From: a virus | DNA: 64,000 nucleotides | Direction: 5' to 3' (one strand) | UHGV virus genome: UHGV-0293664 | Shown here: positions 1 through 64,000 of the stretch, piece by piece | Layout of the letters: every line of letters starts with the position of its first letter | Numbering within the stretch: the stretch's first letter is position 1 | Position numbers and translations under genes: made by a program | Notes under the pieces: model-generated | The model's database searches: none | Seen by the model: the letters and a program-made list of their open reading frames with translations, nothing else | Told to the model about the DNA's origin: nothing

Positions 1-158
1 GTGTTGCCGTAATAGTTGATCCATGACATCAGCTCACTTTCTTGCTCTTCCTCTGGGATGGACTCTCGAACGCTGACAAGTTTTAAGAAAACCCAATCAC
101 AATCCACCCCCATCCTACCAGACAGACAATAGTGCTTCATAAAACCCTCCCGCCTGGT

Positions 159-353
159 TTAGAATATTGCTTCTTCCATTGCACCTGAGAGCAACAAAGA
201 GGTAATCTGGCTAACATTCATCTCAGACTCCACTTCCTCTCCTTTGAAAGGTTCGCGGCAGAATAGGACTGTTTCAGGATTTTTACTTCGAACAATATAA
301 TACAAATCATTCAAAGTGTTGTAGTAATAAGTGTTAAAATGTAAGTTTTTCAT
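159..353 (-). CDS. hypothetical protein (64 aa)
   Basis: Met-to-stop ORF in the uniform minus-strand gene block; no recognisable motif. Confidence 0.3.
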   Translation of the reverse strand: MKNLHFNTYYYNTLNDLYYIVRSKNPETVLFCREPFKGEEVESEMNVSQITSLLLSGAMEEAIF

Positions 354-637
354 TTTCTAGTCCCCTTTTTAGATTTTTGTGCAGAAACGCTTTCTGCAAT
401 ACGAGACAGGCGTTCTTCTGAAGCTTTACCTACCCCAGGTTTCTTGAGCGGGTTATCTTTATGACCGCAATCCAATTGGATGCTAGATACATCCCCAACC
501 TTGTAAGTCAATTCTAGCAAAAGGTTGTCGTCCTTGTCAAATGTTTTTACGATAAATTTTTTATCGTCCTCCTTAACTTCATATCTAGTACCTGCAGTAT
601 ACAGCATGGTGCCATCAGCGTAGGATATCCAGATCAT
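350..637 (-). CDS. hypothetical protein (95 aa)
   Basis: ORF; stop/start overlap with downstream ORF suggests translational coupling. Confidence 0.4.
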   Translation of the reverse strand: MIWISYADGTMLYTAGTRYEVKEDDKKFIVKTFDKDDNLLLELTYKVGDVSSIQLDCGHKDNPLKKPGVGKASEERLSRIAESVSAQKSKKGTRK

Positions 638-981
638 TGCACCTCCTTCTGCTGCAACAGCATCAACTCTTTGTTGGAAATCTTTACTGCTGTCTTTATT
701 GTCCCATCTTCACGGAACCACGACCAGAATTCTACAGTATCACCACTATCAAGCAAGGCATGACCATGGTAAAAATCTTTGTCCTTAGACAGTTTCTCAT
801 CTATATCTGCATCGACACATTCGTGATCCATAGCATTCTGCCTGAATGCATCGGTTATGCCAATGCACGCCTTGCTCTCAAGACTGGTATATCCGATATC
901 TTTTAATTCAGTTTCCCAAGTCCAGTACCCTATAAAAGCTAAAACAGCTACCCACAGTAATAACGTTTTAATCTTTGGCAT
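634..981 (-). CDS. hypothetical secreted or membrane-anchored protein
   Basis: N-terminal hydrophobic segment LLLWVAVLAFIGYWTW resembling a signal peptide or TM anchor. Confidence 0.4.
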   Translation of the reverse strand: MPKIKTLLLWVAVLAFIGYWTWETELKDIGYTSLESKACIGITDAFRQNAMDHECVDADIDEKLSKDKDFYHGHALLDSGDTVEFWSWFREDGTIKTAVKISNKELMLLQQKEVQ

Positions 982-1043
982 TCTCTCTACCTCTTTCTTA
1001 GTTTATTTAACTATGGCACATCCTTTGTGCCATATCTCAACCA

Positions 1044-1505
1044 CTACTTAAATAGTAGTTCAAAATAGTGCAAAATTAACAGAAGTTGAACTACACCTAG
1101 TGCAACGGCGAGTATATTAATCTTAGAATCGAAAAACTTCTTAACTTTTACTCTAAAAGGTTCCTTAATGTCCTTTACGATCCTATCTATAGATGACCTC
1201 ATATCTCTGATTACCATCCTGAACATTAAAGACGGCTGCTCCCTCTCCGTAACGGAGTCGAAAACATACTCTCTTCGGTCACAAGGGCCGCCAGCTCTGC
1301 GTATCACCCTCTCCACAGAGACCTCGAACGTCACACCTGTAACGTAATCATCTATAACAAGCATTGACGGGTCTTTACCATCAAAAGGTATCAAAGTTAT
1401 CTTTCCGGATTTTGTTAAAATCTCTCCTTTTTCAAGTAAGGTGTACCAATGCTCTCTGCCAAGGCTGTTGAGGCACGTTTTTACATATTTGACAAACATC
1501 GTCAC
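1044..1505 (-). CDS. hypothetical protein with C-terminal hydrophobic helix
   Basis: ORF of 153 aa; C-terminal ILAVALGVVQLLLILHYF hydrophobic stretch. Confidence 0.4.
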   Translation of the reverse strand: MTMFVKYVKTCLNSLGREHWYTLLEKGEILTKSGKITLIPFDGKDPSMLVIDDYVTGVTFEVSVERVIRRAGGPCDRREYVFDSVTEREQPSLMFRMVIRDMRSSIDRIVKDIKEPFRVKVKKFFDSKINILAVALGVVQLLLILHYFELLFK

Positions 1506-1705
1506 CCCTCATCGCACGTCTGATATAACCATTCTATAAAATCTTGATACCATTCGCCCTCTGAGCGCTCCGTAGGCCAATAATCTTCACCCTCTCGTGC
1601 ATTAAAATCTGAGTATTCAACTTTCCACTCCTTTACCAGCTCGTGGAGAAGGTTTTCAGCCTGCTCTAAAGATTTATTTTTTACCATTGCTGTCTCCTTT
1701 TTCAA
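1502..1705 (-). CDS. hypothetical protein (67 aa)
   Basis: ORF packed tail-to-head with neighbours. Confidence 0.3.
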   Translation of the reverse strand: MKKETAMVKNKSLEQAENLLHELVKEWKVEYSDFNAREGEDYWPTERSEGEWYQDFIEWLYQTCDEG

Positions 1706-1906
1706 GATAGTTATACATCAGAACTGCACCACCTAAGATGGCTACCAGTAACAATACCCCAGATAGCATCTCAATAAACATGGCTTGAAACACTGGAAGG
1801 CCTCCCTAGATTAACGCACCATCTTAAATACATGCTCTTTTCCCATAAAGGTGCCTGGCTAAGATCTGCGTAGAACGCAATCTCTTTAAGAACAGTATAA
1901 ACAGTT

Positions 1907-2143
1907 TTAGGTGCGGTCTCCATTCCTACCCTCCTTTTTCTCCTTACGAATATTCTTGTAGTAATCAACCAGGCACATTATCACGATGAAGATAACAACA
2001 GGCCAAAAAGGTGCAGCAGTGATGATGGTGATAAAATCATCAAACTTCACCCTTCGTCTGGACACGATGCATACACCTGTCAAGAATACCGCTGTTATAA
2101 CGGACATTACCAGGTAACCTATTAGCACAACATTTATACTCAT
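1907..2143 (-). CDS. small two-TM membrane protein (holin-like topology)
   Basis: 78 aa with two hydrophobic helices and a charged C-terminus (KNIRKEKKEGRNGDRT); function is inference only. Confidence 0.35.
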   Translation of the reverse strand: MSINVVLIGYLVMSVITAVFLTGVCIVSRRRVKFDDFITIITAAPFWPVVIFIVIMCLVDYYKNIRKEKKEGRNGDRT

Positions 2144-2173
2144 TGGTCCTCCCTTTGTAGGTTAAATTGTATA

Positions 2174-2707
2174 CTACAAATGGTCGCTGAGGGTGTCAAG
2201 AAAATTATCCCGTTCTTTCTCAGAGTTTTCATGTGTGTAGCTGAAAAACATATCGAGAATAACCTTATTGATATATTCCAGCTCCTCTGTGTTCAGATGC
2301 TTAGCAGGATCTACAATGACATCCCAAATATCATACAGACCACACTCATGATACCCATAACGCCACTCAATTGTCAAGCTGAGCGGCAAATCTTTACCTT
2401 CACAAACAACCTTCCATCTACATATGTTGGTATCTGGTCGTACCTGTGCACGGTACACCTGTACAAAATCCAATTTGAATTTAAGGTACTCGTCATACAA
2501 TTTAAACACAAAGCTCTCGATTTGTGGAGACACTTTTGCAGCAAACTGTGCGTATTTGTACTTGCACTGGATGATCTTTCTGCGTTTTGCAGTTAAATTT
2601 TTTGCCGCCAGTTGTTCTTCGGTGTATCTCCACCTACGATCAACAAACGCAACAGGGTCTTTGTCCCCATAGAGGTCTTCCCAGTTAATCAGAAGCATAC
2701 CTGTCAC
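2174..2707 (-). CDS. hypothetical protein (177 aa)
   Basis: ORF with protein-like composition; no motif recognised. Confidence 0.45.
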   Translation of the reverse strand: MTGMLLINWEDLYGDKDPVAFVDRRWRYTEEQLAAKNLTAKRRKIIQCKYKYAQFAAKVSPQIESFVFKLYDEYLKFKLDFVQVYRAQVRPDTNICRWKVVCEGKDLPLSLTIEWRYGYHECGLYDIWDVIVDPAKHLNTEELEYINKVILDMFFSYTHENSEKERDNFLDTLSDHL

Positions 2708-2937
2708 TCCTCCACAACTTCAAGGCCTTTACCGCCTCGCTCTGGCAGATTACTTAAAGATAGGTAATACATATAATCAGGAGAGATCCTGCCAGACTCT
2801 GCACCTGCAGCTAGTAAATCCTTCCCTTTAACCAGGACAACATTCTCGTTTGCAGATAGCCGTTTTGCTTCCACAATTTTACCAACACAGTCAACCAAGG
2901 AAGGGTACCCTAAATCTGTAAGAAATTTAACTTTCAT
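2704..2937 (-). CDS. hypothetical protein (77 aa)
   Basis: ORF. Confidence 0.35.
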   Translation of the reverse strand: MKVKFLTDLGYPSLVDCVGKIVEAKRLSANENVVLVKGKDLLAAGAESGRISPDYMYYLSLSNLPERGGKGLEVVEE

Positions 2938-2976
2938 GCTACCTCCTACTTCTACCGTCCCTGGTAAGATAAATTA

Positions 2977-3375
2977 TTACTGAACAGAGCGCGGTGCTGG
3001 GAAGGATAACTCTTCTAAAGAGAAGATTTCATTTCCTACCACCCAAGTTGCTGGATCATCTGGGTCAACAGGCCGGATAATCATTACCTCATCCGCCTCG
3101 CACACACGTTTCCCACCTATAGTAGCGTCAGCCACTAACATACGCGGCTCTTCAGAAATGCACAGGTAGCCACCTCGGCCCACTGTTCCTTCCACGGGAT
3201 CCTGACCTTTGACCACAATGAATACCTTCTCTCCTGTGGCGATATTACTTTGCACCCTAACAGTTTGACCAACTTTAGATGTACCGATCTTGGTGGCTTC
3301 AAACATTAAATCCCGAATTACTGTTGCATAGTTGCCGGACACTTTCTTACCTTCTTTAGTAATCTCAATCTTCAT
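2977..3375 (-). CDS. hypothetical protein (132 aa)
   Basis: ORF. Confidence 0.45.
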   Translation of the reverse strand: MKIEITKEGKKVSGNYATVIRDLMFEATKIGTSKVGQTVRVQSNIATGEKVFIVVKGQDPVEGTVGRGGYLCISEEPRMLVADATIGGKRVCEADEVMIIRPVDPDDPATWVVGNEIFSLEELSFPAPRSVQ

Positions 3376-3647
3376 AATCTAGGCTCCTTAAATGAATCTA
3401 TGTAATCAATCAAATCCCAAGCATCGCGATGGGCTGTCAGAGGGTATACTTCTCCGAGAGGGATCATAGCAATAAGTCTATCAAAAACCCAGTCTGGACG
3501 CAACATTTTATGGTGATATTCCCACTCACCTTCCACAGATTTTTTCTGAGTGATCAGGATCTCTGTGTAGTGTTTCGCCTGTCTTGAGTAGATTGAAAAT
3601 GCCTTGTACATAAATGACCCCCTCTCTTGTTGAAAACAACAATACAC
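3372..3647 (-). CDS. hypothetical protein (91 aa)
   Basis: ORF. Confidence 0.4.
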   Translation of the reverse strand: MYCCFQQERGSFMYKAFSIYSRQAKHYTEILITQKKSVEGEWEYHHKMLRPDWVFDRLIAMIPLGEVYPLTAHRDAWDLIDYIDSFKEPRL

Positions 3648-3649
3648 AA

Positions 3650-3964
3650 CTACCAGGTTACTGTCAAGTAGGCAACCGTATTATTTTTCTCTGGGGAGAT
3701 GCCAACAACATCTACCTGCAGACCTCCTGCCCTTAAATCTCCAACAATGTGCGGGAAGTAATCTGAGAGATGCGATGGTAGATTTATCGAAAATCCGCAC
3801 CCCAGAAAGCCTGCTAACGCTTTATTTTGTATCTCCCCTACAATCGCATCATAAATGGAGTTAAGCTCGTCAGGGAGCGTTACAGGACGTTTTAGCGCTA
3901 ACTGGTGTAATTTGTCCTTAGCACTCATTTTCATTTCAGGTCTACCTCTGGTGGTGCCAACCAC
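3650..3964 (-). CDS. hypothetical protein (104 aa)
   Basis: ORF. Confidence 0.4.
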   Translation of the reverse strand: MVGTTRGRPEMKMSAKDKLHQLALKRPVTLPDELNSIYDAIVGEIQNKALAGFLGCGFSINLPSHLSDYFPHIVGDLRAGGLQVDVVGISPEKNNTVAYLTVTW

Positions 3965-4464
3965 ATAAATGGCGGCAAGCCTAAACGGTTTTTCTTATCC
4001 CACACAAAATATGCATATGCTTGCCCGTCAGTTCTGCCATTTGATTGAAACGACGGACGCTTAGATATTGTAATCACAGTGGTAGGTGCATTATCAAGCC
4101 ACCATTCAAATCTGGCTTTGCTTTCCAGAAAATTAAGACGTAAAAGCATAATAACTACGTCAGCATCTTTCAACGCCTTGTCTACAAACTCACGAGCCAG
4201 GCTGTATGGTGGGTTGGTGATAATACAGTCAACATGGTTGTATTCTGTATTCAGATAGTCAACACCTTCTTGTATTTCTCCCCATGCAGATCCTAACGGC
4301 ATACGGGAGTAGAACACACCTGAGGCACTATTCCTGCAAGGCTCTAAGTAGGTCCAGTCTTCTGGGAACGGAATAAGGTCATACAGCCCTTCTGCACACC
4401 ACTCCGGTGTCACATACTCATCGTAGGCGTTACGTTGTTCATCAGGTTTTCTAGCACAAGTCAT
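3931..4464 (-). CDS. putative N6-adenine (or N4-cytosine) DNA methyltransferase, small
   Basis: DCIITNPPYS matches amino-methyltransferase motif IV (NPPY); only 177 aa, so could be a compact or partial MTase. Confidence 0.45.
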   Translation of the reverse strand: MTCARKPDEQRNAYDEYVTPEWCAEGLYDLIPFPEDWTYLEPCRNSASGVFYSRMPLGSAWGEIQEGVDYLNTEYNHVDCIITNPPYSLAREFVDKALKDADVVIMLLRLNFLESKARFEWWLDNAPTTVITISKRPSFQSNGRTDGQAYAYFVWDKKNRLGLPPFMWLAPPEVDLK

Positions 4465-4475
4465 GCAAATCTCCA

Positions 4476-4503
4476 GATCATAAAAGCCCTCCGAAGAGGG
4501 CTT
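4476..4503 (-). terminator. rho-independent terminator (minus strand)
   Basis: Hairpin AGCCCTC-ttcg-GAGGGCT followed by TTTTAT on the minus strand, just downstream of the ClpP-like gene. Confidence 0.45.
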
Positions 4504-4515
4504 TAGAATTAATGT

Positions 4516-5562
4516 TTAAGCTTCTTCGACAATTCCTGCACCCAGGATTTTTTCATTGAGCTCTTTTGCTGTTTTAATAATATTGTCCACCAGACGCTTG
4601 CGAGTCTTATCTTTCACCTTAACCTCTTCACCGCCGTTCAGAGTAGTCTTCAATTGAGACAGAATATCCTGAAGTTCAACGACAGAGAATCTCTGCAGAT
4701 CTTCTGAAGTAATCTCACTCAGGGCAATTCTGACGGTCTCGCCACTTTCCATCTGCAGATTCAGGAACACAGTGTGAACATCACCTTTCGAACCACCCGC
4801 TTTTGCAGATTCAACAGCATGAACTAACTCATCTAAAGATGTGCACTGGTGAATCTCCGGAAGACCTGCTTCACCTAACACGCCTTCATCACCTTTTGCC
4901 AGAAGCTTTTTAGGTTTTTGTCCGTTCTGGATGCGTTGTATGTTGCCTTCATCCAGAATAATAGCTCCAGTACGTGCTGCCAACTCTTCTCCGTCCAACC
5001 ACACTTCGCCACCAGCTGTGATGGATGCGATCTCATCTTCTGTCAGCACTCCACCGTAGTATTTTTCAATCAGGCGTTCAAAACGTTTTTTCCAGTAGCT
5101 GACCTGAGTATTCATGTTCACACCGTTACCATAAGTGCCACCTTGATAGTAGTGGAACATAAATTCTGTGTCCGGAGCCACAGTGCGCTCTTTGCAACCC
5201 AGCCATAAGATTGTTCCCGCAGAGCAGCACATCCCTTCAGCATGTGCAACAACGCTTGCCTGAGACTCGCGGAATGCCTGCAGATAAGCCATTGCAATGT
5301 GCACGCAACCCCCAGGGCTATTGATGATCACCCGAATGCTTTCTTCCGGCTGAGCCATACGGATCGTCTGCAGACGAGACATATGATCCTGCAGGTCTTC
5401 CAAATCGTCGATATAAAGAACGTGGTCAACAACAGGTGTTGGGTAGCTGTATGTTTCCATGATACCGCCCGGCATACCGAACATTTTATTACTCATAGGT
5501 TCGAAACCGTTCTGTTTTTCTTTCATGCCGCGTACCATGGTGCTGCGAGGTGTTAAATTCAT
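4516..5562 (-). CDS. ClpP-family (S14) serine protease with C-terminal charged extension
   Basis: INSPGG...GMCCSAG (active-site Ser context) and FMFHYYQGG (His) match the ClpP fold; about 150 aa of coiled/charged C-terminal tail. Confidence 0.7.
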   Translation of the reverse strand: MNLTPRSTMVRGMKEKQNGFEPMSNKMFGMPGGIMETYSYPTPVVDHVLYIDDLEDLQDHMSRLQTIRMAQPEESIRVIINSPGGCVHIAMAYLQAFRESQASVVAHAEGMCCSAGTILWLGCKERTVAPDTEFMFHYYQGGTYGNGVNMNTQVSYWKKRFERLIEKYYGGVLTEDEIASITAGGEVWLDGEELAARTGAIILDEGNIQRIQNGQKPKKLLAKGDEGVLGEAGLPEIHQCTSLDELVHAVESAKAGGSKGDVHTVFLNLQMESGETVRIALSEITSEDLQRFSVVELQDILSQLKTTLNGGEEVKVKDKTRKRLVDNIIKTAKELNEKILGAGIVEEA

Positions 5563-5622
5563 GAGAAATCCTTAATATTGGAAGTTGAAAGCTATTTATT
5601 TAAACCTGATTCACATTTACCT

Positions 5623-5934
5623 TTATTTAGCAATCACTATGGAATACTTACGATTGTCAGAAGCATCACAACTCAATGATTGCCAGTCTACCACATACCA
5701 CGTATCATTGTCAACAATTACTTTATCGCCTGTTCTGTAGCAAGTGCTGCTTTCAATAATTCGAGACTCGATAAAGAATCTGTGGCGGCGCTCACGTAGC
5801 AACGCTAAGTTGACTATATTACCACCGCTGTCCTTGGTCCACACATTCTTGGATCCTTTATTTGCCAAAATTGTATCACCGTTATAAACAAACAGGCAGT
5901 ATATTTTATTCAGTTTCTCTTGTATTGTAGCCAC
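5623..5934 (-). CDS. hypothetical protein (103 aa)
   Basis: ORF; possible minus-strand promoter TTGACA-N17-TATTAT at 5993..5965. Confidence 0.4.
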   Translation of the reverse strand: MATIQEKLNKIYCLFVYNGDTILANKGSKNVWTKDSGGNIVNLALLRERRHRFFIESRIIESSTCYRTGDKVIVDNDTWYVVDWQSLSCDASDNRKYSIVIAK

Positions 5935-5989
5935 ACTATCTCCTTCTCCTTGTTTTGTCCGATAATAATACCTAAAGTTTATCTGTTTG

Positions 5990-6919
5990 TCAACAATTGT
6001 CTTCTAGAAACTCTACAATATCATGAGAGTACCAGAACCACTCCGTTGCCCCGTCGAAACCTTCGAAGTGGCAGTTGCGATCTGCAAAGACTTTATGCAC
6101 CAATTTTTCAAGCTGCATGGTAGCACACCCCTGTTCGAAAGTAAATACTTTAAGCACGTGAACAGGAAAATTTGTGTTCCTTCTTATGTTGTATAGTCTG
6201 CTTTGTAGATTGATAGTCACCCCAACTTTTATAACCGTGGGAATGGTAAGATCATCAACAAGAAGGTACAGACAGCTCTCTTTAGTACTCTGCCTGAATC
6301 CTGAAGTAGAGCATTCTGGGCAACCGTTACCGCACAGGTGGTTTGCAGGCTGTTGAAGAAACTTACACCCGCAAGACTTGCAGATAATGGTTACAGGAGT
6401 GTGGGTATTCACATACTCCACTTCTGAATAGTCATATATGTCTCCGTGTAGTTGAGTAGCATCCTCTATGAATCTATCTTTAGACTTCCTCATCTTTTTA
6501 GCTGTCGCTCTTTTTCCACACTTGTAGCACCCACCAGCTAAATGATTTGCAACTGTCTGATTGAACTCTCCGTGGATGGGGCAAATAATAGTAACAATGT
6601 CGTTCCTGTTAGAAAAACTTTTTACAAGAGAGTAGTCATACTTTCCCTTGTGCAGTTCTGTTGCCCTTTTTACAAACTCCTCCTTGGACATTCGGAATCT
6701 CTCACTTAACTCCCTGTTCTTACAATCTGGGCATCCTGCGCCTATAAGGTGAGACTTAGGAGTTTTACTAAAAACTGTACCACACTTGTTGCACACTATA
6801 TCCACAGGTGTTGTGTTGTTTTTGTATACAACTTTGGAGTAATCATACTTGCCACCATGCTTATCAGTAGCTTTCTTGATAAACACTTCTTCTCGTGATA
6901 ACTGTTCTCCTAAACGCAT
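5990..6919 (-). CDS. zinc-ribbon-repeat protein with C-terminal T5orf172 (GIY-YIG-like) domain; putative homing endonuclease
   Basis: Three tandem ~65-aa repeats (KYDYS...CxxCG...HLxGxGCPxC) then a C-terminal segment with KVGVT...EKLVHK...GATEWF resembling T5orf172. Confidence 0.5.
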   Translation of the reverse strand: MRLGEQLSREEVFIKKATDKHGGKYDYSKVVYKNNTTPVDIVCNKCGTVFSKTPKSHLIGAGCPDCKNRELSERFRMSKEEFVKRATELHKGKYDYSLVKSFSNRNDIVTIICPIHGEFNQTVANHLAGGCYKCGKRATAKKMRKSKDRFIEDATQLHGDIYDYSEVEYVNTHTPVTIICKSCGCKFLQQPANHLCGNGCPECSTSGFRQSTKESCLYLLVDDLTIPTVIKVGVTINLQSRLYNIRRNTNFPVHVLKVFTFEQGCATMQLEKLVHKVFADRNCHFEGFDGATEWFWYSHDIVEFLEDNC

Positions 6920-6960
6920 CTTAAATAGAGGGTGAATAATATCACCCTCTCTCCTATATA

Positions 6961-7755
6961 TTATAAACCTGCCTCAGGGGTCCATACACCTTTATTACGG
7001 TCAGTCATAAGGCCTAGTGCAAACAGTCTACCAATACCTGAGCGAACCACATCTTCTGGCTCGTCAAAATCTACGATACCAACACCGTTGATTTCGTGCC
7101 TCGTTACGAAGTCGATCAGCCACTGAAGTCCTGAGGTGCCTTTGAGATCGTTCTGTCGTAAGTCTCCCATGCAAATCATTTGTGCATGCTCACCAAGCCG
7201 TGTGGCAATTGCCAAAGCCTCTGCACAGGTTGTCAATTGAAACTCATCAACTAAGATGATGCAACGATCAGAGAAATCTCGACCTCGGATTGTTGCAACC
7301 TCTTGCACCTCGATGCGTCCAGTCTGACCGTCTCCCAATAACGTACTATAAGCACCAGGCCCGAGTCGTTTTTTGAGAGTTTCTAAAATTGATTTTAAGA
7401 AAGGTTCGTTTTTCTGTAGTACACCTCCAGGTTTGAACCCTGTGCCATGGCTCCCACATTCAACATTTGGGCGGCAAACAATAATTCTATCAATCTCGTT
7501 CTTACGAAGCAGGTCTGCAGCATAAGCTGCAGCCATAAACGACTTGCCTGTGCCAAACAGCCCTGTTGCGATCACTAACTGTTTAGTTTTAAGAAGGTGG
7601 AGATAATACTCTTGTTTTTTATTCATCGGTCGGAGAGCTGGAGCGGTGTGCTCTCGTTCGTCAGCAAATTTCTCAGCAGCTTTACGCAGGCGATCAGATT
7701 TGCGAGCCTCTTTAGCTTCATCACGCATGCGTTTTGTTTCTTTAGCTCGACCCAT
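6961..7755 (-). CDS. phoH: PhoH-like ATPase
   Basis: Walker A GLFGTGKSF, Walker-B-like IILVDEFQ, overall PhoH-like layout. Confidence 0.8.
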   Translation of the reverse strand: MGRAKETKRMRDEAKEARKSDRLRKAAEKFADEREHTAPALRPMNKKQEYYLHLLKTKQLVIATGLFGTGKSFMAAAYAADLLRKNEIDRIIVCRPNVECGSHGTGFKPGGVLQKNEPFLKSILETLKKRLGPGAYSTLLGDGQTGRIEVQEVATIRGRDFSDRCIILVDEFQLTTCAEALAIATRLGEHAQMICMGDLRQNDLKGTSGLQWLIDFVTRHEINGVGIVDFDEPEDVVRSGIGRLFALGLMTDRNKGVWTPEAGL

Positions 7756-7793
7756 GTTGGGACTCCTTTCAGATTGAGATGTGTCTGGAACTT

Positions 7794-8144
7794 TTACTGC
7801 AACAGTTTTTCAATAGCCGCTTCCATGCTGCTTGCAACAGCCTGAACTCGGATATTCATCTCTTCTTGGTGGATCAGCTCCTTAAGCTCTTTAATGGTAA
7901 ATTCTTTAGAGAAACCCTCCACCATAATCTTGTGCAAGGCTTCTTGCGTGTCTACTTGCAAGAACTTTTCCAGTTTGTTGGCAGAGGCTTCTAAATCAGC
8001 CCGAATACGAGGGTCATCTGTGCGATTCAGCATTAGGCGTAAACCATCAAGATTAGTGGAAATAGCGTCTGCATGTTGAGTAACTAACCGTGGCAAAATG
8101 AGATCTACAAACTTATTAGCTAAATCGATACGTTCTTGTGTCAC
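7794..8144 (-). CDS. hypothetical protein (116 aa)
   Basis: ORF. Confidence 0.4.
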   Translation of the reverse strand: MTQERIDLANKFVDLILPRLVTQHADAISTNLDGLRLMLNRTDDPRIRADLEASANKLEKFLQVDTQEALHKIMVEGFSKEFTIKELKELIHQEEMNIRVQAVASSMEAAIEKLLQ

Positions 8145-8283
8145 TGTTGCACCCCCTCTTCATCCTCATAATGTTTCTTTTCACGCTTGTGTTTTTTCTT
8201 AAGCTCAAGCGCAATCTCTTTTTTGTACGCCTTCTTCAAGGCTTTTTTAGCCATTTGGCACCTCCTCTGCTTTCATTACGCTA

Positions 8284-8313
8284 ATTATAACCAACTTAAC
8301 AAAGCTTTGTCAA
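8284..8313 (-). promoter_or_regulatory. sigma70-like promoter (minus strand)
   Basis: Minus-strand TTGACA (8313..8308), 18-nt spacer, TATAAT (8289..8284). Confidence 0.45.
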
Positions 8314-8316
8314 CAA

Positions 8317-8790
8317 TTAGTCAACCTGAACCCAACCGCCTGCTGTCTTTTTAAACATTCTTTGGTTATCACTACCTCTGAAGGGTTTTTTGGTTGGGTT
8401 ATCTTTCTCGTACTTACCATCCATAATGTAATCGACACTATCTTTAATGTGATCGGGAACCTCTTCAAACAAATACCCTGTGTACACCCAGATAGTTTTT
8501 GTGTTGCCGAAGCGTTCACGGATAGCGCGAATAATCGAGTACATACCATCAATATTATAAGGCGCTAAAGGTTCGCCACCGCATAATGTAACGCCAGTAA
8601 TATGTTTCGGCTCTACAGAGTGAAGTATACTCTCAATAGTGTCATTTGTTAACGGTTCCCCTTTAGCTGGTGACCAAACACTTTTGTTTTGGCAACCGAC
8701 GCAGTGATGTGGGCAACCAGAACAGAACACCGTTGTCCTAATGCCTGGGCCGTCAACCATACTACACTCTATAATATTAACAACATTCAT
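8317..8790 (-). CDS. nrdG: anaerobic ribonucleotide reductase activating protein (radical SAM)
   Basis: CSGCPHHCVGCQN radical-SAM CxxxCxxC cluster; size and position next to nrdD. Confidence 0.8.
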   Translation of the reverse strand: MNVVNIIECSMVDGPGIRTTVFCSGCPHHCVGCQNKSVWSPAKGEPLTNDTIESILHSVEPKHITGVTLCGGEPLAPYNIDGMYSIIRAIRERFGNTKTIWVYTGYLFEEVPDHIKDSVDYIMDGKYEKDNPTKKPFRGSDNQRMFKKTAGGWVQVD

Positions 8791-9022
8791 TCCTTATCCT
8801 CTTTGAGGTAGGGATATTCAGGCCACAATAAGCTCGATCTAAGAAAACAGCTTCTTCCCCTCTGGAATCGGTAGATCTATAATACCCATCACCATGGTAA
8901 CTAACGAACCAGTAGCACCCATCATCGCTTTCTACTGTTGTGGCTCTGTCCGAATGAAAGATAATTTCGTAATCCTTACCGAGTGTAAACCATCTGTTAG
9001 CTTTTACACAGACACCTATCAT
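8777..9022 (-). CDS. hypothetical protein (81 aa)
   Basis: ORF between nrdD and nrdG. Confidence 0.35.
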   Translation of the reverse strand: MIGVCVKANRWFTLGKDYEIIFHSDRATTVESDDGCYWFVSYHGDGYYRSTDSRGEEAVFLDRAYCGLNIPTSKRIRNECC

Positions 9023-9173
9023 AAGGAACCTCTCTTCTGTGGTGCGCTTCTATTCAAGATAGACCTATAAAAGTCCATTTGATGAAGCCGTATAACTTTT
9101 TATACTTACGCTTCAGTGCTAACAATTTTATCTTGATTTTCTTGATAGATTTCCGCATTTCGACCCCTTATGC

Positions 9174-9290
9174 TTATAAGTACTCCGCGTCGCATTCAGG
9201 ACAATGCCAAATAAAATCGTCCAGTGCCTTGCACCAACGAAGATTGCAACGACAACCACACTTGCAAATTTTATAAATACCTTTAGACAT
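9174..9290 (-). CDS. small Cys-rich (zinc-ribbon-like) protein, 38 aa
   Basis: Not in the ORF track (under 60 aa); AGGAGG six nt upstream of ATG; translation MSKGIYKICKCGCRCNLRWCKALDDFIWHCPECDAEYL. Confidence 0.3.
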   Translation of the reverse strand: MSKGIYKICKCGCRCNLRWCKALDDFIWHCPECDAEYL

Positions 9291-9353
9291 ACTGTACCTC
9301 CTAGCTCGCTGTGTGTCAATAATATGCCACATCCTTGTGGCTTTTGTCAAGTA

Positions 9354-10562
9354 TCAGCAACTACAACTTCCATAGTGCTTAACTCTCTCGATAACTTCCG
9401 CTTGCTTACCTTTATTATAAGGACGGGAGTTAGGACTGGAAAGGTATCCAGACACACGTCGAATTACACTGATCGTTCCCTCTTCATGGTTTCCACACTC
9501 TGGGCATACAAAGCCTTTAGCTGTTGCACTAAACTCACCAGAGAAACCACACTTGAGACATTTATCCACAGGTTGGTTAATACCAAAATACATAATGTGT
9601 TTATACCCGAAGTCAACAAGAGCCTCTAAAGCATCTAAGTTGTTTTTCAGATTTGGTGTCTCTACATATCCGATGTTGCCACCAGAGGAGATCATAGCAA
9701 AACCTTCCTCATACTTCCACTTATCAAAAGGAGAGCTATTGATCCATACTGGCTGATGGAAACTGTTGGTGAGATATTCATGCTCGTGCTTCAACACTTC
9801 AGGATATTCACGATCCAGACAGGTTGCAGCTTTATAGCATAGACTCTCAGAAGGGGTGCCGTACAAGCTAAACGCTAGTCTACTTTCCTTCTTGTATCGC
9901 TCACAAGCATCTCTCATGTGCTGAAGGATTCCAAGAGCTAAAGCCTTGTCACCCTCTCTGCCCAAAATCTGACAGGTTTCATACACACCAATATACCCAA
10001 TGCTGATGGAAGCGTACCCGTCATAGAAGAGTTTATCAATACTTTCTTCAGGATCCAGGCGAGCAAGAGCGCCTTCACACCACATGATGGGGTTCTGCCC
10101 TGCCTTTGTTCCTTTTAGACGGTTAACCCTTACAAGGTGAGCCTCGTATGCAAGATCCAAGTATTCGTCAAGAACTGCAAAGAAATCAACACCTTCCGTC
10201 TTAGCTTTTGCCGCAATCATTGGCAGGTTAAGGCTAACAACACCCAAGTTGAATCTGCCAAGGTATTTCTCCTCACCTGTTTCCAAGTCATTGTATTTGC
10301 TAAGAAAACTCCTGCAACCCATGCTAGTTACTTTGCCATCTGTCGAGCCTGTCACTTTTCTATTTAGTGGTACAGATACGAAGTCAGGGTAGATACGTTC
10401 TGCACAGCATTCCAGAGCTAATCGTTTCAAATCATAGTTAGGATCCCCAGGGTTCATGTTGACACCCTCTTCCAGGAAGAACAGCACTTTAGGGAACACA
10501 GGTGTAATACGTTCTTCACCAAGACCCATTTTGTGGACTTTCAAGTAGTTTTTGGTAATCAT
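9354..10562 (-). CDS. nrdD: anaerobic ribonucleoside-triphosphate reductase, C-terminal part (exon 2 of split gene)
   Basis: C-terminal Zn ribbon CLKCG...CPECG and glycyl-radical motif RVSGYLSS; lacks the N-terminal half found in the upstream ORF. Confidence 0.8.
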   Translation of the reverse strand: MITKNYLKVHKMGLGEERITPVFPKVLFFLEEGVNMNPGDPNYDLKRLALECCAERIYPDFVSVPLNRKVTGSTDGKVTSMGCRSFLSKYNDLETGEEKYLGRFNLGVVSLNLPMIAAKAKTEGVDFFAVLDEYLDLAYEAHLVRVNRLKGTKAGQNPIMWCEGALARLDPEESIDKLFYDGYASISIGYIGVYETCQILGREGDKALALGILQHMRDACERYKKESRLAFSLYGTPSESLCYKAATCLDREYPEVLKHEHEYLTNSFHQPVWINSSPFDKWKYEEGFAMISSGGNIGYVETPNLKNNLDALEALVDFGYKHIMYFGINQPVDKCLKCGFSGEFSATAKGFVCPECGNHEEGTISVIRRVSGYLSSPNSRPYNKGKQAEVIERVKHYGSCSC

Positions 10563-10870
10563 TCTACCAAAGACCGAGGTATCCAGTCCTAAACTTAATG
10601 TGATAAAAGGGGTTTGCGGTCCCCACCCTTATGTTTCCACAAGGCCAGACTATCTCTTGCCTGAAATCACACCGTGTGATTCTTAATCAGACCTCTGCGT
10701 TTCGGAATCTTCCATAATCCCTACACCAAAAGGTTAGTCGTTACAACCGCCTCACTCCTTGTGAAGCTAGTCACGGGATTGGCATAGCTTTCGCCTTAGC
10801 GTTCCCCGTTAGCCAGCGATCAGCTGACCCCTCATACTGAGGTTAGCAGAGTTTTAAAACGGCCAGTTTG
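10563..10870 (-). ncRNA. putative ORF-less group I intron interrupting nrdD
   Basis: About 310 nt GC-rich, stop-dense insert between the two nrdD ORFs; minus-strand GACUA/UAGUC-type elements; T4 nrdD (sunY) has an intron. Confidence 0.55.
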
Positions 10871-11734
10871 TTAACCGTTGACAGAAGTTAACGTATTTAT
10901 TTGATAGAGCAAAGTCTGCATGCTGTCAAATACGTCTTTATCTGTCATTTGCATTGCAACAGTCTCAGCATCTGGCAACCAATGTTCCTGGCAAAATTTA
11001 AGGTTCTTCTCATAGGTCGCTTCAGCATACTGTGCCAGATAATGATCAATATGGCTCATGGTCTGACCTCCATATTGAGCACTAGCTACTGCACTAGAGA
11101 TTTGGCTAAGGATTGTTGTTGCAACCCCTATTGACTTCGGCTTACTGACATGGGCGTTACCAATGTTGAATCCGTTTTCCAACATATCTGGATAGTTTAC
11201 CAAACAACAGTTTGTTAACGGACTGATCAAGTAGTCAAGATCATGCACATGGATGAAGCCTTTATTGTGCTCTTCTGAGACACGGTTTGGCAGGATCTGT
11301 GTTGATGCAAGGTGTTTGCTAAGGATGCCTGCAAGCAGGTCACGATGAGTGTGTACATGATTGGTAGGCTTATTTGCGTTTTCTTTTGTAAATTCATCAC
11401 AAGTGCGATCCAAGAAGCCACTAATATCTGCAAGCAGTTTTCCACCTGCCTCTCTGTTATTATCTCTTGTCTGCCTATACTGGATGTATTCTCTGGCTGC
11501 ACATTTTAAACCCATATCCATAAGAGCGTCTTCAACAAGGATATGGATATTTTTTACAGAGATCGTGCACTGGTCGGTTGGTAGATTGTTAGCAACAACT
11601 TCATTAACCGCGCAGGCGATCCGGTAAGCTTCTTCTTCAGTATGTCCAGACTCAAGTAAGGCGGACTCTGCCGCCTTGATCACCTTAATTCCGTTATAGA
11701 CCTCTTCTCTACCGTCCCGTTTTACAACTTTCAC
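10871..11734 (-). CDS. nrdD: anaerobic ribonucleoside-triphosphate reductase, N-terminal part (exon 1, ATP-cone)
   Basis: N-terminal ATP-cone-like MKVVKRDGREEVYNGIKV; colinear with the downstream C-terminal ORF. Confidence 0.8.
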   Translation of the reverse strand: MKVVKRDGREEVYNGIKVIKAAESALLESGHTEEEAYRIACAVNEVVANNLPTDQCTISVKNIHILVEDALMDMGLKCAAREYIQYRQTRDNNREAGGKLLADISGFLDRTCDEFTKENANKPTNHVHTHRDLLAGILSKHLASTQILPNRVSEEHNKGFIHVHDLDYLISPLTNCCLVNYPDMLENGFNIGNAHVSKPKSIGVATTILSQISSAVASAQYGGQTMSHIDHYLAQYAEATYEKNLKFCQEHWLPDAETVAMQMTDKDVFDSMQTLLYQINTLTSVNG

Positions 11735-12009
11735 TTTTTCTCTCCAAAACCATTCTTAACAAAAGAGATGAAATCATCGGCACCGCCTATATGGGCACTT
11801 TCAAGATTACTTTCTAAGAAGATCTGCGGCAACGTTCTGGGTACGATTGGACTGCACTTCTCAATAAGCTCTTCTTTTGTGTAACCCTCGCCAAGTGTCT
11901 TATATACAAAAGGCAGACCTTTACTGACTGCAAATTCTTTTGCTCTTACACAATGTGGGCAGTTATCTTTACCGTAAATAATAAAGAAAAAAGATTTTTC
12001 ACAGCTCAT
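11731..12009 (-). CDS. glutaredoxin/NrdH-like redoxin
   Basis: CPHC active-site motif in a 92-aa protein between nrdB and nrdD. Confidence 0.7.
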   Translation of the reverse strand: MSCEKSFFFIIYGKDNCPHCVRAKEFAVSKGLPFVYKTLGEGYTKEELIEKCSPIVPRTLPQIFLESNLESAHIGGADDFISFVKNGFGEKK

Positions 12010-12012
12010 GTA

Positions 12013-13161
12013 TTAAAACTCCCAAATTTCTTCTTCAGCGTCGTTAACAGTTGTGTTGACTCGGTAGTCAGTGTTCGACATTTCTTGGTTCGCCGTCTGT
12101 TGCAATGAAGGTTTCATCCACACCTGCATAAACGGTAGCGGGTCCTTTGTTGGCGGCACAAAGTCTTTGTCGATATCGTAGTAATCATAAATCGGTGAGC
12201 AGTTATAGTCAACCCATTCTTTAAGCAACGGTGAGTTAAGGCCTATAATCGCTCTTCCTTCGCTGAAAATATAGTCGCTCCAACCGTACTCCTTGGTTCG
12301 TACTTCATCAAGAATCTCTTTTAACTCCCCTTTTATCTCCAGGAAGCTTTTCTCCCATGCTGGATCGTTAAGCAGGATATCAATGATGGCAAAATCACCT
12401 TTCGAATGTAGCATTTCGTCAAGCATGATTTTTTGAACAAGCTGTGCCACCTGAACAAAAATACCCTGTTCAGCTACTGCGAAAGTGCATGCAAAACTTG
12501 CAATAAACTCAATACTTTCCAGAGCTAAAAGTGCAAAAAGCGCTCTAAGAATGCATTTCCGCACAATATCTTCTTCAACACTAGAAGGATCCAGTCGGTA
12601 TTTTGCACCAATAACCTCAAGCTCTTGCATGTATTTGACAATAACGCCAGATCTGCTCAGAACGTTTTGGTTTTCCTGAATCTCTTCTATAATCTCACGG
12701 GCATTGGGGAGGCATTGTCTAACAATCTCTGAGTAAGTTAGTGCGTGAAGAACTTCAATCTCTGACTGTTTCATCAATAGAGTGAAAAGCTCACTATTAG
12801 TGATGAATGGTGAAAAGAGGCAGATGATCGATCTTGCCGCAACGCTATCAGCCTCCCATTGCCACATCAAGGTCTGCACCATTACATCATAAGTTGACTT
12901 GGAGCATGTTACAAAATCTGAAATAGATTGCGACAAATCCACTTCATCCTCTGCCCAGTCTTGTTCTTTTTGTTTTTTGTACAGTTCGAACAGTTGTGGA
13001 TATTTTTTGTTGATAGAGTCGTACATACCCATTTGCTGTCCCAGAAACAGCGGATAGTCACCAGTTTTATGAGCGGTGTTCTCAGCATTAAATACAGCCA
13101 TTATTCTACCTCTAAAATGGGGCCGAAGCCCCTTTAAAATTATAGTGCACAGCTTTCGCAA
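12013..13161 (-). CDS. nrdB: ribonucleotide reductase class Ia small subunit
   Basis: 382 aa, acidic C-terminus EEEIWEF, conserved Glu/His-rich helices; directly downstream of nrdA. Confidence 0.85.
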   Translation of the reverse strand: MRKLCTIILKGLRPHFRGRIMAVFNAENTAHKTGDYPLFLGQQMGMYDSINKKYPQLFELYKKQKEQDWAEDEVDLSQSISDFVTCSKSTYDVMVQTLMWQWEADSVAARSIICLFSPFITNSELFTLLMKQSEIEVLHALTYSEIVRQCLPNAREIIEEIQENQNVLSRSGVIVKYMQELEVIGAKYRLDPSSVEEDIVRKCILRALFALLALESIEFIASFACTFAVAEQGIFVQVAQLVQKIMLDEMLHSKGDFAIIDILLNDPAWEKSFLEIKGELKEILDEVRTKEYGWSDYIFSEGRAIIGLNSPLLKEWVDYNCSPIYDYYDIDKDFVPPTKDPLPFMQVWMKPSLQQTANQEMSNTDYRVNTTVNDAEEEIWEF

Positions 13162-15455
13162 TACGGATCTTCAACTGAACTATCTGCAATCAAAGGATAG
13201 TTCTTTCTGGTTTCATCTTCAGCCTGTTTCTTGGCATGAAGTTCCTCTGCCAAGGAGTCACCCGCACCAACCCTAGAGTTTAAATAATACCATGTCTTCA
13301 TTCCGAATTTAGTGGCACGGATAAGGTACCCTAGCTGCTCCTTCATTGAAATTTTACCATCTTTCAACTTGGTGTAGTCTATGTATAAATCCGCGCTGAT
13401 TGCCTGACCTGTGAATTTTTGAATCACAACATACATATCGATCATGTCGTTAGTATCAACGTCCCAAGCCGAAGTGTAATACTCTTTCAACTCATCATAG
13501 TCAGGAACGATAAACAGCACCTGCCCTTGTGGCGACTTTTTAAAGATAATGTGCTCACGGACAGGATAAACCCCGTTAGTGGTGTTTGTTGCCAGCGAAG
13601 AGCTTTCATTAGGCATATATGCTTCAAGAACGCTATTACGTAGCCCACCATTTTCAATGATTTCTTTACGTAACCCTTCCCAATCCTGTTTAAGAGAAGG
13701 ATCTTTCACCACGCTATCGACCTCTTTGTTATAGGTGTCGATTGGTAACCAACCTTCTGGATATTTTGTTTTATGCATCCACTCGCAGACACCACGCTCT
13801 TTTGCCAACCGTAAACTTGCCTTATGCAAGCTGTAGCTGTGAAGTTCTGCAAGATCGTGAACGAGCTGTTTACTTTCAGGAGATCCGTAAGTAACCTTGT
13901 GGCTGGCAATAAAATGTGCAACATTGGTAAGGCCAACCCCGATGGATCTACGTTTTTTAACTGTGCTTTCCATATTTTCATACGGATATGTCATGATTTC
14001 CATAACATTGTCAATCATAAGCACCGTATAGTATGCAACATCCTCATACTCCTCTGGAGTAACCCTCCCAGCTACAAGAGATGACAGGAAGCACAATGCA
14101 ACCTCTCCATCATCAGCATCGTACTTGAAGATATTACGCATATCTGAATAGCCTTTTGTCGGGAGGGCTATTTCTGCACACAGGTTACTTGAATAGATCA
14201 CATCTTTAAAAGGTGTATGTCTATTCATCTCATCTGTCCAGTATACATACAGCCTTCCCACCTCAGTACGCTGCGTGATCAGTTCAACAGCAAGATCTCT
14301 GGCCCGGATCCATGTTTTAGGAATACTGTCATCTTTAGCAATACGATCAACCTCTGCATCAAACTCCTCCATAGACATGGTGAAGATACCCTCATGCAGT
14401 TGAGGCGCGTGCTTATAAGAAACAAGCATCCAATCCAAATTCTTAGCCACACGGTTGATAAACGACCTATTAATACCGATGGAGTAGTCCATGGTGTTGA
14501 TTCTTTTTGAAGCAACAGTCATAGGGTTTCTCAAACGGATTAGCTCATCAATCTGCGGGTCCAGTGCAAGGAATGATACTGTTGCAGAACCGCCACGTGA
14601 TTGTTGTCTGTTCTCCTTAACACCAGCATCAATACCTCGATAATATGGAATCTTACCCATATGTTTAATAGTGTTACCACGAACACCATCGCCTGCAGAT
14701 CTTGAGGATAAGTAGTAGCCGATACCTGCCTGGTTAACCGTCATTGTGTACGCAACTTCACGTGCCACACCAATGGATTTTGCTGTATCGTCAGCTTTTA
14801 TTACACAACAAGATGCATACCCTGTCTTACCTGTGCGCAGCCCGTTTAAGTACGGTGTCGGGGCATTGATCTTTAAGTCGGACAGATAAGTGTATAATTT
14901 TACAACATCGTTGATACGACGTTCTTTCGGCATATTCTTCATGACAGCCATTGCTATCCCCATAAACATCATCTGAGGAGATTCAAACAAGGTGTCTTTA
15001 AGAGTATCCTTGATCCCGTATTTGTCGCGAAACTGTTTAAGGACTGCATAGCCATAACCGAGATCTTTACTGTGATCAATAACAGTGCCTAAAGTGTTTA
15101 ACTCGGTAAAGCTATAACCCATATCCTCCCAATACCCTTTCTCAACCATGTCGTTGTAAAATGATGGTAAGGAAGGGATCTTTGTAAACCCTCCAAAAGC
15201 CTCTTTATAAATCTGACCAATAAGAACACGACCAGCCATACGAGAATGTGCTTCGTCCTTACGGCTAACACAGGAGTCTATAATAGCTTGGTTAACTTCT
15301 TTGGTTGTGCATCCATCATACAGCCGTTTGTATGCATCAAGTGCAATATGTGACCAATTGCCGTTACCGTCATCACCGAAAATAGCTGCCTTATTTAAAC
15401 GTTCCGGATCGAATGCCACTTCACATCCGTTGCTTTTAATTACCTTGGTGATCAA
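13140..15455 (-). CDS. nrdA: ribonucleotide reductase class Ia large subunit
   Basis: 771 aa; N-terminal ATP-cone, active-site NLCAEI, C-terminal Cys pair CESCAL. Confidence 0.9.
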   Translation of the reverse strand: MITKVIKSNGCEVAFDPERLNKAAIFGDDGNGNWSHIALDAYKRLYDGCTTKEVNQAIIDSCVSRKDEAHSRMAGRVLIGQIYKEAFGGFTKIPSLPSFYNDMVEKGYWEDMGYSFTELNTLGTVIDHSKDLGYGYAVLKQFRDKYGIKDTLKDTLFESPQMMFMGIAMAVMKNMPKERRINDVVKLYTYLSDLKINAPTPYLNGLRTGKTGYASCCVIKADDTAKSIGVAREVAYTMTVNQAGIGYYLSSRSAGDGVRGNTIKHMGKIPYYRGIDAGVKENRQQSRGGSATVSFLALDPQIDELIRLRNPMTVASKRINTMDYSIGINRSFINRVAKNLDWMLVSYKHAPQLHEGIFTMSMEEFDAEVDRIAKDDSIPKTWIRARDLAVELITQRTEVGRLYVYWTDEMNRHTPFKDVIYSSNLCAEIALPTKGYSDMRNIFKYDADDGEVALCFLSSLVAGRVTPEEYEDVAYYTVLMIDNVMEIMTYPYENMESTVKKRRSIGVGLTNVAHFIASHKVTYGSPESKQLVHDLAELHSYSLHKASLRLAKERGVCEWMHKTKYPEGWLPIDTYNKEVDSVVKDPSLKQDWEGLRKEIIENGGLRNSVLEAYMPNESSSLATNTTNGVYPVREHIIFKKSPQGQVLFIVPDYDELKEYYTSAWDVDTNDMIDMYVVIQKFTGQAISADLYIDYTKLKDGKISMKEQLGYLIRATKFGMKTWYYLNSRVGAGDSLAEELHAKKQAEDETRKNYPLIADSSVEDPYCESCAL

Positions 15456-15760
15456 TTTGCTTCCTCCACTTCATCAACGTATTTATCAAGGCAGGTATCA
15501 GTATCTTGTTGGATAAAGGTATCCTCTTCTACAGAGATATTTATAATTTTACCTGTATACTCGTCATAATAAACATCATCATACATTTTAATATCGTTTG
15601 TCAGGCCGTTGAACCAAAGCCATCCGACATATTCTGCCCGACTTGCAAAACCAAGATCCTTCCACTTGGAGTTATGACTCATCTTCACCACCTTAGCTTT
15701 CAATACCGAATAATTTTTCCAGGCGATGCAGATCTTCAAAATTGAAAGGTTCATCAACAA
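15452..15760 (-). CDS. hypothetical protein (102 aa)
   Basis: ORF. Confidence 0.4.
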   Translation of the reverse strand: MLMNLSILKICIAWKNYSVLKAKVVKMSHNSKWKDLGFASRAEYVGWLWFNGLTNDIKMYDDVYYDEYTGKIINISVEEDTFIQQDTDTCLDKYVDEVEEAN

Positions 15761-16166
15761 TATGAATATCTTCAGCCTTTTCAGATTGTTTTGTATACTT
15801 TCTTACATTAACACGATCCTCTACGGGGATATCATACGGAAGATCTTGAACAAGCATTGCCTCACCAGGTGCTTTATCTACATCTAAAATATCTACACCG
15901 TTATACATTTGTGGGTATCTAAAGTCTGCACGCATGACACCAGCAAATACATCTGCCTTTCGATAATGGGTTGGCTTATTTTTGCATCGAACGTTTTTTC
16001 CACGAAGAACATCAATATTTTTTAAATCAAACCCTACGGCGAAGAGTGCAGCTCGGAGACCGTTTCGTGTGCGAACGTTAAACCCAGGGACGGTAGATAG
16101 GAAATCTAAAGTAACTGAAATAAATGTCTTTTTAGGAATCATAACATTACTCATATCTGTCTCCAT
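15693..16166 (-). CDS. hypothetical protein (157 aa)
   Basis: ORF. Confidence 0.4.
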   Translation of the reverse strand: METDMSNVMIPKKTFISVTLDFLSTVPGFNVRTRNGLRAALFAVGFDLKNIDVLRGKNVRCKNKPTHYRKADVFAGVMRADFRYPQMYNGVDILDVDKAPGEAMLVQDLPYDIPVEDRVNVRKYTKQSEKAEDIHIVDEPFNFEDLHRLEKLFGIES

Positions 16167-16256
16167 TTCTGGCTCACCAACAAAGAAAGTGAGCCATTAT
16201 TATAGATTATCTAATACTATTAGTCAACACAGAAGTTACCTATCGCTGTGATAGGA

Positions 16257-17240
16257 TTAACCTTTCATGAAGTGGTTATTAAGCAACTGTCTGTGCTGAA
16301 CCCACCCACAAAAGTTGGCAGACCAGAATTTACCATCACGGTCTTGATGGGTTACACCTTCCTGCCAAACACAGCTGTCCTGTGTGATTTCACATGAAGA
16401 CAGGTAATAGTTTAAACGTTCCATTGCGTTATCGTGATCCATAGGTGTTGCCTGGTGCTCGTAAGGGCTTGCATGAATACGATCTCCACCAATCAATTTT
16501 TTAGCCACGCTGTCTGCCTTTTCAAACGTGCTGTCAATATTTCGATAAGATACTTGTGCACAGCAACTAGCACTGATAGACAGAGCTTCTTTAGTATCGA
16601 GAATGCAGAGCTTTCCTTCTGTGTCACGCACAGCGTAGTTAAACTCTCCGTCCAAATAAACGTGCTCTACATATGGGGTGTGCCATTGACCCGGTTTAAG
16701 GATTTCAGGAGTGCTATTCCCAAGAGCCTCCCACATACAATTAGCCAACATCTGAATCGTAGGATCCGCATCGTGCCAGCAACGGAGGTGGAAAAAATTA
16801 TTCCACTCGGTGCTCGTTACAACTGTTTTCATGCGTTGAAAAGGCTCCACTAAGCGGTTACACACTTGCTTATGGTAACCAGCAAGGGCGAACTTTTCTG
16901 CATGCCAAGCGGCGTTTTTTGCAGCTTCTTTCCAAAACTCTTCAGGAGTTAGTTCCATGTCAGTGTACTCTACACGGATCTTTTGATCGTGTTCCCCACC
17001 ATCTTCCATTCCTCGCTTATTTACACCGAAGCGAACTGGCATTGCCGGATTCTCCACAATCTGTTGCAGCATCTTGCCGACAGGTACTGCACGGGAAGAC
17101 ATGGCGTTTCGGCTGAACACTCGGTGCGTCATAAGCTCTGAGTGAATAATTCGAGGATACTCTAGTTCAAAAGTGGTGATACGCTTACCTTTCTCGGAAA
17201 TGCTGTCAGCAATAATCTTTGCAGTGCACAGTTTTAGCAT
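16257..17240 (-). CDS. thyX: ThyX-like flavin-dependent thymidylate synthase (putative)
   Basis: THRVFSRNAMSSR resembles the ThyX RHR-x7-S-x-R signature with first Arg replaced; sits among nucleotide-metabolism genes. Confidence 0.5.
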   Translation of the reverse strand: MLKLCTAKIIADSISEKGKRITTFELEYPRIIHSELMTHRVFSRNAMSSRAVPVGKMLQQIVENPAMPVRFGVNKRGMEDGGEHDQKIRVEYTDMELTPEEFWKEAAKNAAWHAEKFALAGYHKQVCNRLVEPFQRMKTVVTSTEWNNFFHLRCWHDADPTIQMLANCMWEALGNSTPEILKPGQWHTPYVEHVYLDGEFNYAVRDTEGKLCILDTKEALSISASCCAQVSYRNIDSTFEKADSVAKKLIGGDRIHASPYEHQATPMDHDNAMERLNYYLSSCEITQDSCVWQEGVTHQDRDGKFWSANFCGWVQHRQLLNNHFMKG

Positions 17241-17440
17241 TATTTAGCTCTCCTTGTTTTAATTTTGGAAATTTCGTCTGGGTTTATGTTGGCCTTAAAT
17301 GCAAGGTATCTGTTGAACATGTCAGAGCACATATCTTGGGTGATCCTGGAGGCATACACTAGCTTACCTCCCAGATCATACACCTCTAGCCAGTCACCGT
17401 ATCTGACTACAGGATCGCCACCTTTAGAACATCTGCCCAT
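17240..17440 (-). CDS. hypothetical protein (66 aa)
   Basis: ORF. Confidence 0.3.
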   Translation of the reverse strand: MGRCSKGGDPVVRYGDWLEVYDLGGKLVYASRITQDMCSDMFNRYLAFKANINPDEISKIKTRRAK

Positions 17441-17441
17441 T

Positions 17442-18035
17442 TCAAATACCTTCTAAAAACTTTCCTATTTTATACCAGCTATCAGCGGTATAGTCAACAC
17501 TGACCTTTAACTCCTCAAATTGCTCATAAGGCGTATCTTTTAGGATTTTAATAACTTCAGGTCGTGAAGCGAATTGGTTCAGGTATTCATGCCTGTCGTC
17601 AATTATAACATCTACAGCCACATTTCCTTTGAAATGTGTGGCGTAGAATCCGTGGCCCTGGGTGTGATCGTCCAGATCCATAAAATCACTGGTCCAACGC
17701 TTTAAGAATCTTGATTTAGATGCAAGGTGACCTTTCTTGCATACCGAGATAAATGCAAGCTTGTGACCACGAGCCACCAAATCTTTCATAACCTCAATAG
17801 CCCCCTCTTCAGGCTTAAGGAAGTCGTAGAGGAACGGGTCACTCCAGAAATCAAAAGGTCCTATGATGTTTTCTTTGGGACGATCAGGCCAATACTTTGA
17901 CAGATCGTAATACATTAGCCCATTAGAAGGTTTAGCTACTGTCTTACTGGCTGGACCATACAAACGCTCCAACCACTCCCACCATGCTGTTCCTGAATCT
18001 ACCAGTGTCAGATCTACATCAATTCCGATTAACAT
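17442..18035 (-). CDS. HAD-superfamily 5'(3')-deoxyribonucleotidase-like phosphatase
   Basis: N-terminal DVDLT (DxDxT) motif, later IIDD. Confidence 0.5.
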   Translation of the reverse strand: MLIGIDVDLTLVDSGTAWWEWLERLYGPASKTVAKPSNGLMYYDLSKYWPDRPKENIIGPFDFWSDPFLYDFLKPEEGAIEVMKDLVARGHKLAFISVCKKGHLASKSRFLKRWTSDFMDLDDHTQGHGFYATHFKGNVAVDVIIDDRHEYLNQFASRPEVIKILKDTPYEQFEELKVSVDYTADSWYKIGKFLEGI

Positions 18036-18646
18036 TCTTCTTGGGCCTCTTTAGCATCAATATACTTGCACACAATCTCCGATGCACACTCCCAAGGTGC
18101 ACCTTCAGGGTTTACAACATCAAACTCAACCCCTTTTATTCCGTTCTTTTCCAGACTTAGATAGGTTCTGGAATCATTTCCCCAGTCATATCCTACACGG
18201 TGAATACGGAACAACAACAGATCTCCACCTGTGCTGTATGCGTACTCGCTAAGGCATGCCAGCTCCTCCTTGAATCCCCCATCGGAGTAAACAATAACCC
18301 CTTTACCTTCAGGAAAATCTTTCTTCAAAGATGCGACTGCGGCTTTACCGAAAGCATCTTCACCAAAGATAGGTTTAATAAGATTTTCACTACAATGGAT
18401 CATCCACTCTCGCGGAGAAACATGCTTGCCGTCTATCATTAAGAAAGGGCAAGGCGCTTCTTTGTAGTAGCGGTCATAAAGTGCATTCCAGAGTTGAGGA
18501 GTTACACCAGCCGCCTTAATTGCCACACTGAAGAGCATCTCCTTAACCTCACGGTGATGTGAGTTAGGAATAGCTTCCAACAAGAGATCTGCAATGTGAT
18601 CCTTACCACTGCTAGGTGGGGCGTTAAGAACAATAATATCCATCAA
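18029..18646 (-). CDS. deoxynucleoside monophosphate kinase-like P-loop protein
   Basis: N-terminal APPSSGKDHIADLL resembles the T4 gene 1 dNMP kinase P-loop. Confidence 0.45.
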   Translation of the reverse strand: MMDIIVLNAPPSSGKDHIADLLLEAIPNSHHREVKEMLFSVAIKAAGVTPQLWNALYDRYYKEAPCPFLMIDGKHVSPREWMIHCSENLIKPIFGEDAFGKAAVASLKKDFPEGKGVIVYSDGGFKEELACLSEYAYSTGGDLLLFRIHRVGYDWGNDSRTYLSLEKNGIKGVEFDVVNPEGAPWECASEIVCKYIDAKEAQEEC

Positions 18647-18846
18647 AAACCTCCGTGGTATTCTTCAACTGCATCAATGATACTTTTACACTTATTTACC
18701 AGCTCGTTAGCCACTACAGCATCGTCTTCCCAAACAGCTTCCTCGATCTGATCAAGCAATGATCGCATCTTATCCATCATTTCTGGGATAAAGTTTTCTG
18801 AAAAGCTGTCTGGAATTGTTAACTTTAGTGTCATTGTGGACTCCAA
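18643..18846 (-). CDS. hypothetical protein (67 aa)
   Basis: ORF. Confidence 0.3.
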   Translation of the reverse strand: MESTMTLKLTIPDSFSENFIPEMMDKMRSLLDQIEEAVWEDDAVVANELVNKCKSIIDAVEEYHGGF

Positions 18847-18861
18847 TCATACTATGCGTTA

Positions 18862-19320
18862 TTAGAAGTTTGTTTTTACACGTCCCTTTTCATCAACCTC
18901 GTTGTTAGCTAAAAGCGTTACAAAGTCTGTGAAACGGACATGAAGAACTTTTTTCTTATCAAGGTATCCTAAAGCCACCCCTGAGAAATTTAGCATCAAA
19001 GGGGCTAAAGAAGCTCTGGCACTGAAATGCTGTTGTTCTACCCTTCCAACACCCTTAGTGTAGGATGGGTTAAGATTGTAAGTTCTGAATCCTAGTTTTG
19101 TTGGAGCTTTAGAATTAAAAACAACTTTATAGCGTTTCTTACTCAACTTATGCTCAAGGATAAGCATTCCCTTATCACCCTTGATAAGCTGAAAATCTGT
19201 AAAGTGCTCTTTTAAGACGAAAGGTAGTGCCAGTCCCATCGCCTGCCCCCTTTGTACCGCTGTCTCACCAAAAGCTTTTGCATCAGTAAGTTCTTTAGTC
19301 AAGTCTATGCTTTTGATCAT
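18862..19320 (-). CDS. hypothetical protein (152 aa)
   Basis: ORF. Confidence 0.4.
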   Translation of the reverse strand: MIKSIDLTKELTDAKAFGETAVQRGQAMGLALPFVLKEHFTDFQLIKGDKGMLILEHKLSKKRYKVVFNSKAPTKLGFRTYNLNPSYTKGVGRVEQQHFSARASLAPLMLNFSGVALGYLDKKKVLHVRFTDFVTLLANNEVDEKGRVKTNF

Positions 19321-20131
19321 ATCTGGTCTCCAAAATGTATTGTAGTTCTTTCTTGCCTATACTCTTCATTCCAGCAGTCTTACCTGCTTCTTCTTGAAAA
19401 GAAGAATAGCATTCAGCAAACACTCTGTCAACACCGTCAACTAAAGATTTTATGAAATATGTTGATTCTTCAGATTTTGGGTCATCATCCCCCAATACTT
19501 TTCCAGCATTATACCCAACACGTCTTACACAGAAGTCGTAGTCATCTGGTGTGCTAAAAGAAAATAACTTATTCTCTCCAATCTCTACAGGATCCCTATT
19601 GCACACCTTTTTCTCCCAAATTTGGAAAACACATGGCACGTCATAAGGTTTACCATTAAGTAAAAACGAATTCTTAGGGCACCTTTCGCTGTAGACAAGG
19701 TGCATCGACATGTCCAGTTTGTTTGCAAAAAATATTTTTTCAAATGTCCGTGGCAAGATGAAGGCTATAGCCCCTCCAAGCTCTAGCAATGATGCACAAT
19801 GGTTAAAGAATTTGCAAGCTAATGATGAATTCTTGCCAAATGGTGGGTTACCTATGAAGACATCTGCCTTGGGATGCACCTCCAAGAAGTTTGCCTGAAT
19901 GCACGGTGTTGGTCCTTCAAATTCAGGATCTGGTACTAAATCGTACGACAATATCTCTGAAAATAGTTTTGAAAAAGAACCCCTTCCAGCAGAGGGCTCA
20001 ACGTATGCACAATTCCCATACTTATCTTTTACCCTACCAACAAGATATTCTGCATACTCAGGGTTTGTGTAGTATTTGTCGTTAGACTCTTTCTTGCTCA
20101 AAGTGCCTCCAAAATGAAAAGGGAGGCGCAA
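19295..20131 (-). CDS. putative DNA N6-adenine methyltransferase
   Basis: VFIGNPPFGKN matches amino-MTase motif IV (NPPF). Confidence 0.5.
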   Translation of the reverse strand: MRLPFHFGGTLSKKESNDKYYTNPEYAEYLVGRVKDKYGNCAYVEPSAGRGSFSKLFSEILSYDLVPDPEFEGPTPCIQANFLEVHPKADVFIGNPPFGKNSSLACKFFNHCASLLELGGAIAFILPRTFEKIFFANKLDMSMHLVYSERCPKNSFLLNGKPYDVPCVFQIWEKKVCNRDPVEIGENKLFSFSTPDDYDFCVRRVGYNAGKVLGDDDPKSEESTYFIKSLVDGVDRVFAECYSSFQEEAGKTAGMKSIGKKELQYILETRYDQKHRLD

Positions 20132-20146
20132 GCCTCCCTCTACTTG

Positions 20147-21136
20147 TTAGATTATCTGAATCAGGGTGTTTTTCATTTCTTCTCTGGTACGGATGTTGTT
20201 ACGGTCACGAACAACAGATCCACAACCTTCGCAGCGGTATGTTTTAAATGCACTCAGCTGAGTATACGCCAAAGCTTCTTCCTCGTGAAGGTGTTCTCCA
20301 CCACAGCGTGGGCAACGAACTTTTGGCTCCTCGTCTTGATAGTACAATGACATGTTTGGGTGCTGCTTAGCAAACGGGCGAGCCAGCAAATACAGGCCTT
20401 CCAGAGACAGGATATCACCAACATTGTACTCCCGCATCTGCTTAAACGCTTCAAGATCACCGTGAACACACTTGATCCACATTTCAAATGTGTGGTCAAT
20501 CAGTTTCTGTCTGGCAAGTTGGAAGTATTTGCATGCATACTCCAAAGTGTTTGCATTCAAACGGAATGCCTTCTTGATCATTTTAAGGGTGTCAACCTCT
20601 TTGTAGGGGCTTGTTGGAGGCAACCCGTGAAATGCAAATCGTTGGTTGGCCCACCCACAGTCAAAACCTGAATTGTGGGCTACTGCGACATCACATTTAT
20701 CCAGATAATACCACAAATCCTGAATCAATTCGAGATCATTGTGAATATCCTCATCCCACATTTTGTAATCGGGAAGAGCGCAGTCAACCACACTGGGGCT
20801 GTCTAACCACTTACCTGCGAAAGTTAGCATATAGGGCATAACTTCAATACCACAGGTTTGAATGTTGGTCTTATAGTGCCCAAAGAACCAGCCGTTTGTT
20901 GGGGATGTTTCTGTATCATACACCCAAACTTTAGCACCTTTGTGCTCTTCAAGGAAGCGCTCCGTTGCTTCTCCTACAATCTCTGACATATTCTCTTGTG
21001 CACGTTTAAGCTGTAGTCGGATCCAGCTCTCACGTGACTCACGGCCTAAAAATTCACGAGCAATTTGTCTATTAGTGTATCCCTGTTGCTTTAGTGTTAA
21101 AATTTGCTCAAGAGTTAACTTTGTCATCATCGTCAA
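20147..21136 (-). CDS. putative DEDD-type 3'-5' exonuclease with N-terminal HTH and C-terminal zinc ribbon
   Basis: VYDTETS (Exo I-like), AHNSGFDCGW (Exo II-like), N-terminal YTNRQIAREF, C-terminal CPRCGG...CEGCG. Confidence 0.45.
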   Translation of the reverse strand: MTMMTKLTLEQILTLKQQGYTNRQIAREFLGRESRESWIRLQLKRAQENMSEIVGEATERFLEEHKGAKVWVYDTETSPTNGWFFGHYKTNIQTCGIEVMPYMLTFAGKWLDSPSVVDCALPDYKMWDEDIHNDLELIQDLWYYLDKCDVAVAHNSGFDCGWANQRFAFHGLPPTSPYKEVDTLKMIKKAFRLNANTLEYACKYFQLARQKLIDHTFEMWIKCVHGDLEAFKQMREYNVGDILSLEGLYLLARPFAKQHPNMSLYYQDEEPKVRCPRCGGEHLHEEEALAYTQLSAFKTYRCEGCGSVVRDRNNIRTREEMKNTLIQII

Positions 21137-21142
21137 GATTCC

Positions 21143-21364
21143 TTAGTAAAACTGAAGAATGTCTTTTAAAGCGAAGTCACGATATTCGCCCTTGTCTACA
21201 TCAAAGGCGTGCATCAACCACTGCTCTTCTTTATGATACTCTGTAGAGCCAAACCATAAATTAGGCTCAGTAACGCAGCGATCTGCAACAACACCTTTCC
21301 AGTTACGGTATTTCATCCTGATCAGAACTGAATCGCAAGGATTGAATACCTTTTTCATCCCCAT
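21143..21364 (-). CDS. hypothetical protein (73 aa)
   Basis: ORF. Confidence 0.3.
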   Translation of the reverse strand: MGMKKVFNPCDSVLIRMKYRNWKGVVADRCVTEPNLWFGSTEYHKEEQWLMHAFDVDKGEYRDFALKDILQFY

Positions 21365-21908
21365 AGAAATCTCTCTCCTCAGTTTTCTTTATAAACTCCT
21401 GCATGTAGAACTCAATAGCCTCATGCTTGGTGCATTCCGGATTAATGACAAGATTGAGATCTGATTCTGCTCGTGCAATGATCGTAGCTTTAGAGCATCT
21501 CCTCAAGAACTTTGTCATATCATCTCTGTAGTTTTTGTGGAGCGGGAAGTCGCTGTAGTCTTTCTCCAAATAGTCAGCCATCCGGCGCAACGCCTCTGAT
21601 AAACTGCAATCTGTATACTCGTTACAGTATTTCATCCAGTATTTAAGTACATACCCCTCAAAGGTATTAGTGCATTGGGACAAAACACCCCTGCAACGAC
21701 CAGTCAGATGGTCATGATCCAAACAAGGCTTACGAAGTGGCTCGCACAAGATCGGATCAAGACCATCCTGCTCCTCTGACAATTCTTTTCGAAAGTTGGC
21801 TATGTCCTTAGAATCTTTTAACCACCCGTTATGAACGGGGGCTTTGACAGCTTTCTTTCTTATTTTACGCTTTGCGATAATCCCTCCAGATGCGCCCTGC
21901 CTATCCAA
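21303..21908 (-). CDS. endonuclease VII-like (HNH-family) nuclease
   Basis: LDHDHLTGRCRGVLSQCTNTFEG closely parallels the EndoVII-type core of the intron ORF at 38085. Confidence 0.55.
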   Translation of the reverse strand: MDRQGASGGIIAKRKIRKKAVKAPVHNGWLKDSKDIANFRKELSEEQDGLDPILCEPLRKPCLDHDHLTGRCRGVLSQCTNTFEGYVLKYWMKYCNEYTDCSLSEALRRMADYLEKDYSDFPLHKNYRDDMTKFLRRCSKATIIARAESDLNLVINPECTKHEAIEFYMQEFIKKTEERDFYGDEKGIQSLRFSSDQDEIP

Positions 21909-22489
21909 TAAGCATCTGCAAGATCGGCCTTACCTTGTACCAAATTGATCCCATCTAGGAACCCAGGTTCAGATACTTCGCAGGCCTTAACCATCAACTT
22001 TTTATCCATCGTAACAGGTTTCTTCACAGTATGCTCTTTACCTGTCTTTTTGTCAAGCTTTTTCTTCTCCTCGAAAGCAAGTTCCTCAGGAAGATGACTA
22101 CGAGCAAACTTTTTGGCAGTTGTTGGTGTCACTGTATGGACCTTAAACAGGCCGTCATTTTCACAATCAGCTAAAGCATCCCAAAGCATAACTTCAAGAC
22201 CGTAAAACAATCCAGCCAGTTCACGTGTGGCATCCCCGCGTGATCCAAAGGAAAGCCCTTCCATAACTACGGTGTCAACGTGGTGCGTGTGGATATAATA
22301 TCTGACCTGTTTGCAGATCCAGTCAATACGCTCAGCAGCTGTTGCAAAAGAAACCGTCCCTGGTTTCTTCTCTTTTGCAGATGAGCTTTGAGTTCGTAAC
22401 ACAACCTTATGGACAGGCTTTCCATCGTCCCATACAACGCAAGCTGTGTGTGTCAACGATTGGTCTATGGATAATAGACGCTCTCTCAT
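21860..22489 (-). CDS. putative RuvC-like Holliday junction resolvase
   Basis: N-terminal LSIDQSLTHTA and VVMEGLSF acidic positions resemble the RuvC fold; weak. Confidence 0.4.
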   Translation of the reverse strand: MRERLLSIDQSLTHTACVVWDDGKPVHKVVLRTQSSSAKEKKPGTVSFATAAERIDWICKQVRYYIHTHHVDTVVMEGLSFGSRGDATRELAGLFYGLEVMLWDALADCENDGLFKVHTVTPTTAKKFARSHLPEELAFEEKKKLDKKTGKEHTVKKPVTMDKKLMVKACEVSEPGFLDGINLVQGKADLADAYWIGRAHLEGLSQSVK

Positions 22490-22821
22490 GCTTCCTCATC
22501 CTCCTCTCCTTCATCAGGAGCATAAGCCTTATCTTTGAACAAGACGAGAGAGCAAAGCTTAACATCTGTTTCCACACTGGTAAACATGCATAACCGCTCG
22601 CCCTCAATCAGCTCACAATCCTCTTTTAAAACAGCAGACCATACACGGTCATCTGCGTAATCATCCGTGTACAGGATGTATGAAATGGTGTCATCTTCGT
22701 ACAACCGCCACATACCTGTGGCAACAACGAATGTATTTTTTGTTTTAAGTGTCCCTGTTGTGTGATCATCCTCAAAAACAGCTTCCATAATTGCGTTATC
22801 TACAGAATTTTTAGTCATCAA
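22486..22821 (-). CDS. hypothetical acidic protein (111 aa)
   Basis: ORF; acidic C-terminus. Confidence 0.35.
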   Translation of the reverse strand: MMTKNSVDNAIMEAVFEDDHTTGTLKTKNTFVVATGMWRLYEDDTISYILYTDDYADDRVWSAVLKEDCELIEGERLCMFTSVETDVKLCSLVLFKDKAYAPDEGEEDEEA

Positions 22822-23957
22822 ATTGCTCCAACATTTCTAAGAACGTTAACAAGTTTTGTTTGATCATTGAATGTTCGCTTCATATACAAACAGTCAAAAA
22901 TTATACTCATCCATTGACCTACGGAAATTCTACGATCAATACCATTGAAGTCAGTATACTTAACAACACCTTTCGGGAACCACTTCTTGTACTGATCAAT
23001 AATAGCCACCCACATCTCCTTTGGAGTGCTGCACTGAGACAGTAGGTAGAATGCTGAGGCATCTCCGAACTTACCCTTACCGATAAGTCCTTGATACGGC
23101 TTGATGTTGTCAGCAGAGTCACCACACAGCATTTGGTATCCGAAGAACAGCATTCCGTAACCACCAACCTCTCCATTAGGCTTCATGAAGATGTTCCCCA
23201 TACCGTTATCGATCAGCATAGGGGTTTCCCTTACAAAATCTCCCTTATCGTTTCGCATGGGATCGAACACAAGCCCAGGTAGTGTTCTTTGGTCCTTATC
23301 AATAGAGATAATAAACTTGTTGAACTTACCTGTTTTTTGGTAGTGATTCCAACCTTCAAATTGCTGGATAGCTAACCAGTCGTCAGCCTCGATACCGTTG
23401 ATCACTTGAGCATTATACTGCTTTTGGAGATACTGTCTTGCATCTCCAAGCAGCAGTGGTCGAAGAGTATTGTTACGGTTGGCTTTATATCTTTCCGGCA
23501 TGGGAAGATCTAGTCTGAAATTACCTGTGCCTCCAAGTACCCCCACGCACCGATCTTCCGGAATACCGAGATAATTAAGGACTGCATTAGCTTTACACTT
23601 AATTGTGTGCAAGCAGTTCTCTACAGGATCAGGGGTTTGGATATCCAAGACATCGAAATCTTCTCGTGTCCACGGAATAAACTCCTTGCCAGCCTTTTTA
23701 CATGCAGCTTCACGGTTGGTATTCTCAGCTTTTAACCAACCACCAACGGTGTTCTTCTGCCGCCCCCAGAACTCTGTTCGTGTTTTAAACATCTTCTTAC
23801 GTCCGGAGGCTTTGTGTGTTACCTCAATTGTCCTTTTTTCACAACTTGCCGCAGCTTGATATGCAACCTGGTCGAAGTCATAATAAACTATAGCGTCAGG
23901 TTCGAGAAGATCAGCAAGACAATCTACAGATTCAATAAGTGGATATTCTCTACTCAA
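22818..23957 (-). CDS. 5'-3' exonuclease / flap endonuclease (T4 RNase H-like)
   Basis: YKANR and GIEADDWLA motifs characteristic of FEN/5'-nuclease family. Confidence 0.65.
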   Translation of the reverse strand: MSREYPLIESVDCLADLLEPDAIVYYDFDQVAYQAAASCEKRTIEVTHKASGRKKMFKTRTEFWGRQKNTVGGWLKAENTNREAACKKAGKEFIPWTREDFDVLDIQTPDPVENCLHTIKCKANAVLNYLGIPEDRCVGVLGGTGNFRLDLPMPERYKANRNNTLRPLLLGDARQYLQKQYNAQVINGIEADDWLAIQQFEGWNHYQKTGKFNKFIISIDKDQRTLPGLVFDPMRNDKGDFVRETPMLIDNGMGNIFMKPNGEVGGYGMLFFGYQMLCGDSADNIKPYQGLIGKGKFGDASAFYLLSQCSTPKEMWVAIIDQYKKWFPKGVVKYTDFNGIDRRISVGQWMSIIFDCLYMKRTFNDQTKLVNVLRNVGAI

Positions 23958-24258
23958 AGTCCCTCCTGTTAGTTACTCTGCAAGATGGTTGGATGCTGTA
24001 ATGAAATGCATCATCACTTTCTGCAATAAGTGACTCAACATCCCAATACTTTTCAAAAAGGAACGGATTAGACCCCCAGTGGTGGGTTATTTTCATCAAG
24101 GAGTCTGGTATCAGATAGCCACAGATCTTAATTACATCGCCAGGTTGAATTGTGTTTTCATGAAGGTTGCTTGCCTTCTTCAGAATCATACCTTTGTGAT
24201 TCTCATTTGCATACAACTGGACGATATCTTTATCTTCAACAATAAAAATTTTAAGCAT
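23950..24258 (-). CDS. hypothetical protein (102 aa)
   Basis: ORF. Confidence 0.35.
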   Translation of the reverse strand: MLKIFIVEDKDIVQLYANENHKGMILKKASNLHENTIQPGDVIKICGYLIPDSLMKITHHWGSNPFLFEKYWDVESLIAESDDAFHYSIQPSCRVTNRRDFE

Positions 24259-24317
24259 ACCTAGTTCTCCTAGTTAATAAATAGTTAACTGATAATATCA
24301 GATCAGAGACTCATTTG

Positions 24318-24611
24318 TCAAGACTTTTTAGTCTTTCTTGGAGAGCTTTTTGTTGATCTTTTTCTTTTGTGGTAAATTCCAAGTGCAGCATTTTCTTGGG
24401 CACACGTTTTAACGGTTTTTAGATCAGAGCTTTCAGCTTTAGGTAGATTAAGCTCCCACCAACCCAACCAGTAAAGCTCTGATTCCGACAACTGCTCAGA
24501 TTCAGACTTCCGATACAAGGCTTGCATACCTCTGATGATATCGTCCAGAGGTGTATCGAATACAAAAGCTGTCTTATCAAATTTCTCTTTTGCAGGTTTC
24601 TTAGCCATCAA
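24318..24611 (-). CDS. hypothetical basic protein (97 aa)
   Basis: ORF; Lys/Arg-rich ends. Confidence 0.35.
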   Translation of the reverse strand: MMAKKPAKEKFDKTAFVFDTPLDDIIRGMQALYRKSESEQLSESELYWLGWWELNLPKAESSDLKTVKTCAQENAALGIYHKRKRSTKSSPRKTKKS

Positions 24612-25116
24612 GGTAACCCTCTATCCACGAAAAGTCAGTCTTCCATTCTGGAACTTTACTAAGCTCACGCCACTCTGCAAAGCAGTCTCGGTAATAGGCC
24701 TCTGCCATACCCTTGGTGATCTTATTCACCTTAGCCAACTGATTAACTGCCTGAGCATACTTTCCACGGATATTTGCTAACCCAGGATGCACAGATGTGT
24801 GACAATCTGGGCACAACGCTATCAGTCCGACAAGCCGGATCACTCCCTCTTCGAAAGTGTAAAGTTCATGACACTCCACTGGATGTTTGCTGCCTTTACC
24901 TCCGCACACCTCACAAGTGTAGTTAGCCTCTCTGTAGCACTTCTTACGGATCTTATCCCACTCACTCTTCTTCACAGCGTTTCGGAGGTTATTATACCAA
25001 GCTGTTTCTGGGATCAGTTGCACAATAAGCCTGCGTTCAGACTTCATTAAACGTCCGTCTTCCACGTGTTCTCCCTCATTCAAAGAAATGGGTGCGAGGG
25101 CAGGAACCTGCCTCAC
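24601..25116 (-). CDS. putative HNH endonuclease
   Basis: CEVCGG...ECHE...CPDCH Cys/His arrangement typical of HNH zinc-finger nucleases. Confidence 0.45.
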   Translation of the reverse strand: MRQVPALAPISLNEGEHVEDGRLMKSERRLIVQLIPETAWYNNLRNAVKKSEWDKIRKKCYREANYTCEVCGGKGSKHPVECHELYTFEEGVIRLVGLIALCPDCHTSVHPGLANIRGKYAQAVNQLAKVNKITKGMAEAYYRDCFAEWRELSKVPEWKTDFSWIEGYLDG

Positions 25117-25282
25117 CTTGTTTCACAAGCTCGTAGAGCTCACCTTGGCTTGTCTCATAAAGGCAAATACGTTTACCATTGTCACGATATACATCGACAA
25201 GGTATGCTGTTTCACCTGCAAATACGACACCACAGGCCAAACATGCCACCATGAACAAAATTGCCAACAGAAAATCTTTCAT
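25076..25282 (-). CDS. small secreted protein or lipoprotein (68 aa)
   Basis: N-terminal signal-like MKDFLLAILFMVACLACGVVFAG. Confidence 0.35.
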   Translation of the reverse strand: MKDFLLAILFMVACLACGVVFAGETAYLVDVYRDNGKRICLYETSQGELYELVKQGEAGSCPRTHFFE

Positions 25283-25346
25283 GGTTAAACCCTCCCAAAC
25301 ATTTTATGAGGTGACAATACCACGTCCGTGTGGATTATGTCAACCA

Positions 25347-25826
25347 TTAATCCAGTACTGTGCCTCCGGCTTTTCGGAAGACGTCCAGCATCTTCTCTAT
25401 GTTTTCTACACGCTGATCATACAGTTTACCAGCCCCCGGTGGTGGTGGGAAACTTGCCCAACGGCTACGGCATTTATAGATAGCTGAACGGATCCTTCCT
25501 TCATAAATGTCATCAAGGGCTTTACATTCGCGGATCAACTGTTTTGCTATGGCATCCTGACTTGCCGGACCAAAATCTCTTAAGCCAAGCTGCTTCATGT
25601 AATGCTTAGCGTATTTCTCCAGAATTTGGTATCTGCCAAATGCTGAAGAGGTAAGGCCTGGTCTTAATTTGACATAAATACCGGGATGCCTGCTGAGATC
25701 CTCTATGTATTTTCCACCAACAAGGATGTGGTACGAAGCATCTTCGCCACCATACCTGTCAGTACCTTCTGAGTGTGAAATCATCGAAAAAAATGCTCTC
25801 AATTGTACATTTTTATCTAGCTTCAT
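25347..25826 (-). CDS. endolysin, lambda R-type lytic transglycosylase
   Basis: HSEGT (catalytic Glu context) and SSAFGRYQ match the lambda-lysozyme family. Confidence 0.7.
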   Translation of the reverse strand: MKLDKNVQLRAFFSMISHSEGTDRYGGEDASYHILVGGKYIEDLSRHPGIYVKLRPGLTSSAFGRYQILEKYAKHYMKQLGLRDFGPASQDAIAKQLIRECKALDDIYEGRIRSAIYKCRSRWASFPPPPGAGKLYDQRVENIEKMLDVFRKAGGTVLD

Positions 25827-26587
25827 TTAAACCTCCGATTAAACCACTCTTCCAACGAATCATCATGTTTTGCATATTCTGCGGATTTTCTGACGCATAC
25901 AGCATCCCACCACTCCGTGTATTGCCCCAAATGATACCTTTTGCTGTTTTCAGCAATCTGAACTTGCCACTTGTCAGTATCGTGTCTCCATTTAACACCT
26001 GTACACCCAGATGTGTTATTAAGTTTTAGTATTTTGCCTTTATAAGTACCTGAAACTAGCTGTTTTCTTGCCTCTACAGCCTCATCTTTGGTCTTAAAGT
26101 ACCCAGCAAACCTATCTCCTTCGAGGGTGTTATATACTGCATACCATAAACCACATTTCTTATAAACGCCTAAGTTACCGTGCGGGTTATTTTTCGGGAG
26201 TAAATTATTTCTTATGCGGTCCTTGTTGTTATCACTGTAGGTGCCCATAGAAAGATTTTCTATATTATCCTGGCCTTTTATATCATTTAAATGCCTGACA
26301 AGAAAGTTTTTTGTTAAAGAGTTATAAAACATGTCGTAAATAATTCTATGACGCTTCTTATCACCACCTTTATGAGAGTTGATTATAACATACCCTTGTG
26401 CATCATTACAACCAGCTTTTGTGCCAGCTTTTATGAAGAGTTGATTTTTACCTCGGCCTCTATAATGACTCTTTGTCCAAACTAGCTCCCCATCTTTGTA
26501 CCAAAATGCAAAATTATCATTGAAGAAGAAATTAATCATTTTTTTTTTACTCTCCAATCTACTTATAGCATATCCGATCAACAACAC
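25823..26587 (-). CDS. HNH homing endonuclease with C-terminal AP2-like DNA-binding domain
   Basis: His/Asn-rich HNH-like core (HKGGDKKRHRIIYD...NIENL) plus C-terminal GVKWRHDTDKWQVQI...YHLGQY AP2-like module. Confidence 0.55.
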   Translation of the reverse strand: MLLIGYAISRLESKKKMINFFFNDNFAFWYKDGELVWTKSHYRGRGKNQLFIKAGTKAGCNDAQGYVIINSHKGGDKKRHRIIYDMFYNSLTKNFLVRHLNDIKGQDNIENLSMGTYSDNNKDRIRNNLLPKNNPHGNLGVYKKCGLWYAVYNTLEGDRFAGYFKTKDEAVEARKQLVSGTYKGKILKLNNTSGCTGVKWRHDTDKWQVQIAENSKRYHLGQYTEWWDAVCVRKSAEYAKHDDSLEEWFNRRFK

Positions 26588-26694
26588 TGTACAGCATGGT
26601 TATATTGCACAGTGCGAATATCAGGGCATATGCAGGTGCCAATTGAAAAAACCCTCATTCAATTGGCTACCGTTACCTACTAAACCTTCCTACA

Positions 26695-27978
26695 TCATTC
26701 CAGCACCTCCCAAGTGTCTGGGTTAACATTTCGAACGCGGATACCGACAGGGAATTGGTAGTTGTTGTCTTCTGTCCTTGCTTGGTATTTGAAGGTGATA
26801 AACTTGCCGATCATTTCCTGCATCCTGTCATAGCTACGCTCCTCGTGCGTGCCTTTCATCTTCATTTTAACAACAACACCTTCCTTGTCAACACAGATAA
26901 GAACACCTTCATCATTCTTATCTTTCTCAACGTCAATAACCTTCACCTCTGCGTCGTTGAACTTTTTCCATTTCAATGCTTCAGATGTTCGCTGACCATA
27001 CTCATATTTACCACAGAAGTTACGCATAATGGTACCTTCATATCCCTCAGACATAAATATACCAACAGACTCTTCGCACCGATCAACTGTGTATGCAAGC
27101 TCTGCATCAACAACCTTAATATGATCAAGCATCAAAGAAGCAATAGCACCATTTGCCTCCATAAGATCCTTACAGCGCCCAGACTCTGTTTCAGGATCCC
27201 ACCACACCTTATCGCTAGGGATATCGAAAATATGATACTCTAAATCGTAGCTGCAGTACCCTCCGTAACGCAAATCATCACGAACAGGCTCAACATCAAC
27301 AGGAATGTCTACCTTGTTGAAGTTTTTGTATGTTGCTAAACCTGCCTTAATCGCAGCCTGACGGCGTTTTTTATCTGCCTTGTAGTCTTTATCGATCTCG
27401 GCCTGAATTTCTTCCTGTGTGCGCCACCGTTTAGCAAGAGACACTATTTTCTGCAGAGGTAGACCATGAATATAGAGCTCTCCGTCGAGCTGTTTAATCC
27501 CGGTGGTTAGGTGGAAAGAGCGAAGTTGCTCCAGAAGCTTCCCTTGAATAGGGTAGGACTTATTACCACGGGAAATAAATTTAGGCTCACCATTCTGGAA
27601 AACAACAAGTAGACGAAGGCCATCTAACTTACGCAAGATCCAGCAAGGTAATTTAAGTGCCTTGCCACGCTTCAGGTAGTCATGCACCAACATGGGTAGA
27701 AGATCAACACCTTGCTCACAATCTTCCATACTCTCCACGTACCCAAGTCGGACCTGTTTTTCCCACTTACTGATCGCTTCCAGCTCGGCCTGTTGTTCAG
27801 CTGTAGTCTCGTTGGCACGACCTACGTTCTTAGGTGTGCATACCGTCTCTTTGTACTGCAGTTTACCGTCAAGCTTTCCAAACTCTACGATAACCTTACT
27901 ACCATCTGTGAATACTTTCCATTGCTGGTAACTTCCATCTTTATTTAGTGCATAAAGTGTTGTTTTGATTTGATGCAT
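26695..27978 (-). CDS. ATP-dependent DNA ligase
   Basis: Motif I RKLDGLRL (KxDG), 427 aa. Confidence 0.8.
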   Translation of the reverse strand: MHQIKTTLYALNKDGSYQQWKVFTDGSKVIVEFGKLDGKLQYKETVCTPKNVGRANETTAEQQAELEAISKWEKQVRLGYVESMEDCEQGVDLLPMLVHDYLKRGKALKLPCWILRKLDGLRLLVVFQNGEPKFISRGNKSYPIQGKLLEQLRSFHLTTGIKQLDGELYIHGLPLQKIVSLAKRWRTQEEIQAEIDKDYKADKKRRQAAIKAGLATYKNFNKVDIPVDVEPVRDDLRYGGYCSYDLEYHIFDIPSDKVWWDPETESGRCKDLMEANGAIASLMLDHIKVVDAELAYTVDRCEESVGIFMSEGYEGTIMRNFCGKYEYGQRTSEALKWKKFNDAEVKVIDVEKDKNDEGVLICVDKEGVVVKMKMKGTHEERSYDRMQEMIGKFITFKYQARTEDNNYQFPVGIRVRNVNPDTWEVLE

Positions 27979-28247
27979 TACTCGGCCTCTTCCTTAAAAA
28001 TTTTAAACATCTCTTCTTTACTCATTACCAACCAGTCTCCCATAAAGTCAACTAACCAATCTCCCTGGTACAAGACTAGGTTACCAAACGGCTCTACAAG
28101 CTCACACATGCGACGAAGATCTCTGGTCCGAACAGGTGACGATGTAAACACACCTGTATCAATCCACCGTTGCAGATCAGATACTGATGAAGAGCTTCCG
28201 TCAAACTGGTGTGCTTCTACAGGTTTAGCAAGATTAAATAACGGCAT
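27978..28247 (-). CDS. hypothetical protein (89 aa)
   Basis: ORF. Confidence 0.35.
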   Translation of the reverse strand: MPLFNLAKPVEAHQFDGSSSSVSDLQRWIDTGVFTSSPVRTRDLRRMCELVEPFGNLVLYQGDWLVDFMGDWLVMSKEEMFKIFKEEAE

Positions 28248-28572
28248 TGCAGTCCTCCTTATCTAATAGGTCTTTTATCGGGTAAACAAGCAGGTGTGGA
28301 TCGTAATAATTTATAGTTTTATTCTGCCACACTATGAACTTAATTACAACTAAATTTACCACATCTTTATCTCCATGTAGTCCAACACACAGATTTGTCC
28401 ATATTTTGTGGTTGAATACTTTGCTGTCGATGTAGATCTTAGTGTCAAACTTATCCTCTATCCTTCCTATGAGTTTAACCAACTCTTTCATCTGATCCCC
28501 AAACACAGCATCGTTTTCAAGATCTCTAGAGTGCTTGTACATAACTATCTGCCTCACTTGCATACTTTCCAC
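28234..28572 (-). CDS. hypothetical protein (112 aa)
   Basis: ORF. Confidence 0.35.
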   Translation of the reverse strand: MESMQVRQIVMYKHSRDLENDAVFGDQMKELVKLIGRIEDKFDTKIYIDSKVFNHKIWTNLCVGLHGDKDVVNLVVIKFIVWQNKTINYYDPHLLVYPIKDLLDKEDCNAVI

Positions 28573-28605
28573 AACAAGTAAAGCCGGGTGATCCCGGCTA
28601 TGTTG

Positions 28606-29319
28606 TTAAATATACTCTGTTACATCCTTGAAGCTTGAAGGCTTCATGATCTTACCTTTACTGTCAAGGAATATGATAACTTTATTACCGTTGTAGAACT
28701 CTTCCTTAGCAACAAAACCTTCATATCGACCATCAAAGCGTCGCTCAAGATCTTTAATCTCCAACTCTACGAGTTGTTCAGCAGGCATATCTGCACTGGC
28801 ACCGTGTGAATACCGTAGATGGTTAATCTTTGCAAACTTGCTGTCATTCGATTTGAGAACCTTACGCATCATCCCGCACACATCGCCGCGAAGCTGGAAC
28901 AGCAAAGCTGTTGACAACTCCGCTAAGCGGTAAGCTGACGCTCTTTGCTTAGGTGTGTTTTTCGCAGCGATCAGGGTATCATAGAACTCACCGATCTTGA
29001 ACTTAAGGCCTCGTGGATTATCAAACAGGCTTGACCACTTTTCGTGATTGTCATTAACAAGATAAGCGGCATAACTTGTGACAACGTGAAGATCGCAGGC
29101 CTCTTTTAGCAGGTGATCTCCACCATCGCCTTTCTCCAGCTCTTCCAAAACTTCATTGAACTCTTCCTCAATGAAGCTAAGCTGTAATTCGAACGGTGTG
29201 TATGATTTTTTCACTTTAGCTGCCACACGGTTCCAGTTTTCCACCCAGTTGGCAGACCAAAGGTAGTTTTCAGGTTGGGACAGTTTTTCCAGGTTGTCAA
29301 TCAATTTGGTATTCAGCAT
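28606..29319 (-). CDS. putative MazG-like nucleotide pyrophosphohydrolase
   Basis: EEEFNEVLEELEKGD...HLLKEACDL resembles the MazG EExxE...D metal-binding helix pair; weak. Confidence 0.35.
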   Translation of the reverse strand: MLNTKLIDNLEKLSQPENYLWSANWVENWNRVAAKVKKSYTPFELQLSFIEEEFNEVLEELEKGDGGDHLLKEACDLHVVTSYAAYLVNDNHEKWSSLFDNPRGLKFKIGEFYDTLIAAKNTPKQRASAYRLAELSTALLFQLRGDVCGMMRKVLKSNDSKFAKINHLRYSHGASADMPAEQLVELEIKDLERRFDGRYEGFVAKEEFYNGNKVIIFLDSKGKIMKPSSFKDVTEYI

Positions 29320-29332
29320 TAAAGGTCTCCTT

Positions 29333-30094
29333 TTAAAGTTCCATAAAGTTTTCTACGATCTCAATGAATGTTTTATCAGAGAAAGCATCGACCGCCCCGT
29401 TAAACCAAACTGGGATGCCGCGATCCTCATATTGGTAAATATCACTACGTGAAATGCCATTCTCCCCCAGCTGCTGTGAGTCGTATTTGTTAACGATCAG
29501 CAGTTTGGTTCCCTTATTGCAGGCAGGGAATAGCTCCCAGTTAAAATTGATAACTGTGTTGGAACACCCTACAAGGATAACCATATCATTACTCGTAAGA
29601 GAAGTCAACAGGTCATACATGTCTGTATACTTCGGAGCTACTTCTCCGAAGAACACCACATTAGGCTTAACCCAGGTATACTTTCCTGCATCTACCTCAG
29701 AGTATCCAATGTCCTTAATGACGTTACTTCCTTCATCGTCCTCATAGACTATTTCTGGCAAATACCCGTGGACATGTAAAATATCTTCATGTTTTACACC
29801 AGCACGCTCCAGCAAATCATCTACATTGGTGGTAAGGTTGATCACACGACCAGACCAGCGGGAATACCACTCAGCGATCCGAAGATGTGCAAGGTTAGGA
29901 TCAACACTGCCCAGAGCTACACGACGTGCATTGTAAAAGTCATGCACCTTATAGTAGTTCTTGGCAAAGGTGTGGATGTTGCACACCTCATCGATGCTGA
30001 AATTCTCCCACATTGCAGTGCTACCAGATCGGAAAGTGGGAATACCAGATTCAGCGCTCAAACCCGCACCGGAGATAATAATAAGTCGTCGCAT
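29333..30094 (-). CDS. Sir2-family (sirtuin-like) protein lacking the zinc ribbon
   Basis: GAGLSAESGIPTFR, TTNVDDLLERAG, LHVHGY (catalytic His), VVFFGE, ILVGCS all match sirtuin motifs; no CxxC pairs. Confidence 0.65.
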   Translation of the reverse strand: MRRLIIISGAGLSAESGIPTFRSGSTAMWENFSIDEVCNIHTFAKNYYKVHDFYNARRVALGSVDPNLAHLRIAEWYSRWSGRVINLTTNVDDLLERAGVKHEDILHVHGYLPEIVYEDDEGSNVIKDIGYSEVDAGKYTWVKPNVVFFGEVAPKYTDMYDLLTSLTSNDMVILVGCSNTVINFNWELFPACNKGTKLLIVNKYDSQQLGENGISRSDIYQYEDRGIPVWFNGAVDAFSDKTFIEIVENFMEL

Positions 30095-30102
30095 AAGTGT
30101 CC

Positions 30103-30453
30103 TCAGTAGATGTTTTGTTTAATATCTATTCCAAACTTTTTAAACGAGTCAGCTGCAAGCATGAATTTACGAGCCGCTGATGGGTTAGAAGTATGCACGA
30201 AAATCTTCACGTTGTCAACTACAGGAGGCTTACCAAATACAAATTTTTCCTCCAACATAGATAGGCAATCGTACCCTTCGAACACCTCTCCAAGGTCGTT
30301 GTCCATGTGCCACTCAGAAACGCGTCTGTAGAGCTTTCTATTATCGTTAATAAAATCCATAAACTCGGAGGAATTCTTTAGCCAAATAGCGTCTGGTAGC
30401 CCATAATTTGACGGATCTCTCAAGTCATCCAGCCACACAATCAACTTCTTCAT
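30103..30453 (-). CDS. hypothetical protein (116 aa)
   Basis: ORF between Sir2 and the ligase-like gene. Confidence 0.4.
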   Translation of the reverse strand: MKKLIVWLDDLRDPSNYGLPDAIWLKNSSEFMDFINDNRKLYRRVSEWHMDNDLGEVFEGYDCLSMLEEKFVFGKPPVVDNVKIFVHTSNPSAARKFMLAADSFKKFGIDIKQNIY

Positions 30454-31406
30454 TGCATATAGTTCTCGTTGTGGAAATAGTAATCAAGTATCTCACGGCG
30501 TTCCTGCTCTAGGAGGCAGTTCCATACATCCTCTGTGTAGTTGTTACGAATGAAGTTTACCATGCCGTAAAACTCTTCGTCAACACGTTTAAAGATATCA
30601 TCATCCCAAATCTTCCAAGCTTTACCTCTCATTACGGCCTTCCGTGCCAGATAGTATGGAGACTTAATCTTCAGCTGCAGATCATAAGGGTAGTAAGGCT
30701 TACGAATCATATACCCTTCACCTCTTGTTTCTGCAGCTAATTCTTTTGCATAACTGAACGGAATTTCACGCACAGTGTGAGGACGTTTTGCACCAAGGTA
30801 TTTGGCAATCCCGTCTAGAGCTGCTTCTGGTAGCATTATTCCAGAATCATTATATCTGCAACCTATCAAATATGCGCCATGATCTTCCTGAACAATATGC
30901 GGATCTGAAGGGTGACAAATTTCAAACATGAATGTCATGTTTTCATTACCCATAACTTTCTTGATAAGATCTAAATTACCACATTGCTCATGGATGGTTT
31001 CCTTTGCGAGGTCACAATATGGAGAATCAAGAGATCCGGTTGTTGAGAACAATAGTTCACCTTTATGAGATGATACCACACCAAGGAATCCGTTCTTTTT
31101 CTCTACCGCCGTCACAAGCTTATTGTCAGGCAGGTTGGTGGAGTTTTCTCCTAAGTTAAACACTTTTGTGAAGGGCCATGCCACAACATTTCCTTCATTA
31201 CCGACAACAATGCCTCGACACTCCAGTAAACGAGGGGACAAATGCCATAGATTGTTGTAAAATACTTTTCTGGCATATTTATAGATCTTTAACCCAAGAT
31301 CTGGGTAATATCTACTGGTTACAAGACCTTTGTCAACTAGGTCGTCTGCATTAAAATACTTCATCATACGTTCCTCATTTGTCATTTTGTTCCACAATCT
31401 TCCCAC
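30450..31406 (-). CDS. putative RNA ligase (covalent nucleotidyltransferase)
   Basis: Motif I EKKNGF (KxNG), motif IV EGYMIRK, motif V LKIKS; distinct from the DNA ligase at 26695. Confidence 0.5.
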   Translation of the reverse strand: MGRLWNKMTNEERMMKYFNADDLVDKGLVTSRYYPDLGLKIYKYARKVFYNNLWHLSPRLLECRGIVVGNEGNVVAWPFTKVFNLGENSTNLPDNKLVTAVEKKNGFLGVVSSHKGELLFSTTGSLDSPYCDLAKETIHEQCGNLDLIKKVMGNENMTFMFEICHPSDPHIVQEDHGAYLIGCRYNDSGIMLPEAALDGIAKYLGAKRPHTVREIPFSYAKELAAETRGEGYMIRKPYYPYDLQLKIKSPYYLARKAVMRGKAWKIWDDDIFKRVDEEFYGMVNFIRNNYTEDVWNCLLEQERREILDYYFHNENYMQ

Positions 31407-31428
31407 ATAAACAGCATCATGTCAACAC

Positions 31429-31457
31429 TTGAAATGTTCAAAAGAACACGATATACT
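31429..31457 (+). promoter_or_regulatory. sigma70-like promoter
   Basis: TTGAAA (31429-31434), 17-nt spacer, TATACT (31452-31457) upstream of the kinase gene. Confidence 0.4.
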
Positions 31458-31485
31458 ATCGTTGAAATTAAAACGGAGGATTACT

Positions 31486-31896
31486 ATGTCTAAAATGCTA
31501 TATATCGTGCGTGGTCTACCAGGGTCTGGCAAATCAACACTGGCAAATGCGCTATCTTTAGAAGGTCTGTATCCACATTTTGAGAACGACATGTTCTGGT
31601 ACGACGATGATGGAAATTACAACTGGGATGCAAGTAAAGTAACACTTGCAGCAAAATGGTGCAAAGATAACGTAGAAGATATGATGCGTATGGGATACGA
31701 CCGTATCGTGGTAAGTAATACGTTTACAAAAGAAAAATATGTGCAAGAATATATTGACATGGCGATCAGTCATGGGTATAGTTATACCGTGATCGTGGTT
31801 GAAAACCGCCATGGTAATAAAAGCATTCATGATGTTCCAGACAGGGTTGTGGATCGTATGGAACGCCAGCTTAAAAACTGCATTAAACTTAAATGA
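31486..31896 (+). CDS. polynucleotide 5'-kinase-like P-loop protein
   Basis: GLPGSGKSTLANAL P-loop and VVSNTFT resemble the T4 Pnk kinase domain; start placed at the SD-preceded ATG (31486), not the longer track ORF. Confidence 0.55.
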   Translation: MSKMLYIVRGLPGSGKSTLANALSLEGLYPHFENDMFWYDDDGNYNWDASKVTLAAKWCKDNVEDMMRMGYDRIVVSNTFTKEKYVQEYIDMAISHGYSYTVIVVENRHGNKSIHDVPDRVVDRMERQLKNCIKLK

Positions 31897-31903
31897 GGAA
31901 TGT

Positions 31904-32458
31904 ATGAAATACTTTGTAACAAGCGACACACACTTTCTCCACCAGCGGGTCATGGAGTTCGACTCATGTCAAAAACACAGATCTCAGTATGATCACAATC
32001 TTGACAGTATGAATGCGGGAATCATCACCAAGTGGAACTCTGTTGTGTCACCTGCAGACACTGTGTTCCACTTGGGAGATATTGCGTGCACTAATGATAA
32101 GAATATCAACAACTTACTTCCAGATATTCTAAATATGTTGAACGGACATATTATTCTTGTTCGTGGCAACCATGACACAAGGACGACTGTCAGAATTATG
32201 AAAGAGTTCGGTCATGAGGTTGTAGATTATTACGAGCTTCGCCACAACAAGAATTTGATCTGTATGAGCCATTACCAGTTTGCAAAGTGGAACAGAAAGC
32301 CTCACGGATCAGTCCAACTGTTCGGTCATGCTCACGGAACCACACAGCAGTTGTTTGGCAGGCAGTTTGATGTCGGTTGGGATGTGTGGGGGAGACTCTT
32401 ACCATTAGAAGAGGCATACCGTATTGCAATGAGTCTTGCTATTGACAGCGGGGAGTAA
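31904..32458 (+). CDS. calcineurin-like metallophosphoesterase
   Basis: SDTHF, HLGDIACTND, VRGNHD binuclear-metal motifs; start placed at ATG 31904. Confidence 0.6.
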   Translation: MKYFVTSDTHFLHQRVMEFDSCQKHRSQYDHNLDSMNAGIITKWNSVVSPADTVFHLGDIACTNDKNINNLLPDILNMLNGHIILVRGNHDTRTTVRIMKEFGHEVVDYYELRHNKNLICMSHYQFAKWNRKPHGSVQLFGHAHGTTQQLFGRQFDVGWDVWGRLLPLEEAYRIAMSLAIDSGE

Positions 32459-32505
32459 TCCCTGCTATTTTAAAGAAAATTGCCACACAAGGAGAATCAG
32501 GAGAT

Positions 32506-32856
32506 ATGAAAGATGGGGATAAGCTGCTATATCTTAAAGTCCCCCTTGAAATACTATCTATGTCAAAAGTTTTGAATGACACAACTGGGGAGGTTGTTGT
32601 TCTTGACTTATATGACAAGATCGTATACTGCTACCTGCACAACTGGTATAAGCTTGGAGGAAATTCACGCTTCACACCCAGCACAAGGAAAATTGCAGCA
32701 GATGTAGGGATAAAGAAAACAAAAGCAGCAGCGTGCGTTAAAACTTTAGAATGTGCAGGAGTGGTTGAAATATCCACACAAGGGAGAGGTAAAAGATGCA
32801 CATTTTCCAAAGTTTTGCCACCAGAAGAGGTTATTCGAATGTCAACAACTGATTAG
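32506..32856 (+). CDS. putative HTH DNA-binding protein
   Basis: STRKIAADVGIKKTKAAACVKTLECAGVV helix-turn-helix-like segment; immediately upstream of the iteron array. Confidence 0.4.
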   Translation: MKDGDKLLYLKVPLEILSMSKVLNDTTGEVVVLDLYDKIVYCYLHNWYKLGGNSRFTPSTRKIAADVGIKKTKAAACVKTLECAGVVEISTQGRGKRCTFSKVLPPEEVIRMSTTD

Positions 32857-32910
32857 ACCAGTAAAAACTTAAATATCTGTACTATAAGGATTCGTATGTT
32901 TTATGTTCGC

Positions 32911-33015
32911 CATGGAACAGACACTGTTAACTGTCCGTGATACGGACACTACTGTCCGTCACGCGGACACATCTGCCCGTAATACGGACACTAACTGTCC
33001 GTGATACGGACACAT
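32911..33015. repeat. tandem array of about 4 inverted-repeat units (GTCCGT-N4-ACGGAC), iteron-like
   Basis: Units at 32931-32950, 32951-32972, 32973-32993, 32994-33015 preceded by an ACAGACACTGT palindrome. Confidence 0.6.
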
Positions 33016-33140
33016 AAAGAATATAACTAAAATAACTAAATAATAAAAATAAAAAGATCTAGTACTTATGGTACTAAAGTACATATACTTAACTTATGTA
33101 GAATATACTAGATCCTAAGTACCATGTTTTAAAATTATTA
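33016..33140. other. AT-rich tract
   Basis: About 125 nt of very high A+T between the iterons and a GC-rich island. Confidence 0.5.
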
Positions 33141-33144
33141 CTTA

Positions 33145-33430
33145 CTATAGGTAGTGTCGGCCCTTCATTGGCACTCGCCTACGAGGGGCGAGATGCCGGG
33201 CCTCCATGGTGCACACAATAACAGAAGTGCATACATGCAGGTCTGTTAACATGTGTGGGAGCGAAGCGATAGCGCAGGCCAAAGGCCGAGCACTGATGTG
33301 GACCACCGACGAAAGCTTGCCAGCGCCGTAAGGAGTCGGTTGAGAGTCTCCCGCGCGAGCTTGGATGAAGTTTATGTGTGGAAACGGACAAGAAGGCACC
33401 TAAATCGCTCCACAGCTATATAAACTGCAC
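33145..33430. ncRNA. GC-rich non-coding island; candidate structured RNA
   Basis: Local G+C far above the flanks; the only ORFs are two overlapping minus-strand frames with non-protein-like composition; hairpins such as CTCGCC-tacgagg-GGCGAG. Confidence 0.3.
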
Positions 33431-33517
33431 CAAGTAGGGCAATCACATCAGTTTGATAGAAAAGCTCGTTACAAAGCGATACAGTGAGTTTTTCTATAAC
33501 TTGAAGAGGAGGCTGCT

Positions 33518-34096
33518 ATGAGTTCACGCAAAGATTCCCGTGAAAAGATTGCAAAACGTTATCAGAATGAAGAACAGATGGAGAAAACTTTCAAGTGGAA
33601 GCCAGGTTTCCAGCGTAATCATTCTAACGCTCGTGATCGTAAGCATCCGGATAAGTGGTTAACACCGCCAAATGATGGCATGCAGGCTGGTGATGAGAAG
33701 GAGCTGTCACCTGGAAAAGATGGCAACTACATTCGCACTAAGGAAGCAGGTCCAAAGGATGACAGTTATCTTGTAGATAAGGTTCTTGACGGTATTGATG
33801 TAGATGTTGACACTGCACGAAACCTTTTTCTTGGTTGGTATCGCACAGGGTTTTTCGACATCAAGGCTATTCGTCGTGTTTGTGATATTAAAAAGTCTGC
33901 CTATGATGATGACTCCCTACATCGCACTCTGAGACAATACTCGGAGAGATACGGTCATCCAGTTATCACTCTTGACGATATTAACGAAGTGATGTATCAT
34001 GCAGAGGTTGTTGCAGGTAGATTCGGTGATGCATACCTGGACATCCTTTCTGCAAAGGATGAGGTAATGTTGAATAAGATTTACTATGAACGCTGA
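33518..34096 (+). CDS. hypothetical protein (192 aa)
   Basis: ORF with SD GAGGAGG upstream. Confidence 0.45.
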   Translation: MSSRKDSREKIAKRYQNEEQMEKTFKWKPGFQRNHSNARDRKHPDKWLTPPNDGMQAGDEKELSPGKDGNYIRTKEAGPKDDSYLVDKVLDGIDVDVDTARNLFLGWYRTGFFDIKAIRRVCDIKKSAYDDDSLHRTLRQYSERYGHPVITLDDINEVMYHAEVVAGRFGDAYLDILSAKDEVMLNKIYYER

Positions 34097-34295
34097 GGAG
34101 CGCTTAATGAACAATCTGGTAGCAAAGAACTGTAATAGGTTTAACAAGTCTGCGATTCACACTGACAGGAAAAAGAGCTGGTCTCCTGACATCGACGATG
34201 AGCTTGAGAGTTACTTTGAAGACCTGGTCACTAATGCAGATGAGATTGCGATTAAAGAATACGCAGACAGGCGAGATAAGGCCGGAATCTGTTGA
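34086..34295 (+). CDS. hypothetical protein (69 aa)
   Basis: ORF overlapping the previous stop. Confidence 0.3.
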   Translation: MNAEERLMNNLVAKNCNRFNKSAIHTDRKKSWSPDIDDELESYFEDLVTNADEIAIKEYADRRDKAGIC

Positions 34296-34320
34296 CAAAA
34301 ATAATCTTACCTGATAAGAT
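34292..34320 (+). promoter_or_regulatory. sigma70-like promoter
   Basis: TTGACA (34292-34297), 17-nt spacer, TAAGAT (34315-34320). Confidence 0.5.
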
Positions 34321-34371
34321 CTGCAATATGATGTGATACAATTTTAACTTACGAGGTCTACAGGTAATGTT

Positions 34372-34614
34372 ATGTTTAAGGTTAAGCTCGTTTTTCGTTC
34401 CATGAATGAGGATTATTTAGAAGATGAAGGTGAATTTCGTGCACTAGATGATGCAATAGATTTTGCCAACGACTTAGCTTGTATGAATACTGGTTATGGG
34501 TTATGCTGTTGGGATGGTGGTGTTCAGATTGGCGATAGCAAGATCTTCTACTTCTACCCAGAGCCGGATAACAAACAAATTAAGTATGTTTTATTTATTT
34601 GTGCTTTACAATGA
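34372..34614 (+). CDS. hypothetical acidic protein (80 aa)
   Basis: ORF downstream of the promoter. Confidence 0.4.
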   Translation: MFKVKLVFRSMNEDYLEDEGEFRALDDAIDFANDLACMNTGYGLCCWDGGVQIGDSKIFYFYPEPDNKQIKYVLFICALQ

Positions 34615-34639
34615 GGTTGTTTTCGTGTATCATGATGAA

Positions 34640-34904
34640 TATCCAATTTAAAGATGAATTTGATGGCTTTATCTCCGGATGCTTTGAAACAGGGTTCGGA
34701 GAAGACTGAGTTCCCCTTAGAGGGCTTGATAGTGCACCACACTCAAAATGGTAGGGGCAGCCAGCACATGACGATGTGACCCCAGCCAACCTGTAATAAG
34801 GTCGAGCCCAAGTGCGGTAATGGGTATAGCTGGTAACCCACTTGTTGGGTCTTGTTGGTCCAGGACGCTGGGCAAGTCGCAGGGAACACCACCCTGCGGC
34901 GAAC
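34640..34904. ncRNA. non-coding GC-rich stretch; possible structured RNA or leader
   Basis: Only short overlapping minus-strand ORFs; hairpins GGGTATAGCTGGTAACCC and CAGGGaacaccacCCTG. Confidence 0.25.
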
Positions 34905-34933
34905 TTGACAATCAGTATTTGCTATGATAAAAT
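34905..34933 (+). promoter_or_regulatory. sigma70-like promoter
   Basis: TTGACA (34905-34910), 17-nt spacer, TAAAAT (34928-34933). Confidence 0.5.
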
Positions 34934-34961
34934 CCACCTATCACGTGATAATGGAGGAAAC

Positions 34962-35300
34962 ATGGCGGATACAACTAAAAAGCGTCGCCGTAGAGGCAGA
35001 CCTCTGAAAGAGGAGTCCAACGCCATTCAGCTAGAGAAGAACATCCTTGATATGAAGGAATCTTTTATAGCGATGGTTCCAGAAGCTCACAAAGTTTTAA
35101 GAGAGCTGATGTTGGACCCGAAAACCAAACAAAATATTCGTCAAAGCATTGCAGAGTATGTTCTTGATAAGGCAGAACGAATGCAGGAAGAATATGATGA
35201 GATGTTTGGTGAAGAGGAAGAGGTGGTAGTGGAAGAGGCTGAAAAACCAGCACCCTTTATGCCATTTACCACAGAAATACAGCCTGTTGGCAATAGTTAA
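34962..35300 (+). CDS. hypothetical protein with basic N-terminus and acidic C-terminus
   Basis: ATG after GGAGGA; KKRRRRGRP then EEEEVVVEEAE. Confidence 0.45.
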   Translation: MADTTKKRRRRGRPLKEESNAIQLEKNILDMKESFIAMVPEAHKVLRELMLDPKTKQNIRQSIAEYVLDKAERMQEEYDEMFGEEEEVVVEEAEKPAPFMPFTTEIQPVGNS

Positions 35301-35309
35301 AATATTTTC

Positions 35310-35338
35310 TTGACAAACTTTGCTTAACAGTGTAATAT
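35310..35338 (+). promoter_or_regulatory. sigma70-like promoter upstream of tRNA cluster
   Basis: TTGACA (35310-35315), 17-nt spacer, TAATAT (35333-35338). Confidence 0.5.
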
Positions 35339-35396
35339 TGTAAACATGGTCTCCCACCTTTTCTGGCGGCTCAGGTGTAAAAGAAAGCCACCCAGT

Positions 35397-35471
35397 GCCC
35401 TGTTAGCTTAGTGGATAAAGCAGCGGCCTTCTAAGCCGTTGACACTGGTTCGAGTCCAGTACGGGGTGCCA
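35397..35471 (+). tRNA. tRNA-Arg (anticodon UCU)
   Basis: Hand-folded cloverleaf: acceptor GCCCTGT/ACGGGGT (two G-U), D-stem GCTT/AAGC, anticodon loop CTTCTAA, T-arm ACTGG-TTCGAGT-CCAGT, CCA encoded. Confidence 0.65.
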
Positions 35472-35601
35472 AGTTCTTTTTAATGTAGCTTACTTTAGCA
35501 GAGTAAATCTTCGGCAAGTGGCGGTAACCACTTTACCGATACCTCATAGTTAGTGGTGAGAACACTAGCTATTTTAAAAAGAATTTAAATATTAGTATTT
35601 A

Positions 35602-35689
35602 GGTGAGTTAATTCCGTAGGGGTAGCGGGGCAGACTGTAAATCTGTTATCATTGCGATTCGGGTGGTTCGACTCCATCACTCACCACCA
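35602..35689 (+). tRNA. tRNA-Tyr (anticodon GUA), long variable arm
   Basis: Acceptor GGTGAGT/ACTCACC, anticodon arm GCAGA-CTGTAAA-TCTGT, long variable arm, T-loop TTCGACT, CCA encoded. Confidence 0.65.
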
Positions 35690-35803
35690 AATTTATATTT
35701 TTAAATGCATAAATCATACAGATAATGGCATTGATATTTATCGTCGTTTATACTAGTCACTAACTGCTCGAAAATCAGTGTCATTATCAGTATTGTTTAT
35801 AAA

Positions 35804-35894
35804 AGAGGGTAGGGAGCAATGGTGCTCAAGCGGTCTTGAAAACCGTCCCGTTGAGGATGACTCGATGATGGTTCGATTCCATTATCCTCTGCCA
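35804..35894 (+). tRNA. tRNA-Ser (anticodon UGA), class II
   Basis: Acceptor AGAGGGT/ATCCTCT, anticodon loop CTTGAAA, long variable arm, T-loop TTCGATT, CCA encoded. Confidence 0.6.
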
Positions 35895-35992
35895 TATTGT
35901 TGACCTTGTAATTAAGCGAAAGCCGGAAGCAGAACCGGATTATCAAATGTTACAGTCGTCATCGCCGACTAGCAACATGGTCAACATACTGA

Positions 35993-36089
35993 GCTAGGTA
36001 AGCCCTTTGGCAAGGGCGAGGATTTTTAATCCTGAAAATAGACGAGGTAGTCGTTGAATACATAGGTGGTTCGATTCCATCACCTAGCA
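35993..36089 (+). tRNA. atypical tRNA-like gene (97 nt; anticodon uncertain, possibly UUU)
   Basis: Perfect 7-bp acceptor GCTAGGT/ACCTAGC, D-stem GCCC/GGGC, T-arm GGTGG-TTCGATT-CCATC, but only a 4-bp anticodon stem AGGA/TCCT (loop TTTTTAA), a 30-nt extra region and no full CCA. Confidence 0.45.
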
Positions 36090-36096
36090 CCTTTTT

Positions 36097-36172
36097 GCTG
36101 ATGTAGCACAATTGGTAGTGCAATTGATTTGTAATCAATAGGTTGCAGGTTCGAGTCCTGCTATCAGCACCA
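36097..36172 (+). tRNA. tRNA-Thr (anticodon UGU)
   Basis: Acceptor GCTGATG/TATCAGC, D-stem GCAC/GTGC, anticodon arm ATTGA-TTTGTAA-TCAAT, T-arm GCAGG-TTCGAGT-CCTGC, CCA. Confidence 0.7.
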
Positions 36173-36173
36173 T

Positions 36174-36248
36174 GGCCCTGTAGCTGGAAGGTTCAAGCAA
36201 GCGACTCATAATCGCCAGACGGTGGTTCAATTCCACCCAGGGCCACCA
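36174..36248 (+). tRNA. tRNA-Met (anticodon CAU; initiator, elongator or Ile2 not distinguishable)
   Basis: Acceptor GGCCCTG/CAGGGCC, anticodon loop CTCATAA, T-arm GGTGG-TTCAATT-CCACC, CCA. Confidence 0.65.
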
Positions 36249-36259
36249 AATAATAAATA

Positions 36260-36336
36260 CTCCGCGTAGCTCAGCTTGGTAGAGCGCCTGATTTGGGATC
36301 AGGAGGTCGAGTGTTCGAATCACTCCGTGGAGACCA
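36260..36336 (+). tRNA. tRNA-Pro (anticodon UGG)
   Basis: Acceptor CTCCGCG/CGTGGAG, D-arm GCTC-AGCTTGGTA-GAGC, anticodon arm CCTGA-TTTGGGA-TCAGG, T-arm GAGTG-TTCGAAT-CACTC, CCA. Confidence 0.7.
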
Positions 36337-36383
36337 CTTTCAGTTATACTTTAAACATATACAAACAAAAGGAACCTTTAAAA

Positions 36384-36653
36384 ATGTATACACTTAAAAT
36401 TGTAGAGCGTGTAAATCCAACCCATACCGTAGATTTTCGTGACGATTTCAATCCTCTGGCTGTAAATCTTCGAGAGTCATATCATGAACTCAGCTGCGAT
36501 GCAGTGGTGGTCTTTTTTGAAGACAACTCTGAAGGGGCGGTAGCTTGTGTTGTTGATAGTGAGCAGAAGTTTTATATTTACAGAGATGTAGATGCATACT
36601 TGATGAATGAAAATGCAGTTACTGTTAGAATCATCCACCGAGTGCCTCGATAA
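36384..36653 (+). CDS. hypothetical protein (about 90 aa)
   Basis: Start placed at ATG 36384 after AAGGAA, because the longer track ORF (36276) would overlap tRNA-Pro. Confidence 0.4.
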   Translation: MYTLKIVERVNPTHTVDFRDDFNPLAVNLRESYHELSCDAVVVFFEDNSEGAVACVVDSEQKFYIYRDVDAYLMNENAVTVRIIHRVPR

Positions 36654-36709
36654 GTATTAGTCTCCTTTTAGTTAGTTTCGATCTATTTAGGTTACTCAAT
36701 TTTAACCCG

Positions 36710-36740
36710 CCCCGTTAGCTGTATAGCTGCGGGGTTTTTT
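36710..36740 (+). terminator. rho-independent terminator
   Basis: CCCCG...CGGGG hairpin followed by TTTTTT. Confidence 0.55.
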
Positions 36741-36758
36741 CGTTTCTGGAGCCTTAAA

Positions 36759-37157
36759 ATGATTTCAGTTTTAACATGGCTGAGCAGGTATAGAGGGGTC
36801 ATAAAAGGTTTAGTTTTTGCAGCTGCGATAGGTACAGCTTATCTTGGGGCCGTATATTGGTTTAACTCTAAGATTAATGAAGCCTACCAAGAGGGTGTAT
36901 CAGCAACAGAGTTAAAGTGGGAACGGATCCTTGATCAGCAACAAAAGCAGGCCGACAAAATTAAAATGGGCCACGCAGAGGAGGTTAAAAACCTTGAAAA
37001 ATCCCTTTCTGATCTGCAGGATAAATTAAATATGGCTGAGAAGGCAGGTAAAGAAAAGCAGATTATCTACCTCCAGTCACCTGAGGGCAAGAAGTCAACA
37101 CTTCCTGATCAGCTTATAGATATTTATAATGAGAGTATCAATCAGGAGGATCAATGA
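36759..37157 (+). CDS. putative i-spanin (Rz-like inner-membrane lysis protein)
   Basis: N-terminal TM helix (VIKGLVFAAAIGTAYLGAVYWF) then charged helical coiled-coil-like region; followed by a lipoprotein gene. Confidence 0.45.
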   Translation: MISVLTWLSRYRGVIKGLVFAAAIGTAYLGAVYWFNSKINEAYQEGVSATELKWERILDQQQKQADKIKMGHAEEVKNLEKSLSDLQDKLNMAEKAGKEKQIIYLQSPEGKKSTLPDQLIDIYNESINQEDQ

Positions 37158-37441
37158 GAGTTGCTACACTGTTTATTGTGTGCTTGTTATTATGTGGGTG
37201 TGCAACCAGCGTTGAGAGAGAATACAAGATTGACCCTCCTGATGTAGGAAGGTTGATTGTTAAACCCCCGGAAGGTGCCATGAAACCACCTGCTAAAGCT
37301 ATGCCTTTGAAGAAAGGTGCGCCAGATGCAGTGAATTCTGGCATTATGAGGGATAATAATCTGTCTTGTAGCAATGATAGAGTTAAATTGATCATTTTGC
37401 AAGACTATATTAGAACACTGTTTCCAAAGGAGAGAGGTTAA
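37154..37441 (+). CDS. putative o-spanin (Rz1-like outer-membrane lipoprotein)
   Basis: Signal peptide with lipobox-like LLLCGC and a Pro-rich mature region (DPPDVG...KPPEGAMKPPAKAMP). Confidence 0.5.
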   Translation: MRVATLFIVCLLLCGCATSVEREYKIDPPDVGRLIVKPPEGAMKPPAKAMPLKKGAPDAVNSGIMRDNNLSCSNDRVKLIILQDYIRTLFPKERG

Positions 37442-37869
37442 TGTCTAAGATTTACGGACCGTGTTCTGAAAAGCAGAAGATGATCCTAGAAAACGATGCA
37501 GATATTTTGGTAATCGGCGGTGCCGCAGGGTCTGGCAAGTCGTTCCTCCTGCAGTTGATGCCGCTTAAAATTATTGATGACCCACACAGCTCTGTGGTTA
37601 TGTTCCGAAGAACAACTCCACAGTTGGAAGGTGAGGGTGGGCTATGGCCTAAAGCAGTAGCTATTTACAGTGATCTGCCTGAAAACATTAAACCAAAGTT
37701 CAGAGAAAAGGATCATAAGTTTATTTTTCCACGGTTTGATCCGAGCACTGGCAAGTGGGATAGGAGCAAAAAGGGGGCCGTTGTAAAATACTGCCACATG
37801 GAGTATGTCCAAGATAAGCTTAACCATCAAGGCCTTGAGTACACAATGGTTTGCTTCGATGAGGGTTAA
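37441..37869 (+). CDS. terminase large subunit, N-terminal ATPase part (exon 1 or split-gene part 1)
   Basis: Walker A VIGGAAGSGKS and Walker B MVCFDE; ORF stops right after Walker B. Confidence 0.75.
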   Translation: MSKIYGPCSEKQKMILENDADILVIGGAAGSGKSFLLQLMPLKIIDDPHSSVVMFRRTTPQLEGEGGLWPKAVAIYSDLPENIKPKFREKDHKFIFPRFDPSTGKWDRSKKGAVVKYCHMEYVQDKLNHQGLEYTMVCFDEG

Positions 37870-37916
37870 TTTGTAGCTCTCGTAAAACCTCCCTAATTGC
37901 GGGGAAATCTTTATTA

Positions 37917-37945
37917 TTGACACCACCAACCTGTCATGGTAACAT
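37917..37945 (+). promoter_or_regulatory. sigma70-like promoter inside the intron-like element
   Basis: TTGACA (37917-37922), 17-nt spacer, TAACAT (37940-37945). Confidence 0.4.
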
Positions 37946-38084
37946 GATAGAGGCTTCGAAGAGAGATCGAAGGTATGGTAACAGTGTGTTAATTTAGATA
38001 ATCCGCAGCGAAGCATCCGAAAGGATGAACGTTCAACGACTAGTCGAAAGACGTAGAATCAAGCGATTCGAAACGGGAGGGTGA

Positions 38085-38675
38085 ATGTGTAATACTAAAA
38101 AATGTATGGATTGCCAAAGAGTTCTACCTCTTGATGATTTCTTTTTATCATCTAAGAGCAAGGATGGATACTCCGGTACATGCAAGGAATGCTATATGTA
38201 CTACAGGAAGAATGGATCTCGTAGAAACAAAAATATGGTTAAGAGAGATGATGCAGCATCTTTTATTCAAGACTTACTGAAGAAAGGTGAGCTTTTTGAA
38301 TGTAAATCTTGTCATGAAAGTATGCTTGCTGATAGTTTTTACACAAAACGTGACTATGGTAAAGTGTATCTGGTTACGAACAGGTGTAAGATGTGTGAAA
38401 AGTTTTATCAGATTGAGAAGAAATTTCACATAACAAAAGATGAATACTATCGTTTACTCTCAGATCAAGATCATAAGTGTGCCATTTGTAGAATATCTCT
38501 TGATGAGTATAGGACGCAAGGGTACAGAGATTTCTTTTGTGTTGATCATGACCATAAAACTGGTGCTGTAAGAGGGTTGCTTTGTGATAAATGCAACAGA
38601 GCTTTAGGTTTCTTCCAAGAGGATGAGGAAACCATTCTTAGAGCAGCAGAGTATTTGCACATTCATAAGATATAG
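38085..38675 (+). CDS. HNH / endonuclease VII-like homing endonuclease
   Basis: CVDHDHKTGAVRGLLCDKCNRALGFF EndoVII/HNH catalytic core plus N-terminal Cys clusters; lies within the terminase interruption. Confidence 0.7.
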   Translation: MCNTKKCMDCQRVLPLDDFFLSSKSKDGYSGTCKECYMYYRKNGSRRNKNMVKRDDAASFIQDLLKKGELFECKSCHESMLADSFYTKRDYGKVYLVTNRCKMCEKFYQIEKKFHITKDEYYRLLSDQDHKCAICRISLDEYRTQGYRDFFCVDHDHKTGAVRGLLCDKCNRALGFFQEDEETILRAAEYLHIHKI

Positions 38676-38782
38676 TCTGGTCTGCATGGAGACATGCAGC
38701 TGCCTGAAAATGGCGGGGCAAGACTAGCGACCTTGCCCGAACATAAACGACGCAGTTCGAATGGGAGCAGATAGACTATCTG

Positions 38783-39871
38783 ATGTCTCGTCTGCGATCT
38801 CAGTCAAAGTATCCATCAAGAATGGTTATCAGCTGTAACCCCGATTCAGAACACATGCTTGCCAAACTGGTTAGGTGGTGGTTGGACGATGAAGGGTATC
38901 CAGATCCGGAGAAATGCGGTAAGAAAAGATATTTTATCCGACGCGACGGTGAATTTATCTGGGGAGACTCTAAAGAAGAGTTGATAGAGAAATACACCAC
39001 GGTTAACGGACTGGGTGTAGAGATCAAGCCGAGACCGTTGTCATTCTCGTTTATAGGCGCAACAATCTTCGATAATCCTGTCTGTTTGAGAGACAACCCA
39101 GAATACCTTGCTTTCCTTGAAGGTCTACCCGAGCTTGAAAAAGCTCAGCTTCTTCATGGCAACTGGTTTGCCAAACCTGAGGGTGCGAACTATTTCCAAA
39201 GATCTTTCCTTCGTGATGCCGATAGAGTACCACTTGGATCAGTATCTTGCAGGGCATGGGATAAAGCTGGAACTGAAAGAACTTCAGGTAATAAATTCCC
39301 TGACTTTACCGCCAGTGTTAAGGTAAGTAAAGATAGCGACGGCTTTTATTACCTGTCCGGTTATTATTGTCCTGAGAACGTGGATGACGGGAGGTATTCC
39401 ACAGGTCTGGAAGGTAAGTTCTGTAAAAAGGCTGGTGAACGAGATGTGATCATCAGGAAACAGGCACAGTTTGATGGTGATGATTGTATAATCGTATTCT
39501 CTGTGGACCCCGGTCAGGCAGGTAAGAGTGAGTTCTTAACTTCCTCCAGATCCTTACTCGCCGAAGGGTTTAGGGTTGAAGAAGACCCAATGCCTTCCAA
39601 CAAATCTAAACTAACAAGGTTCTCACCTTTTGCCAATCTTGCCCAACAAGGAATGGTGAGGATTGTAAAATCCAGTTTTCATCCTGATACTCTGGAAGCA
39701 TTTCTGACTGAACTTGAAAAATTCAACGGGGAAAGATCAACATTTAACAGAAAAGACGACTGGGCCGACTGTGTAGCTTCTGCGATTAATTTCCTGGAGA
39801 AAGAGGAGGTAGCACTTCCTTGTGTTATTCCATCAATCTCATCACCTTCTATGTTCAAGCGTTTTATCTAA
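38783..39871 (+). CDS. terminase large subunit, C-terminal nuclease part (exon 2 or part 2)
   Basis: Continues colinearly after the Walker B region; acidic catalytic-type residues (VDPGQAGKSE, DDWADCVASA); true 5' boundary undetermined. Confidence 0.7.
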   Translation: MSRLRSQSKYPSRMVISCNPDSEHMLAKLVRWWLDDEGYPDPEKCGKKRYFIRRDGEFIWGDSKEELIEKYTTVNGLGVEIKPRPLSFSFIGATIFDNPVCLRDNPEYLAFLEGLPELEKAQLLHGNWFAKPEGANYFQRSFLRDADRVPLGSVSCRAWDKAGTERTSGNKFPDFTASVKVSKDSDGFYYLSGYYCPENVDDGRYSTGLEGKFCKKAGERDVIIRKQAQFDGDDCIIVFSVDPGQAGKSEFLTSSRSLLAEGFRVEEDPMPSNKSKLTRFSPFANLAQQGMVRIVKSSFHPDTLEAFLTELEKFNGERSTFNRKDDWADCVASAINFLEKEEVALPCVIPSISSPSMFKRFI

Positions 39872-39874
39872 GTG

Positions 39875-39903
39875 TTGCCAATCTTGATCAGATGTGGTAC
39901 AAT
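39875..39903 (+). promoter_or_regulatory. sigma70-like promoter upstream of portal gene
   Basis: TTGCCA (39875-39880), 17-nt spacer, TACAAT (39898-39903). Confidence 0.45.
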
Positions 39904-39971
39904 AGAGTAATTGGAGATAATAGCCCTCTGATGAGGGCTATTTTGTTATACTGTTTTGAGGGGTAAAGCTT

Positions 39972-41528
39972 GTGTCCAAAAAGAACCGCAGGAAACACAA
40001 CGCCACAGCCAAAACTGTGAATAAATCTGGGAACGCAGGCGCACCAACTCATAATGTTCGTATGAGTGAGATCGGTTCTGGCGCACTTTCCCAAATTATG
40101 GCAGAATCGCAATCTATGATGGTTGAGGAATTGCGTTGGCCTCAGCTGATTGCCACCGTGGAGACTATGAAATGTGATTCCACAGTTGCTACTGCCTTAG
40201 ATACAAAATATGTTTTCATCACGAAAGCATTCAATGATTTTAAGATCCTTTATAATGTTAAAAGTGAAGACTCTAAGAAAGCTGCAGAGCTTATAGAGTA
40301 TTCTTTGCGTAATTTGGCAAACCAACAAACTCTTCGAGATATCGCAAGAAGCGCAGCTACCTTTAACGAGTATGGTTTTTCACTGTTTGAGAAAGTATAC
40401 CGCAGAGAGAAAGAAGGTAAATATGCCGGGATGCTTCTTATTGATAAAATTGCATTCCGACCTCAGGCCAGCTTGTCCAGATCAGAGCCGTTTGTTTTTG
40501 ACAAGAATAGTAGAACACTGACAGGTATTTATCAGTCACCTAATGCATTTCTAAACACTCAGAATGCACGCTGGGCTGGACCTCTTGCTGCAATGCCTTC
40601 AAAAGGCTTTAATGAGCCTGAAATTTTCATCCCTGCTAAAAAGCTTATGCTCATGACCCTGTCAGGAACAGAATCTAACCCTGCAGGTGTATCACCAATG
40701 ATAGGTTGCTACAGATCTTTCCGTGAGAAAGTTCTGATTGAAAACCTTGAGGTTGTTGGCTGTTCCAAAGACCTTGGTGGTGTGCTTGAGCTGAAAATTC
40801 CTTCCAATATTTTGAACAAGGCCAGCATTGACCCGAATTCAATGGAAGGGAGAATGGTTGCAGACCTTATGCTTGACGCAGCAAACGCCCATAGTGGTGA
40901 GCAAAGTTTCTTTATACTTCCGTCTGATAGAGATAAGTCTGGTAAAGAGCTTTACTCCATGACCCTGAAGGGGGTTGACGGTATGGGTAAGCAGTATTCC
41001 ACTAAAGATTTGATTGATGCCCGTAAGAAGGCGATTCTTGACCGTTTCGGTGCTGGCTTTATTAACCTTGGTAACGATAACGTCGGATCTTTCTCTCTGT
41101 CTGAGTCAAAACAGTCTATCCATGGTCATTTTGTTCAGCGTGATATAGATATTATCACTGAGGCCTTCAATAAAGATCTTATCCCACAGCTTCTGGCATT
41201 GAATGGTATCATCCTTGAAGATGATGATATGCCTAAACTGAAACCTGGTCTGATTGAAGAGGTGGACATGGAGAGCTTCTCCAAGTTTGTCCAGAGGATC
41301 GGTGCTGTAGGTTACTTGCCAAAAACTCCTGCAGTAATTAATAAGATTCTTGAAGTAGGCGGGTTTGATGAAAGATTTGACGAGGACATGGATCAGGAAG
41401 AGCTGATGAAGCTCTTGGGCCAGGACATTAGTAGGGCTGGTGATGGAATGGCTGCAGGATCCACTGGCAACGGCACTTCTAAGATGTCATCAACCAGAGA
41501 TAATTCCATATCCAACATGGAAAATTAA
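39972..41528 (+). CDS. putative portal protein
   Basis: 518-aa protein directly downstream of terminase (GTG start); assignment by position and size only. Confidence 0.55.
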   Translation: MSKKNRRKHNATAKTVNKSGNAGAPTHNVRMSEIGSGALSQIMAESQSMMVEELRWPQLIATVETMKCDSTVATALDTKYVFITKAFNDFKILYNVKSEDSKKAAELIEYSLRNLANQQTLRDIARSAATFNEYGFSLFEKVYRREKEGKYAGMLLIDKIAFRPQASLSRSEPFVFDKNSRTLTGIYQSPNAFLNTQNARWAGPLAAMPSKGFNEPEIFIPAKKLMLMTLSGTESNPAGVSPMIGCYRSFREKVLIENLEVVGCSKDLGGVLELKIPSNILNKASIDPNSMEGRMVADLMLDAANAHSGEQSFFILPSDRDKSGKELYSMTLKGVDGMGKQYSTKDLIDARKKAILDRFGAGFINLGNDNVGSFSLSESKQSIHGHFVQRDIDIITEAFNKDLIPQLLALNGIILEDDDMPKLKPGLIEEVDMESFSKFVQRIGAVGYLPKTPAVINKILEVGGFDERFDEDMDQEELMKLLGQDISRAGDGMAAGSTGNGTSKMSSTRDNSISNMEN

Positions 41529-41547
41529 AAATTATCAACACAGGGGG

Positions 41548-41576
41548 TTGCAAAACCTCCTTTGGCGTGATAAAAT
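41548..41576 (+). promoter_or_regulatory. sigma70-like promoter
   Basis: TTGCAA (41548-41553), 17-nt spacer, TAAAAT (41571-41576). Confidence 0.4.
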
Positions 41577-41595
41577 AATCCACATGGGGAATAAG

Positions 41596-42015
41596 ATGCC
41601 ACAGGAAGAAATGATTTCCTACGAAATCATCTACGAGCCTGACACTAAAGATGCTCACGGTGAGTGGATGAGTAAAGACACCATCAAAAAGGCTAAAGAT
41701 AACTGGGACGCAGCATACGCCGCAGGCCTAGTTTCTGAAAACCTTTTTCACTTGACCTCTACAGATGCTTTCACCATTGAAAAGACGTGGATTCAAGAAG
41801 AGTTTGATGTTGTAGTGATTGGCACTGAGCAGGTCATCAAGGCTGGCTCTTGGGTTGCTAAAGTTAAATACAATAATCCTGAATTATGGGAAGCTAAGAA
41901 GGCTGGCATTGTTGGTGGCCTAAGCATTCAGGCAACAGGTAATGTTGATGAAGAAACTGGTGAAATTACCAACGTAAACTTCGGGATCAGTGTTGTAGAA
42001 GAGGGCAATGAATAA
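41596..42015 (+). CDS. hypothetical head-module protein
   Basis: ORF between portal and scaffold; start placed at ATG 41596 rather than the longer track ORF that overlaps portal. Confidence 0.35.
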   Translation: MPQEEMISYEIIYEPDTKDAHGEWMSKDTIKKAKDNWDAAYAAGLVSENLFHLTSTDAFTIEKTWIQEEFDVVVIGTEQVIKAGSWVAKVKYNNPELWEAKKAGIVGGLSIQATGNVDEETGEITNVNFGISVVEEGNE

Positions 42016-42992
42016 TGTCTGAAAAAACGATTACTATTAAAGAGAAGGGGATTGCCCTGTGCCATAAGGCGCAAGGCTATAGCGCTAACAACAGACCTGT
42101 ATCTCTTTTGATGAAGAGTGATCTTCAGCCTGAGCAGTTGACAGACGATATTGTTAAGGCACTTCGCCAAGTTACTGTGGAGCTTAGTTTTGAAGAATAC
42201 CTGCGTCGTTTCTTCGATATGTGGTATGACGATGCCAAGGCACTTGCACACATGCTTGGTTTTGAGATTGAAGAGGAAGCTTGGGCTAAAGAGCATCCTG
42301 ATTGGGAATGGGCGCAAGCTGACGCAGAGTCTTGCATTGCATGGCTGGAAGAGCGTTGTGATAACGTGACCATTCATAAAGCTGCAAAAGAAGGCAAGCA
42401 GCTTAGTGTGGTAGATCAGTACAGCCTGTTAAAAACACAACAGATTTTTGAACAAGTAACCGCTGATCTCTTCGATAAAGAAGGGAACCTGATCAAGGCG
42501 GTACAGGAACCTACTGAGGTGGATAAAACTACCGAGGTGGATGATGTTGCAAAATCCGCAAATACCGAGGAGAATCCGGTGGACGTAACCAAAACTAAAG
42601 AGTATCTGGATCTGCTGAAGCAAGTAGAAGAGCTGAAAGCAACCCAGAGTAAAGCTGAAGAAATCATCAAGGCCCAGGTTGAAGTTGAAAAAGCTAAAAT
42701 GCTGGCTAAAGCTCAAGCTTTAAGCTTTGTTGGTGAAGAAGATCATGCAACCCTTGTTGACTTCATGCTGGAAAAAGCTAACGAACCTATCGTAGCTATG
42801 CTGGAGAAAGCTCAAGCCAAAATTAAAGAGCTGGAAGCAGAGGTGCATAAAACCAAAGAAGAGTTTGCCACCACTGAACATGGTAATGATGGCGAACCTG
42901 TTGTGGATGATATTGCAAAATCCGCAGAAGAAATTCTTGCTGAAAACGTTGCAAAAGCGCTTGCTCGTGCACGTGCAGAATCTAACAAATAA
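42015..42992 (+). CDS. putative scaffolding protein
   Basis: Acidic, helix-rich, coiled-coil-like (KAQVEVEKAKMLAKAQ); located just before decoration and capsid genes. Confidence 0.5.
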   Translation: MSEKTITIKEKGIALCHKAQGYSANNRPVSLLMKSDLQPEQLTDDIVKALRQVTVELSFEEYLRRFFDMWYDDAKALAHMLGFEIEEEAWAKEHPDWEWAQADAESCIAWLEERCDNVTIHKAAKEGKQLSVVDQYSLLKTQQIFEQVTADLFDKEGNLIKAVQEPTEVDKTTEVDDVAKSANTEENPVDVTKTKEYLDLLKQVEELKATQSKAEEIIKAQVEVEKAKMLAKAQALSFVGEEDHATLVDFMLEKANEPIVAMLEKAQAKIKELEAEVHKTKEEFATTEHGNDGEPVVDDIAKSAEEILAENVAKALARARAESNK

Positions 42993-43012
42993 GACATTAA
43001 CGGGGGAAATAA

Positions 43013-43402
43013 ATGATTACCGCTCAATATTCTGATATCGTGCTCGGCAAAGTTGATTCTAGCGATGCTGGCTACAATTTTAAAGAGATGGAAATTACAC
43101 TGACAGAGCACCATCATGCTGGCACTGTTGTAACAAAAATTGGCACTATCGCTAACGATGATGGCTCAGATGTTTATGGTGTTCTTGTAGACCGAGCTCT
43201 GGTAAAAGATGCAGGAAAAGTTCATCTGGCTGAGCCTCTGCAAACAGGTCAGAAATATAAACTGGTTGTTGCAGTTCACGGTGTTACCTTTGCAAAAGAT
43301 AAGCTGCTAGGGTCTAACGGTGAAGCAGCTAAGCAGGCTGTTCTTGAAAAGCTGGAAGCTCTGGGTAACAAAGTTCACGTCCAGACTCTTGGTGAAGAGT
43401 AA
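43013..43402 (+). CDS. putative head decoration protein (lambda gpD-like position)
   Basis: 129-aa protein between scaffold and major capsid; codon usage of a highly expressed gene. Confidence 0.4.
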   Translation: MITAQYSDIVLGKVDSSDAGYNFKEMEITLTEHHHAGTVVTKIGTIANDDGSDVYGVLVDRALVKDAGKVHLAEPLQTGQKYKLVVAVHGVTFAKDKLLGSNGEAAKQAVLEKLEALGNKVHVQTLGEE

Positions 43403-43449
43403 GCCCTAAATAGTTCGGGAAATATTTAAGTTTTACTTTGGAGAAATAA

Positions 43450-44460
43450 ATGATTACTCGTAAAGATGAATTTGGCATTGTTGATTTAGGTGCTACTCTG
43501 GACCTTGTTCCGCGCCAATTCCGACTGATTACCGGTATGGATCTGTTCGAAACCCGTCTCGGCACCTCAACAATTGCTCAGATCGAGCGTGTTGATGAAG
43601 TCGTAACCGACATTCCGGCACGCCGTCGTGGTGGTGAGCGTAACTACGTTGGTAGTGAACGTGCTCAGGTTAAAAACCTGAACATCCCGTTCTTCCCTCT
43701 GGACAAAGGCATCACCGCAGCAGATGTTCAGAACTTCCGTCGTTACTTCACTCCTGATGCTCCGAAAACTGTTCAGGACGTAGTAACCCGCGTTGTTCGC
43801 CGTATCCGTGTTTCTCATGAAGCACTGCGTGAGAAAGCGCTGTTCCAGGCTATTCTGGGTAAATCCTATGCACCTGGTGACACAACCTGTCAGTATGACT
43901 ACTACACTCTGTGGGGTGTGACTCAGAAGTCTGTTGAGATTGACCCTGCAAAAGCAGATCAGGATCCGATGGAGGTTCTGGAAGAAGCTCGTCTGCACAT
44001 CGCGCTGCAAGCTGGCGATAACGCAGCTGGTTATCGTATTGTAGCCCTGTGCTCACCAGAGTTCTTCAGTGCTATTACCCATCACCCACTGGTAGAACTG
44101 GCATACACCTATTACGGCTCTGCTCAGGAACCTCTGCGTCGCCGTCTGGGTGCAGGTGGTCAAGACAGCGTATACCGTGTGTTTGAGCATAAAGGTATCA
44201 CCTTTATCGAAGATATCTCTGGCAATATTCCTAAGAAAGAAGCTCGCATTCTGCCGATGGGTATTGATCAGATGTTCCAGCTGCACTTTGCTCCGGCAGA
44301 TGATGTTAACGAAGCAAACACTCCAGCACAGGAACTGTACATGTGGTATAAACACTCTGCATACCTGCGTGAAGAGAAGATTGAATCTGAAACTTCCATG
44401 CTGGCAGTTAACACCCGTCCAGAGCTGGTTGTTAAAGCAACTCTGAAAGCTGGTGGCTAA
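43450..44460 (+). CDS. major capsid protein (lambda gpE-like size and position)
   Basis: 336 aa, biased high-expression codons, strong terminator immediately downstream, lambda-like gene order. Confidence 0.65.
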   Translation: MITRKDEFGIVDLGATLDLVPRQFRLITGMDLFETRLGTSTIAQIERVDEVVTDIPARRRGGERNYVGSERAQVKNLNIPFFPLDKGITAADVQNFRRYFTPDAPKTVQDVVTRVVRRIRVSHEALREKALFQAILGKSYAPGDTTCQYDYYTLWGVTQKSVEIDPAKADQDPMEVLEEARLHIALQAGDNAAGYRIVALCSPEFFSAITHHPLVELAYTYYGSAQEPLRRRLGAGGQDSVYRVFEHKGITFIEDISGNIPKKEARILPMGIDQMFQLHFAPADDVNEANTPAQELYMWYKHSAYLREEKIESETSMLAVNTRPELVVKATLKAGG

Positions 44461-44484
44461 TCACTGATGTGATTCATCCCATAT

Positions 44485-44515
44485 GGGGAGGGGGTTCTCC
44501 CCTCCCCTTTTTATT
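44485..44515 (+). terminator. rho-independent terminator
   Basis: GGGGAGGGGG-ttct-CCCCTCCCC hairpin then T-run. Confidence 0.7.
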
Positions 44516-44540
44516 TATTAGGGTTTACCAGGAGTGTCCC

Positions 44541-45389
44541 GTGAAGAGAGCTGTATATCCAGTCGAGTATGATCCTCTATTAAGAGTTTTCAACAATCAG
44601 TTAAGTTTTTATCAATTTTTAGCACAATATAACCCAGAAATCAATGTTGGTTTATCAGCCCTGCTGCCACCAACAGAATTCGTTATCGGCAGTGTTCACT
44701 ATCCGTGCAGAACGATTGTAGACTTCTTCGAGAAGATTGCAAAACATACAGGACTGCCAATTGATCCTGGTATTTCAACTATCCGTATGGGTGTTATTCT
44801 TCTGTTCTTCACAGAGAACCTTGATGAAAGCACTTTAACACTGCAAAGCGGGGATGTCAATATCACACTCACCCCGTCAGTGTTTAAAGAGGTAGATGCT
44901 GCTTTCCAAGTTTCCGTGGCAGAGGGCCATCTATGGGACCCTGTAGGGATGCCTAAAAAAGTGACCATAAACGATGAGCAATGCAATATTGTTTATGAAG
45001 AAGATACCCAAACCTTCACCATTGAGTGGCCTAAGAAACGTTCTCAGGTTGTAAATCTTGGACTGGTCTCTACGATAGCTCCACCGCCTGAACCAGAGCC
45101 GGAGCCGCCTGTAGGTCCTACTGAACCTGGTGGTGGTGGTGAAGAATCTCAAGGTCCGACTGTACCTGAGGAAGGCACTGAGCAGGATCCTGAACAGGCA
45201 CAAGAATCAAGATCTTCTCGCAGTGATGTTGATGCCATACTACAGCAGGCCGCAGCTCTTAACAACGAAGATGACAAAAGTGGTTCAAAAGATGCACTTC
45301 AAGCCTTCGCTAAAGAGTACGGTGTTACCTTAAGTAAGGCAAAAACTTTCCAAAATATGATGAAAGATTTTGAGGCTGCACTGGCATAA
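44541..45389 (+). CDS. hypothetical structural protein with Pro/Glu-rich linker
   Basis: GTG start after AGGAG; low-complexity PPPEPEPEPPVGPTEPGGGGEE segment. Confidence 0.4.
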   Translation: MKRAVYPVEYDPLLRVFNNQLSFYQFLAQYNPEINVGLSALLPPTEFVIGSVHYPCRTIVDFFEKIAKHTGLPIDPGISTIRMGVILLFFTENLDESTLTLQSGDVNITLTPSVFKEVDAAFQVSVAEGHLWDPVGMPKKVTINDEQCNIVYEEDTQTFTIEWPKKRSQVVNLGLVSTIAPPPEPEPEPPVGPTEPGGGGEESQGPTVPEEGTEQDPEQAQESRSSRSDVDAILQQAAALNNEDDKSGSKDALQAFAKEYGVTLSKAKTFQNMMKDFEAALA

Positions 45390-45399
45390 TTTTGTTAAG

Positions 45400-45433
45400 G
45401 CCCCTTCCAAATCAGGAATGGGGCTTTATTTTT
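45400..45433 (+). terminator. rho-independent terminator
   Basis: GCCCC...GGGGC hairpin followed by TTTATTTTT. Confidence 0.45.
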
Positions 45434-45448
45434 ACGAGGTATTTTCAA

Positions 45449-46069
45449 ATGGCATGGTATGAAGATGAAGAGATTATCCCGTCCCCGCCTAACCATGATG
45501 GTGTAGTTGATACCCCAGAAGAACCACCAAAAGAAGATCCTGTACCTCCGGAACCTGATCCAGACCAACCTCTTATTAATATTATGAGGTTGTTGCTTGG
45601 CAATGTTGATGAGGAAACCCTCCCTGACGAGGTAATTAAAACATTCCTTGACATGGAGAAGCTGAAACTAAATTATCCGGCAGACCCTGATAAGCTACCT
45701 CTGCTTAAGTACAATGTGCTTGTGCAGCTTGTGCGGTGGCTGATGATGCAGGAAGTGTCCAGCGGTAATGCAAGTATAACTTCTCGTCTGGAAAAAATAG
45801 GTGATGAGACCATAGAGATTCGTGGTGGATCTGCCTACGCCCAGTGGAAAGATTTCCTTGATTGGCTGCTGGCACACCCAGACTATGTAGACTCTGAGCT
45901 GGATGCTTACAGCAGAATGATTATCATTGGTGGTGTTCGTGTAGACGAAGGAATTCGGGTTAAATTTAATGAAAACAGCAACGGCCCGTTCGATGTCCAA
46001 GGGATTACACCTATCAGTGGTCTAAATAATCAACCTCCTCGCCACCCAAGACGCAAACGCAGTTTTTAA
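45449..46069 (+). CDS. hypothetical structural protein with Pro/Glu-rich N-terminus
   Basis: Start at ATG 45449 (MAWYEDEE); EEPPKEDPVPPEPDPDQP segment. Confidence 0.4.
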   Translation: MAWYEDEEIIPSPPNHDGVVDTPEEPPKEDPVPPEPDPDQPLINIMRLLLGNVDEETLPDEVIKTFLDMEKLKLNYPADPDKLPLLKYNVLVQLVRWLMMQEVSSGNASITSRLEKIGDETIEIRGGSAYAQWKDFLDWLLAHPDYVDSELDAYSRMIIIGGVRVDEGIRVKFNENSNGPFDVQGITPISGLNNQPPRHPRRKRSF

Positions 46070-46075
46070 AAATTG

Positions 46076-46104
46076 TTGCTTTTGATGTATCTTTGTGGTA
46101 AAAT
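46076..46104 (+). promoter_or_regulatory. sigma70-like promoter
   Basis: TTGCTT, 17-nt spacer, TGG-TAAAAT (46099-46104). Confidence 0.35.
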
Positions 46105-46122
46105 ACATTAGTGAGGAATATA

Positions 46123-46587
46123 ATGCTAAAGGTTAAATGTCAAACAAGGTTCAACTTAAAGCGTTTAGATCGCTTTTATAAAGACCTTGTGAAACTTGAA
46201 AGCAAAACAATAACCTACGGCTTTTATGACGAACCTCACCCGTCAGGCTTAAATATGGCAACATTGGCAGCTATTCACAACTTCGGTTGGAACGGGCTGC
46301 CTGTTCGCAATTTCATGGAGACGGCCTTTGCATTTCACAGCACGCAACTGCAAACCTTGACAGAAAAATTGTTGAGGGCTATGGCTAGAGGATCAAGTGC
46401 AGAGGCCGTTCTTAGGCAGATGGGGGACACAGGGGCTAAAGCTATCCAGTTTGTTATTGAGGCTGGTCAGTTTAGTAACCCTACTGTTAGTGAGCAGTGG
46501 GCACAAGAGAAGGGCTTCAACGAGGCTATGCGGCATTACGATGTGCTGCTGGAATCTGCAACCTTTAAAATTGGACAGCAAAAATAA
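46123..46587 (+). CDS. hypothetical head-tail connector-region protein
   Basis: ORF (start at ATG 46123 after GAGGA). Confidence 0.4.
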   Translation: MLKVKCQTRFNLKRLDRFYKDLVKLESKTITYGFYDEPHPSGLNMATLAAIHNFGWNGLPVRNFMETAFAFHSTQLQTLTEKLLRAMARGSSAEAVLRQMGDTGAKAIQFVIEAGQFSNPTVSEQWAQEKGFNEAMRHYDVLLESATFKIGQQK

Positions 46588-46596
46588 GGGGGTTGA

Positions 46597-47022
46597 GTGG
46601 CAGCAGGTTATAAGCTGATAGGAAAGAACAGGCTAATACCCCGTAAAACATTTAAAGGTCGCCACAGAGTGTATAACAAAACAGTTGGTGGTCCTTTTGC
46701 TAACGAGGGGTTAGAACTTGAGTATGAAGAGTTTGATGTCTTAGAGTGTGTTGTGCAGCCGTTGACAGGAAGGGCAGCTAAAGATTACTCCTCTCAAATA
46801 AATCCCGAAGGTGACAGACAGTACGAGGCTTTTACAGTTTACTCCTCAACCAAGTTGTATAGTCCAGATGAAGGAACATATGCAATGGCTGATCAAATTC
46901 AGCTGCCTGACATCCGTGGTGACTTGAAATGGTTTACCGTTTTAAAATGCGATGCATATGTCACGTCTGGTGGTGGAAGATATAGATTTTTTGTGGTAGA
47001 AGAGCCTGAAGGAGAAGACTGA
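46597..47022 (+). CDS. hypothetical head-tail joining protein
   Basis: GTG-start ORF after AAGGGGG; position between head and tail genes. Confidence 0.4.
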   Translation: MAAGYKLIGKNRLIPRKTFKGRHRVYNKTVGGPFANEGLELEYEEFDVLECVVQPLTGRAAKDYSSQINPEGDRQYEAFTVYSSTKLYSPDEGTYAMADQIQLPDIRGDLKWFTVLKCDAYVTSGGGRYRFFVVEEPEGED

Positions 47023-47573
47023 TGGAAGCTTTCGAAAAAGTTTTTTCTGATCTTGAAACAACCATTGCTAAGCTTGTCAAGGTTGCCACAGGAAGAACTG
47101 TAGTTCTGGCAGAAAGCTTCACCATACCGAAGCCGGAAGGTGAGTTTGTACTTTTACAAACCTTGGCGATCAATCCCACCACTTGGGAAGATAACGAGTT
47201 CCAAGATGCGGAAGGTAATGCTTACGTAACACACAGTTACACTGTTACCTATCTGTTAACAGCTTATCGTGGCAGGGCATATGCTGCACTTAGCAGAGTA
47301 TTGCAAGCAATAAACCTTCCAATGTTTTATGACAAGTATTTCCCTCTGGGATCGTGCTTTGCCTACTCTAACAATTCAACAATCTCACCTCAAAGAGTGC
47401 CGTTGAATAAGCAGACGTATGAAAATAGGGCCACGGTAATGCTGACATTTAACGTAAGGTTTGTTGAGACAGACATTGGGGCTTTTGAGGATCTTCAGGG
47501 AATTAAGGCTGAAATAACCATACACTTCCCTTCACCCAATTCTGATAAATCGGTTACAGACAGTGGTCAGTAA
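47022..47573 (+). CDS. hypothetical neck / tail-terminator-region protein
   Basis: ORF coupled to the upstream stop. Confidence 0.4.
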   Translation: MEAFEKVFSDLETTIAKLVKVATGRTVVLAESFTIPKPEGEFVLLQTLAINPTTWEDNEFQDAEGNAYVTHSYTVTYLLTAYRGRAYAALSRVLQAINLPMFYDKYFPLGSCFAYSNNSTISPQRVPLNKQTYENRATVMLTFNVRFVETDIGAFEDLQGIKAEITIHFPSPNSDKSVTDSGQ

Positions 47574-47645
47574 TCGTTATAATTGTGTAGTGTAATGATT
47601 ACACTGCGTGTTTGATATCCGTGCACAGATATTAAGAGGAAACAA

Positions 47646-49022
47646 ATGCCATATTTAGATAAAGTGGTAGATGTTACAGTTAACCTCGGAACCCAGCCTA
47701 TTGACACTGTAGGTTTCGAAACCCCGCTGTTCATCGCTATCCACAACAACTTTACTGAGCGAGCTCGCGTGTATGCTGAGCTGGACCAGATGGTGGAAGA
47801 CGGTTTCGCACAAGGCTCTGCAGCGTATGAGTTTGCAGCAAAAGCTTTCGGCGGTGTATTCCCTCCACAATACGTTATAATCGGCAGACAGGCTAAAGAA
47901 AAAACCACTGTAGATTTTAAAGGTATTGCTGCCGCAGCCGATACCGATGTCGTAATGACCATTGCAAAAGGCAGCTACAATACTTCTTTGATAGTGCCTA
48001 TCTCTGGTGGAACAGCTGCAACTCAGATTGCAGAATCAATGAAGACTAAAATCGAAGCAGATGATAACTTGGACGATATCACTGTAGCGGCTGAAGACGG
48101 TGTTATCACCATCACTGGTGACTGTACTGTAGGTTATCATACTGGTAACTATACAATCAAAAATATCGCCAATGCTGAAAAACCTTCTACAGTAGTTGAT
48201 AAGATCAATGCTGAGCGTGACAATTGGTACTTCCTGTGCCATGAAGACCACACCGACATTGAAGCATGTGCTAAGTGGGCTCAGGCCAACTACAAGCTGC
48301 ATGTTTACTCTACTGCAGAAGATGTGACTGGTAAAGATAATAACATCGCCACCAAACTGATGGCTGCACAATATGACAGTGTTGGCATGTACGATCCTCG
48401 TGCTGATAAAGATTTTCCAGAGGGTGGTATCGTAGGCGCTATGGCATCCAACGATCCGTCTTACGGTGACAGCTTGCACTTAAAACAGATGCCGGGTGTG
48501 ATTGCACCATCTCTGACTTTAACTCAGCGTATGGCGATTTGGGAAAACCACGTTAACTTCTACAGAATGATTAACGGTGTTGGCGCTTTCTGGGAAGGTA
48601 AGTGTGCTTCAGGTCAGTATGCAGACGCTATTCGTTTTGCACACTGGATCAAGTTCAGATCTGAAGAATCCATGTTTGGGTACATGCATCGTCGCTCTAA
48701 TATGGGTTTAAGCATGAAGATGTCCGATGATGATCTCCCGGTTATCAAGTCTGTCCTGATGAACAACCCAATCAACACTGGCATTAAGAATGGTGCGATC
48801 CTGACAGGTTTCGACGAAGACAATAATGTATTCTACGACCCGATCATTACAGTTCCTAAACGTGCAGAAATCCCAACCAATCAGTTGGCTGCTCGTGTTC
48901 TGGAAGGTGTGAAAGTAGAGCTGGTGTATAACAACGCCCTGCACTTCGTTCGTATCCGGATCAACGTCCTTCTGGACAAAGTTGGTTCTAAATCCACCAA
49001 TGCTGTTGCAATGACTGAATAA
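47646..49022 (+). CDS. putative tail sheath protein
   Basis: 458-aa protein immediately before a 157-aa tube-like gene, chaperone pair and tape measure (myovirus order); high-expression codon usage. Confidence 0.45.
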   Translation: MPYLDKVVDVTVNLGTQPIDTVGFETPLFIAIHNNFTERARVYAELDQMVEDGFAQGSAAYEFAAKAFGGVFPPQYVIIGRQAKEKTTVDFKGIAAAADTDVVMTIAKGSYNTSLIVPISGGTAATQIAESMKTKIEADDNLDDITVAAEDGVITITGDCTVGYHTGNYTIKNIANAEKPSTVVDKINAERDNWYFLCHEDHTDIEACAKWAQANYKLHVYSTAEDVTGKDNNIATKLMAAQYDSVGMYDPRADKDFPEGGIVGAMASNDPSYGDSLHLKQMPGVIAPSLTLTQRMAIWENHVNFYRMINGVGAFWEGKCASGQYADAIRFAHWIKFRSEESMFGYMHRRSNMGLSMKMSDDDLPVIKSVLMNNPINTGIKNGAILTGFDEDNNVFYDPIITVPKRAEIPTNQLAARVLEGVKVELVYNNALHFVRIRINVLLDKVGSKSTNAVAMTE

Positions 49023-49032
49023 GGAAGCCTAG

Positions 49033-49506
49033 ATGGAAACTCAAATTTTAACTCCTTATGCGTATGACCCTAAAAAGGTCAAACTGTATCTGATGCAGCA
49101 GCGTGTCACTGGCTTCGCTGCTGACACCAAGATTGTTGTTTCAAGAAACGAAGACAACATTTATCCCCACGTCGGTGTGGATGGCGAAATGTCTGCAGCT
49201 CTGTCCCGTAACCAATCTGGTGTTATGACTGTATCTTTGCAGAACACTTCTGTATGGAACGCTTACCTTTCTGACTGGCAGAAACAGGCATCGATTACTG
49301 GCCTGGTATTCTTCCCGGTTCTGCTGGAAGGTAGCCAGGGCCCTGGTATTTCCACAATCGGTTGGATCCAGAAACAGCCTGACCTGACTTACGGAACCGA
49401 AGTAGGTCAACTGGACTGGGATATCGGTATTCTGGATGCATGGCTCAACCGTGATAACATCACTGGTGCTCTTACTGGCCTCGCAGGTCTTGCAGGTATT
49501 ATCTAA
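49033..49506 (+). CDS. putative tail tube protein
   Basis: 157-aa protein between sheath-like gene and chaperone genes; followed by strong terminator. Confidence 0.45.
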   Translation: METQILTPYAYDPKKVKLYLMQQRVTGFAADTKIVVSRNEDNIYPHVGVDGEMSAALSRNQSGVMTVSLQNTSVWNAYLSDWQKQASITGLVFFPVLLEGSQGPGISTIGWIQKQPDLTYGTEVGQLDWDIGILDAWLNRDNITGALTGLAGLAGII

Positions 49507-49524
49507 GGGCACACTTTAGCATAA

Positions 49525-49551
49525 GCCTCACCTTCGGGTGGGGCTTTTTGC
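49525..49551 (+). terminator. rho-independent terminator
   Basis: GCCTCACC-ttcg-GGTGGGGC hairpin then TTTTTGCTTTT. Confidence 0.65.
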
Positions 49552-49596
49552 TTTTATGGTTTTGACACACGTTCTTGAATTGCTTGAAAGGTTAAA

Positions 49597-49625
49597 TTGA
49601 CAATGCACAATAATCATGGTAAAAT
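49597..49625 (+). promoter_or_regulatory. sigma70-like promoter
   Basis: TTGACA (49597-49602), 17-nt spacer, TAAAAT (49620-49625). Confidence 0.5.
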
Positions 49626-49668
49626 ACACAAATATGGTGCACAACATGACTAATAAGGATGCTATAAA

Positions 49669-50142
49669 ATGGCTATAAACTTTAGACCTACAACAGAGAT
49701 TGATTTAGCAGGGCACAACTTTGTGATCACCCACTGGGGACCGATGAAAGCAATGAAAAACATGCCTAAAATCGGTAAGATTGTGGCTGTCCCGCTAGGT
49801 GCTATCGGCGGATCTATTATCTCAGGCGGTCAGAACATGGCAGAAGTCCTTCCTACTGCTCTGGCTTACCTGTTCCAAGAACTTGATGATAACTCTATTG
49901 AAGAGTTATTTAAAATTTTGTTCGAAGATATTACCGTAGATGGTGTGGATAAGCTTAACCCGGATGTTGTGTTTGCAGGGCATCTGCTGGAGATGATTAA
50001 GCTGGCAGGTAAGGTTCTGGAGGTTAACTACGGCTGTTTTTTCACACAAGACGGTTTAGGAAGCCTTCTGGAGATGTTACAGCAGATGGGTATGATTCAG
50101 CAGGTGAACAACCTGGATCAGACTCCGGAAGAGCAGGAATAA
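49669..50142 (+). CDS. putative tail assembly chaperone (G-like)
   Basis: 157-aa acidic protein immediately upstream of the tape measure gene. Confidence 0.5.
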   Translation: MAINFRPTTEIDLAGHNFVITHWGPMKAMKNMPKIGKIVAVPLGAIGGSIISGGQNMAEVLPTALAYLFQELDDNSIEELFKILFEDITVDGVDKLNPDVVFAGHLLEMIKLAGKVLEVNYGCFFTQDGLGSLLEMLQQMGMIQQVNNLDQTPEEQE

Positions 50143-50402
50143 GCAAGGTTGTTGTGAGGGCCAGTGAGTGGGCAGCCAAGAACAGTTCACTCAACTGGTT
50201 CGACTTTCTTTGGTGCAGGGTGCTCAAGAATTTCAAAGGGGAAAATTTTGAATCGCTAAATCTTGCAGATATGGCGTATTTCCTGAAGCTCTGTGAGTAT
50301 CTTGATATCGAAGAATTCCTAGATACCGTCCAAAACAGGGAAATGGAGCGGGAGCAGAAGGCTGCCGCAGCTGCTGCGAAAGCTAAGCGCAGGAGAGGAT
50401 AA
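50028..50402 (+). CDS. -1 frame extension of tail assembly chaperone (GT-like frameshift product, C-terminal part)
   Basis: Frame -1 relative to the chaperone ORF is open from 50028 to 50402 and overlaps its last 115 nt; T_TTT_TTC slippery heptamer at 50037-50043. Confidence 0.4.
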   Translation, partial: LRLFFHTRRFRKPSGDVTADGYDSAGEQPGSDSGRAGISKVVVRASEWAAKNSSLNWFDFLWCRVLKNFKGENFESLNLADMAYFLKLCEYLDIEEFLDTVQNREMEREQKAAAAAAKAKRRRG

Positions 50403-50407
50403 TCTAA

Positions 50408-50442
50408 GGGCCGGATTCCTTTTCTGGGATCTGGCCCTTTTT
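50408..50442 (+). terminator. possible rho-independent terminator
   Basis: GGGCCGGA...TCTGGCCC hairpin then TTTTTATT. Confidence 0.4.
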
Positions 50443-50456
50443 ATTATGAGGAAACC

Positions 50457-52793
50457 ATGGCTACAAACAAAATAGTTGCCACAACAGTCAACAAGATTGG
50501 CTTTGAGATAGAGAACTCCTCCTACAAAAAAGCTGTAGAGAAAATTCGCAGTATTGGGAGGGAGTTCAGGAAACTGGGCGAAGATTTTAACTCAGCCAAC
50601 CCCATGAGCAGATGGCAGGCGGTAGCTGTTAAAACCCAGCAGACAATGCAGCGGGTTGCCAGACAGCAATCTCAGGCAAATGCTAAACTGCACAGAGAGA
50701 GCGTAGCACAGGCCAAGAAAGAGGCTGCAGTAAGGGCTGCAATAGAACGTAGGGAGAATGCGAGACGTAAACAAGCTGTAGGTAATCTTACCGCTAAAAA
50801 TCCAGAAATGGCTAGGATGCGTAAGTTCTACCAGCAGCAAGCTAAAGAGGCCAAAAAGGCTGCCAAATCTGCACCAGTGTCTTACGGTGGTTATAAGGCA
50901 CCTAAGGCAAGAGTTTTGGCTAATGCCAAATCTTTCAAATATATCCCCGGTAACCCTAATATGGGTGGTGTGGCTTCCGACCCTAACCTTGTGAAAGCTC
51001 AGACAGCCGCTATGAATCGTTATCATAGACAGCTAAGAAGAGACAGTAAAGCTGGTATGGATAATAAGCTTATGTCGGATCGTGAGGCAAGGAGAACCCA
51101 CCTCTACAACTCCGCGATAAGACTTTCTGCCAAGTATGGGGCCGGATTCCGTGGAAGCTTGCCAGGATACTCAGAGTTAGAGTCCAGGTTTGCTCGCGGG
51201 GAGATGAAGAAGTCAACCTTTAACGCCCACCTGTCAGCGCTGCAGTCTGGGTTTAAAAGCGCCACCAGCCAAACGCTTACACTAGGTGATGCCATGAGAG
51301 ACCTACGTAGATCTGTTATTAATGCAACAGCTGCGTATACGGCTTTTTCTGGATTTGCTGCGGTTAACAGATCCGGTCACATGATGGAGGGGGCAAGTGC
51401 TGCTCTTACTGCTGTTACTGGAGATCCAAACAAAGCCAACAGTGAGGTTGCGTTTGTCCAGCAAGAGGCTATGCGTCTTGGTTTTGATCTCAAATCTGGT
51501 CTTCAAGGTTACGCCCAGATGTCGGTAAACGCCAAAAACCAGATGACAAATCAGGAAGTGCATGAGCTGTTTTCTGCATACTCACAGTATGCTGCTGCTT
51601 ATGGTGCCGATGAGGTAAAATACCAGCGCGGTATTATGGCTATCCAACAGATGCTAGGCAAGGGACAAGTAATGTCCGAAGAACTGAAGCAACAACTTGC
51701 TGAAGCATTGCCCGGTGCATACGAACCTTTTATCAAGGCCACCAAAGAGGCTTTTGGTCTTTCTGAACTCTCCATGGATCAGTTCATGGACATGATGAAG
51801 AAAGGTGAGGTTAAAACAGCCAAGATCATGAAGTATGTGGCTAAGTACATGAACGAGGCATCTGCAGCTGGTTATGAAAGAATGCAGAAGTCTAACGTGC
51901 TGGCAGAAAACAGACTGAAAACCTTCATCGAACTGACTCGTCAGAAACTGTTCACCCGTTGGTCCGACGAACTAACAGAGTTCTATTATACACTAATCCG
52001 CACTGGTGAGACTCTGCAATTTGTGTGGGATGCCTCTGGTGATTTTGTTAGCGGGTTTGTGAGAGGCCTTAACTGGGTAGTTGGTGAACTAAACAACACC
52101 ATAGTCAAGATCCGCATGTTTTTCCTTGAATGGGGGATTAAATGGGGATTCATAACAGCTAAGACGAAGGAATATTCTGAAGAGCTTCATGACACCTTTA
52201 GTTATGCTAAATGGGCAGGGTTTGCTGCTGCCATTATGCTGGTAGTGAACGCCCTAACAAAAGGTTTTGTCATGGCATCCATGCTTGTAAAAACCTTTAA
52301 ATTCCTTAACTCTCTAAGGGGTGCAGCCGGAGCAGCGGGTGCCGCTACTACAGAAGGATCTGGTGGTGGTGCTCCGGCAGGAAAAGGGGGAGGTGGCCTC
52401 AAGACACCTGGTGGCAAAGTTGGTCTGCTCGGTAAGTTGGGCATTATCGGTACAATACTAAGCGCCGGGGAATTGTTTAATGACCGTTACAACCCACTAA
52501 GTGAAAGAAATCAGCAGCTGGATACCATCAGTGATATGATTCGTAAAGATATCATATCTGGAGGTAACGGGTTTGTTAATCCTTTGGACACCTTACCGGG
52601 AGGGACTCTTCCGTTACCAGGTGGTCCTGGTTTTGCTTCTCAATTAAGAACTATGGAAATGCTGCCTTTAGAGATCAGTGATGGGAAAATCACGATTTCA
52701 ATAGATGAGGGTGAGTTTAACAAAATATTTGATGCAAAACTGGAGTGGGAGAACAATAAAGATATCAACTTCATGTCTACCGACCTTTGGTAA
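50457..52793 (+). CDS. tail tape measure protein
   Basis: 778 aa, long helical Ala/Lys/Gln-rich regions, Gly-rich stretch, located right after the chaperone pair. Confidence 0.7.
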   Translation: MATNKIVATTVNKIGFEIENSSYKKAVEKIRSIGREFRKLGEDFNSANPMSRWQAVAVKTQQTMQRVARQQSQANAKLHRESVAQAKKEAAVRAAIERRENARRKQAVGNLTAKNPEMARMRKFYQQQAKEAKKAAKSAPVSYGGYKAPKARVLANAKSFKYIPGNPNMGGVASDPNLVKAQTAAMNRYHRQLRRDSKAGMDNKLMSDREARRTHLYNSAIRLSAKYGAGFRGSLPGYSELESRFARGEMKKSTFNAHLSALQSGFKSATSQTLTLGDAMRDLRRSVINATAAYTAFSGFAAVNRSGHMMEGASAALTAVTGDPNKANSEVAFVQQEAMRLGFDLKSGLQGYAQMSVNAKNQMTNQEVHELFSAYSQYAAAYGADEVKYQRGIMAIQQMLGKGQVMSEELKQQLAEALPGAYEPFIKATKEAFGLSELSMDQFMDMMKKGEVKTAKIMKYVAKYMNEASAAGYERMQKSNVLAENRLKTFIELTRQKLFTRWSDELTEFYYTLIRTGETLQFVWDASGDFVSGFVRGLNWVVGELNNTIVKIRMFFLEWGIKWGFITAKTKEYSEELHDTFSYAKWAGFAAAIMLVVNALTKGFVMASMLVKTFKFLNSLRGAAGAAGAATTEGSGGGAPAGKGGGGLKTPGGKVGLLGKLGIIGTILSAGELFNDRYNPLSERNQQLDTISDMIRKDIISGGNGFVNPLDTLPGGTLPLPGGPGFASQLRTMEMLPLEISDGKITISIDEGEFNKIFDAKLEWENNKDINFMSTDLW

Positions 52794-52804
52794 TAAACTG
52801 TGCA

Positions 52805-52826
52805 GGGGGCTCTGGCCCCCTTTATT
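52805..52826 (+). terminator. rho-independent terminator
   Basis: GGGGGC-tctg-GCCCCC hairpin then TTTATT. Confidence 0.6.
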
Positions 52827-52835
52827 CTATCAGTG

Positions 52836-52864
52836 TTGTAAAAACGGCTATTTTATGATACAAT
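52836..52864 (+). promoter_or_regulatory. sigma70-like promoter
   Basis: TTGTAA, 17-nt spacer, TACAAT (52859-52864). Confidence 0.4.
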
Positions 52865-52897
52865 ATTTAGATGGTATCGGAGTGTCCTGGAGAGGTT

Positions 52898-53782
52898 ATG
52901 CAAAGTAATATAGTTGATGAAAAAGACCTGTACAAGCCTCGAGAGGTTAAATCTCCAAAGGCTGAAAAGGCAGAGCAGCAAACCGAAAGCGATGTAAAGT
53001 ACACTATGTTTGTCAGCGGTCTTAACTATGGCGGTCGCAACATAGAGATGAAGGGTAAAAACTTTACTAACGATCTTGCCATTATCTTCGATCAGGTTGA
53101 GAACTACTCTTTCAAACATTCTGTTGATAAGACGGGGTTTGCGGTGGAAGATAAATCTACCCTGTCAGACCACGCTGTAATTAAAGATGGTGTATTTTCT
53201 TTTACTGGTAGGGTAAATACATCTCCACATATAATCTATGAGCAAAACTACATCGATAGGAATACTGACTCTAAAAACCCTGCAGCATCTATGCGACCAA
53301 GTGCTGCACTGGAGGCTTTGACTGAGATCATTAATAAGCGACAGTTGGTTTCTTTGGTTACCGAGGAGAGACTTCTTGAGAACTACATCATAACCAGTCT
53401 TTCTGCCAGCAAGTCTGTTGGTGAAGGTGCTGCAATGGTTTTTGATGTAGAACTTACGGAGTTCCGCACATTCTACTTGAACAAGGTTGTTAATGCAACT
53501 GTATACAGCAATCCCAAGAAAGTAGGCAAGACTCAACAAAAAGGTGCTGTCAACGATTGTAAGAATGGCAGTAACGTAGGTAACAAGAGAGACACAGGGG
53601 CATTTGCAGACACTGCATCCACAAATGCTGCAGAGGAGTGGCAGCCATATAAATCTATGATGTGGACAGATGAAAACGGTGTTACCCAATCGGCTGCGGA
53701 TTGGTATTATCAGGAATATGGAAGACCTTCTACCATAGTCCCATCTGAGCAGGGAAACTACGACAAAGTTAACGGGAAATAA
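52898..53782 (+). CDS. hypothetical tail/baseplate protein
   Basis: ORF after tape measure; start at ATG 52898 after GGAGAGG. Confidence 0.4.
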   Translation: MQSNIVDEKDLYKPREVKSPKAEKAEQQTESDVKYTMFVSGLNYGGRNIEMKGKNFTNDLAIIFDQVENYSFKHSVDKTGFAVEDKSTLSDHAVIKDGVFSFTGRVNTSPHIIYEQNYIDRNTDSKNPAASMRPSAALEALTEIINKRQLVSLVTEERLLENYIITSLSASKSVGEGAAMVFDVELTEFRTFYLNKVVNATVYSNPKKVGKTQQKGAVNDCKNGSNVGNKRDTGAFADTASTNAAEEWQPYKSMMWTDENGVTQSAADWYYQEYGRPSTIVPSEQGNYDKVNGK

Positions 53783-53793
53783 GGGGGCGCATA

Positions 53794-54174
53794 ATGGAGC
53801 TTAAAGATTGGTGCATAATCACCTTTGTGTGGGACATTGACGGCTTTCCTGATCAAACCATGCGTGTTGTTTTAGACAATGAAACGTATGAAATGCGTAT
53901 GCAATGGAATGAGAGGGATGAGTCCTGGTGGTTATCTCTTGGTCCAGTAGGTGACAGCCCTTTAGTAACCAGAAAAGTAACAGCTTGTCAAGATATTTTA
54001 GACGGACTGCATTACAGGGATGATTTACCGAAAGGTAGACTAATGGCGCTGTCGTTTAAAGACGATCAATATTGGGGCAGGGTTGGAAGATATAACCTTG
54101 GGGCAAGATCTGAGCTACAACTTGTATACGGCACCCCGGTTGATCTTTACAAGGAACAGCAAGGGTTAGAATAA
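53794..54174 (+). CDS. hypothetical baseplate protein (126 aa)
   Basis: ORF in tail module. Confidence 0.4.
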   Translation: MELKDWCIITFVWDIDGFPDQTMRVVLDNETYEMRMQWNERDESWWLSLGPVGDSPLVTRKVTACQDILDGLHYRDDLPKGRLMALSFKDDQYWGRVGRYNLGARSELQLVYGTPVDLYKEQQGLE

Positions 54175-55178
54175 TGGCAGAGTACAGACGTAGAACATGG
54201 CGATTATTGTTTGGTCGTCCGGTAGAGCATGGTGGTAAATCAAAAACCAATATCCCAAAATCTGTTGAAAAGAAAGGGGAGAGTGATTCCGGAGTTTATG
54301 AAGTTAGCTCAGACACTGGTGCTGCCAATATAGAGTTTGACATACAAAAGGACAATACCAAAGAGCCAAACAAAGGTTATGTGACAGTTTACAACCTGTC
54401 TGACGATACAGTTAACTATCTGGATATGCATCAGGCTGATGCCCTTGCAGTTATGTTTGAAGCTGGCTATGATGATGAGAACCAGTTGATATTCTCCGGA
54501 ACTGTGGAGTTTGTTGAAGACAGATGGGAAGGTCCGACCAGAAAAACTAAGTTCATCTTTGGGGATGGTACTGAGAACATCATTAAGTGCCAAAGCACAA
54601 GATCTTATCAGAAAGGCACACCTCTGAACTCTGTGCTTAATGACCTACTGAAGGATATGAACTTGCCAAAAGGTAGGGTTGTTGGTTTTGGAAACCAGAC
54701 TTTGCAATACTCTATGGCTTTCTCTGGAAACACTGCAGAGAACCTCCGCAGGTTTGCAAGGCTGACCAACTCCACATTTAGCGTTCAGGATGGAGCTTTG
54801 TATTGGACCAAGGTTGGAAAAAGGTTCAAAGACTCTGTGTTTGAAATAAGTGCAGAGTCTGGGATGCACGGATCGCCTACCCCTAAAAACCCAGAACCTG
54901 CTAAAAAACGAAAAGCTAAAGCTGCTGCCAAAGGTGGTTCGACATCTAAAAAGAAAAAGAAAAACCCGAGAGAGGATGTTGGCCTTACTGTAACCACATG
55001 CCTTAACGGAGCTATCCTCCCAGAGTCAACTATTTATCTTAAAAGCAAGCAATATACAGGATTCTATAAGGTAATCACGGTGCATCATAAGGGCACCATA
55101 GAAGGAGGTGATTACACTACAGAGCTTGGCCTTGGGGAAACAGTGGGTGGAGTTGTTGACAAAACTGAGGAGGTATAA
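54174..55178 (+). CDS. hypothetical baseplate (hub-region) protein
   Basis: 334-aa ORF with a Lys-rich segment; position only. Confidence 0.4.
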   Translation: MAEYRRRTWRLLFGRPVEHGGKSKTNIPKSVEKKGESDSGVYEVSSDTGAANIEFDIQKDNTKEPNKGYVTVYNLSDDTVNYLDMHQADALAVMFEAGYDDENQLIFSGTVEFVEDRWEGPTRKTKFIFGDGTENIIKCQSTRSYQKGTPLNSVLNDLLKDMNLPKGRVVGFGNQTLQYSMAFSGNTAENLRRFARLTNSTFSVQDGALYWTKVGKRFKDSVFEISAESGMHGSPTPKNPEPAKKRKAKAAAKGGSTSKKKKKNPREDVGLTVTTCLNGAILPESTIYLKSKQYTGFYKVITVHHKGTIEGGDYTTELGLGETVGGVVDKTEEV

Positions 55179-55855
55179 TGGCAATAAATAGGAAAGATGC
55201 TGCTGTAAGATCCTTCATAGAAAAAATAATGAGGGACTACCACACAAGTATCAGGGCCAGAGTTGTCAGTGTAGACTACAGTATCCCTTCTGCAGCCGTG
55301 CAGCCAATAGCTGAAACCACGTTTGATGACGGAGATGTGGAGAGATACCCTCTTATCTATGACGTTCCAATTCAGGTGATGTCTGCAAACAGCGGAAAGG
55401 CAAGGCTAACACTTCCTATTAAGGCTGGGGATGTTGTAGGATTGCAGTTTTCAGAGAGAAATGAAAACAATAACGACGATCAACAAACTCACGGCCTGTT
55501 TCCAGGGTGGGCAATCACCTCTGTCCATTCAGACTCAAACGCTTTACAGATTGATCCTGACAACGTAGAGTTATGGAATGATAGGGTTTATTTTAAACTG
55601 ACACCTTCTGGCGATTTTGAGCTTCAAACACCCGGTGGGACATTACGGTGCGACAGCAGTGGGGAGTTTTCTTTCACTAACGGGGCTGCCAATTTGCGAG
55701 CTGCTGTGGATGGAAATATCAGAATGAATGGTGCCACAATAGACCCATCGGGTAGAATTATAACTGCTGCTGGTGTGGATTTGGATTCATTCTATGCAGA
55801 ATATAAAGGTCATACCCACTCTTGCCCTGATGGCGAGACAAGTGGACCGCACTAA
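55178..55855 (+). CDS. putative baseplate central spike protein (gpV-like)
   Basis: 225 aa; C-terminal GHTHSCPDGETSGPH has an HxH motif like metal-binding spike apexes; baseplate position. Confidence 0.45.
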   Translation: MAINRKDAAVRSFIEKIMRDYHTSIRARVVSVDYSIPSAAVQPIAETTFDDGDVERYPLIYDVPIQVMSANSGKARLTLPIKAGDVVGLQFSERNENNNDDQQTHGLFPGWAITSVHSDSNALQIDPDNVELWNDRVYFKLTPSGDFELQTPGGTLRCDSSGEFSFTNGAANLRAAVDGNIRMNGATIDPSGRIITAAGVDLDSFYAEYKGHTHSCPDGETSGPH

Positions 55856-55867
55856 TAGAGGGCTTTC

Positions 55868-56584
55868 ATGGCTACGCTTTATAGTGATATATTGATGGAC
55901 CCACAGACAGGCGATTTGGCGATAGACAAAGGTCTTGAGTTGATAGATTCAAACCAGGTAAGTCTGCGCCAGCGCTTGTGGATGAGGTTTAATACGTGGA
56001 AGGGGAGCTGGTACTTTGACGAGTTGTTTGGCTTCCCTTATATGGACTTTCTCAGTAAGAAGGTCATGAAGACTGTTCTTGATAACAAGATTATGGAAGT
56101 GGCAAGACAAGAGCCGGATGTGCTAAACATCATAAACTTCCAGTCTACCATGGATCGAAGATCGAGAACATACCAAGCGTTCTTTGAGGTTGTTACCAAA
56201 GAGAACGAGATTGTAAGACTGGCTTTCGTAGGTCTTGATCAGTTCACCTACCCACAGCCTGATTCTGGGACAACCTCTCTCTGTGATGATGAGGGTTGGA
56301 TTAAGTGGGCCAATAAACTGTACTATCTGATCAACTTCAGATTGCCTAGAACCGGAGATGCCACATGGTGGAACCAGTATGCTGGTCCCGAGATGGAAAA
56401 CCCGATCCCTGTAGGCTCTCTGTTGACTCAGGATAAAGATCTGCTGATGACTGAGGCAGAACAAACTATTAACCGCAATACCTGGACGCTTGCTCCAGAT
56501 GAGCGCGAATACTCTGGTGTTATTGCTACCTCCAACGATGAGGCTATTGCCAACCAGTCTGGTCGTGCTATTGATGTTAACTAA
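55868..56584 (+). CDS. hypothetical baseplate protein (238 aa)
   Basis: ORF in baseplate module. Confidence 0.4.
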   Translation: MATLYSDILMDPQTGDLAIDKGLELIDSNQVSLRQRLWMRFNTWKGSWYFDELFGFPYMDFLSKKVMKTVLDNKIMEVARQEPDVLNIINFQSTMDRRSRTYQAFFEVVTKENEIVRLAFVGLDQFTYPQPDSGTTSLCDDEGWIKWANKLYYLINFRLPRTGDATWWNQYAGPEMENPIPVGSLLTQDKDLLMTEAEQTINRNTWTLAPDEREYSGVIATSNDEAIANQSGRAIDVN

Positions 56585-56593
56585 GGAGAAATC

Positions 56594-57262
56594 ATGGCTG
56601 TAGCTTATCCTACAATACCAATTCCAGATCTTGAAGATGCAGAAACAGTCCTGAGTGATGACTTCTTGGTTGTCAACCAGACTGATGGGACAAGAAAGGC
56701 TAAGATTGACGATGTTGTCAACGATCTTAGTATTACTAAGATAGTCTATTTCACAGAGGGTGGTTATCTTAAGAGCAAGAAGGACTTTGCTTATGACCCA
56801 GAAACTAAACGCTACTATACGTGGAACGGGGATTATCCTAAAATAATCCTCCCAGACTCCACTGTAGATGGTGCTGGGGGTGTGTCTGCAAATGCCTGGT
56901 CTGTTTTTGGTGAGCTTGCTGCAACTTCTTCTGGCAGAATAGTTGATTACGGATCTATCGGTGGTCAGCTTGATATGGATCTTGAAGTTGCGGATACCTT
57001 TAAGGTTCGACTAACTTCAAATACCACAATCTCTTTTGAAAATCAAACAGAAGGTCTTGAAGGGGTGGCGAGAACTATAACCGTATGCATTACTCAGACC
57101 TCTGGCGGCAACAAAGTCTATTGGCCTGGTAATGTTAAATGGTCCTACGGAAGAGATCCTATCCTAACATTTACAGCTGGTGCAACAGATATTTTTAAGT
57201 TGGAAACCTACGACAACGGGTTAACTTGGTACGGGGCACTGATCATCGCAGGAGCTATCTAA
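56594..57262 (+). CDS. tail-fibre N-terminal-domain protein (222 aa)
   Basis: N-terminal ~90 aa homologous to the N-terminus of the 1269-aa fibre (DDFLVVNQTDGTRKAKIDDVV / DDYLVVQQPDLTRRVKIGDVV; EGGYL...DFAY / EGGKL...DFAY). Confidence 0.45.
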   Translation: MAVAYPTIPIPDLEDAETVLSDDFLVVNQTDGTRKAKIDDVVNDLSITKIVYFTEGGYLKSKKDFAYDPETKRYYTWNGDYPKIILPDSTVDGAGGVSANAWSVFGELAATSSGRIVDYGSIGGQLDMDLEVADTFKVRLTSNTTISFENQTEGLEGVARTITVCITQTSGGNKVYWPGNVKWSYGRDPILTFTAGATDIFKLETYDNGLTWYGALIIAGAI

Positions 57263-57263
57263 G

Positions 57264-59861
57264 ATGCGTATTCAACACAACATTGATAACGTATTTCAGA
57301 TGATTGAGGGGCACAGGAAGTGCCTCGATAACAACACAGGTATTACCAACACACCTACACAAAATAAGCTAGTAAACCCTGATGGTCTTATAGCTGCAGG
57401 GTGGGCAGGTAATAAGATAAATAATGATTGGGCAATGCATGAGTCCCAAGCTGTGTTGATTCTGGGATACATTGAAGCATACAGGGCATCGAAAAGCGAT
57501 TTCTATCTGGATAGGGCAAAAGATGCTTGGGAAGCTTACAATAGTCATCTTCTGGGTGCATATGCTGTAGAAAGTAAAATGCAAAGATTGTCCCACCACC
57601 CTCTGTCCACAGACGGGGTTCCATCACATGGTGGGTTTAAAGATGTGGTGGTGTCTTTTACTAATGGTAGAGGAAAAATCCCAGCTGGATCTCCGACATG
57701 GGGAGAATACCTGGACAAGGCATTCCAAGCATATAACGGTGTGTTAGGAAGAAACACTGTAGACTCTGATGTTTACGGCGGCACAGATGCTAACCCAGAT
57801 TGGACAACATCCGGATTAAGTTGGTGGGTTGAGTGGTATATAGCATGGGATGGTAACCGCTATTGGGCTAACGGTAGCATAGCCGACAGTGGTCATACGT
57901 CTGTAGAGTTCGGCACAATCCAATTACAAGATAAGGGTGTTACAGGCAGCCACAAGGTGACCTATTGTGTAAGATTACCTCAAGAGCAGGGTGGATCGGT
58001 GATACCTGCAGGATCCCCTGTAATTGTAAATCCTATAAACGTGGTTGCAGATAACCAGGCCCCAGAGTTGGACGGGGAAGAGATGTGGTGTGACGCTTGT
58101 TATCAACTCTACACCTTGACAGGTGAGGAAAAGTATTACACCGCGTTTAAACAGTCTTACAACAAGTTGCTTAATTTCAGTGATATAAACGCCTACGATA
58201 AGCTGTTTAGAAAGACCACGTTGATTAAGGCACCGTTCACAGATGGTACTTGCCTAGTTGCAGGGACAGTTCCTGTCATGAGCAGGGACAGTGACGGGTA
58301 TATCAATTTTAGAATGAACGCACGCCAGCCTTGTGAAATAATTCAAAAAGGGACTACATACAAAATAGGCAGAGATGCTGAAATTGTTATGAATTTCGGA
58401 GGAGAAGGGGTTCTGTTCCAGCCACATTTCATCCTTAATGATGGCAACAATAACAAAAAACAGTACAGGATAGGGGTTCCTTTTGGAGGGGCAGAGGTAA
58501 CAGAAATAGTTGCCAAGGTTACTGATTTCGTAGAGGTGGTTGGTAAAGACGGTAATCCGTATCTCTTACCTAAAGAGGAAAACATTGCCGTAAGCGGTGG
58601 TGCTAGTGTTAGTATGCAGTATGATACCGACATTTACAACCACTCTGACAACTTCACCCGCTGTAATATAGCAAGAGGCAAAGTAACTTTCAATTTTGGA
58701 AGAGAGATTTCTTTAAACTCAGTAACTTATCGATCAGATGATGAGATGGTAAGGGTCAAATTTCTTGACAAAGACAGGTGGTTATGGTATGCTGATCTAT
58801 ATGCCACTAATGGACAATGGATAACAGAAACTCTTACTCTAGGAGATTTCAAACTAGATCCGACACAACCTCATCACACCGAAGAAGAGATTAAACCTTT
58901 CTTTGCTAATCCTAAGGGGCTCACCTCTGTAGATTTCAGCCTAAGCGACAGGCAGATAGGTAATGGCTTGTTTGATCTATATTGCGTCAACACACTACCG
59001 CAATTTTATATTGCAGATAGGGATGCCTATCTAATCTGGTTTAGCGTATGGATGGCAAGCAAGACAGAATCAACCGCTAAGGTTGGCGATTGCTATGTCA
59101 GAAACTACAAGCAAGGTGCATACAGGCACACACCGGGTGTGTTCCCTGCCGGAAAGGTGATAGATAAGGAAAACTATCTCTTAGAGGAAAAGCCAAATTG
59201 GCCCTACCCTGGCATGCAATACCCAGCAGTCTACTGCATGGGTGCAGAAAACATAGATCGCCATAGATTGTCAAATACAACAGGCTTTCTGTATGACGCT
59301 CAAGTCTGGTATAATAATACATTTAAGACAGAGGGTCCAGTTGCCTCACGTTATGTATGGCAAAGAGGTAATGAAGGGTTGACTGGTTGGTGGGAGATGG
59401 TAGATAACTCTAAACTCCAGTCAAGATCTTTTGTTGCTGCGTGCCGCACAATATATGAGCTCAAGAAACATAAAGAACCTGTTGATGAAAGACTGTTCCT
59501 GTTCTGCCAGAAATGGGCATGGTTCCTCAACAGATTCCAGTCATCTCATTCAGGAAATCTGCCTACAGACTTTAACACCTCTGGGGGATATTCTTATCAA
59601 GACAGGGGAGACAGGATGTGGGTGGTAGGTGAATGGCTTGCAGGTTGCTGCTGGCTAGGTCTGTGCGGGTATTCAGAGACAATACCTCAAATAGATATTG
59701 TTGTAGAAGCCTGTGTGAAGCTACTGCAAAAGCACCACTTCATTAATGGGGATAATGTTTTAAACGGCTGCTGGGCAGTTTCTGATCCGGTAGGCTATCA
59801 CTCTGGCGAAATCCTTCGCGGTCTGGGCCTCTATGCTCAATACCGTGGATTGTACCTTTAA
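57264..59861 (+). CDS. large tail-associated protein (865 aa), putative tailspike/fibre or baseplate component
   Basis: Long Trp/Tyr/Gly/Asn-rich ORF in the fibre region, followed by a terminator. Confidence 0.45.
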   Translation: MRIQHNIDNVFQMIEGHRKCLDNNTGITNTPTQNKLVNPDGLIAAGWAGNKINNDWAMHESQAVLILGYIEAYRASKSDFYLDRAKDAWEAYNSHLLGAYAVESKMQRLSHHPLSTDGVPSHGGFKDVVVSFTNGRGKIPAGSPTWGEYLDKAFQAYNGVLGRNTVDSDVYGGTDANPDWTTSGLSWWVEWYIAWDGNRYWANGSIADSGHTSVEFGTIQLQDKGVTGSHKVTYCVRLPQEQGGSVIPAGSPVIVNPINVVADNQAPELDGEEMWCDACYQLYTLTGEEKYYTAFKQSYNKLLNFSDINAYDKLFRKTTLIKAPFTDGTCLVAGTVPVMSRDSDGYINFRMNARQPCEIIQKGTTYKIGRDAEIVMNFGGEGVLFQPHFILNDGNNNKKQYRIGVPFGGAEVTEIVAKVTDFVEVVGKDGNPYLLPKEENIAVSGGASVSMQYDTDIYNHSDNFTRCNIARGKVTFNFGREISLNSVTYRSDDEMVRVKFLDKDRWLWYADLYATNGQWITETLTLGDFKLDPTQPHHTEEEIKPFFANPKGLTSVDFSLSDRQIGNGLFDLYCVNTLPQFYIADRDAYLIWFSVWMASKTESTAKVGDCYVRNYKQGAYRHTPGVFPAGKVIDKENYLLEEKPNWPYPGMQYPAVYCMGAENIDRHRLSNTTGFLYDAQVWYNNTFKTEGPVASRYVWQRGNEGLTGWWEMVDNSKLQSRSFVAACRTIYELKKHKEPVDERLFLFCQKWAWFLNRFQSSHSGNLPTDFNTSGGYSYQDRGDRMWVVGEWLAGCCWLGLCGYSETIPQIDIVVEACVKLLQKHHFINGDNVLNGCWAVSDPVGYHSGEILRGLGLYAQYRGLYL

Positions 59862-59865
59862 CATA

Positions 59866-59885
59866 GGGGGCTGTTTGCCCCCTTT
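59866..59885 (+). terminator. rho-independent terminator
   Basis: GGGGGC-tgtttg-GCCCCC hairpin then TTT. Confidence 0.5.
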
Positions 59886-59896
59886 CAGGAGAAAGA

Positions 59897-62800
59897 ATGG
59901 CTGATATTAAAGTTGTCAGAATTGAATCTCTTCCTGCCACTACCGCAGTGACAGAGGATGATTACCTGGTTGTTCAGCAACCAGACCTGACCCGTCGTGT
60001 AAAAATTGGCGATGTTGTCCATGTGGATGGGACTGTTTCTCATGTAATCTCCTTTAAGGAAGGTGGTAAGTTAAACGGCCCAATGGATTTTGCCTACTTC
60101 GAAGAGGAAGACCTCTACCTGCGTTGGAAAGGCGAATTTCCGCACACTGTTCCTGCACTGTCTTCACCGTACGCTGATGGTGGGATTACTGACGCTGCAT
60201 GGATGGTATATACTGACCCGTCCTTAAGGGAGGAGCTGGAATCTACCATTGGCGCATCTATGATCATGACAGCCGAAGGGCAGTCTGTCCAGGATGTAAT
60301 GGATGTTACTGTTCAGACAGCTAACGATGCTAAAGCACTTGCACAGCGTGTAGATTTTGGTACAGTGCACACTGTAGGCGATGTTATTCACCTTGATAAC
60401 TTTGTTGGCCCTGCAGTTATTGAAGAGGGAAGAACTACCAACTACCCTTCTGTAGCAGCTGGTGAAAAATTTCTGAACGGTGTGGTATCTCGTCGTGATA
60501 CTACAACTGTTGATGGTATTTTCCGTGGTGCTACCTCAGGAGCCATGTATACCATTGCAGTAACCAACGGTGTAGCAACAACAAAAAGAATAGCACTTCG
60601 TGATGAATTTAAACGCCTAGAGGCAAACAACCCAACAAGAACAGTTATCCGTGCTGGAGATGATTTAAACACAGCAGGGTACTTGCAGCTTGATGCAACA
60701 GGCCGTTGGGGTATGTGGAACCAACAAACAGCTTCGTGGCAACCTCTTGCTATAGAGCAAGGCGGTACAGGGGCCAGAGATGTAGCAGGTGCACGCATTA
60801 ACTTAGGGGCTTTCTATAAGCAACGTGCAGCCCTTGAGCCAAATTTCAATATCAATAACTTGACTGGTAATCAGGATGGTGTATACTACCAGCCGATGAC
60901 TGCTTATGCAACTGAGGCAAATGGTTACCCTGCAGGTTCTGGTGCTGGTCACTTGATTGTTTGGCAGAACAATGCTAACGGCGGTACAGGTTGTCGTCAG
61001 GAATACTATCCATTCTCTAACGTAGATGTTTGGTATTTGAGAACCTATCAGGCCAACACAAATCAGTGGACTGCATGGCAGCCGATGGTCAGACCTCGTA
61101 ATGATGATACCTTTAGAACGCACATCGGTCTTGGGTCCAGAAATTCCCCTACCTTCGGGCACCTTTACCTGTCTCAAAGCTCTGCTGATGTTAAGTCGGC
61201 ATCAGGTATTGTTAACGGGGACAAATATAGTGCTGACGGTGTCCTTGAGCATGGGTATAGGATCTACTCTGAGGTAAGAAACGACAATAAAGCTTGGTTG
61301 ACAATCCACCTGCACAAAGGTGCAAAAGGATCTGAAACTCATAGATATTTAGGTTTCCGCGAAGACGGTGTATTAGTCTGCCCTAAATATATGCAAGTTG
61401 GGGATCTTACTGGTCAGCTGACAAACTGGGGGCTTGGAGAGTGGATTCGTAGTTCAGGGGCAGAAAGAGGTTTCTGGGGGTCCAAGAAAGCCGCCAAGAT
61501 GGTCATCTGGGATGGCGGGATGGACGAATCCGGTAACGGCAGTTTGGAATGGGGTGTTTATAACAACCGGAAGGCCAAGTGGGAACCTTTACCTCACGCC
61601 GCAGGTGGTACCGGGGCTACAACTTTAGCAGATGCTCAGAATCTGTTCAAAGTTCCTATAGCAGCAGGTGTAAAAGACTTATTAACACTGCCAAGAACCG
61701 CAGGGATGGAAGATGGGAAATACTACCCAATTATCGTTAGAACAGATCCGTACTATGCTCCAGCAACTGGCACTGATATTACTATAGTCACCAGGTCTTC
61801 ATCTGGAAATGACCCTATGAACTGTGCGACCTTACAGTGTCACTATAGAACTGGTGGTTGGACAGACAGAGGAGACTCTTTCTACGGGGTAGTAAATTTC
61901 TACCAGAATGAAAAAGCAATTCTTGGGATGGTTGCTCCAACAAGGGGTAAACAAGAATATGTTGCTTTCTATGCAGAGGCGCGTGCTTTCCCTGTCAGCA
62001 TATACGCAAGTAGAAATGTTGTCGAGGTGTTTACCAGAGAGCAAGATTACCAGGTTGGCTCTGTAACAAACAATCAGGACGGTGTTAAATTCGTTGCACC
62101 TCTCCAGTCAGCAGATTTGAATCTTGCTGTTCTTGGAGATAACAACACCAATACCAGACCTATTGTTGACTTCAAAGGTACCTCTGGGTTCTACACTGGC
62201 GGCGGCACACAGTGGCACTATATAGGCACTGCTGAACGCTATGCTGTGATGAGCAAAATGAATATGCCAAAAGTTGAGCTGTGGGCAGATGGTCTTGACT
62301 ATTTGTGCTACGGCAGCTCTAGAAAGGCGTTATTCTCTAATGCAGGATTCCAGTGTGCCTCCGATGGGACAGAGGATCTGACTAACGGTACGTTTACCTC
62401 TAAATGCGGTAATGGTGCTGGTCTCAAAGGTCGGGCAGAGTTCAGATCTACTCCGGAAGCGGGTCAAGTTATTGTTCGCGATGTTGTAGGCACAGCTCAT
62501 AGATTCTACAACTTCAACAAAGATGGTACTTTCTCAGCACCTGGTGGTTTTGTATGCCACACTGGTGGAGACTGGAACAACCAGTTTGGGAATAATAATC
62601 CGTCCAAAATAATGGCTGGCAACGTCAACGGACCTGAAGGTTCAATGGTTGTTGGCGGGGTGTCTGTAGCATTTTCTGGAAATTATGCTTTCCAGATAGC
62701 TGGTCGCCTTGATAGGTTGTATACCAGATCTATCGAGGGTGGTGCTCACAGACCGTGGAACAAGATCTTCTCACACAGAGGTGTAGGTCTTGGTTCTACA

Positions 62801-63706
62801 GACCTAAACACTTACGATGGTACTTGTGAGGGCATCTACGACCAACCGCTTGATGCCAACTCGACATCTGAAAGACATTACCCAGCACCGTACGCTGGTA
62901 CTCTGATTGTTTACCAGAACAATGCAAACAATCCGAAAGGATGCGTACAGGAGTACATCACACGTTTTGGTGACAGATACACGCGTGTTGGTAACATGGA
63001 TAGAACTGGTTCCACTTACATGTGGGAAGTTTGGCGGCATGATTCTGGTAAAGCTATCCAGTTACGCCCGAATCGCAATGTTGATGAAACAGATAAAGAG
63101 CTGTGCATTCATGTTGGTGGTTCTGAAAATCCCAGCAACAACGGTAACTTACCTAAGGATGATGCTGTACTCCATTATTGGGGTAACGGCAGCACAGGGG
63201 ATCGTCCAAACGTGTTAGAGTTTAAGGTTCTTGACGAGTCTCAAGCAAATTGGGTATGGCATTGCGGTACCTTGCCGGATAAATCAAGATATCTTTCTGT
63301 AAACGGTGCTGTGAATTGCGCATCTGTCAATCAGAGTTCTGACAGGGACCTGAAAGATAACATAGCTGTTATTCCTGATGCATTAGAAGCTATTCGGAAG
63401 ATGAAGGGCTATACTTACACTCTTAAAGAGAACGGTATGCCTTATGCAGGTGTTATAGCACAAGAGGTGCTTGAAGCGCTGCCGGAAGCAGTTAGCTCTT
63501 TCGTGCAAAGAAAGGAAATCCCAAACCCTGATCAAGATGGAACCCCTTTGATAACAGAGGAAAGATTCTACAGCGTGGATTACGCAGCCGTAACAGGCTT
63601 GCTTGTCCAGGTTTGCAGGGAACAGGACGATAAAATAACCGCCCTTGAGGAGCAGGTTAAAAAATTGACAGAGGTTGTTACTGGGTTGCAAGAGAAACTG
63701 AAGTAA
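59897..63706 (+). CDS. tail fibre protein with C-terminal intramolecular chaperone (peptidase S74-like) domain
   Basis: 1269 aa; C-terminus SDRDLKDNIAV...GVIAQEV...LPEAV...YSVDYAAVTGLLVQV then coiled coil (ITALEEQVKKLTEVV); internal repeated GGTGA and LIV-QNNAN-GC-QEY modules. Confidence 0.7.
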   Translation: MADIKVVRIESLPATTAVTEDDYLVVQQPDLTRRVKIGDVVHVDGTVSHVISFKEGGKLNGPMDFAYFEEEDLYLRWKGEFPHTVPALSSPYADGGITDAAWMVYTDPSLREELESTIGASMIMTAEGQSVQDVMDVTVQTANDAKALAQRVDFGTVHTVGDVIHLDNFVGPAVIEEGRTTNYPSVAAGEKFLNGVVSRRDTTTVDGIFRGATSGAMYTIAVTNGVATTKRIALRDEFKRLEANNPTRTVIRAGDDLNTAGYLQLDATGRWGMWNQQTASWQPLAIEQGGTGARDVAGARINLGAFYKQRAALEPNFNINNLTGNQDGVYYQPMTAYATEANGYPAGSGAGHLIVWQNNANGGTGCRQEYYPFSNVDVWYLRTYQANTNQWTAWQPMVRPRNDDTFRTHIGLGSRNSPTFGHLYLSQSSADVKSASGIVNGDKYSADGVLEHGYRIYSEVRNDNKAWLTIHLHKGAKGSETHRYLGFREDGVLVCPKYMQVGDLTGQLTNWGLGEWIRSSGAERGFWGSKKAAKMVIWDGGMDESGNGSLEWGVYNNRKAKWEPLPHAAGGTGATTLADAQNLFKVPIAAGVKDLLTLPRTAGMEDGKYYPIIVRTDPYYAPATGTDITIVTRSSSGNDPMNCATLQCHYRTGGWTDRGDSFYGVVNFYQNEKAILGMVAPTRGKQEYVAFYAEARAFPVSIYASRNVVEVFTREQDYQVGSVTNNQDGVKFVAPLQSADLNLAVLGDNNTNTRPIVDFKGTSGFYTGGGTQWHYIGTAERYAVMSKMNMPKVELWADGLDYLCYGSSRKALFSNAGFQCASDGTEDLTNGTFTSKCGNGAGLKGRAEFRSTPEAGQVIVRDVVGTAHRFYNFNKDGTFSAPGGFVCHTGGDWNNQFGNNNPSKIMAGNVNGPEGSMVVGGVSVAFSGNYAFQIAGRLDRLYTRSIEGGAHRPWNKIFSHRGVGLGSTDLNTYDGTCEGIYDQPLDANSTSERHYPAPYAGTLIVYQNNANNPKGCVQEYITRFGDRYTRVGNMDRTGSTYMWEVWRHDSGKAIQLRPNRNVDETDKELCIHVGGSENPSNNGNLPKDDAVLHYWGNGSTGDRPNVLEFKVLDESQANWVWHCGTLPDKSRYLSVNGAVNCASVNQSSDRDLKDNIAVIPDALEAIRKMKGYTYTLKENGMPYAGVIAQEVLEALPEAVSSFVQRKEIPNPDQDGTPLITEERFYSVDYAAVTGLLVQVCREQDDKITALEEQVKKLTEVVTGLQEKLK

Positions 63707-63713
63707 CTGTTTT

Positions 63714-63740
63714 GCCCTCGCTTCGGCGGGGGCTTTTTGT
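63714..63740 (+). terminator. rho-independent terminator
   Basis: GCCCTCGC-ttcg-GCGGGGGC hairpin then TTTTT. Confidence 0.6.
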
Positions 63741-63745
63741 TTGTA

Positions 63746-63774
63746 TTGCGTATTAACTCAAAATCTGGTAAAAT
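63746..63774 (+). promoter_or_regulatory. sigma70-like promoter
   Basis: TTGCGT, 17-nt spacer, TGG-TAAAAT (63769-63774). Confidence 0.4.
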
Positions 63775-63806
63775 AGCTATCATGATTGTTTAACCGGGAG
63801 GCACAA

Positions 63807-64000
63807 TGTTTTTATGGGAAAGGCCTAGATACCTTCCAGATATTAGATTGGAGCTGCTGGCAGATATTGTTACGTTTAAAAGTCCGTTTACAGGTAAAAC
63901 GCAAAAAGTAACCTATGCCACACCTAACTGGAAAGGCACTTTGACGGTTTCCAATATCAGTGAGTCACAGTTGCTAGAGCTTAAGAGCTTTGTCGATCAG
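63807..64000 (+). CDS. hypothetical protein, 5' fragment (runs off window end)
   Basis: ATG after GGAGG; open to the end of the window. Confidence 0.35.

Follow-up and report, generated by a model that had tools for sequence, protein, structure and literature searches.

A minus-strand gene in the window, a 64-kb stretch of DNA from an rV5-like Vequintavirus, probably encodes a free-standing homing endonuclease of the T5orf172 family that would cut the phoH 3' end/P121 promoter region of related phages lacking the gene. The gene is present or absent at one site among close relatives, is linked to a diverged flank that includes most of phoH, and has passed with that flank from one phage backbone to another. 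This is the population-genetic signature of a homing endonuclease gene, and as read from the sequences it favors the suggestion of the earlier note that the gene specifies a homing endonuclease. Matches to T5orf172, DUF4379 and DUF723 likewise support the modular plan proposed there, a putative DNA-recognition array fused to a putative nuclease. The features are collected in Table 1.

Table 1. Features of the nuclease gene and its surroundings, in window coordinates.
Feature	Position	Strand	Basis or detail
Sigma-70 promoter-like site TTGACA-17-TATTAT (11/12), for downstream gp116-like/clpP genes	5965..5993	-	Equals rV5 P121
Putative homing endonuclease, complete ORF	5990..6919	-	PHROG 681 match; 98% identical to P0001 and 7 phage records
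T5orf172 / GIY-YIG-fold nuclease domain (aa 214-309)	5993..6280	-	Invariant Y218, K231, G233, R241, E293
Zn-finger repeat 3 (aa 145-206; IYDYS; C180-x2-C183 + C200-x2-C203)	6302..6487	-	Self-alignment
Zn-finger repeat 2 (aa 77-137; KYDYS; C113-x2-H116 + C131-x2-C134)	6509..6691	-	Self-alignment; DUF723 match aa 99-134
Zn-finger repeat 1 (aa 8-69; KYDYS; C43-x2-C46 + C63-x2-C66)	6713..6898	-	Self-alignment; DUF4379 match aa 29-69
9-bp GC-rich hairpin, between phoH stop and nuclease ATG	6927..6950	-	Analogous hairpins after phoH in rV5, L005, L006
Mobile cassette: nuclease gene and diverged 3' ~650 nt of phoH	6004..7612	-	Delimited against gene-less relatives
Chimeric phoH (264 aa)	6961..7755	-	Codons 1-48 rV5-type, 49-264 foreign

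The open reading frame is complete, with an ATG start and 309 codons followed by a stop. Three consecutive repeats had been described in the protein, and self-alignment bears them out: the units are about 61-68 aa long, and the repeat pairs give local BLOSUM62 scores of 112-165 as compared to 23-24 +/- 4.5 in shuffles (z = 20-31), so that the triplication is not due to chance. Each repeat pair shares 29 identical residues in local alignment, and all three repeats conform to the pattern F-I-x2-A-x3-H-x2-(K/I)-YDYS-x-V-x-Y-x5-V-x-I-(I/V)-C-x2-(C/H), continued as G-x-F-x-(K/Q)-x4-H-L-x-G-x-G-C-x2-C. The finer points of the original description hold in part; i.e. KYDYS is found in repeats 1 and 2 but is replaced by IYDYS in repeat 3, and two Cys pairs are found in repeats 1 and 3, whereas the first pair of repeat 2 is of the C-x2-H form, the commonest first knuckle in this repeat family (consensus 'IICPxHG'). 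The triplet was also said to be visible in the DNA; its location is correct (about 6302-6898 vs. 6304-6895 as claimed) but the DNA-level signal is weak. A tandem repeat in the DNA was in fact rejected because Tandem Repeats Finder detects none in the repeat region and a second repeat search yields matches of 12-27 nt only; when aligned, the repeat DNAs are 51-53.5% identical vs. 46-48% +/- 1.8 in shuffles. The triplication is thus ancient and visible in the protein only, and the impression gained from the DNA stems from a recurring TATGAYTAYTC word that encodes YDYS, together with the Cys codons.

Pfam profiles identify the repeats as DUF4379, a "probable treble clef zinc finger" (E = 3.3e-9, two stretches), and DUF723 (E = 3.5e-5), placing at least one finger of the CapR/DUF723/DUF4379 group on the non-nuclease side of the protein. 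The CapR homology domain model (PF21817) falls below its gathering score (12.7 bits vs. 24.2, E = 0.15); judged by profile, the CapR domain is related to these fingers, yet the array is not a PF21817 member by that model. In an AlphaFold2 model of the protein made with eight homologues, the domains are confidently predicted and the linkers poorly so (aa 136-144 and 204-212), with a pTM of 0.35, suggesting that the domains act as independent beads. A single repeat modeled by itself (pLDDT 92.3, pTM 0.75) displays an N-terminal helix, a beta-hairpin bearing the first ligand pair, and then a C-terminal helix with the second ligand pair in its first turn. The predicted finger fold is treble-clef-like, with the first pair on the beta-hairpin knuckle and the second at the N-terminus of the helix, and the term "zinc ribbon" applied in the earlier note is imprecise; the two knuckles and three-stranded sheet of a ribbon are not seen in the models, the Pfam designation of DUF4379 is that of a treble clef, and TFIIB/TFIIS-type ribbons are not among the listed structural matches of the finger model.

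The solved structures that resemble the phage finger are kinetoplastid mitoribosome assembly factors only (PDB 6sga_Fd and 6yxx_E2), namely mt-SAF33 and a multi-repeat protein, the latter being "DUF4379 domain-containing" in the text of its PDB entry. This is an unexpected phyletic link for a putative phage DNA-binding module. The mitoribosomal DUF4379 structures also suggest a quite different role, in which the fingers would bind RNA, as in the trypanosome factors, and the phage protein would act on RNA or on the ribosome; this is regarded as very improbable.

Assignment of the C-terminal domain to the T5orf172/GIY-YIG group, proposed in the earlier note, is borne out by Pfam profile search. 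PF10544 (T5orf172, GIY-YIG clan) matches aa 226-302 with E = 2.6e-9 (37.9 bits vs. a cut-off of 20), the sister model MUG113 matches with E = 1.7e-7 (32.2 bits vs. a cut-off of 22.3), and the whole protein matches phrog_681 "endonuclease" in PHROGs with E = 1.8e-66. The domain displays the GIY-YIG alpha/beta fold, and Y218, K231-x-G233, R241 and E293 (in "TEWF") are invariant in eight homologues down to 42% identity. On the basis of their order and spacing (G233 to R241, 8 residues; R241 to E293, 52 residues) these likely correspond to the GIY, YIG, Arg and Glu positions of the fold; the spacing in I-TevI, G19 to R27 and R27 to E75, is comparable. The protein thus has a conserved catalytic-type Arg and Glu, the latter presumably equivalent, by this sequence-based correspondence rather than by superposition, to Odn E180 and I-TevI E75. 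A sequence search of the PDB with the protein yields a chance-level L37e match only (E = 0.12), and a search of the NCBIfam profiles yields no match. PADLOC finds a weak match to PDC-S57 alone (E = 1.4e-4), confined to the T5orf172 part, and a reading of the gene as a defense system was dropped on that account.

Homologues of the protein have three, four or five repeats. In PHROGs, the repeats taken by themselves match the repeat-only phrog_4605 as well as phrog_559 (annotated "HNH endonuclease"), which shows the finger array to be a shuffled module. Two metagenomic contigs, L005 and L006, encode three-repeat homologues (P0075 and P0072) that are 54-55% identical to the window protein. Identity to the L005 homologue is 71% in the nuclease domain vs. 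46% in the finger array, arguing for continued constraint on the catalytic part. The public copy in phage SophiaRose (SophiaRose_123) is annotated "putative GIY-YIG nuclease family protein", and tblastn detects no paralogue of the gene elsewhere in the window. The strongest metagenomic matches, among P0002-P0120, are to 420-540-aa proteins in which Pfam finds multiple DUF4379/DUF723 repeats only and no recognizable nuclease domain; P0120 has DUF559 where T5orf172 would be. Long repeat-only proteins of unassigned role are abundant and the finger array is widely shuffled.

A 5.5-kb segment containing the gene has 90-99% identical counterparts in 124 phage records, and the nuclease protein is encoded in about seven of these, at 97.7-98.4% identity. 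This sporadic presence is found close to essential and nucleotide-metabolism genes: phoH, nrdG, nrdD and clpP are neighbors, with both nrdG and nrdD within 3 kb. In genomes that are otherwise collinear, a single precise site is found in both occupied and empty form, being empty in rV5, WalterGehring, Mangalyan and phiWec196 and occupied in SophiaRose, phiWec191, navn and C2. In rV5 and most relatives ~100 nt separate phoH from the gp116-like gene, and within these lie a hairpin and the annotated sigma-70 promoter P121. The nuclease gene fits between the terminator-like hairpin of phoH and the -35 box of the next promoter, such that its TGA stop is inside TGTTGACA, the -35 box of the P121-equivalent promoter; this promoter-like site, read from 5993 to 5965 on the minus strand, is the best in the region. 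The L005 and L006 homologues are found in the matching slot (phoH, HEG, gp116-like gene, clpP) of a lineage whose ClpP is 60% and whose gp116-like protein is 35% identical to that of the window. The L005 ORF too begins beyond the phoH hairpin and ends ...TGT TGA CA, forming the same box, so that an ORF end of ...TGT TGA within the -35 box is common to the two lineages. An empty-site counterpart for the L005/L006 lineage was not found, since the phage collection has no member of that lineage, the best DNA identity being ~70%. In the related genus Certrevirus, a promoter consensus that contains TGTTGAC has been described (PMC7344957, Figure 7 legend). The C2 sequence belongs to the "Campylobacter phage C2/C5" entries (L010 = MG065655.1; MG065659.1), UNVERIFIED records with C. 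jejuni given as host; these are classed as Vequintavirus and over the present region share ~97% identity with rV5-like phages of E. coli, and the C. jejuni label is doubtful.

At the other end of the gene, the hairpin that follows phoH has the stem AGAGGGUGA/UCACCCUCU (MFE -17.8 kcal/mol in its 76-nt context, z = -2.6), with GGAG directly 5' of the stem and 7 nt between the stem and the nuclease ATG. No strong Shine-Dalgarno sequence is found at the normal distance from this ATG. The GGAG-hairpin-ATG arrangement may be a split Shine-Dalgarno brought into range, or else a phoH terminator accompanied by weak translation of the HEG; split Shine-Dalgarno sequences bridged by a hairpin have been reported for T4 genes 38 and 25. 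No promoter of the nuclease gene's own is predicted on the minus strand between phoH and the ATG, and read-through from the phoH transcript is therefore assumed.

Because the TGA stop lies inside the P121 -35 box, any binding of the protein to the site of its own insertion would place it on the promoter. This raises the question of domestication; i.e. with its HEG architecture kept, the protein could now work for the phage and not for its own spread, either as a site-specific repressor at or near P121, in the manner of I-TevI and PLE CapR, or, like ICP1 Odn, as a weapon that cuts competing phages or satellites. The family offers precedents in CapR (PMC8096241) and Odn (PMC8263062), the weak PDC-S57 match points in the same direction, and according to Barth et al. 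bioinformatics cannot tell the two cases apart (PMC10448857, Discussion). However, one would expect a useful regulator to be conserved, and the gene is found in only ~6% of close relatives. None of the catalytic-type residues has been lost, making a pure repressor role unlikely, and the N-terminus consists of typical HEG zinc fingers without a RepA_N-like captured domain. Moreover, exclusion of co-infecting relatives that lack the gene would by its mechanism be homing. Domestication is thus considered quite improbable, and a mobile homing endonuclease is preferred.

The segment that distinguishes carriers from gene-less relatives extends well into phoH. Homology to rV5 stops at 6003 and resumes at about 7612, and the cassette in between replaces about 680 nt of rV5 with the nuclease gene, a 41-nt spacer containing a different hairpin, and the 3' ~650 nt of phoH. 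The resulting PhoH is 98% identical in amino acids to that of rV5 over codons 1-48 but 51% identical over codons 49-264, and the foreign 3' block is ~55% identical to rV5 in its DNA. Among carriers this block is 100% identical as protein and differs by 10-11 synonymous changes. Its Walker B-type motif is DEFQ vs. DEAQ in rV5, L005 and L006, and it has one additional residue in the loop after "RPNVECGSHG" and another at the C-terminus. A tblastn search of 50,697 phage records reveals no PhoH more than 52% identical in amino acids outside the seven carriers, and the donor of the block is therefore unsampled. The L005/L006 lineage was considered as donor and ruled out, since its homologues adjoin an rV5-type phoH (85% identity). 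The same arrangement in L005/L006 argues that the diverged phoH is not required for carriage of the nuclease, and that the block could be a mere passenger instead of an allele conferring immunity. Gene and diverged block are found together in the same seven records and neither is found alone in any record.

Mapping of SNPs shows that the right flank of the window cassette (7618-9320) has no mismatches over 1.7 kb to phiWec196, which lacks the gene, whereas the cassette is 99% identical to carriers whose own right flanks are ~97% identical and become strongly diverged beyond 8400. The crossover, at 7615-7645, is at the edge of the diverged block. A carrier-type cassette joined to a phiWec196 flank at this point demonstrates that the cassette has moved between backbones by recombination; a double-strand break made by this enzyme may have started the transfer. 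All carriers share the deep junctions, so that the chimeric cassette apparently arose once, and its later spread could have been by ordinary homologous recombination and not by nuclease-driven homing.

Comparison of the window with three carriers yields 4 synonymous and 5-6 non-synonymous codon differences in the nuclease gene, vs. 10-11 synonymous and 1 non-synonymous in phoH, and the five non-synonymous changes shared among the comparisons are all in the finger repeats. This contrast is in line with a selfish gene on which host-level constraint is weak, beside a phoH under purifying selection; the non-synonymous excess, resting on 9-10 codons only, could equally reflect decay. An inactive or decaying HEG remnant, kept by linkage to the functional foreign phoH and moved passively by homologous recombination, would be in keeping with the non-synonymous to synonymous ratios of about 5:4 in the nuclease gene and 1:10 in phoH, with the confinement of all five shared changes to the putative DNA-binding repeats, with the identical junctions of all carriers that point to a single origin, and with the absence of a strong Shine-Dalgarno at normal distance from the ATG. 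On the other hand, weak translation signals are usual for HEGs, e.g. the T4 seg/mob genes, the ORF is intact and full length in all carriers examined, and the catalytic-type residues and all zinc ligands are intact. The higher identity of the nuclease domain than of the repeats to the L005 homologue (71% vs. 46%) also argues against decay. A remnant is therefore judged improbable, and a functional homing endonuclease remains the preferred interpretation.

The neighboring nrdD region has distinct features of its own. The nrdD gene is split into two minus-strand ORFs, 9354..10562 (C-terminal, 402 aa) and 10871..11734 (N-terminal, 287 aa), and within the gap the Rfam group I intron model matches over its full length at 10627-10883 (29.2 bits against a gathering score of 50, E = 2.2e-5); nrdD is annotated as a two-piece join in the WalterGehring record, and the gap is probably an ORF-less self-splicing intron. 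Within the C-terminal ORF, a stretch at 9483-9611 on the minus strand, the sole other tblastn hit of the nuclease protein in the window, resembles the first finger repeat (39.6% over 48 aa, E = 0.037), which may be a chance likeness between Cys-rich motifs. At ~8400-9320, when the window is compared with L003, L007, L008 and L010, the carriers SophiaRose, phiWec191, navn and C2 display a second strongly diverged block with ~45-60% mismatches per 200 nt. In SophiaRose another "GIY-YIG nuclease" gene, SOPHIAROSE_117 (386 aa), adjoins nrdD, and WalterGehring and Mangalyan, which lack the gene described here, have 330-386-aa genes at this second site near nrdD. The window is without the second insertion or diverged block and is identical to phiWec196 at ~8400-9320. 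The cluster of nucleotide-metabolism genes is a hot spot at which several insertions of this kind are found.

A mechanism for the homing endonuclease can be proposed by analogy with the related proteins that have been studied. The three tandem DUF4379/DUF723-type fingers, held on flexible linkers, would bind DNA and read an extended asymmetric site, and the C-terminal T5orf172 domain of GIY-YIG fold would cut nearby. In a mixed infection with a relative lacking the gene, the likely target would be the phoH 3' end/P121 promoter region of that relative, and recombinational repair from the carrier genome would copy in the nuclease gene and the adjacent phoH allele together with a variable length of flank; the gene may still home at present. 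Immunity of the carrier genome itself would come from disruption of the site by the insertion and/or from the low identity of its phoH 3' block (only ~55% in DNA). A possible, though doubtful, extension is that the moving unit is a two-part "replacement drive" in which the nuclease targets the resident rV5-type phoH 3' end and the cassette brings a functional phoH that resists cleavage. If so, the HEG would force wholesale allele replacement of a conserved phage gene, the incoming phoH allele would derive from an unsampled distant phage lineage and be under strong purifying selection, and the protein would be a naturally occurring array of three DUF4379 fingers in which each module might be assigned its DNA subsite.

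The literature already covers this architecture, the family and the probable mechanism, and near-identical genes have been deposited. The value of the present gene is as a clean example of a T5orf172 HEG outside the vibriophage systems in which the family was studied, with nucleotide-precise insertion, a stop codon in a -35 box, a linked foreign phoH and a backbone crossing resolved at the SNP level. Since rV5-like phages are included in phage-therapy collections, knowledge of HEG-driven mosaicism between isolates would also be of practical use.

Of 229 T5orf172 HEGs surveyed, 200 contain one or more CapR/DUF723/DUF4379 fingers, with several in many of them, as "beads on a string"; repeat number shifts by recombination, and the genes lie close to essential genes, ribonucleotide reductase among them, and at the boundaries of exchanged blocks (Barth, Dunham & Seed 2023, PMC10448857). 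Repeated fingers N-terminal to T5orf172 are thus the typical published layout and not the unusual organization that the earlier note had supposed. Like the ICP1 gp165/gp174-type HEGs, the present protein has related N-terminal zinc fingers followed by a C-terminal T5orf172 domain, and it shares with the surveyed genes a variable repeat number (3-5 here), a ribonucleotide reductase neighborhood, a position at the edge of an exchanged block and a sporadic distribution; it agrees with them in every feature tested. It differs in its host phage group, the rV5-like Vequintavirus, in that its fingers score as DUF4379/DUF723 and not as CapR, and in its slot, from the phoH hairpin to the P121 -35 box, with the linked chimeric phoH. 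The terms rV5, Vequintavir and phoH do not occur in the main text of that survey (PMC10448857).

The T5orf172 enzyme Odn (Gp88) of ICP1 cuts DNA in vitro and is inactivated by E180A (PMC8263062). The present protein likewise has a T5orf172 catalytic domain with conserved Arg and Glu; however, Odn is origin-directed, having captured a RepA_N targeting domain, and attacks a satellite, whereas the protein described here has the ancestral zinc-finger array and behaves as a selfish insertion. The PLE CapR finger, for which Cys-dependent, sequence-specific DNA binding has been shown by experiment (PMC8096241), is a related zinc-finger DNA-binding domain. Unlike the present protein, CapR is a repressor without a nuclease domain, and the CapR model reaches E = 0.15 only in the array. 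In the Seg proteins and I-TevI the nuclease is N-terminal and the DNA-binding part, made of NUMOD/HTH elements and one small zinc finger, is C-terminal (described in part in PMC10448857). Compared to SegA-G, the free-standing GIY-YIG HEGs of T4-like phages, and to the intron-encoded I-TevI, the order of the parts is reversed in the rV5-like protein, and DNA binding is assigned to three DUF4379-type fingers.

Follow-up and report, generated by a model that had tools for sequence, protein, structure and literature searches.

A predicted group I intron without an ORF in the nrdD gene of a Vequintavirus, and its HNH-bearing relatives

In phage T4, nrdD, a class III reductase gene, carries the sunY intron, an IA-type group I intron of 1033 nt, which possesses P7.1 and P7.2 but no P2, and holds the I-TevII ORF (GIY-YIG, from its annotation) after the P1–P9 core. 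A separate set, the HNH-encoding introns of Gram-positive phages, with which the SPO1 intron and its endonuclease I-HmuI are grouped, includes the DNA polymerase intron of the Listeria phages LP-114 and P70, and an intron of Bacillus phage S4-2. Closer to the locus described here, BASEL records of Vequintaviruses such as RudolfGeigy (MZ501102), AlexBoehm (MZ501048) and HeinrichReichert (MZ501073) join the nrdD CDS across an intron, with boundaries set by comparative genomics (Maffei et al., 2021, PMC8594841). Comparison of the BASEL CDS spans with the 1911-nt intron-less CDS of DrSchubert indicates that exactly 257 nt are removed in RudolfGeigy and 797 nt in WalterGehring. The rV5 genome paper discusses terminase introns only, and no ribozyme structure, splicing experiment or other description of this nrdD intron was found in the searchable literature.

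The window, that is the whole stretch of 64,000 nt that was analysed (UHGV virus genome UHGV-0293664), belongs to a Vequintavirus (rV5-like coliphage), and the 2.5 kb around nrdD are 96–97% identical to many such genomes. The gene order on the minus strand, with names assigned from the RudolfGeigy annotation, is nrdA, nrdB, glutaredoxin, nrdD, two small ORFs, nrdG (intact) and a PhoH-like gene. An earlier note on this DNA had placed two nrdD ORFs at 10871–11734 and 9354–10562 on the minus strand, 308 nt apart, and the ORF list confirms these positions. The intron-like insertion of ∼310 nt that it described is the gap between the ORFs, and not the intron itself: the latter spans 257 nt, and 54 nt of the gap are coding sequence of exon 2. 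Its description as GC-rich holds only marginally, at 48% GC for the intron versus 42–47% in 250-nt windows of the flanking gene. The locus is organized as follows:

10874–11734, minus strand: nrdD exon 1 (ORF list), with a GTG start overlapping the glutaredoxin stop and ending in GUC AAC GGU (V N G); it encodes the ATP-cone and the N-terminal part of the NRDD domain (Pfam)
10617–10873, minus strand: group I intron of 257 nt with no ORF, beginning UAACAAACUGGCCGUU and ending GGGGACCG, identified from the junction, Rfam RF00028, the fold and covariation
9354–10616, minus strand: nrdD exon 2, in frame after the terminal G, starting CAA ACC CCU UUU (Q T P F), stop codon included; it encodes the glycyl-radical domain and the Zn ribbon

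The small ORFs downstream of nrdD (8777–9022 and 9174–9350) have no Pfam match. In WalterGehring (L002), a 330-aa 'putative homing endonuclease' (4525–5517) lies immediately downstream of nrdD, where the window has the two small ORFs alone. Some 2.4 kb past the 3′ end of nrdD, and ∼3.7 kb from the intron, a 309-aa ORF (5990–6919, minus strand) combines repeated zinc-finger-like modules (DUF723, DUF4379) with a C-terminal T5orf172/MUG113 domain, and looks like a free-standing homing-endonuclease-like gene.

I next consider the junction. Alignment of the halves shows that an uninterrupted NrdD results when they are joined with a U before the 5′ site and a G closing the 3′ site, as the earlier proposal of an intron implies. 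Among the G-terminated 3′ sites, a single one leads in frame into conserved NrdD sequence, so that exon 1 ends at 10874 and exon 2 begins at 10616; with 10617 as the terminal G, the joined frame reads NG/QTPF (the slash marks the junction), as in T4 NrdD and in intron-less alleles, which no other 3′ site allows. Exon 2 thus takes in the 54 nt that precede the ATG at 10562, 18 codons (QTPFITLSLGLDTSVFGR) of conserved NrdD sequence. The joined product of 707 aa aligns to T4 NrdD without gaps across the junction SVNG/QTPF (E = 2e-167), with ...SVNG/QTPFITLSLG... in the window facing ...SSNGQTPFVTITFG... in T4, and shows a single Pfam NRDD match over model positions 1–562 of 562, together with an ATP-cone (residues 1–91) and a Gly_radical match. 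At the nucleotide level, the predicted spliced junction of the window is ...GUCAACGGU/CAAACCCC, and intron-less alleles (rV5 and five other Vequintavirus alleles) read GTCAACGGG/CAAACTCC uninterrupted. A synthetic joined junction matches rV5 and many other Vequintaviruses contiguously, and the spliced CDS is 2124 nt long, equal to the intron-less CDS of rV5. The DNA comparison leaves a 1-nt ambiguity at the boundary (GGG vs GG-T...C-G), both choices encoding Gly; I set the boundary with U before and G last, the alternative being at odds with P1. In the BASEL records, the annotated start of nrdD lies 213 nt inside the reading frame that opens with the GTG of the window and of rV5, and the ATP-cone is thereby dropped (CDS 1780–3947 in RudolfGeigy, L001, versus a start at 11734 in the window); this is probably a mis-annotated start codon.

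The RNA elements of the intron, all on the minus strand, are listed below. In intron numbering, the window coordinate is 10874 minus the position.

P1: exon AACGGU (10874–10879) with the internal guide GCCGUU (10858–10863; intron 11–16), by direct reading
P2: none
P3 5′ strand, 10846–10851 (intron 23–28): CUCUGC, from the MFE fold, with a G-C, C-G or U.G exchange at one pair
Two extra hairpins resembling P3.1 and P3.2, 10811–10842 (intron 32–44 and 45–63): between P3 and J3/4, from the MFE fold and compensatory changes
P4-P5-P4′, 10773–10809: ACGGGG, GAAA tetraloop, UCCCGU, from pair counts; P4 pairs intron 65–70 with 96–101, and P5 is intron 74–92 with the GAAA loop
P6, 10749–10767 (intron 107–125): GCUUCAC-AAGGA-GUGAGGC, from the MFE fold and pair counts
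P7 5′ strand, 10735–10739 (intron 135–139): GACUA, the guanosine-binding helix, forming a pseudoknot with P3, from pair counts and the Rfam alignment
P7.1 and P7.2, 10704–10734: ACC-UUUU-GGU (intron 140–149) and GGGAUU-AUGGAA-GAUUCC (intron 153–170), from the MFE fold, a hallmark of subgroup IA; by direct reading, the P7.2 helix also forms, from other sequences, in the HNH-type introns and in that of L019 (three lineages)
P3 3′ strand, 10693–10698 (intron 176–181): GCAGAG, from pair counts
P8, 10659–10692 (intron 182–215): the loop (10665–10684) is a vestige of an HNH ORF
P7 3′ strand, 10648–10652 (intron 222–226): UAGUC, preceded by J8/7 AAGAGA, from pair counts and Rfam
P9.0, P9 and 3′ tail, 10617–10646: P9.0 pairs intron 228–229 with 255–256; P9 (CCUUGUG-GAAA-CAUAAGG, intron 230–247) has a GAAA loop and four pairs changed on both sides; the tail runs to the terminal G at 10617 (intron 257); from pair counts

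P1 places a U.G wobble at the 5′ splice site, and all 7 of its pairs form in each of 8 sequences. P10 is weak: on reading, two base pairs (CA with UG) can be drawn in the window, and three in the HNH form. The optional 'P3.1' of group I introns, as listed in PMC3873408, has its counterpart in the extra hairpins that follow P3, and hairpins analogous to these recur in related phage introns. By the presence of P7.1 and P7.2 and the lack of P2, the intron can be classified as IA2 type, the choice between IA1, IA2 and IA3 being made by resemblance to the T4 introns.

Several lines of evidence point to a group I core on the minus strand, as the earlier note had suspected. The Rfam model RF00028 (Intron_gpI) matches end to end (model 1–253) at 10627–10883 on the minus strand with 29.2 bits (E = 1.6e-5 in a local search of 601 nt, 0.0017 over the whole window), and the core segments conserved in the Rfam consensus can be recognized in the intron. 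This is below the gathering score of 50, and the intron fails the Rfam threshold: scanning the window at gathering thresholds returned tRNAs only, and the intron surfaces just in E-value mode. Low scores are frequent for phage IA introns under this general model. The GACUA and UAGUC elements that the note had pointed out are indeed present, and pair as P7. An unconstrained MFE fold recovers P3, P4–P6, P7.1, P7.2, P8 and P9, with a z-score of −3.98, and none of 200 shuffled sequences folds as well.

I also compared eight distinct introns from the same site, representing about three independent lineages and including the sequence from which the structure was derived: 95.5% of the cells pair, and 14 pairs are changed on both sides. 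The observed pairing, double-change counts and covariation score were each reached by none of 500 shuffles, and versions with the partner strand slid pair at just 32–48%. Automatic MAFFT alignment of the ORF-trimmed introns misaligned P7.1–P8 between the two forms, and pairs were counted on chimeric cores without P7.1, P7.2 and P8; these three helices rest on folding and reading. P3 occurs as CUCUGC with GCAGAG, CUCUCC with GGAGAG, CUCUUC with GGAGAG, and CUCCUC with GAGGAG, the last in a divergent metagenomic nrdD (L039). Between the window and RudolfGeigy, the intron differs at 2 of 257 positions (35 and 180), each change turning a Watson-Crick pair into a G.U wobble.

In the HNH-type introns (L006/L002, L008–L010), the segment GAAAGGCAGAG, located in an enlarged P7.1 just 3′ of the P7 GACUAA, closely mimics the P3 3′ segment of the ORF-less form (GAAACGCAGAG). 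I considered it as the P3 3′ strand of the HNH form and rejected it as a look-alike, the true partner of CUCUCC being GGAGAG further downstream. The look-alike may be a duplication or recombination scar.

About 121 Vequintavirus records match this nrdD, of which 14 carry the 257-nt form (at least 99% identity) and ∼28 a long form, the rest having no intron at the site. The long form (795–798 nt, the 797-nt type, in FV3, FFH2, slur16, WalterGehring and others) shares the insertion site and the P1 guide with the window, and its core is 87% identical to that of the ORF-less form. It differs by a longer P7.1, by a P3 of CUCUCC with GGAGAG, by the 3′ exon marker CAG, and by an ORF in L8, encoding a 177-aa HNH endonuclease (Pfam HNH_3, and a weak I-HmuI NUMOD-like match). 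This ORF lies wholly in the P8 loop, its AUG overlapping the P8 5′ strand and its stop preceding J8/7. In the window there is no ORF in the 257 nt, and the P8 loop (10665–10684) is identical at 17 of 20 positions to nucleotides 26–45 of the HNH ORF, a score reached by none of 2000 shuffles. Because the loop keeps this 20-nt vestige, I interpret the ORF-less form as a deletion derivative of the HNH form. The proposal of an intron in nrdD without a homing endonuclease is thus borne out, the vestige being all that is left of one, and tblastn found no homolog of the relatives' HNH protein elsewhere in the window (best E = 0.45).

The same NG/Q site is also occupied outside this genus. A contig from an uncultured, unrelated phage, whose neighbouring genes resemble those of ∼100-kb Aeromonas phages, has a related intron there that encodes a homologous HNH (46% amino acid identity), and the divergent metagenomic nrdD (L039) has an intron with a truncated ORF. 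In the metagenome scan, three new matches among a total of 29 were real (L039, L044 and L056), and L043 proved to be the same contig as L014. Bacterial genomes scanned for the P1 pattern gave 26 matches, none with a P4 core downstream; I regard these as chance, because 18 fixed bases should turn up ∼50 times in 596 Gb.

The reading that I consider highly probable is that an IA2-type group I intron lies in nrdD, separating the codon for Gly from that for Gln in NGQTPF, that it derives from an HNH-bearing mobile intron through loss of the ORF, and that it is predicted to splice. The steps can be laid out from group I chemistry. The nrdD gene would be transcribed as one pre-mRNA, in which the first codon of the intron, UAA, would end translation of the unspliced RNA. 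The intron would fold (P1, P3–P9, P7.1/P7.2) and bind a free guanosine in P7, leading to cleavage after the U of GGU, held in the U.G pair of P1. The freed exon 1 would then attack after the terminal G (10617), and the joined exons would form the mRNA for the 707-aa NrdD. The ancestor would have been a mobile intron with an HNH homing endonuclease encoded in the P8 loop; with that gene deleted except for the 20-nt vestige, the copy in the window would depend for any further spread on recombination, or on an endonuclease provided in trans.

Could the insertion instead stay in the RNA, with NrdD made as two polypeptides that assemble? Such assembly is reported for Aeromonas phage Aeh1, whose NrdA is split by mobE. 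Non-splicing HNH insertions in phage genes are a described precedent (PMC7344957), and here exon 1 does reach an in-frame UAA while exon 2 holds an ATG at 10562. However, this ATG lies 18 codons inside conserved sequence, such that QTPFITLSLGLDTSVFGR would be lost, no clear ribosome-binding site is apparent on reading upstream of it, and a complete ribozyme core with compensatory changes would not be kept if it were never spliced; I consider such a split gene very improbable indeed. It is similarly very improbable that the intron is decayed and catalytically dead, nrdD being a pseudogene in a phage that does without its class III reductase. The deleted ORF, the weak P10 and the sub-threshold Rfam score would be consistent with decay, and a copy unable to splice could survive in laboratory-propagated phages, as the gene is probably not needed in aerobic culture. 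Yet both exons are intact ORFs with full-length domain matches, nrdG is intact downstream, and the intron is 99.2–99.6% identical across 14 phage records, with the rare changes keeping the pairing.

The last alternative, which almost certainly does not hold, is that this is the ortholog of the T4 sunY intron, having lost I-TevII. The two are alike in several respects: both are IA-type group I introns in the same conserved stretch of a class III reductase gene, both have P7.1 and P7.2 and no P2, and their P3 context is similar (UAAAAUCUGCC vs UAAAACUCUGC). However, the T4 site (GAGT/ATGAA) is 32 nt upstream of the window site in the aligned gene, the T4 intron has no extra hairpins after P3, and the ORF-bearing relatives of the window intron have an HNH in L8, not a GIY-YIG after the P9 core. 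With neither the same site nor an I-TevII ORF, the window intron falls outside the sunY lineage. Moreover, a more sunY-like intron sits at another nrdD site, TSMG/CRSF, in JEP1 and phita32, and none is present there in the window. The earlier suggestion of a compact counterpart of sunY is therefore right as to a group I intron, ORF-less, in nrdD, but the relation is one of analogy and not of orthology, as insertion site and endonuclease family differ.

The TSMG/CRSF site is in the active-site cysteine region, and its intron was observed in JEP1 (∼1485–1995 in L010), phita32 (3527–4278 in L003), L014 and L019; it occurs with or without an ORF, and its core closely resembles those of T4 sunY and td.

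The introns of Gram-positive phages show another kind of likeness. The P4–P5 segment of the window intron matches the Listeria (LP-114, P70) and Bacillus (S4-2) phage introns with 85–88% identity over ∼50 nt, and they share with the window lineage the hairpins before J3/4 and associated endonucleases of HNH type. In contrast, their host genes, P1 and periphery differ, and their ORF begins immediately past P4 (probably within the P6 loop), and not in L8.

The window contains a further group I intron, at 37857–38699 on the plus strand (RF00028, 47.0 bits against the gathering score of 50, E = 8e-9), splitting the large terminase gene (flanking ORFs 37441–37869 and 38783–39871). Its internal ORF (38085–38675) encodes a 196-aa protein of Endonuclease_7 type (HNH-superfamily), and the intron has its counterpart in the terminase intron reported from rV5 (PMC3606486). 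At least six tRNA genes are clustered shortly before the terminase region (35397–36333, plus strand), with a tRNA-Sec-like sub-threshold match at 35804–35890 in the same cluster.

The exons flanking the nrdD intron carry markers of its history. A T is found at −1 in all intron-bearing alleles; G at +3 marks the HNH form, and positions +6, +9 and +12 read C, T/G and T in the ORF-less form. RudolfGeigy and L014 share an additional foreign tract of ∼60 nt 5′ of the site, absent from the window. The BASEL intron lies in the same gene and at the same site, but its exons carry a 5′ co-conversion tract different from that of the window. Between the window and RudolfGeigy, the exons differ at 81 of 2124 positions (∼4%), whereas the intron is 99.2% identical over 257 nt. 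These exon markers and the divergence between intron and exons are, at the level of sequence, what homing with co-conversion and a later loss of the endonuclease gene would be expected to leave. It is conceivable, though I hold it doubtful, that the ORF-less intron continues to move between Vequintaviruses that circulate together, mobilised in trans ('collaborative homing') either by the HNH that the sibling 797-nt intron encodes or by a free-standing endonuclease cutting at NG/Q. This suggestion is drawn from the near-identity of the intron among the 14 records despite the ∼4% exon divergence, and from the variation in exon backgrounds and co-conversion tract lengths.

The feature described here is real, is already annotated in near-identical phages, and is ordinary for phage reductase genes. 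Its practical consequence concerns annotation: the automatic procedure splits nrdD into two 'NrdD' fragments, as in many GenBank records of related phages, where the correct product would be one 707-aa protein with its ATP-cone. For the Vequintaviruses, a single site in a single genus offers the empty allele, the HNH-bearing intron and the ORF-less derivative, which correspond to stages of the homing-intron life cycle, and in an unrelated nrdD (L039) this site is taken by a copy with a truncated ORF. The NG/Q site is thus a convenient natural data set for these stages, in which established ideas are confirmed and left unchanged.

Follow-up and report, generated by a model that had tools for sequence, protein, structure and literature searches.

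Three mobile homing endonuclease genes (HEGs) and two core nuclease genes, i.e. two unrelated classes, very probably account for the five nuclease genes compared here, which lie in a 64,000-nucleotide stretch of phage DNA (the window) that belongs to a Vequintavirus (an rV5-like coliphage) and is 96–97% identical to ~120 public genomes. A sequence-only reading had taken all five, named below by their first coordinates, for genes of homing-endonuclease type. All five open reading frames are present and carry nuclease-type domains by Pfam or PHROG, drawn from families that HEGs use (PF02945 twice, PF13392, PF10544 and PHROG HNH families). The homing label holds for 5990, 25823 and 38085, which are sporadic among ~123 near-identical genomes, each at one constant site, and often more alike than their flanks, but not for 21303 and 24601, which are conserved and occupy fixed syntenic positions throughout the subfamily. 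Genome comparison thus supports the view that 5990, 25823 and 38085 behave as mobile HEGs, an assignment made because of their presence or absence at a fixed site, their discordant identity, the exclusive linkage of the two free-standing ones to particular alleles and the existence of decayed copies of 25823. Among the vequintavirus records compared, none holds all the mobile elements of the window together, and the elements therefore assort independently. Taken as a set, the nucleases are normal for the rV5-like group and have largely been published.

Introns in terL and nrdD

The terL gene, on the plus strand, is interrupted by 883 nt (37867..38749; RF00028) that have the features of a self-splicing group I intron, with boundaries taken from alignment to FV3 and from the sequence itself. 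Exon 1 (37441..37866; 142 codons including the Walker A part; Terminase_6N) is collinear with nt 1–426 of the intronless FV3 terL, exon 2 spans 38750..39871, and the joined exons restore the FV3 reading frame exactly. The intron opens with an in-frame UAA, its 5' splice site GAGGGU/UAA (the slash marking the junction) pairs with GCUCUC, P1 contains the wobble U37866·G37876, and the last base is G38749. Could terL instead be truly split into two polypeptides, or be a pseudogene, the intervening DNA being no splicing intron at all? The window intron does score just under the RF00028 gathering score of 50 (47 bits, E 1.3e-10), and genes split by HNH insertions that do not splice have been described, e.g. 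Aeh1 nrdA as cited in PMC7344957. The low score, however, is due to the 582-nt ORF insert in P8 (38083–38664), where rV5 has an 18-nt hairpin, and this ORF-less rV5 allele of the same element reaches 84.9 bits, well above gathering. Together with the canonical splice sites (the U·G pair and terminal G, the in-frame stop being the first intron codon), the rejoining of the exons to a TerL of exactly 515 aa, as in FV3, and the presence of the intron in this essential packaging gene in ~53 viable isolates, this makes a genuinely split gene highly improbable. The terL introns of rV5 were described in 2013 (Kropinski et al. 2013, PMC3606486), the terL annotations of both DrSchubert and rV5 join the exons, and in Certrevirus CB7, a relative within the subfamily, RT-PCR showed that a terL intron bearing an HNH ORF is spliced (PMC7344957).

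The window intron and rV5 intron 1 are one element occupying one site, with 98–99% identity. Whereas rV5 pairs an ORF-less intron 1 with an intron 2 that bears an HNH ORF, in the window intron 1 contains the ORF and the site of intron 2 (39063..39068, plus strand) is empty; this second intron, ~980 nt long, is present in rV5, HdK5 and YP-6. Intron 1 itself is found with the ORF in 30 of ~123 records and without it in 23, and is missing from the other ~70; in ECP26, intron plus ORF is 99.7% identical to that of the window, while the replication region is only 92.9% identical.

The ORF inserted in the P8 loop (38085..38675, plus strand; Endonuclease_7, E 2.1e-21) had been counted as free-standing, although the same reading conceded its place within a group I intron, which is where it sits. 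In the 196-residue protein, Endonuclease_7 covers residues 110–192, with the motif at 153–174; N-terminal Zn ribbons precede it, the CxxC...CxxC pattern of the gp49 zinc site is kept, the gp49-type catalytic residues are present and the gp49 C-terminal domain is absent. Its best PDB sequence match is Hpy99I (63–192), T4 endonuclease VII matching in the core only. By these features the protein belongs with the DHHRN/F-CphI endonuclease clade, which also contains Hpy99I, its best solved relative; as in that family, the EndoVII motif is C-terminal, DNA-binding Zn modules lie at the N-terminus and the location is intronic, except that F-CphI is free-standing beside an intron in cyanophage psbA and 38085 lies inside P8 of the terL intron (PMC6083498). 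The orthologue in Escherichia phage 2 JES-2013 has been named as an intron-encoded HEG of the endonuclease clade (PMC6083498). In a mixed infection, the 38085 protein would be expected to cut intron-less terL alleles; repair from an intron-containing genome would then copy intron and ORF into the cut gene, and splicing would restore full-length TerL.

An ORF-less group I intron of 257 nt is predicted in nrdD (10617..10873, minus strand), outside the range covered by the sequence-only reading, from a match to RF00028 that is weaker than that of the terL intron (29.2 versus 47 bits; E 1.4e-5). Spliced in silico (5' splice site GGU/UAA, 3' end G), nrdD yields a stop-free product of 707 aa. The intron is missing from rV5, whose nrdD is intact; in FV3 it is present and contains an HNH ORF.

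Core nuclease genes and the endonuclease VII motif

The replication/recombination module runs in the order HNH (24601), 5'-exonuclease, RuvC-like, EndoVII (21303) and DnaQ-like exonuclease. Its EndoVII gene (21303..21908, minus strand; Endonuclease_7, E 1.5e-7) encodes a T4 gp49-type endonuclease VII from a clade without the Cys4 zinc cluster, and is a putative junction resolvase of packaging and recombination. The T4 fold extends over the full length of the protein, including the C-terminal helical (dimerisation) domain, and among 41 homologues D64, H65, H67 and N81 never vary, with E84 at least 90% conserved, matching gp49 D40, H41, H43, N62 and E65. In contrast to T4 gp49, with its zinc site at C23, C26, C58 and C61, no cysteine column is conserved among the 41 homologues, the vequintavirus clade keeping 0 of the 4 ligands (the counterparts of C58 and C61 in 21303 are S77 and T80), and resolvase activity is therefore not guaranteed. 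The protein further differs from gp49 in ~30 additional N-terminal residues, which are predicted poorly, and its gene in adjoining one for a RuvC-like Holliday junction resolvase (21860..22489, minus strand; phrog_159, E 2.7e-39), which lies directly upstream, overlaps the EndoVII ORF as listed and is kept as its neighbour in relatives. The second core gene, 24601 (24601..25047, minus strand), encodes a small putative HNH-motif nuclease of 148 aa when read from its ATG; the ORF as listed starts at GTG and extends to 25116. Although no Pfam family exceeds threshold (HNH PF01844 gives 14 bits against a cut-off of 21.4), the protein matches PHROG HNH families (phrog_5200, E 3.5e-72) and has an invariant CxxC...H...CxxCHxxxH pattern. 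The endonuclease VII may resolve branched DNA before or during packaging, and both genes are vertically inherited core genes of the module.

The sequence-only reading of these genes holds that all five are of the homing type and that 21303 and 38085 are recent duplicates, or that one copy moved within the genome. It can point to the Endonuclease_7 match of both proteins, to the shared DHDHxTGxxRGxL with identical DHDH codons (12 nt), and to the label ‘putative homing endonuclease’ that 24601 carries in several relatives. The allegedly near-identical catalytic cores, however, share only 11 of 22 residues and 33 of 66 nt from DHDH to G; BLASTP aligns the two proteins over just 25 residues, at 48% identity, and finds nothing outside them. 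The resemblance thus amounts to ~50% identity and does not extend beyond the family motif, and the core of 38085 is nearer to T4 gp49 (16/22) than to the 21303 protein of the same genome. Architectures and best structural relatives differ as well, 21303 being T4-EndoVII-like over its whole length and 38085 Hpy99I/F-CphI-like with a C-terminal motif. EndoVII-motif proteins are known to form two clades, one of resolvases and one of endonucleases (Fang et al. 2018, PMC6083498); the two proteins fall on different sides of this division, which leaves a recent duplication unsupported. As to mobility, conservation at a fixed position had itself been named as the observation that would speak against it, and this is what the records contain: 21303 is full-length in 121 and 24601 in 119, and other genera of the subfamily have both in synteny, at 45–63% aa identity. 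With sporadic presence lacking, neither gene is classed as a HEG. The claim of duplication is refuted, and the scheme as a whole has next to no probability left. What 21303 and 38085 have in common is the signature of the EndoVII superfamily, and sequence comparison indicates that their similarity reflects a real (both are PF02945) but ancient homology.

Free-standing genes beside phoH and the endolysin gene

The T5orf172 gene (5990..6919, minus strand; 309 aa) is classed as a free-standing, GIY-YIG-related HEG on PF10544 (37.9 bits against a curated cut-off of 20) and its sporadic presence; the protein also matches DUF4379, DUF723 and phrog_681 (E 1.8e-66), and has N-terminal treble-clef Zn-finger repeats. 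Just 7 phage records contain the gene, all at one site and with ~99% identity; it is missing from rV5 and FV3. Together with the 3' 516 nt of phoH (6961–7476) it forms a cassette (6004..7476, minus strand) that stands in place of 544 nt of rV5-type sequence and that matches neither rV5 nor FV3 at the nucleotide level. The phoH gene is thereby chimeric: aa 1–48 of PhoH are near-identical to the rV5 protein and the remainder is ~50% identical, the C-terminal 216 aa being 100% identical only in the 7 HEG-positive records, with a next best match of 52.6% among 50,697 phage records.

The HNH_3 gene (25823..26587, minus strand) lies free-standing, flanked by the genes for DNA ligase and endolysin. 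Translation likely starts at the ATG at 26539, for a product of 238 aa, and relatives annotate the orthologue as a 717-nt putative homing endonuclease. The protein scores just over the Pfam cut-off for HNH_3 (25.9 versus 24.8 bits), matches phrog_99 (E 1.2e-37) and resembles modules of other phage HNH families in its C-terminal part (183–242); it has no sequence match in the PDB, and the AP2 domain ascribed to it does not appear even at E<=10. Among ~123 near-identical genomes there are four full copies (99.2–99.7%) and three records with decayed ones, JEP1 with an internal 417-nt deletion and two V18 records with an 825-nt deletion. The endolysin gene (25347..25826, minus strand), whose start codon overlaps the HEG stop, is present as an allele that travels with the HEG: it is 100% identical in amino acids (98.7% in one record) in the 7 records that retain the HEG or a remnant of it and in no others, the next best match being 73.9%. 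At the nucleotide level it is 52–79% identical to the HEG-less naam versus 99–100% to the HEG-positive EduardKellenberger; the whole block of endolysin and HEG is 99–100% identical to the latter, and its flanks 91–98%. In other genomes, a second, different HNH gene lies on the opposite side of the endolysin gene, with an endolysin allele of its own, and three mutually diverged endolysin haplotypes (100%, ~73% and ~68% aa) exist in genomes otherwise 95–98% identical.

Homing as a possible route for foreign coding sequence

How, then, do these genes spread? In T-even phages, free-standing HEGs (the Seg and Mob genes) propagate through intron-less homing, in which flanking markers are co-converted. 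The window's T5orf172 and HNH_3 genes may do likewise: they would cut or nick the neighbouring phoH or endolysin gene of HEG-less phages, and repair would copy the HEG together with the diverged, presumably cleavage-immune neighbour allele. Like Seg and Mob, they are intergenic and sporadic, with a diverged neighbour allele inherited alongside, whereas the nuclease families (T5orf172, HNH_3) and the putative targets (phoH, endolysin/ligase) differ.

Alternatively, the sporadic nucleases could be passengers of ordinary mosaic recombination, or morons (e.g. anti-competitor or defence nucleases), with no part in driving their own spread, and the diverged alleles of phoH and endolysin would be alternative modules. 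Vequintavirus genomes are indeed mosaic: the DNA ligase gene is 71–76% identical to rV5 but 98% to naam, and variable islands without any nuclease exist (2048–2492 and 8425–9180); moreover, no donor of the phoH segment was found in the 50,697 phage records. Passengers would not readily account, however, for the strict (7/7) linkage of each nuclease gene to a single diverged version of its neighbour, for the separate allele that accompanies the HNH gene across the endolysin, or for a cassette, that of HNH_3, that stays 99–100% identical across backgrounds differing by 2–9%. Decayed HNH_3 copies, too, are still paired with the linked endolysin allele, and the nuclease domain families are those of characterised HEGs. 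We therefore consider passenger status unlikely and favour homing.

The phoH chimera, the endolysin haplotypes and the loss of Cys4 from EndoVII were not found stated in the literature examined. Perhaps, and we hold the chances to be about even, HEG homing imports foreign coding sequence into these phages as fixed cassettes of HEG and immune allele, the phoH chimera and the endolysin haplotypes being its products, while, separately, the EndoVII of the subfamily would have lost Cys4 and yet kept the T4 fold and its catalytic residues.

Five nuclease genes in their genomic setting

With window positions 37000-40000 and 20500-27500 as megablast queries, each segment matches some 123-124 Vequintavirus (rV5-like E. 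coli myophage) records at 92-99% identity, and the gene order is that of rV5, FV3 and YP-6: nucleotide-metabolism genes on the left, followed by a minus-strand replication/recombination module, a tRNA cluster and then the plus-strand spanins, terL, portal and structural genes. All five nuclease ORFs that the sequence-only reading had grouped as homing-type genes were found at the positions it gave: Pfam assigns Endonuclease_7 to 21303-21908 (E 1.5e-7) and to 38085-38675 (E 2.1e-21), T5orf172 to 5990-6919 and HNH_3, just over the cut-off, to 25823-26587, where a search for the AP2 domain also proposed gave no confirmation. The fifth, 24601-25116, has no Pfam match above threshold and is placed by PHROG HNH families. 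The sighting of nuclease-type genes was correct. The grouping was not: the genes at 21303 and 24601 belong to the core and only the other three are sporadic.

Several side observations concern this setting. About 20 records (MG0656xx) carry the name 'Campylobacter phage' and give C. jejuni as host; at the studied loci they share 95-99% identity with E. coli vequintaviruses, and their host labels look doubtful. In the tRNA cluster (35397-36336) ARAGORN and Rfam disagree: a 99-nt tRNA-like gene at 35993-36091 has a 4-base anticodon according to ARAGORN and scores 35.5 bits as an Rfam tRNA, the call at 35602-35686 comes from Rfam only and tRNA-Ser at 35804-35894 from ARAGORN only; a 126-nt segment (35476-35601) is missing in rV5, FV3 and YP-6. 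A 445-nt segment at 2048-2492, inside ORF 2174-2707, is represented in FV3 and YP-6 by an unrelated 410-nt segment, and contains neither a nuclease domain nor a Pfam match.

Two core genes at 21303 and 24601

The gene at 21303 is full-length in 121 records and that at 24601 in 119, and tblastn detected both in other Vequintavirinae genera at 45-63% amino acid identity. The order in Certrevirus CR8 is identical to that of the window (HNH, exonuclease, two small ORFs including a RuvC-like gene, EndoVII, a small ORF and a DnaQ-like exonuclease), and that in Klebsiella phage KP12, most of whose genes are annotated merely as hypothetical, is consistent with it. By distribution and synteny, both are thus core replication/recombination genes. 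Mobility, as proposed for them, does not hold, both being conserved at fixed positions, the observation that the sequence-only reading had itself named as counting against it; although labelled 'homing endonucleases' in many GenBank records, they should not count as mobile elements.

What, then, is the product of 21303? It aligns with T4 endonuclease VII (gp49) across the catalytic and C-terminal domains, and among 41 homologues the equivalents of T4 D40, H41, H43 and N62 are invariant and that of E65 is kept in at least 90%. The same 41 homologues contain no conserved cysteine column, the positions of T4 C58/C61 being S77/T80 in the 21303 protein. The clade therefore has the gp49 fold without its Cys4 zinc site, and the gp49-type endonuclease VII of the subfamily looks like a zinc-less variant with the T4 fold and catalytic residues, which is a modestly new point. 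A RuvC-like resolvase gene (phrog_159) directly precedes 21303; the 21303 ORF as listed overlaps it by 49 nt.

The small HNH protein encoded at 24601 carries a CxxC...H...CxxCHxxxH pattern that is invariant in 50 aligned homologues, and its family comprises at least 469 proteins of ~145-160 amino acids, mostly on metagenomic phage-like contigs. Two distant homologues lie on contigs of 307-496 kb with huge-phage-like gene sets, where their genomic context offers no informative neighbours. The family (24601-25047 in the window) lacks a Pfam model and, even though its structure model reaches pLDDT 95, has no close counterpart among solved structures. Identification as the cos-phage type of terminase-associated HNH was ruled out: the gene does not adjoin terL and forms part of the replication module in all genera examined.

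Introns in terL and nrdD

The second EndoVII-motif gene, 38085-38675, lies within an intron. Alignment of the uninterrupted FV3 terL (515 aa) to the window divides the gene into exon 1 (37441-37866), an 883-nt insert (37867-38749) and exon 2 (38750-39871). The insert begins with an in-frame UAA and ends with G, and GCUCUC, which lies ten bases downstream of exon 1, is able to pair with the GAGGGU that ends this exon, giving a U·G wobble. Such a wobble is typical at group I 5' splice sites. At gathering thresholds Rfam matched only tRNAs and no introns; introns were detected only once short stretches were searched in E-value mode, where the insert matches RF00028 at 47 bits (E 1.3e-10) and its ORF-less allele in rV5 at 84.9 bits. 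The P8 loop houses the ORF, and an 18-nt hairpin stands in rV5 in place of 582 nt of the window intron. In the phage collection, 30 records have the intron with its ORF, 23 have it without, and the other ~70 are intron-free. A second terL intron with an HNH ORF occurs ~1.2 kb downstream in rV5, HdK5 and YP-6 and is missing from the window, where 39063-39068 is its empty site; this insert is ~980 nt, its HNH ORF being rV5 ORF65. The terL introns of rV5 were published in 2013 (PMC3606486), and the annotations of rV5 and of the BASEL phage DrSchubert give terL as a joined gene.

Are the two EndoVII-motif proteins recent copies of each other, as their supposedly almost identical cores had suggested? 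The BLASTP alignment spans just 25 residues, at 48% identity, and from DHDH to the final G only 11 of 22 residues and 33 of 66 nucleotides agree; the core of the intron protein is in fact nearer to T4 gp49 (16/22) than to the 21303 protein. Recent duplication is thereby ruled out, and the shared string reads as the PF02945 family signature. The two proteins are different things. In the intron protein the motif is C-terminal and preceded by Zn-ribbon modules; among solved structures its best sequence relative is Hpy99I, a restriction enzyme, which aligns over residues 63-192, whereas its match to T4 endonuclease VII is confined to the catalytic core. EndoVII-motif proteins form two clades, a resolvase clade aligning to gp49 over the whole length and an endonuclease clade with a C-terminal motif, whose members include F-CphI, Hpy99I and intron-encoded ORFs, among them that of Escherichia phage 2 JES-2013 (Fang et al. 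2018, PMC6083498). JES-2013 is a vequintavirus with the same terL intron and ORF as the window.

A further group I intron, ORF-less and 257 nt long, splits nrdD on the minus strand (10617-10873; RF00028, 29 bits, E 1.4e-5). Its 5' splice site, GGU|UAA, is as in the terL intron, and the site is polymorphic, being empty in rV5, filled in FV3 by this intron plus an HNH ORF, and occupied in YP-6 by a different insert, 770 nt long, that contains an ORF of 169 aa. Matches of 52 nt (94%) to the core of the first terL intron lie elsewhere in the SYGMH1/JLBYU08 records MW883061.1 (40261-40311) and OK272482.1 (56541-56591), which suggests related group I introns at other positions in some vequintaviruses.

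Free-standing endonuclease genes and their linked alleles

The T5orf172 homing endonuclease gene (HEG) at 5990 occurs in seven records at ~99%, and window 6004-7476 (1473 nt) stands in place of 544 nt of rV5 and FV3. Residues 1-48 of the adjoining PhoH are near-identical to rV5 and the remainder ~50% identical; over its final 216 residues, 100% identity is confined to the seven HEG-bearing records, and all else among 1,850 matching records reaches at most 52.6%, so that the phage collection holds no nearer donor of the diverged segment. As judged from these alignments, phoH (6961-7755) is a chimera, with 48 rV5-like codons followed by 216 found only with the T5orf172 gene. The nearby nrdG-nrdD intergenic region (8425-9180) is also variable, with rV5-type small ORFs in the window, a different 369-nt segment in FV3 and YP-6, and in navn and SophiaRose (L018 5969-6901 and L019 5989-6930) a second T5orf172/GIY-YIG-type gene, 79% identical to the window HEG over 94 nt.

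The HNH_3 gene (25823) is present in four records at 99.2-99.7% and decayed in three more: JEP1 has a 417-nt internal deletion, and two V18 records an 825-nt deletion by which what is left of the gene becomes fused to the ligase gene. Against HEG-less naam, the endolysin gene shows 52-79% identity and the sequence on either side 96-98%; against HEG-bearing EduardKellenberger, the block 25300-26500 (endolysin and HEG) is 99-100% identical and its flanks 91-98%. The window-type endolysin protein is confined to the seven records with the HEG or a remnant of it, at 100% identity (98.7% in one of them). Alleles next in identity (71-74%) are accompanied by a different HNH on the other side of the endolysin gene, as in FV3, and the rV5 type (67.7%) by no HEG; two unrelated HEGs seem to compete for the endolysin gene. 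FV3-type phages have this different HNH gene on the opposite side of endolysin together with a third endolysin allele (window 25343-25378; FV3 locus L010 38851-39534).

Intron-less homing would co-convert the neighbouring cleavage-immune flank along with the HEG, and the free-standing cassettes show the pattern expected from it. The strict linkage of HEG and allele at phoH and endolysin is again modestly new. High HEG loads are already documented in the subfamily, Certrevirus CB7 having 23 HEGs and terL intron splicing seen by RT-PCR (PMC7344957), and for its larger phage genomes the BASEL paper speaks of HEG 'infestation' with accompanying gene conversion (PMC8594841). For 64 kb, a set of three HEGs and two group I introns is unremarkable. 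No record combines all the elements of the window. The current understanding of homing endonucleases is unchanged by these findings, whose significance lies mainly in annotation: terL and nrdD need to be annotated as spliced genes. The many near-isogenic isolates with and without HEGs are a convenient natural system for measuring homing and co-conversion, and HEG-linked allele cassettes explain the local identity drops that confound Vequintavirus phylogenies, a confounding of which the BASEL authors had warned.

Follow-up and report, generated by a model that had tools for sequence, protein, structure and literature searches.

tRNA repair by Pnkp and Rnl1 of phage T4 counters the anticodon nuclease PrrC, and counter-defence is the classical role of both enzymes. 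T4 Pnkp acts on DNA as well, while T4 gp63 has a tail-fibre attachment function. End healing by a calcineurin-type enzyme has a precedent in C. thermocellum Pnkp (CthPnkp), whose binuclear metallophosphoesterase acts as 2',3'-cyclic phosphodiesterase and phosphatase (PMC2190708); in bacterial Pnkp1-Rnl-Hen1 RNA repair systems, a polypeptide of its own carries the ligase (PMC4411300). The closest described arrangement is the sirtuin-centred RNA-repair neighbourhood "type 2", defined computationally by Iyer, Burroughs, Anantharaman, and Aravind in 2022 (Viruses 14:1977, PMC9503650), with Escherichia phage V5 and Proteus phage Mydo as prototypes. Section 3.7.3 of that paper predicted RNA repair for the phage V5 neighbourhood, MazG included.

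We analysed a stretch of 64,000 nucleotides (the window) of DNA from an rV5-like E. coli phage, in which positions 28606-32458 are predicted from the sequence to hold a compact six-gene RNA repair kit. The cluster is real and coherent, and it is already known: the window shares 97% identity with published Vequintavirus genomes, in which the cluster functions are annotated in GenBank. Chance is excluded by the homology E-values and the conserved synteny. All features named in the first-pass annotation were found in place, but its description of the gene set as dispersed was wrong, because the genes are contiguous.

The cluster consists of two divergent transcription units about 100 bp apart, within which genes overlap or are separated by at most 13 bp. 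The minus-strand operon runs in the order Rnl1-type ligase, cREC, Zn-less sirtuin (Sir2), and MazG-like protein; the ligase stop and the cREC start overlap by 4 bp, Sir2 and MazG follow at intervals of 8-13 bp, and a terminator-like hairpin (28582..28599, minus strand) closes the unit. The equivalent hairpin site in phage Gotham is annotated as a terminator. The plus-strand unit consists of a Pnk-like kinase and a binuclear metallophosphoesterase (MPE), both divergent from the ligase as first described, and each of the three activities has its own small protein. It is preceded by a sigma-70-like promoter (31429..31457, plus strand; TTGAAA, 17-nt spacer, TATACT), which is a consensus match only and corresponds to an annotated promoter in phage Gotham, and by a GGAGG ribosome-binding site (31476-31480, plus strand).

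The HMM searches that had been suggested as a check on the ligase, kinase, and MPE returned RNA_lig_T4_1 for the ligase (PF09511; 7.8e-15, 55.8 bits, cut-off 28.3), AAA_33 for the kinase (2.7e-10), and Metallophos_2 and Metallophos for the MPE, both above cut-offs.

By its profile and structural matches, the ligase-like protein is an RNA ligase. It is a predicted Rnl1-family ATP-dependent enzyme of 311 aa (30450..31385, minus strand), with the lysine nucleophile K96 in KKNG (31086-31100), and the EGYMIRK (30699-30719) and LKIKS (30660-30674) motifs are present as reported. The ORF reaches upstream to a GTG at 31406 (30450-31406), but the true start is probably the ATG at 31385, because a 100% identical database protein (P0001) has 311 aa. 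The protein matches phrog_562 (5e-66), and its family profile aligns with T4 Rnl1 residues 29-249 (1.1e-14) with the essential residues matched. R57, K74, F76, K96, N98, G99, E155, E223, G224, K239, and K241 are invariant in 61 homologues, and this speaks for an active ligase, not a structural chaperone. The best structural matches of the AlphaFold model (pLDDT 92) are fungal Trl1 ligase domains, T4 Rnl1, and Rnl3 (1e-11 to 1e-13), whereas DNA ligases match no better than about 3e-5, and the 50 best matches listed include no capping enzyme. A DNA ligase or capping-enzyme paralogue, which the first-pass annotation had named as the outcome that would overturn its reading, is ruled out by the Rnl1 profile and structure matches; the true ATP-dependent DNA ligase is a separate gene at 26695-27978. 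In line with a restriction to phages, the ligase subfamily was found in only two metagenome-assembled contigs among 185,579 representative prokaryote genomes.

The kinase is a stand-alone Pnk-like P-loop protein of 136 aa (31486..31896, plus strand), predicted to be a 5'-OH polynucleotide kinase. The P-loop noted earlier is present (GLPGSGKST), G10, G15, K16, T18, and D35 are invariant, and the protein matches the PHROG polynucleotide kinase family phrog_505 (3e-10). Its model (pLDDT 92) is closest in the PDB to CthPnk (TM 0.74-0.79) and T4 Pnk, but it lacks an arginine at D35+3, the place of R38 in T4 Pnk and of R41 in CthPnk.

The MPE (184 aa; 31904..32458, plus strand) is predicted to heal ends as a 2',3'-cyclic phosphodiesterase and 3'-phosphatase, and its five metal-binding motifs (SDTHF, LGDIA, GNHD, MSHY, GHAHG) are intact, in keeping with the binuclear site first proposed. 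It matches phrog_547 (2e-51), and D8, H10, G58, D59, G88, N89, H90, H123, G141, H142, and H144 are invariant in 33 orthologues. The family is small and uncharacterised: its profile finds the hypothetical protein aq_1665 of Aquifex as nearest structure (1.6e-23), then GpdQ more weakly, while the E-values for YfcE (0.11) and Rv0805 (0.67) are non-significant. Judged by this profile, the MPE groups with phosphodiesterase-type enzymes. A generic PPP-type Ser/Thr protein phosphatase, the other identity set against the RNA-repair reading at the outset, is ruled out, as the GDxHG, GDxVDRG, and GNHE signatures are absent from the MPE and the profile matched no protein phosphatase in the PDB.

The sirtuin (253 aa; 29333..30094, minus strand) resembles class III and matches PF02146 (SIR2) at 5.5e-27, with SIRT5 and CobB as best PDB relatives (about 5e-21). 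It keeps the catalytic His109, the TTNVDD and GAG motifs, and the equivalents of SIRT5 Tyr102/Arg105 (FYNARR), whereas defence-type Sir2 models did not match it. The Zn-less character noticed at first was confirmed: the region of the Cys4 zinc module has no cysteine in this protein and eight orthologues. Between Sir2 and the ligase lies a gene that had been left unnamed, encoding a cREC (cyclic-phosphate-processing receiver) domain protein of 116 aa (30103..30453, minus strand; PF20274, 1.8e-14); D9, D10, D51-N-D53, S89, and K96 are invariant, and T88 is kept in seven of eight sequences. The last gene of the operon, also missed before, encodes a MazG-like nucleotide pyrophosphohydrolase of 237 aa (28606..29319, minus strand), which matches phrog_671 (4e-22) but no Pfam or NCBIfam model, and conserves E52, E53, E56, and D76.

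To assess linkage, neighbours within 6 kb were counted in 80 viral loci encoding a relative of the ligase. A kinase homologue is present in 68 of them and an MPE in 62; the kinase lies on the ligase strand in 67 of the 68, with a median gap of 0 bp, and in 12 loci the two are fused in one ORF. The 737-position profile phrog_8238 likewise matches the kinase at its N-terminus and the ligase at its C-terminus. When the ligases were collapsed at 70% identity into 34 clusters, the kinase accompanied 29 and the MPE 30; in the 27 clusters with both, the genes mostly share a strand and lie within 1.5 kb. Judging from these neighbourhoods, ligase, kinase, and MPE are functionally linked, and they are a widely conserved core. 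Sir2, cREC, and MazG stand beside the ligase in only 10-13 of the 80 loci and are absent from most triad loci, so they are a lineage-specific add-on, joined to the core in one operon in rV5-like phages and their ~146-kb relatives. In the latter (L002-type phages), the order on one strand is MPE, ligase, cREC, kinase, and Sir2, which places cREC between ligase and kinase.

The family assignments, the co-occurrence of the triad in 27 of 34 clusters, and the kinase-ligase fusions thus support, on computational grounds, the RNA-repair interpretation of the first-pass annotation, and we consider it fairly probable that the cluster serves the phage as a module for healing and sealing RNA. Its most likely targets would be tRNAs of the host or the phage that bacterial defence nucleases have cut. 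In the scheme that we infer, including its substrates and step order, a tRNA would be cut by a ribonuclease of the host, most plausibly a PrrC-, RloC-, or colicin-type anticodon nuclease, with a 2',3'-cyclic phosphate and a 5'-OH as the resulting ends; the MPE would open the cyclic phosphate and then remove the phosphate to give a 3'-OH; the kinase would phosphorylate the 5'-OH; and the ligase would adenylylate itself on K96, pass the AMP to the 5'-phosphate, and seal the break. Following Iyer et al. (2022), Sir2, cREC, and MazG may handle 2'-phosphate ends via NAD+ and clear ADP-ribose by-products. We found no biochemical or genetic tests of the six cluster proteins in the literature.

The same enzymology would equally serve the phage's own RNA, in tRNA maturation and quality control or in the repair of RNase-damaged phage transcripts. 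A cluster of seven tRNAs (35397..36336, plus strand; Arg UCU, Tyr GUA, Ser UGA, Lys UUU, Thr UGU, CAU, and Pro UGG; six from ARAGORN and one more, at 35602-35686, from Rfam) begins 2.9 kb past the MPE gene, close to the 3 kb first estimated, and its tRNA-Lys(UUU) is unusual, with 99 nt and a long extra arm. However, 32 of 42 related loci have no tRNA within 6 kb, so the tRNA cluster is context and not a conserved part of the module; a phage-encoded tRNA-cutting endonuclease was not identified in the cluster, and the homologous T4 enzymes classically act in counter-defence. We regard this use as rather unlikely. Healing of DNA ends (5'-OH, 3'-phosphate nicks) by kinase and MPE for the DNA ligase is a still more doubtful explanation, in which the RNA-ligase homologue would be otherwise employed, e.g., in tail-fibre attachment, the T4 gp63 label borne by phrog_562. 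Although T4 Pnkp is active on DNA too, the kinase is fused to an RNA ligase rather than a DNA ligase in the fusion loci and directly adjacent to it in most others, and the catalytic residues of the RNA ligase are all invariant. Of the 80 loci, 26 also have an ATP-dependent DNA ligase within 6 kb (abutting Sir2 in L002-type phages), so that DNA ends are a possible second substrate, but the other 54 have none nearby.

It is similarly improbable that the genes are independent members of an early accessory or anti-defence island, with Sir2, cREC, and MazG beside the ligase by coincidence and acting on immune signals derived from NAD+ or ADP-ribose, on cyclic-nucleotide signals, or on host proteins, e.g., as a CobB-like deacylase. 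For the core triad, near-universal adjacency and fusions contradict independence. For the other genes, about 41 of 54 Sir2-centred and 23 of 35 cREC-centred loci lack the ligase-kinase-MPE set, with no such ligase within 6 kb; NAD+ salvage genes, Macro, and HD domains often neighbour the triad in other phages, suggesting counter-defence clustering; and the sirtuin, nearest to SIRT5/CobB deacylases, retains their Tyr and Arg acyl-binding residues. On the other hand, several lineages have cREC and Sir2 interspersed with ligase and kinase in a tight co-directional operon, and the T5 sirtuin of the same clade (58% identity) likewise lies three genes from a phosphatase of RNA-repair type, HAD_SAK_2 ("Swiss army knife RNA repair"), a linkage seen in 24 of the 54 Sir2-centred loci.

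Compared with known systems, the module predicted here for RNA healing and sealing shares with CthPnkp, which is paired with Hen1, and with Pnkp1-Rnl-Hen1 systems a Pnk-clade kinase (CthPnk being the best structural match), a binuclear metallophosphoesterase, and an ATP-dependent ligase. It differs in having the three activities on separate small proteins, an Rnl1-type ligase, no Hen1 methyltransferase in the cluster, and an MPE outside the lambda-phosphatase clade, for which the profile search of the PDB found no sequence relation to the CthPnkp or lambda phosphatase. With fungal and plant tRNA splicing by Trl1 and Tpt1, it shares a ligase whose model resembles the Trl1 ligase domains no less than T4 Rnl1, whereas at the sequence level the family profile does not match Trl1, each domain has its own gene here, and a 2H phosphodiesterase and a KptA/Tpt1 homologue are lacking; if cREC is a cyclic phosphodiesterase and Sir2 an NAD+-dependent remover of 2'-phosphate, the logic would mirror that of Trl1 and Tpt1.

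T4 Pnkp and Rnl1 follow the same logic of 5' kinase, 3' end healing, and Rnl1-family ligase, with an alignable adenylyltransferase domain and a close kinase fold. However, 3' healing is assigned here to an MPE with its own gene, while T4 relies on a HAD (DxDxT) domain in the kinase polypeptide; in place of the C-terminal domain for tRNA specificity in T4 Rnl1, the ligase has a helical segment of about 65 residues, its equivalent of K119 is a threonine, and it falls far under the T4 RnlA equivalog cut-off (37.8 vs 242 bits). The Sir2, cREC, and MazG genes are also additional to the T4 set. No essential difference separates the cluster from the "type 2" neighbourhood, which has the identical gene set of sirtuin, T4-like tRNA ligase, cREC, nucleotide kinase, MazG-superfamily pyrophosphatase, and calcineurin-like phosphoesterase. 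The phosphoesterase was called "occasional" in that study (PMC9503650), whereas in our ligase-centred sample kinase and MPE are the constant members, and Sir2, cREC, and MazG are the occasional ones.

The gene set consists of two divergent, closely packed transcription units, according to the ORF listing and family scans. On the minus strand, the ligase (30450-31385, 311 aa) lies in an ORF that runs on to a GTG at 31406; the start was taken at 31385 on the evidence of database protein P0001, which is 100% identical and has 311 aa. The same unit encodes a cREC domain protein (30103-30453, 116 aa; a 4-bp overlap joins its start to the ligase stop), a sirtuin (29333-30094, 253 aa) and a MazG-like protein (28606-29319, 237 aa), and a terminator-like hairpin on this strand (28582-28599) corresponds to an annotated terminator of phage Gotham. 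On the plus strand are a candidate promoter-like site (31429-31457), a GGAGG ribosome-binding site, a P-loop kinase (31486-31896, 136 aa) and, 7 bp after the kinase, a metallophosphoesterase (MPE; 31904-32458, 184 aa). Sirtuin, T4-like ligase, cREC, nucleotide kinase, MazG and calcineurin-like phosphoesterase thus all fall within 28606-32458, which matches the composition of the sirtuin-centred RNA repair neighbourhood of the phage V5 type (PMC9503650), where the phosphoesterase is an optional member. The first-pass annotation had described a dispersed RNA-repair-like set comprising ligase, kinase and phosphoesterase, beside Sir2. The genes are real and each motif it named occurs at the expected position, but they are contiguous rather than dispersed, and its list, correct for the core genes and Sir2, overlooked cREC and MazG.

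The 3.1-kb region shares 90-97.5% identity with 120 phage records, nearly all of them Vequintavirus (rV5-like) coliphages, in which GenBank labels the products as RNA ligase, Sir2 deacetylase, phosphoesterase and polynucleotide kinase. An ATP-dependent DNA ligase was located by family scans as a separate gene (26695-27978). Between this gene and that for endolysin sits an HNH_3 homing-endonuclease-like ORF (25823-26587, minus strand), with an unassigned Cys-rich ORF nearby (24601-25116); the counterparts in Bas52 (RudolfGeigy), an rV5-like phage, are labelled putative homing endonucleases.

The ligase matched the Rnl1 family in Pfam (RNA_lig_T4_1, PF09511) at E 7.8e-15, its score of 55.8 bits exceeding the cut-off of 28.3. 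Residues R57, K74, F76, K96, N98, G99, E155, E223, G224, K239 and K241 are invariant across 61 homologues (41-50% identity), so that the ligase keeps the nucleophilic lysine of motif I (KxxG) together with motifs III, IV and V and the upstream residues specific to Rnl1. The family profile aligns with T4 Rnl1 over residues 29-249 (E 1.1e-14), placing ligase residues on T4 R54, K75, F77, K99, G102, E159, E227, G228, K240 and K242, while Thr stands opposite T4 K119. The alignment stops at residue 249 and leaves unmatched the C-terminal helical domain of T4 Rnl1 (residues ~255-374), which confers tRNA specificity; in the AlphaFold model of the ligase (pLDDT 92.3), the C-terminal region comprises only ~65 helical residues. 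A TIGR02308 score of 37.8 bits, against a cut-off of 242, places the protein outside the T4 RnlA equivalog. A single-sequence phmmer search of the PDB returned no match for the ligase, and the profile and structure model were required.

The ligase model gave matches of 1e-11 to 1e-13 with T4 Rnl1, with Rnl3 and with the ligase domains of fungal Trl1, and far weaker ones with Rnl2, Rnl5 and DNA ligases. The Foldseek matches to Trl1 ligase domains (9qw7 at 9.7e-13; 6n0t, 8rbj and 6n67 at 1e-10 to 1e-11) are not separable from those to T4 Rnl1. However, no Trl1 chain was found up to E 10 with the ligase family profile, and the fused ligase-kinase-2H architecture of Trl1 is absent, the kinase being a separate gene and no 2H domain being detected in related kinase-ligase fusions. 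The fold does not discriminate between an Rnl1-like and a Trl1-like enzyme, whereas the sequence favours the Rnl1 side. Taken together, the profile matches, invariant residues, model, short C-terminus and separate DNA ligase identify the protein as a predicted RNA ligase that belongs to a distinct, short subfamily within the Rnl1 family; the earlier reading as an RNA ligase rather than a DNA ligase agrees with the Rnl1 profile and fold matches and with the genuine DNA ligase encoded elsewhere. The subfamily has 1471 database homologues and is essentially restricted to phages, with only two metagenome-assembled contigs carrying it among 185,579 representative prokaryote genomes.

The kinase matched AAA_33 and PHROG polynucleotide-kinase profiles, and G10, G15, K16, T18 and D35, invariant in 58 homologues, make up a P-loop (GxxGxGK[ST]) and an Asp ~20 residues downstream. 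By its position, D35 is probably equivalent to T4 D35 and Cth D38, the catalytic general base of polynucleotide kinases. Three residues further on, T4 Pnk (R38) and CthPnk (R41) have the Arg that binds the acceptor phosphate; this position (38) is Trp in the window kinase, and the nearly invariant R108 and R128 could be stand-ins. The structures nearest to the kinase model (pLDDT 91.9) were those of CthPnk (4jt2, 4gp6 and 4mde, TM 0.74-0.79), followed by T4 Pnk (2ia5 and 1ly1, TM 0.72-0.75) and then PSTK and mammalian PNKP. The E-values were modest (no better than 3.5e-6), with further small P-loop kinases close behind. The single-sequence phmmer search of the PDB reached no further than 1zp6, a P-loop protein of borderline significance (E 0.088), and here too the structure model was required. 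These profile, residue and fold matches bear out the proposed Pnk-like P-loop kinase. The 136-aa protein is a kinase domain only, lacking the C-terminal DxDxT HAD acylphosphatase domain, and the GenBank label "3'-phosphatase, 5'-polynucleotide kinase" on its relatives is therefore over-annotated.

The MPE keeps all five motifs of the binuclear centre (DxH, GD, GNH[DE], H and GHxH), with D8, H10, G58, D59, G88, N89, H90, H123, G141, H142 and H144 invariant in 33 orthologues, and exceeds the Pfam cut-offs for Metallophos and Metallophos_2. The phosphatase is accordingly calcineurin-type rather than HAD-type, and it occupies its own ORF, as had been noted when the activities were assigned to separate genes. 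Its motifs read SDTHF, LGDIA and GNHD, and the PPP signatures GDxHG, GDxVDRG and GNHE are not present. Searched against the PDB, the MPE profile retrieved Aquifex aq_1665 (1.6e-23) and, more weakly, GpdQ and a COG0622 esterase; YfcE and Rv0805 appeared at non-significant E-values (0.11 and 0.67), and no PPP protein phosphatase, lambda phosphatase or CthPnkp was found. A PPP-type Ser/Thr phosphatase, whose signatures and matches are both missing, was ruled out, so the protein does not fall among the generic Ser/Thr phosphatases. The invariant motifs and the aq_1665 and GpdQ matches point to a small phosphodiesterase-type enzyme of uncharacterised specificity. Since 2',3'-cyclic phosphate ends are healed by the binuclear metallophosphoesterase of CthPnkp (PMC2190708), predicted healing of such ends by the MPE family is plausible by analogy.

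The partners of the ligase were surveyed in 80 viral loci (35-88% identity, 6-kb flanks) obtained by an IMG/VR pattern scan with the ligase alignment, and six-frame ORFs were searched with iterated HMMs; counts refer to stop-to-stop ORFs and purpose-built family HMMs, which very divergent partners could escape. A kinase homologue was found in 68 loci and a phosphoesterase homologue in 62, followed by ATP-dependent DNA ligase (26), MazG-like (13), Sir2 (11) and cREC (10). Of the 34 clusters into which the ligases fall at 70% identity, 29 have the kinase, 30 the phosphoesterase and 27 the two together. Where a kinase was found, it is encoded on the ligase strand in 67 of 68 cases, the median gap between the two genes being 0 bp, and the phosphoesterase lies no more than 1.5 kb away in 60 of 62. 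Kinase and ligase form a single ORF of ~430 aa in 12 loci (L036, L037, L041, L043-L047 and L050-L053), where no metallophosphoesterase was found within 6 kb. Only in the window and its closest relative (L001) is the kinase-phosphoesterase pair inverted relative to the ligase. Kinase and phosphoesterase, not Sir2 and cREC, are thus the constant partners of this ligase subfamily. Synteny, strand, gap and fusion counts across the loci provide strong evidence, at the level of gene organization, that ligase, kinase and phosphoesterase would work together, which supports computationally the central proposal of the first-pass annotation that the three activities are linked.

Other genes recur in the flanks of the 80 ligase loci. 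A NAMPT/NAPRTase-like gene is present within 6 kb of the triad in 36 and PRPP synthetase in 32 (NAD+ salvage), an HD_4 domain protein in 20 and a Macro domain protein in 17, and Macro and Sir2 never occur in one locus. Many of the kinase-ligase fusion loci carry an Rv2179c-like 3'-5' exoribonuclease in place of the metallophosphoesterase. None of these NAD+ salvage, Macro, HD or exoRNase neighbours of other phages was found in the window.

The sirtuin (Pfam PF02146, 95.3 bits) keeps the GAG motif, TTNVDD, the catalytic H109 and VGCS. The Cys4 zinc module is missing, with no Cys between H109 and VVFFGE in any of nine sequences comprising the window sirtuin and its orthologues, which confirms the Zn-less Sir2 noted earlier. 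Equivalents of SIRT5 Tyr102 and Arg105, which hold the anionic acyl group in SIRT5, are also kept. A defence-style NADase effector was considered and dropped because PADLOC gave no defence-type match for Sir2; the same search gave none for cREC, MazG, ligase or phosphoesterase, and NCBIfam yielded sub-threshold matches only for all proteins. In three of the sampled loci (L005, L008 and L012), the N-terminal GAG NAD+-binding segment lies outside the frame or ORF of the remaining protein, which may reflect a split, interrupted or decaying gene.

The cREC protein (PF20274, 54.6 bits against a cut-off of 27) has a receiver-type acidic site of the pattern DD, D-N-D, T/S, K, in which the invariant residues are D9, D10, D51, D53, S89 and K96, with T88 present in seven of eight sequences; its profile found no solved homologue. 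The domain was defined as a predicted cyclic-phosphate-processing domain (PMC7824862), with predicted catalysis also proposed in PMC9503650. In locus L002 and other ~146-kb relatives, phosphoesterase, ligase, cREC, kinase, Sir2 and DNA ligase follow one another on one strand, so that cREC and Sir2 sit among the core genes. However, the link of Sir2 and cREC to the ligase is not general: the ligase was present in 12 of 35 cREC-centred loci, the rest of which showed no common partner, and in ~13 of 54 Sir2-centred loci. The largest Sir2 group is that of T5-like phages (58% identity to the window sirtuin). In T5 itself (AY543070, 56447-58094), T5.105, three genes downstream of the sirtuin T5.102, has a match of 4e-20 to HAD_SAK_2 (the "Swiss army knife RNA repair" phosphatase), and this pairing recurs in 24 of the 54 Sir2-centred loci. 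It is a second, independent association of the sirtuin clade with a predicted RNA end-processing enzyme. Near distant cREC homologues, a Thg1-like gene (tRNA-His guanylyltransferase family) was seen in L096, L100 and L101 (PF04446 at 1.4e-22 for the L100 copy only), another link of cREC to tRNA repair.

The tRNA cluster reported near the gene set is present, with seven tRNAs at 35397-36336, six called by ARAGORN and one extra by Rfam. The seventh is a tRNA-Tyr (GUA, encoded CCA; 35602-35686, plus strand) detected by Rfam only (39 bits) and missed by ARAGORN; it lies 130 nt past tRNA-Arg, against 4 nt in Bas52. A 99-nt tRNA (35993-36091, plus strand), to which ARAGORN assigns a 4-base anticodon, folds as a tRNA-Lys(UUU): its anticodon loop reads UU-UUU-AA, the extra arm has ~29 nt and the D stem 6 bp, and its Bas52 orthologue is annotated as tRNA-Lys. 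Because PrrC and PARIS both target tRNA-Lys(UUU), this tRNA could be a nuclease-resistant substitute. Proximity to tRNA genes is not general, since the 6-kb flanks of 32 of 42 related loci are free of tRNAs.

With the family assignments, intact active sites, synteny and fusions observed here, the best-supported reading of the triad is a healing-and-sealing pathway, for which we infer both the substrates and the biological target. The phosphoesterase would turn a 2',3'-cyclic phosphate into a 3'-OH, the kinase would add a phosphate to the 5'-OH, and the Rnl1-type ligase would close the break; the likely substrate would be tRNA nicked by anticodon nucleases that leave a cyclic phosphate. Some of the data would also fit a module that processes the phage's own RNA, one that repairs DNA ends alongside the neighbouring DNA ligase, or genes clustered by chance in an accessory-gene island. 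However, the kinase-ligase fusions and the interleaved operons are explained less well by own-RNA processing or DNA end repair than by healing and sealing, and the same holds for chance clustering.

Within the healing-and-sealing pathway, the MPE presumably completes 3' healing unaided, because most phages with the triad lack Sir2 or cREC. Sir2, cREC and MazG would then form an accessory branch, which may handle 2'-phosphate ends via NAD+, or something unrelated. Iyer et al. 2022 (PMC9503650) proposed that the sirtuin acts on 2'-phosphates like KptA/Tpt1. We consider it unlikely that the Zn-less sirtuin is an NAD+-using remover of RNA 2'-phosphates in the Tpt1/KptA manner with cREC as a cyclic phosphodiesterase. 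If this were true, rV5-like phages would possess a 2'-phosphate repair branch like that of yeast but built only of non-homologous enzymes, in which removal of the ADP-ribose by-product would fall to the MazG-like enzyme. Our own suggestion is that the equivalents of SIRT5 Tyr102 and Arg105 could hold the 2'-phosphate instead of an acyl group. Action on RNA ends by the sirtuin and cREC would mean new sirtuin chemistry, as already hypothesized in print; sirtuin action on RNA 2'-phosphates would be the one surprising aspect of the cluster, and is a doubtful one.

The cluster is already annotated and is already in print as a prediction for the rV5-like phage group, and no experimental work on the rV5/Vequintavirus versions of these proteins was found in the literature. 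The present analysis, which supports the RNA-repair interpretation at the computational level, adds the constant kinase and phosphoesterase partners, the kinase-ligase fusions, the position of the MPE outside the CthPnkp/lambda clade and the phage restriction of the ligase subfamily. RNA repair is the classic phage answer to bacterial anticodon nucleases, and defences that cut tRNA, such as PrrC, RloC, PARIS, retron-associated PtuAB and OLD, have turned out to be common. Because it relies on three small separate enzymes, the cluster could explain differing phage sensitivity to such defences, and compact enzymes for RNA end healing and sealing could become tools. The cluster would represent a widespread, phage-restricted version of the T4 solution, which differs from T4 Pnkp, whose kinase is fused to a HAD 3'-phosphatase, in its stand-alone kinase; its MPE shares a superfamily with that of CthPnkp but does not belong to the CthPnkp/lambda clade.
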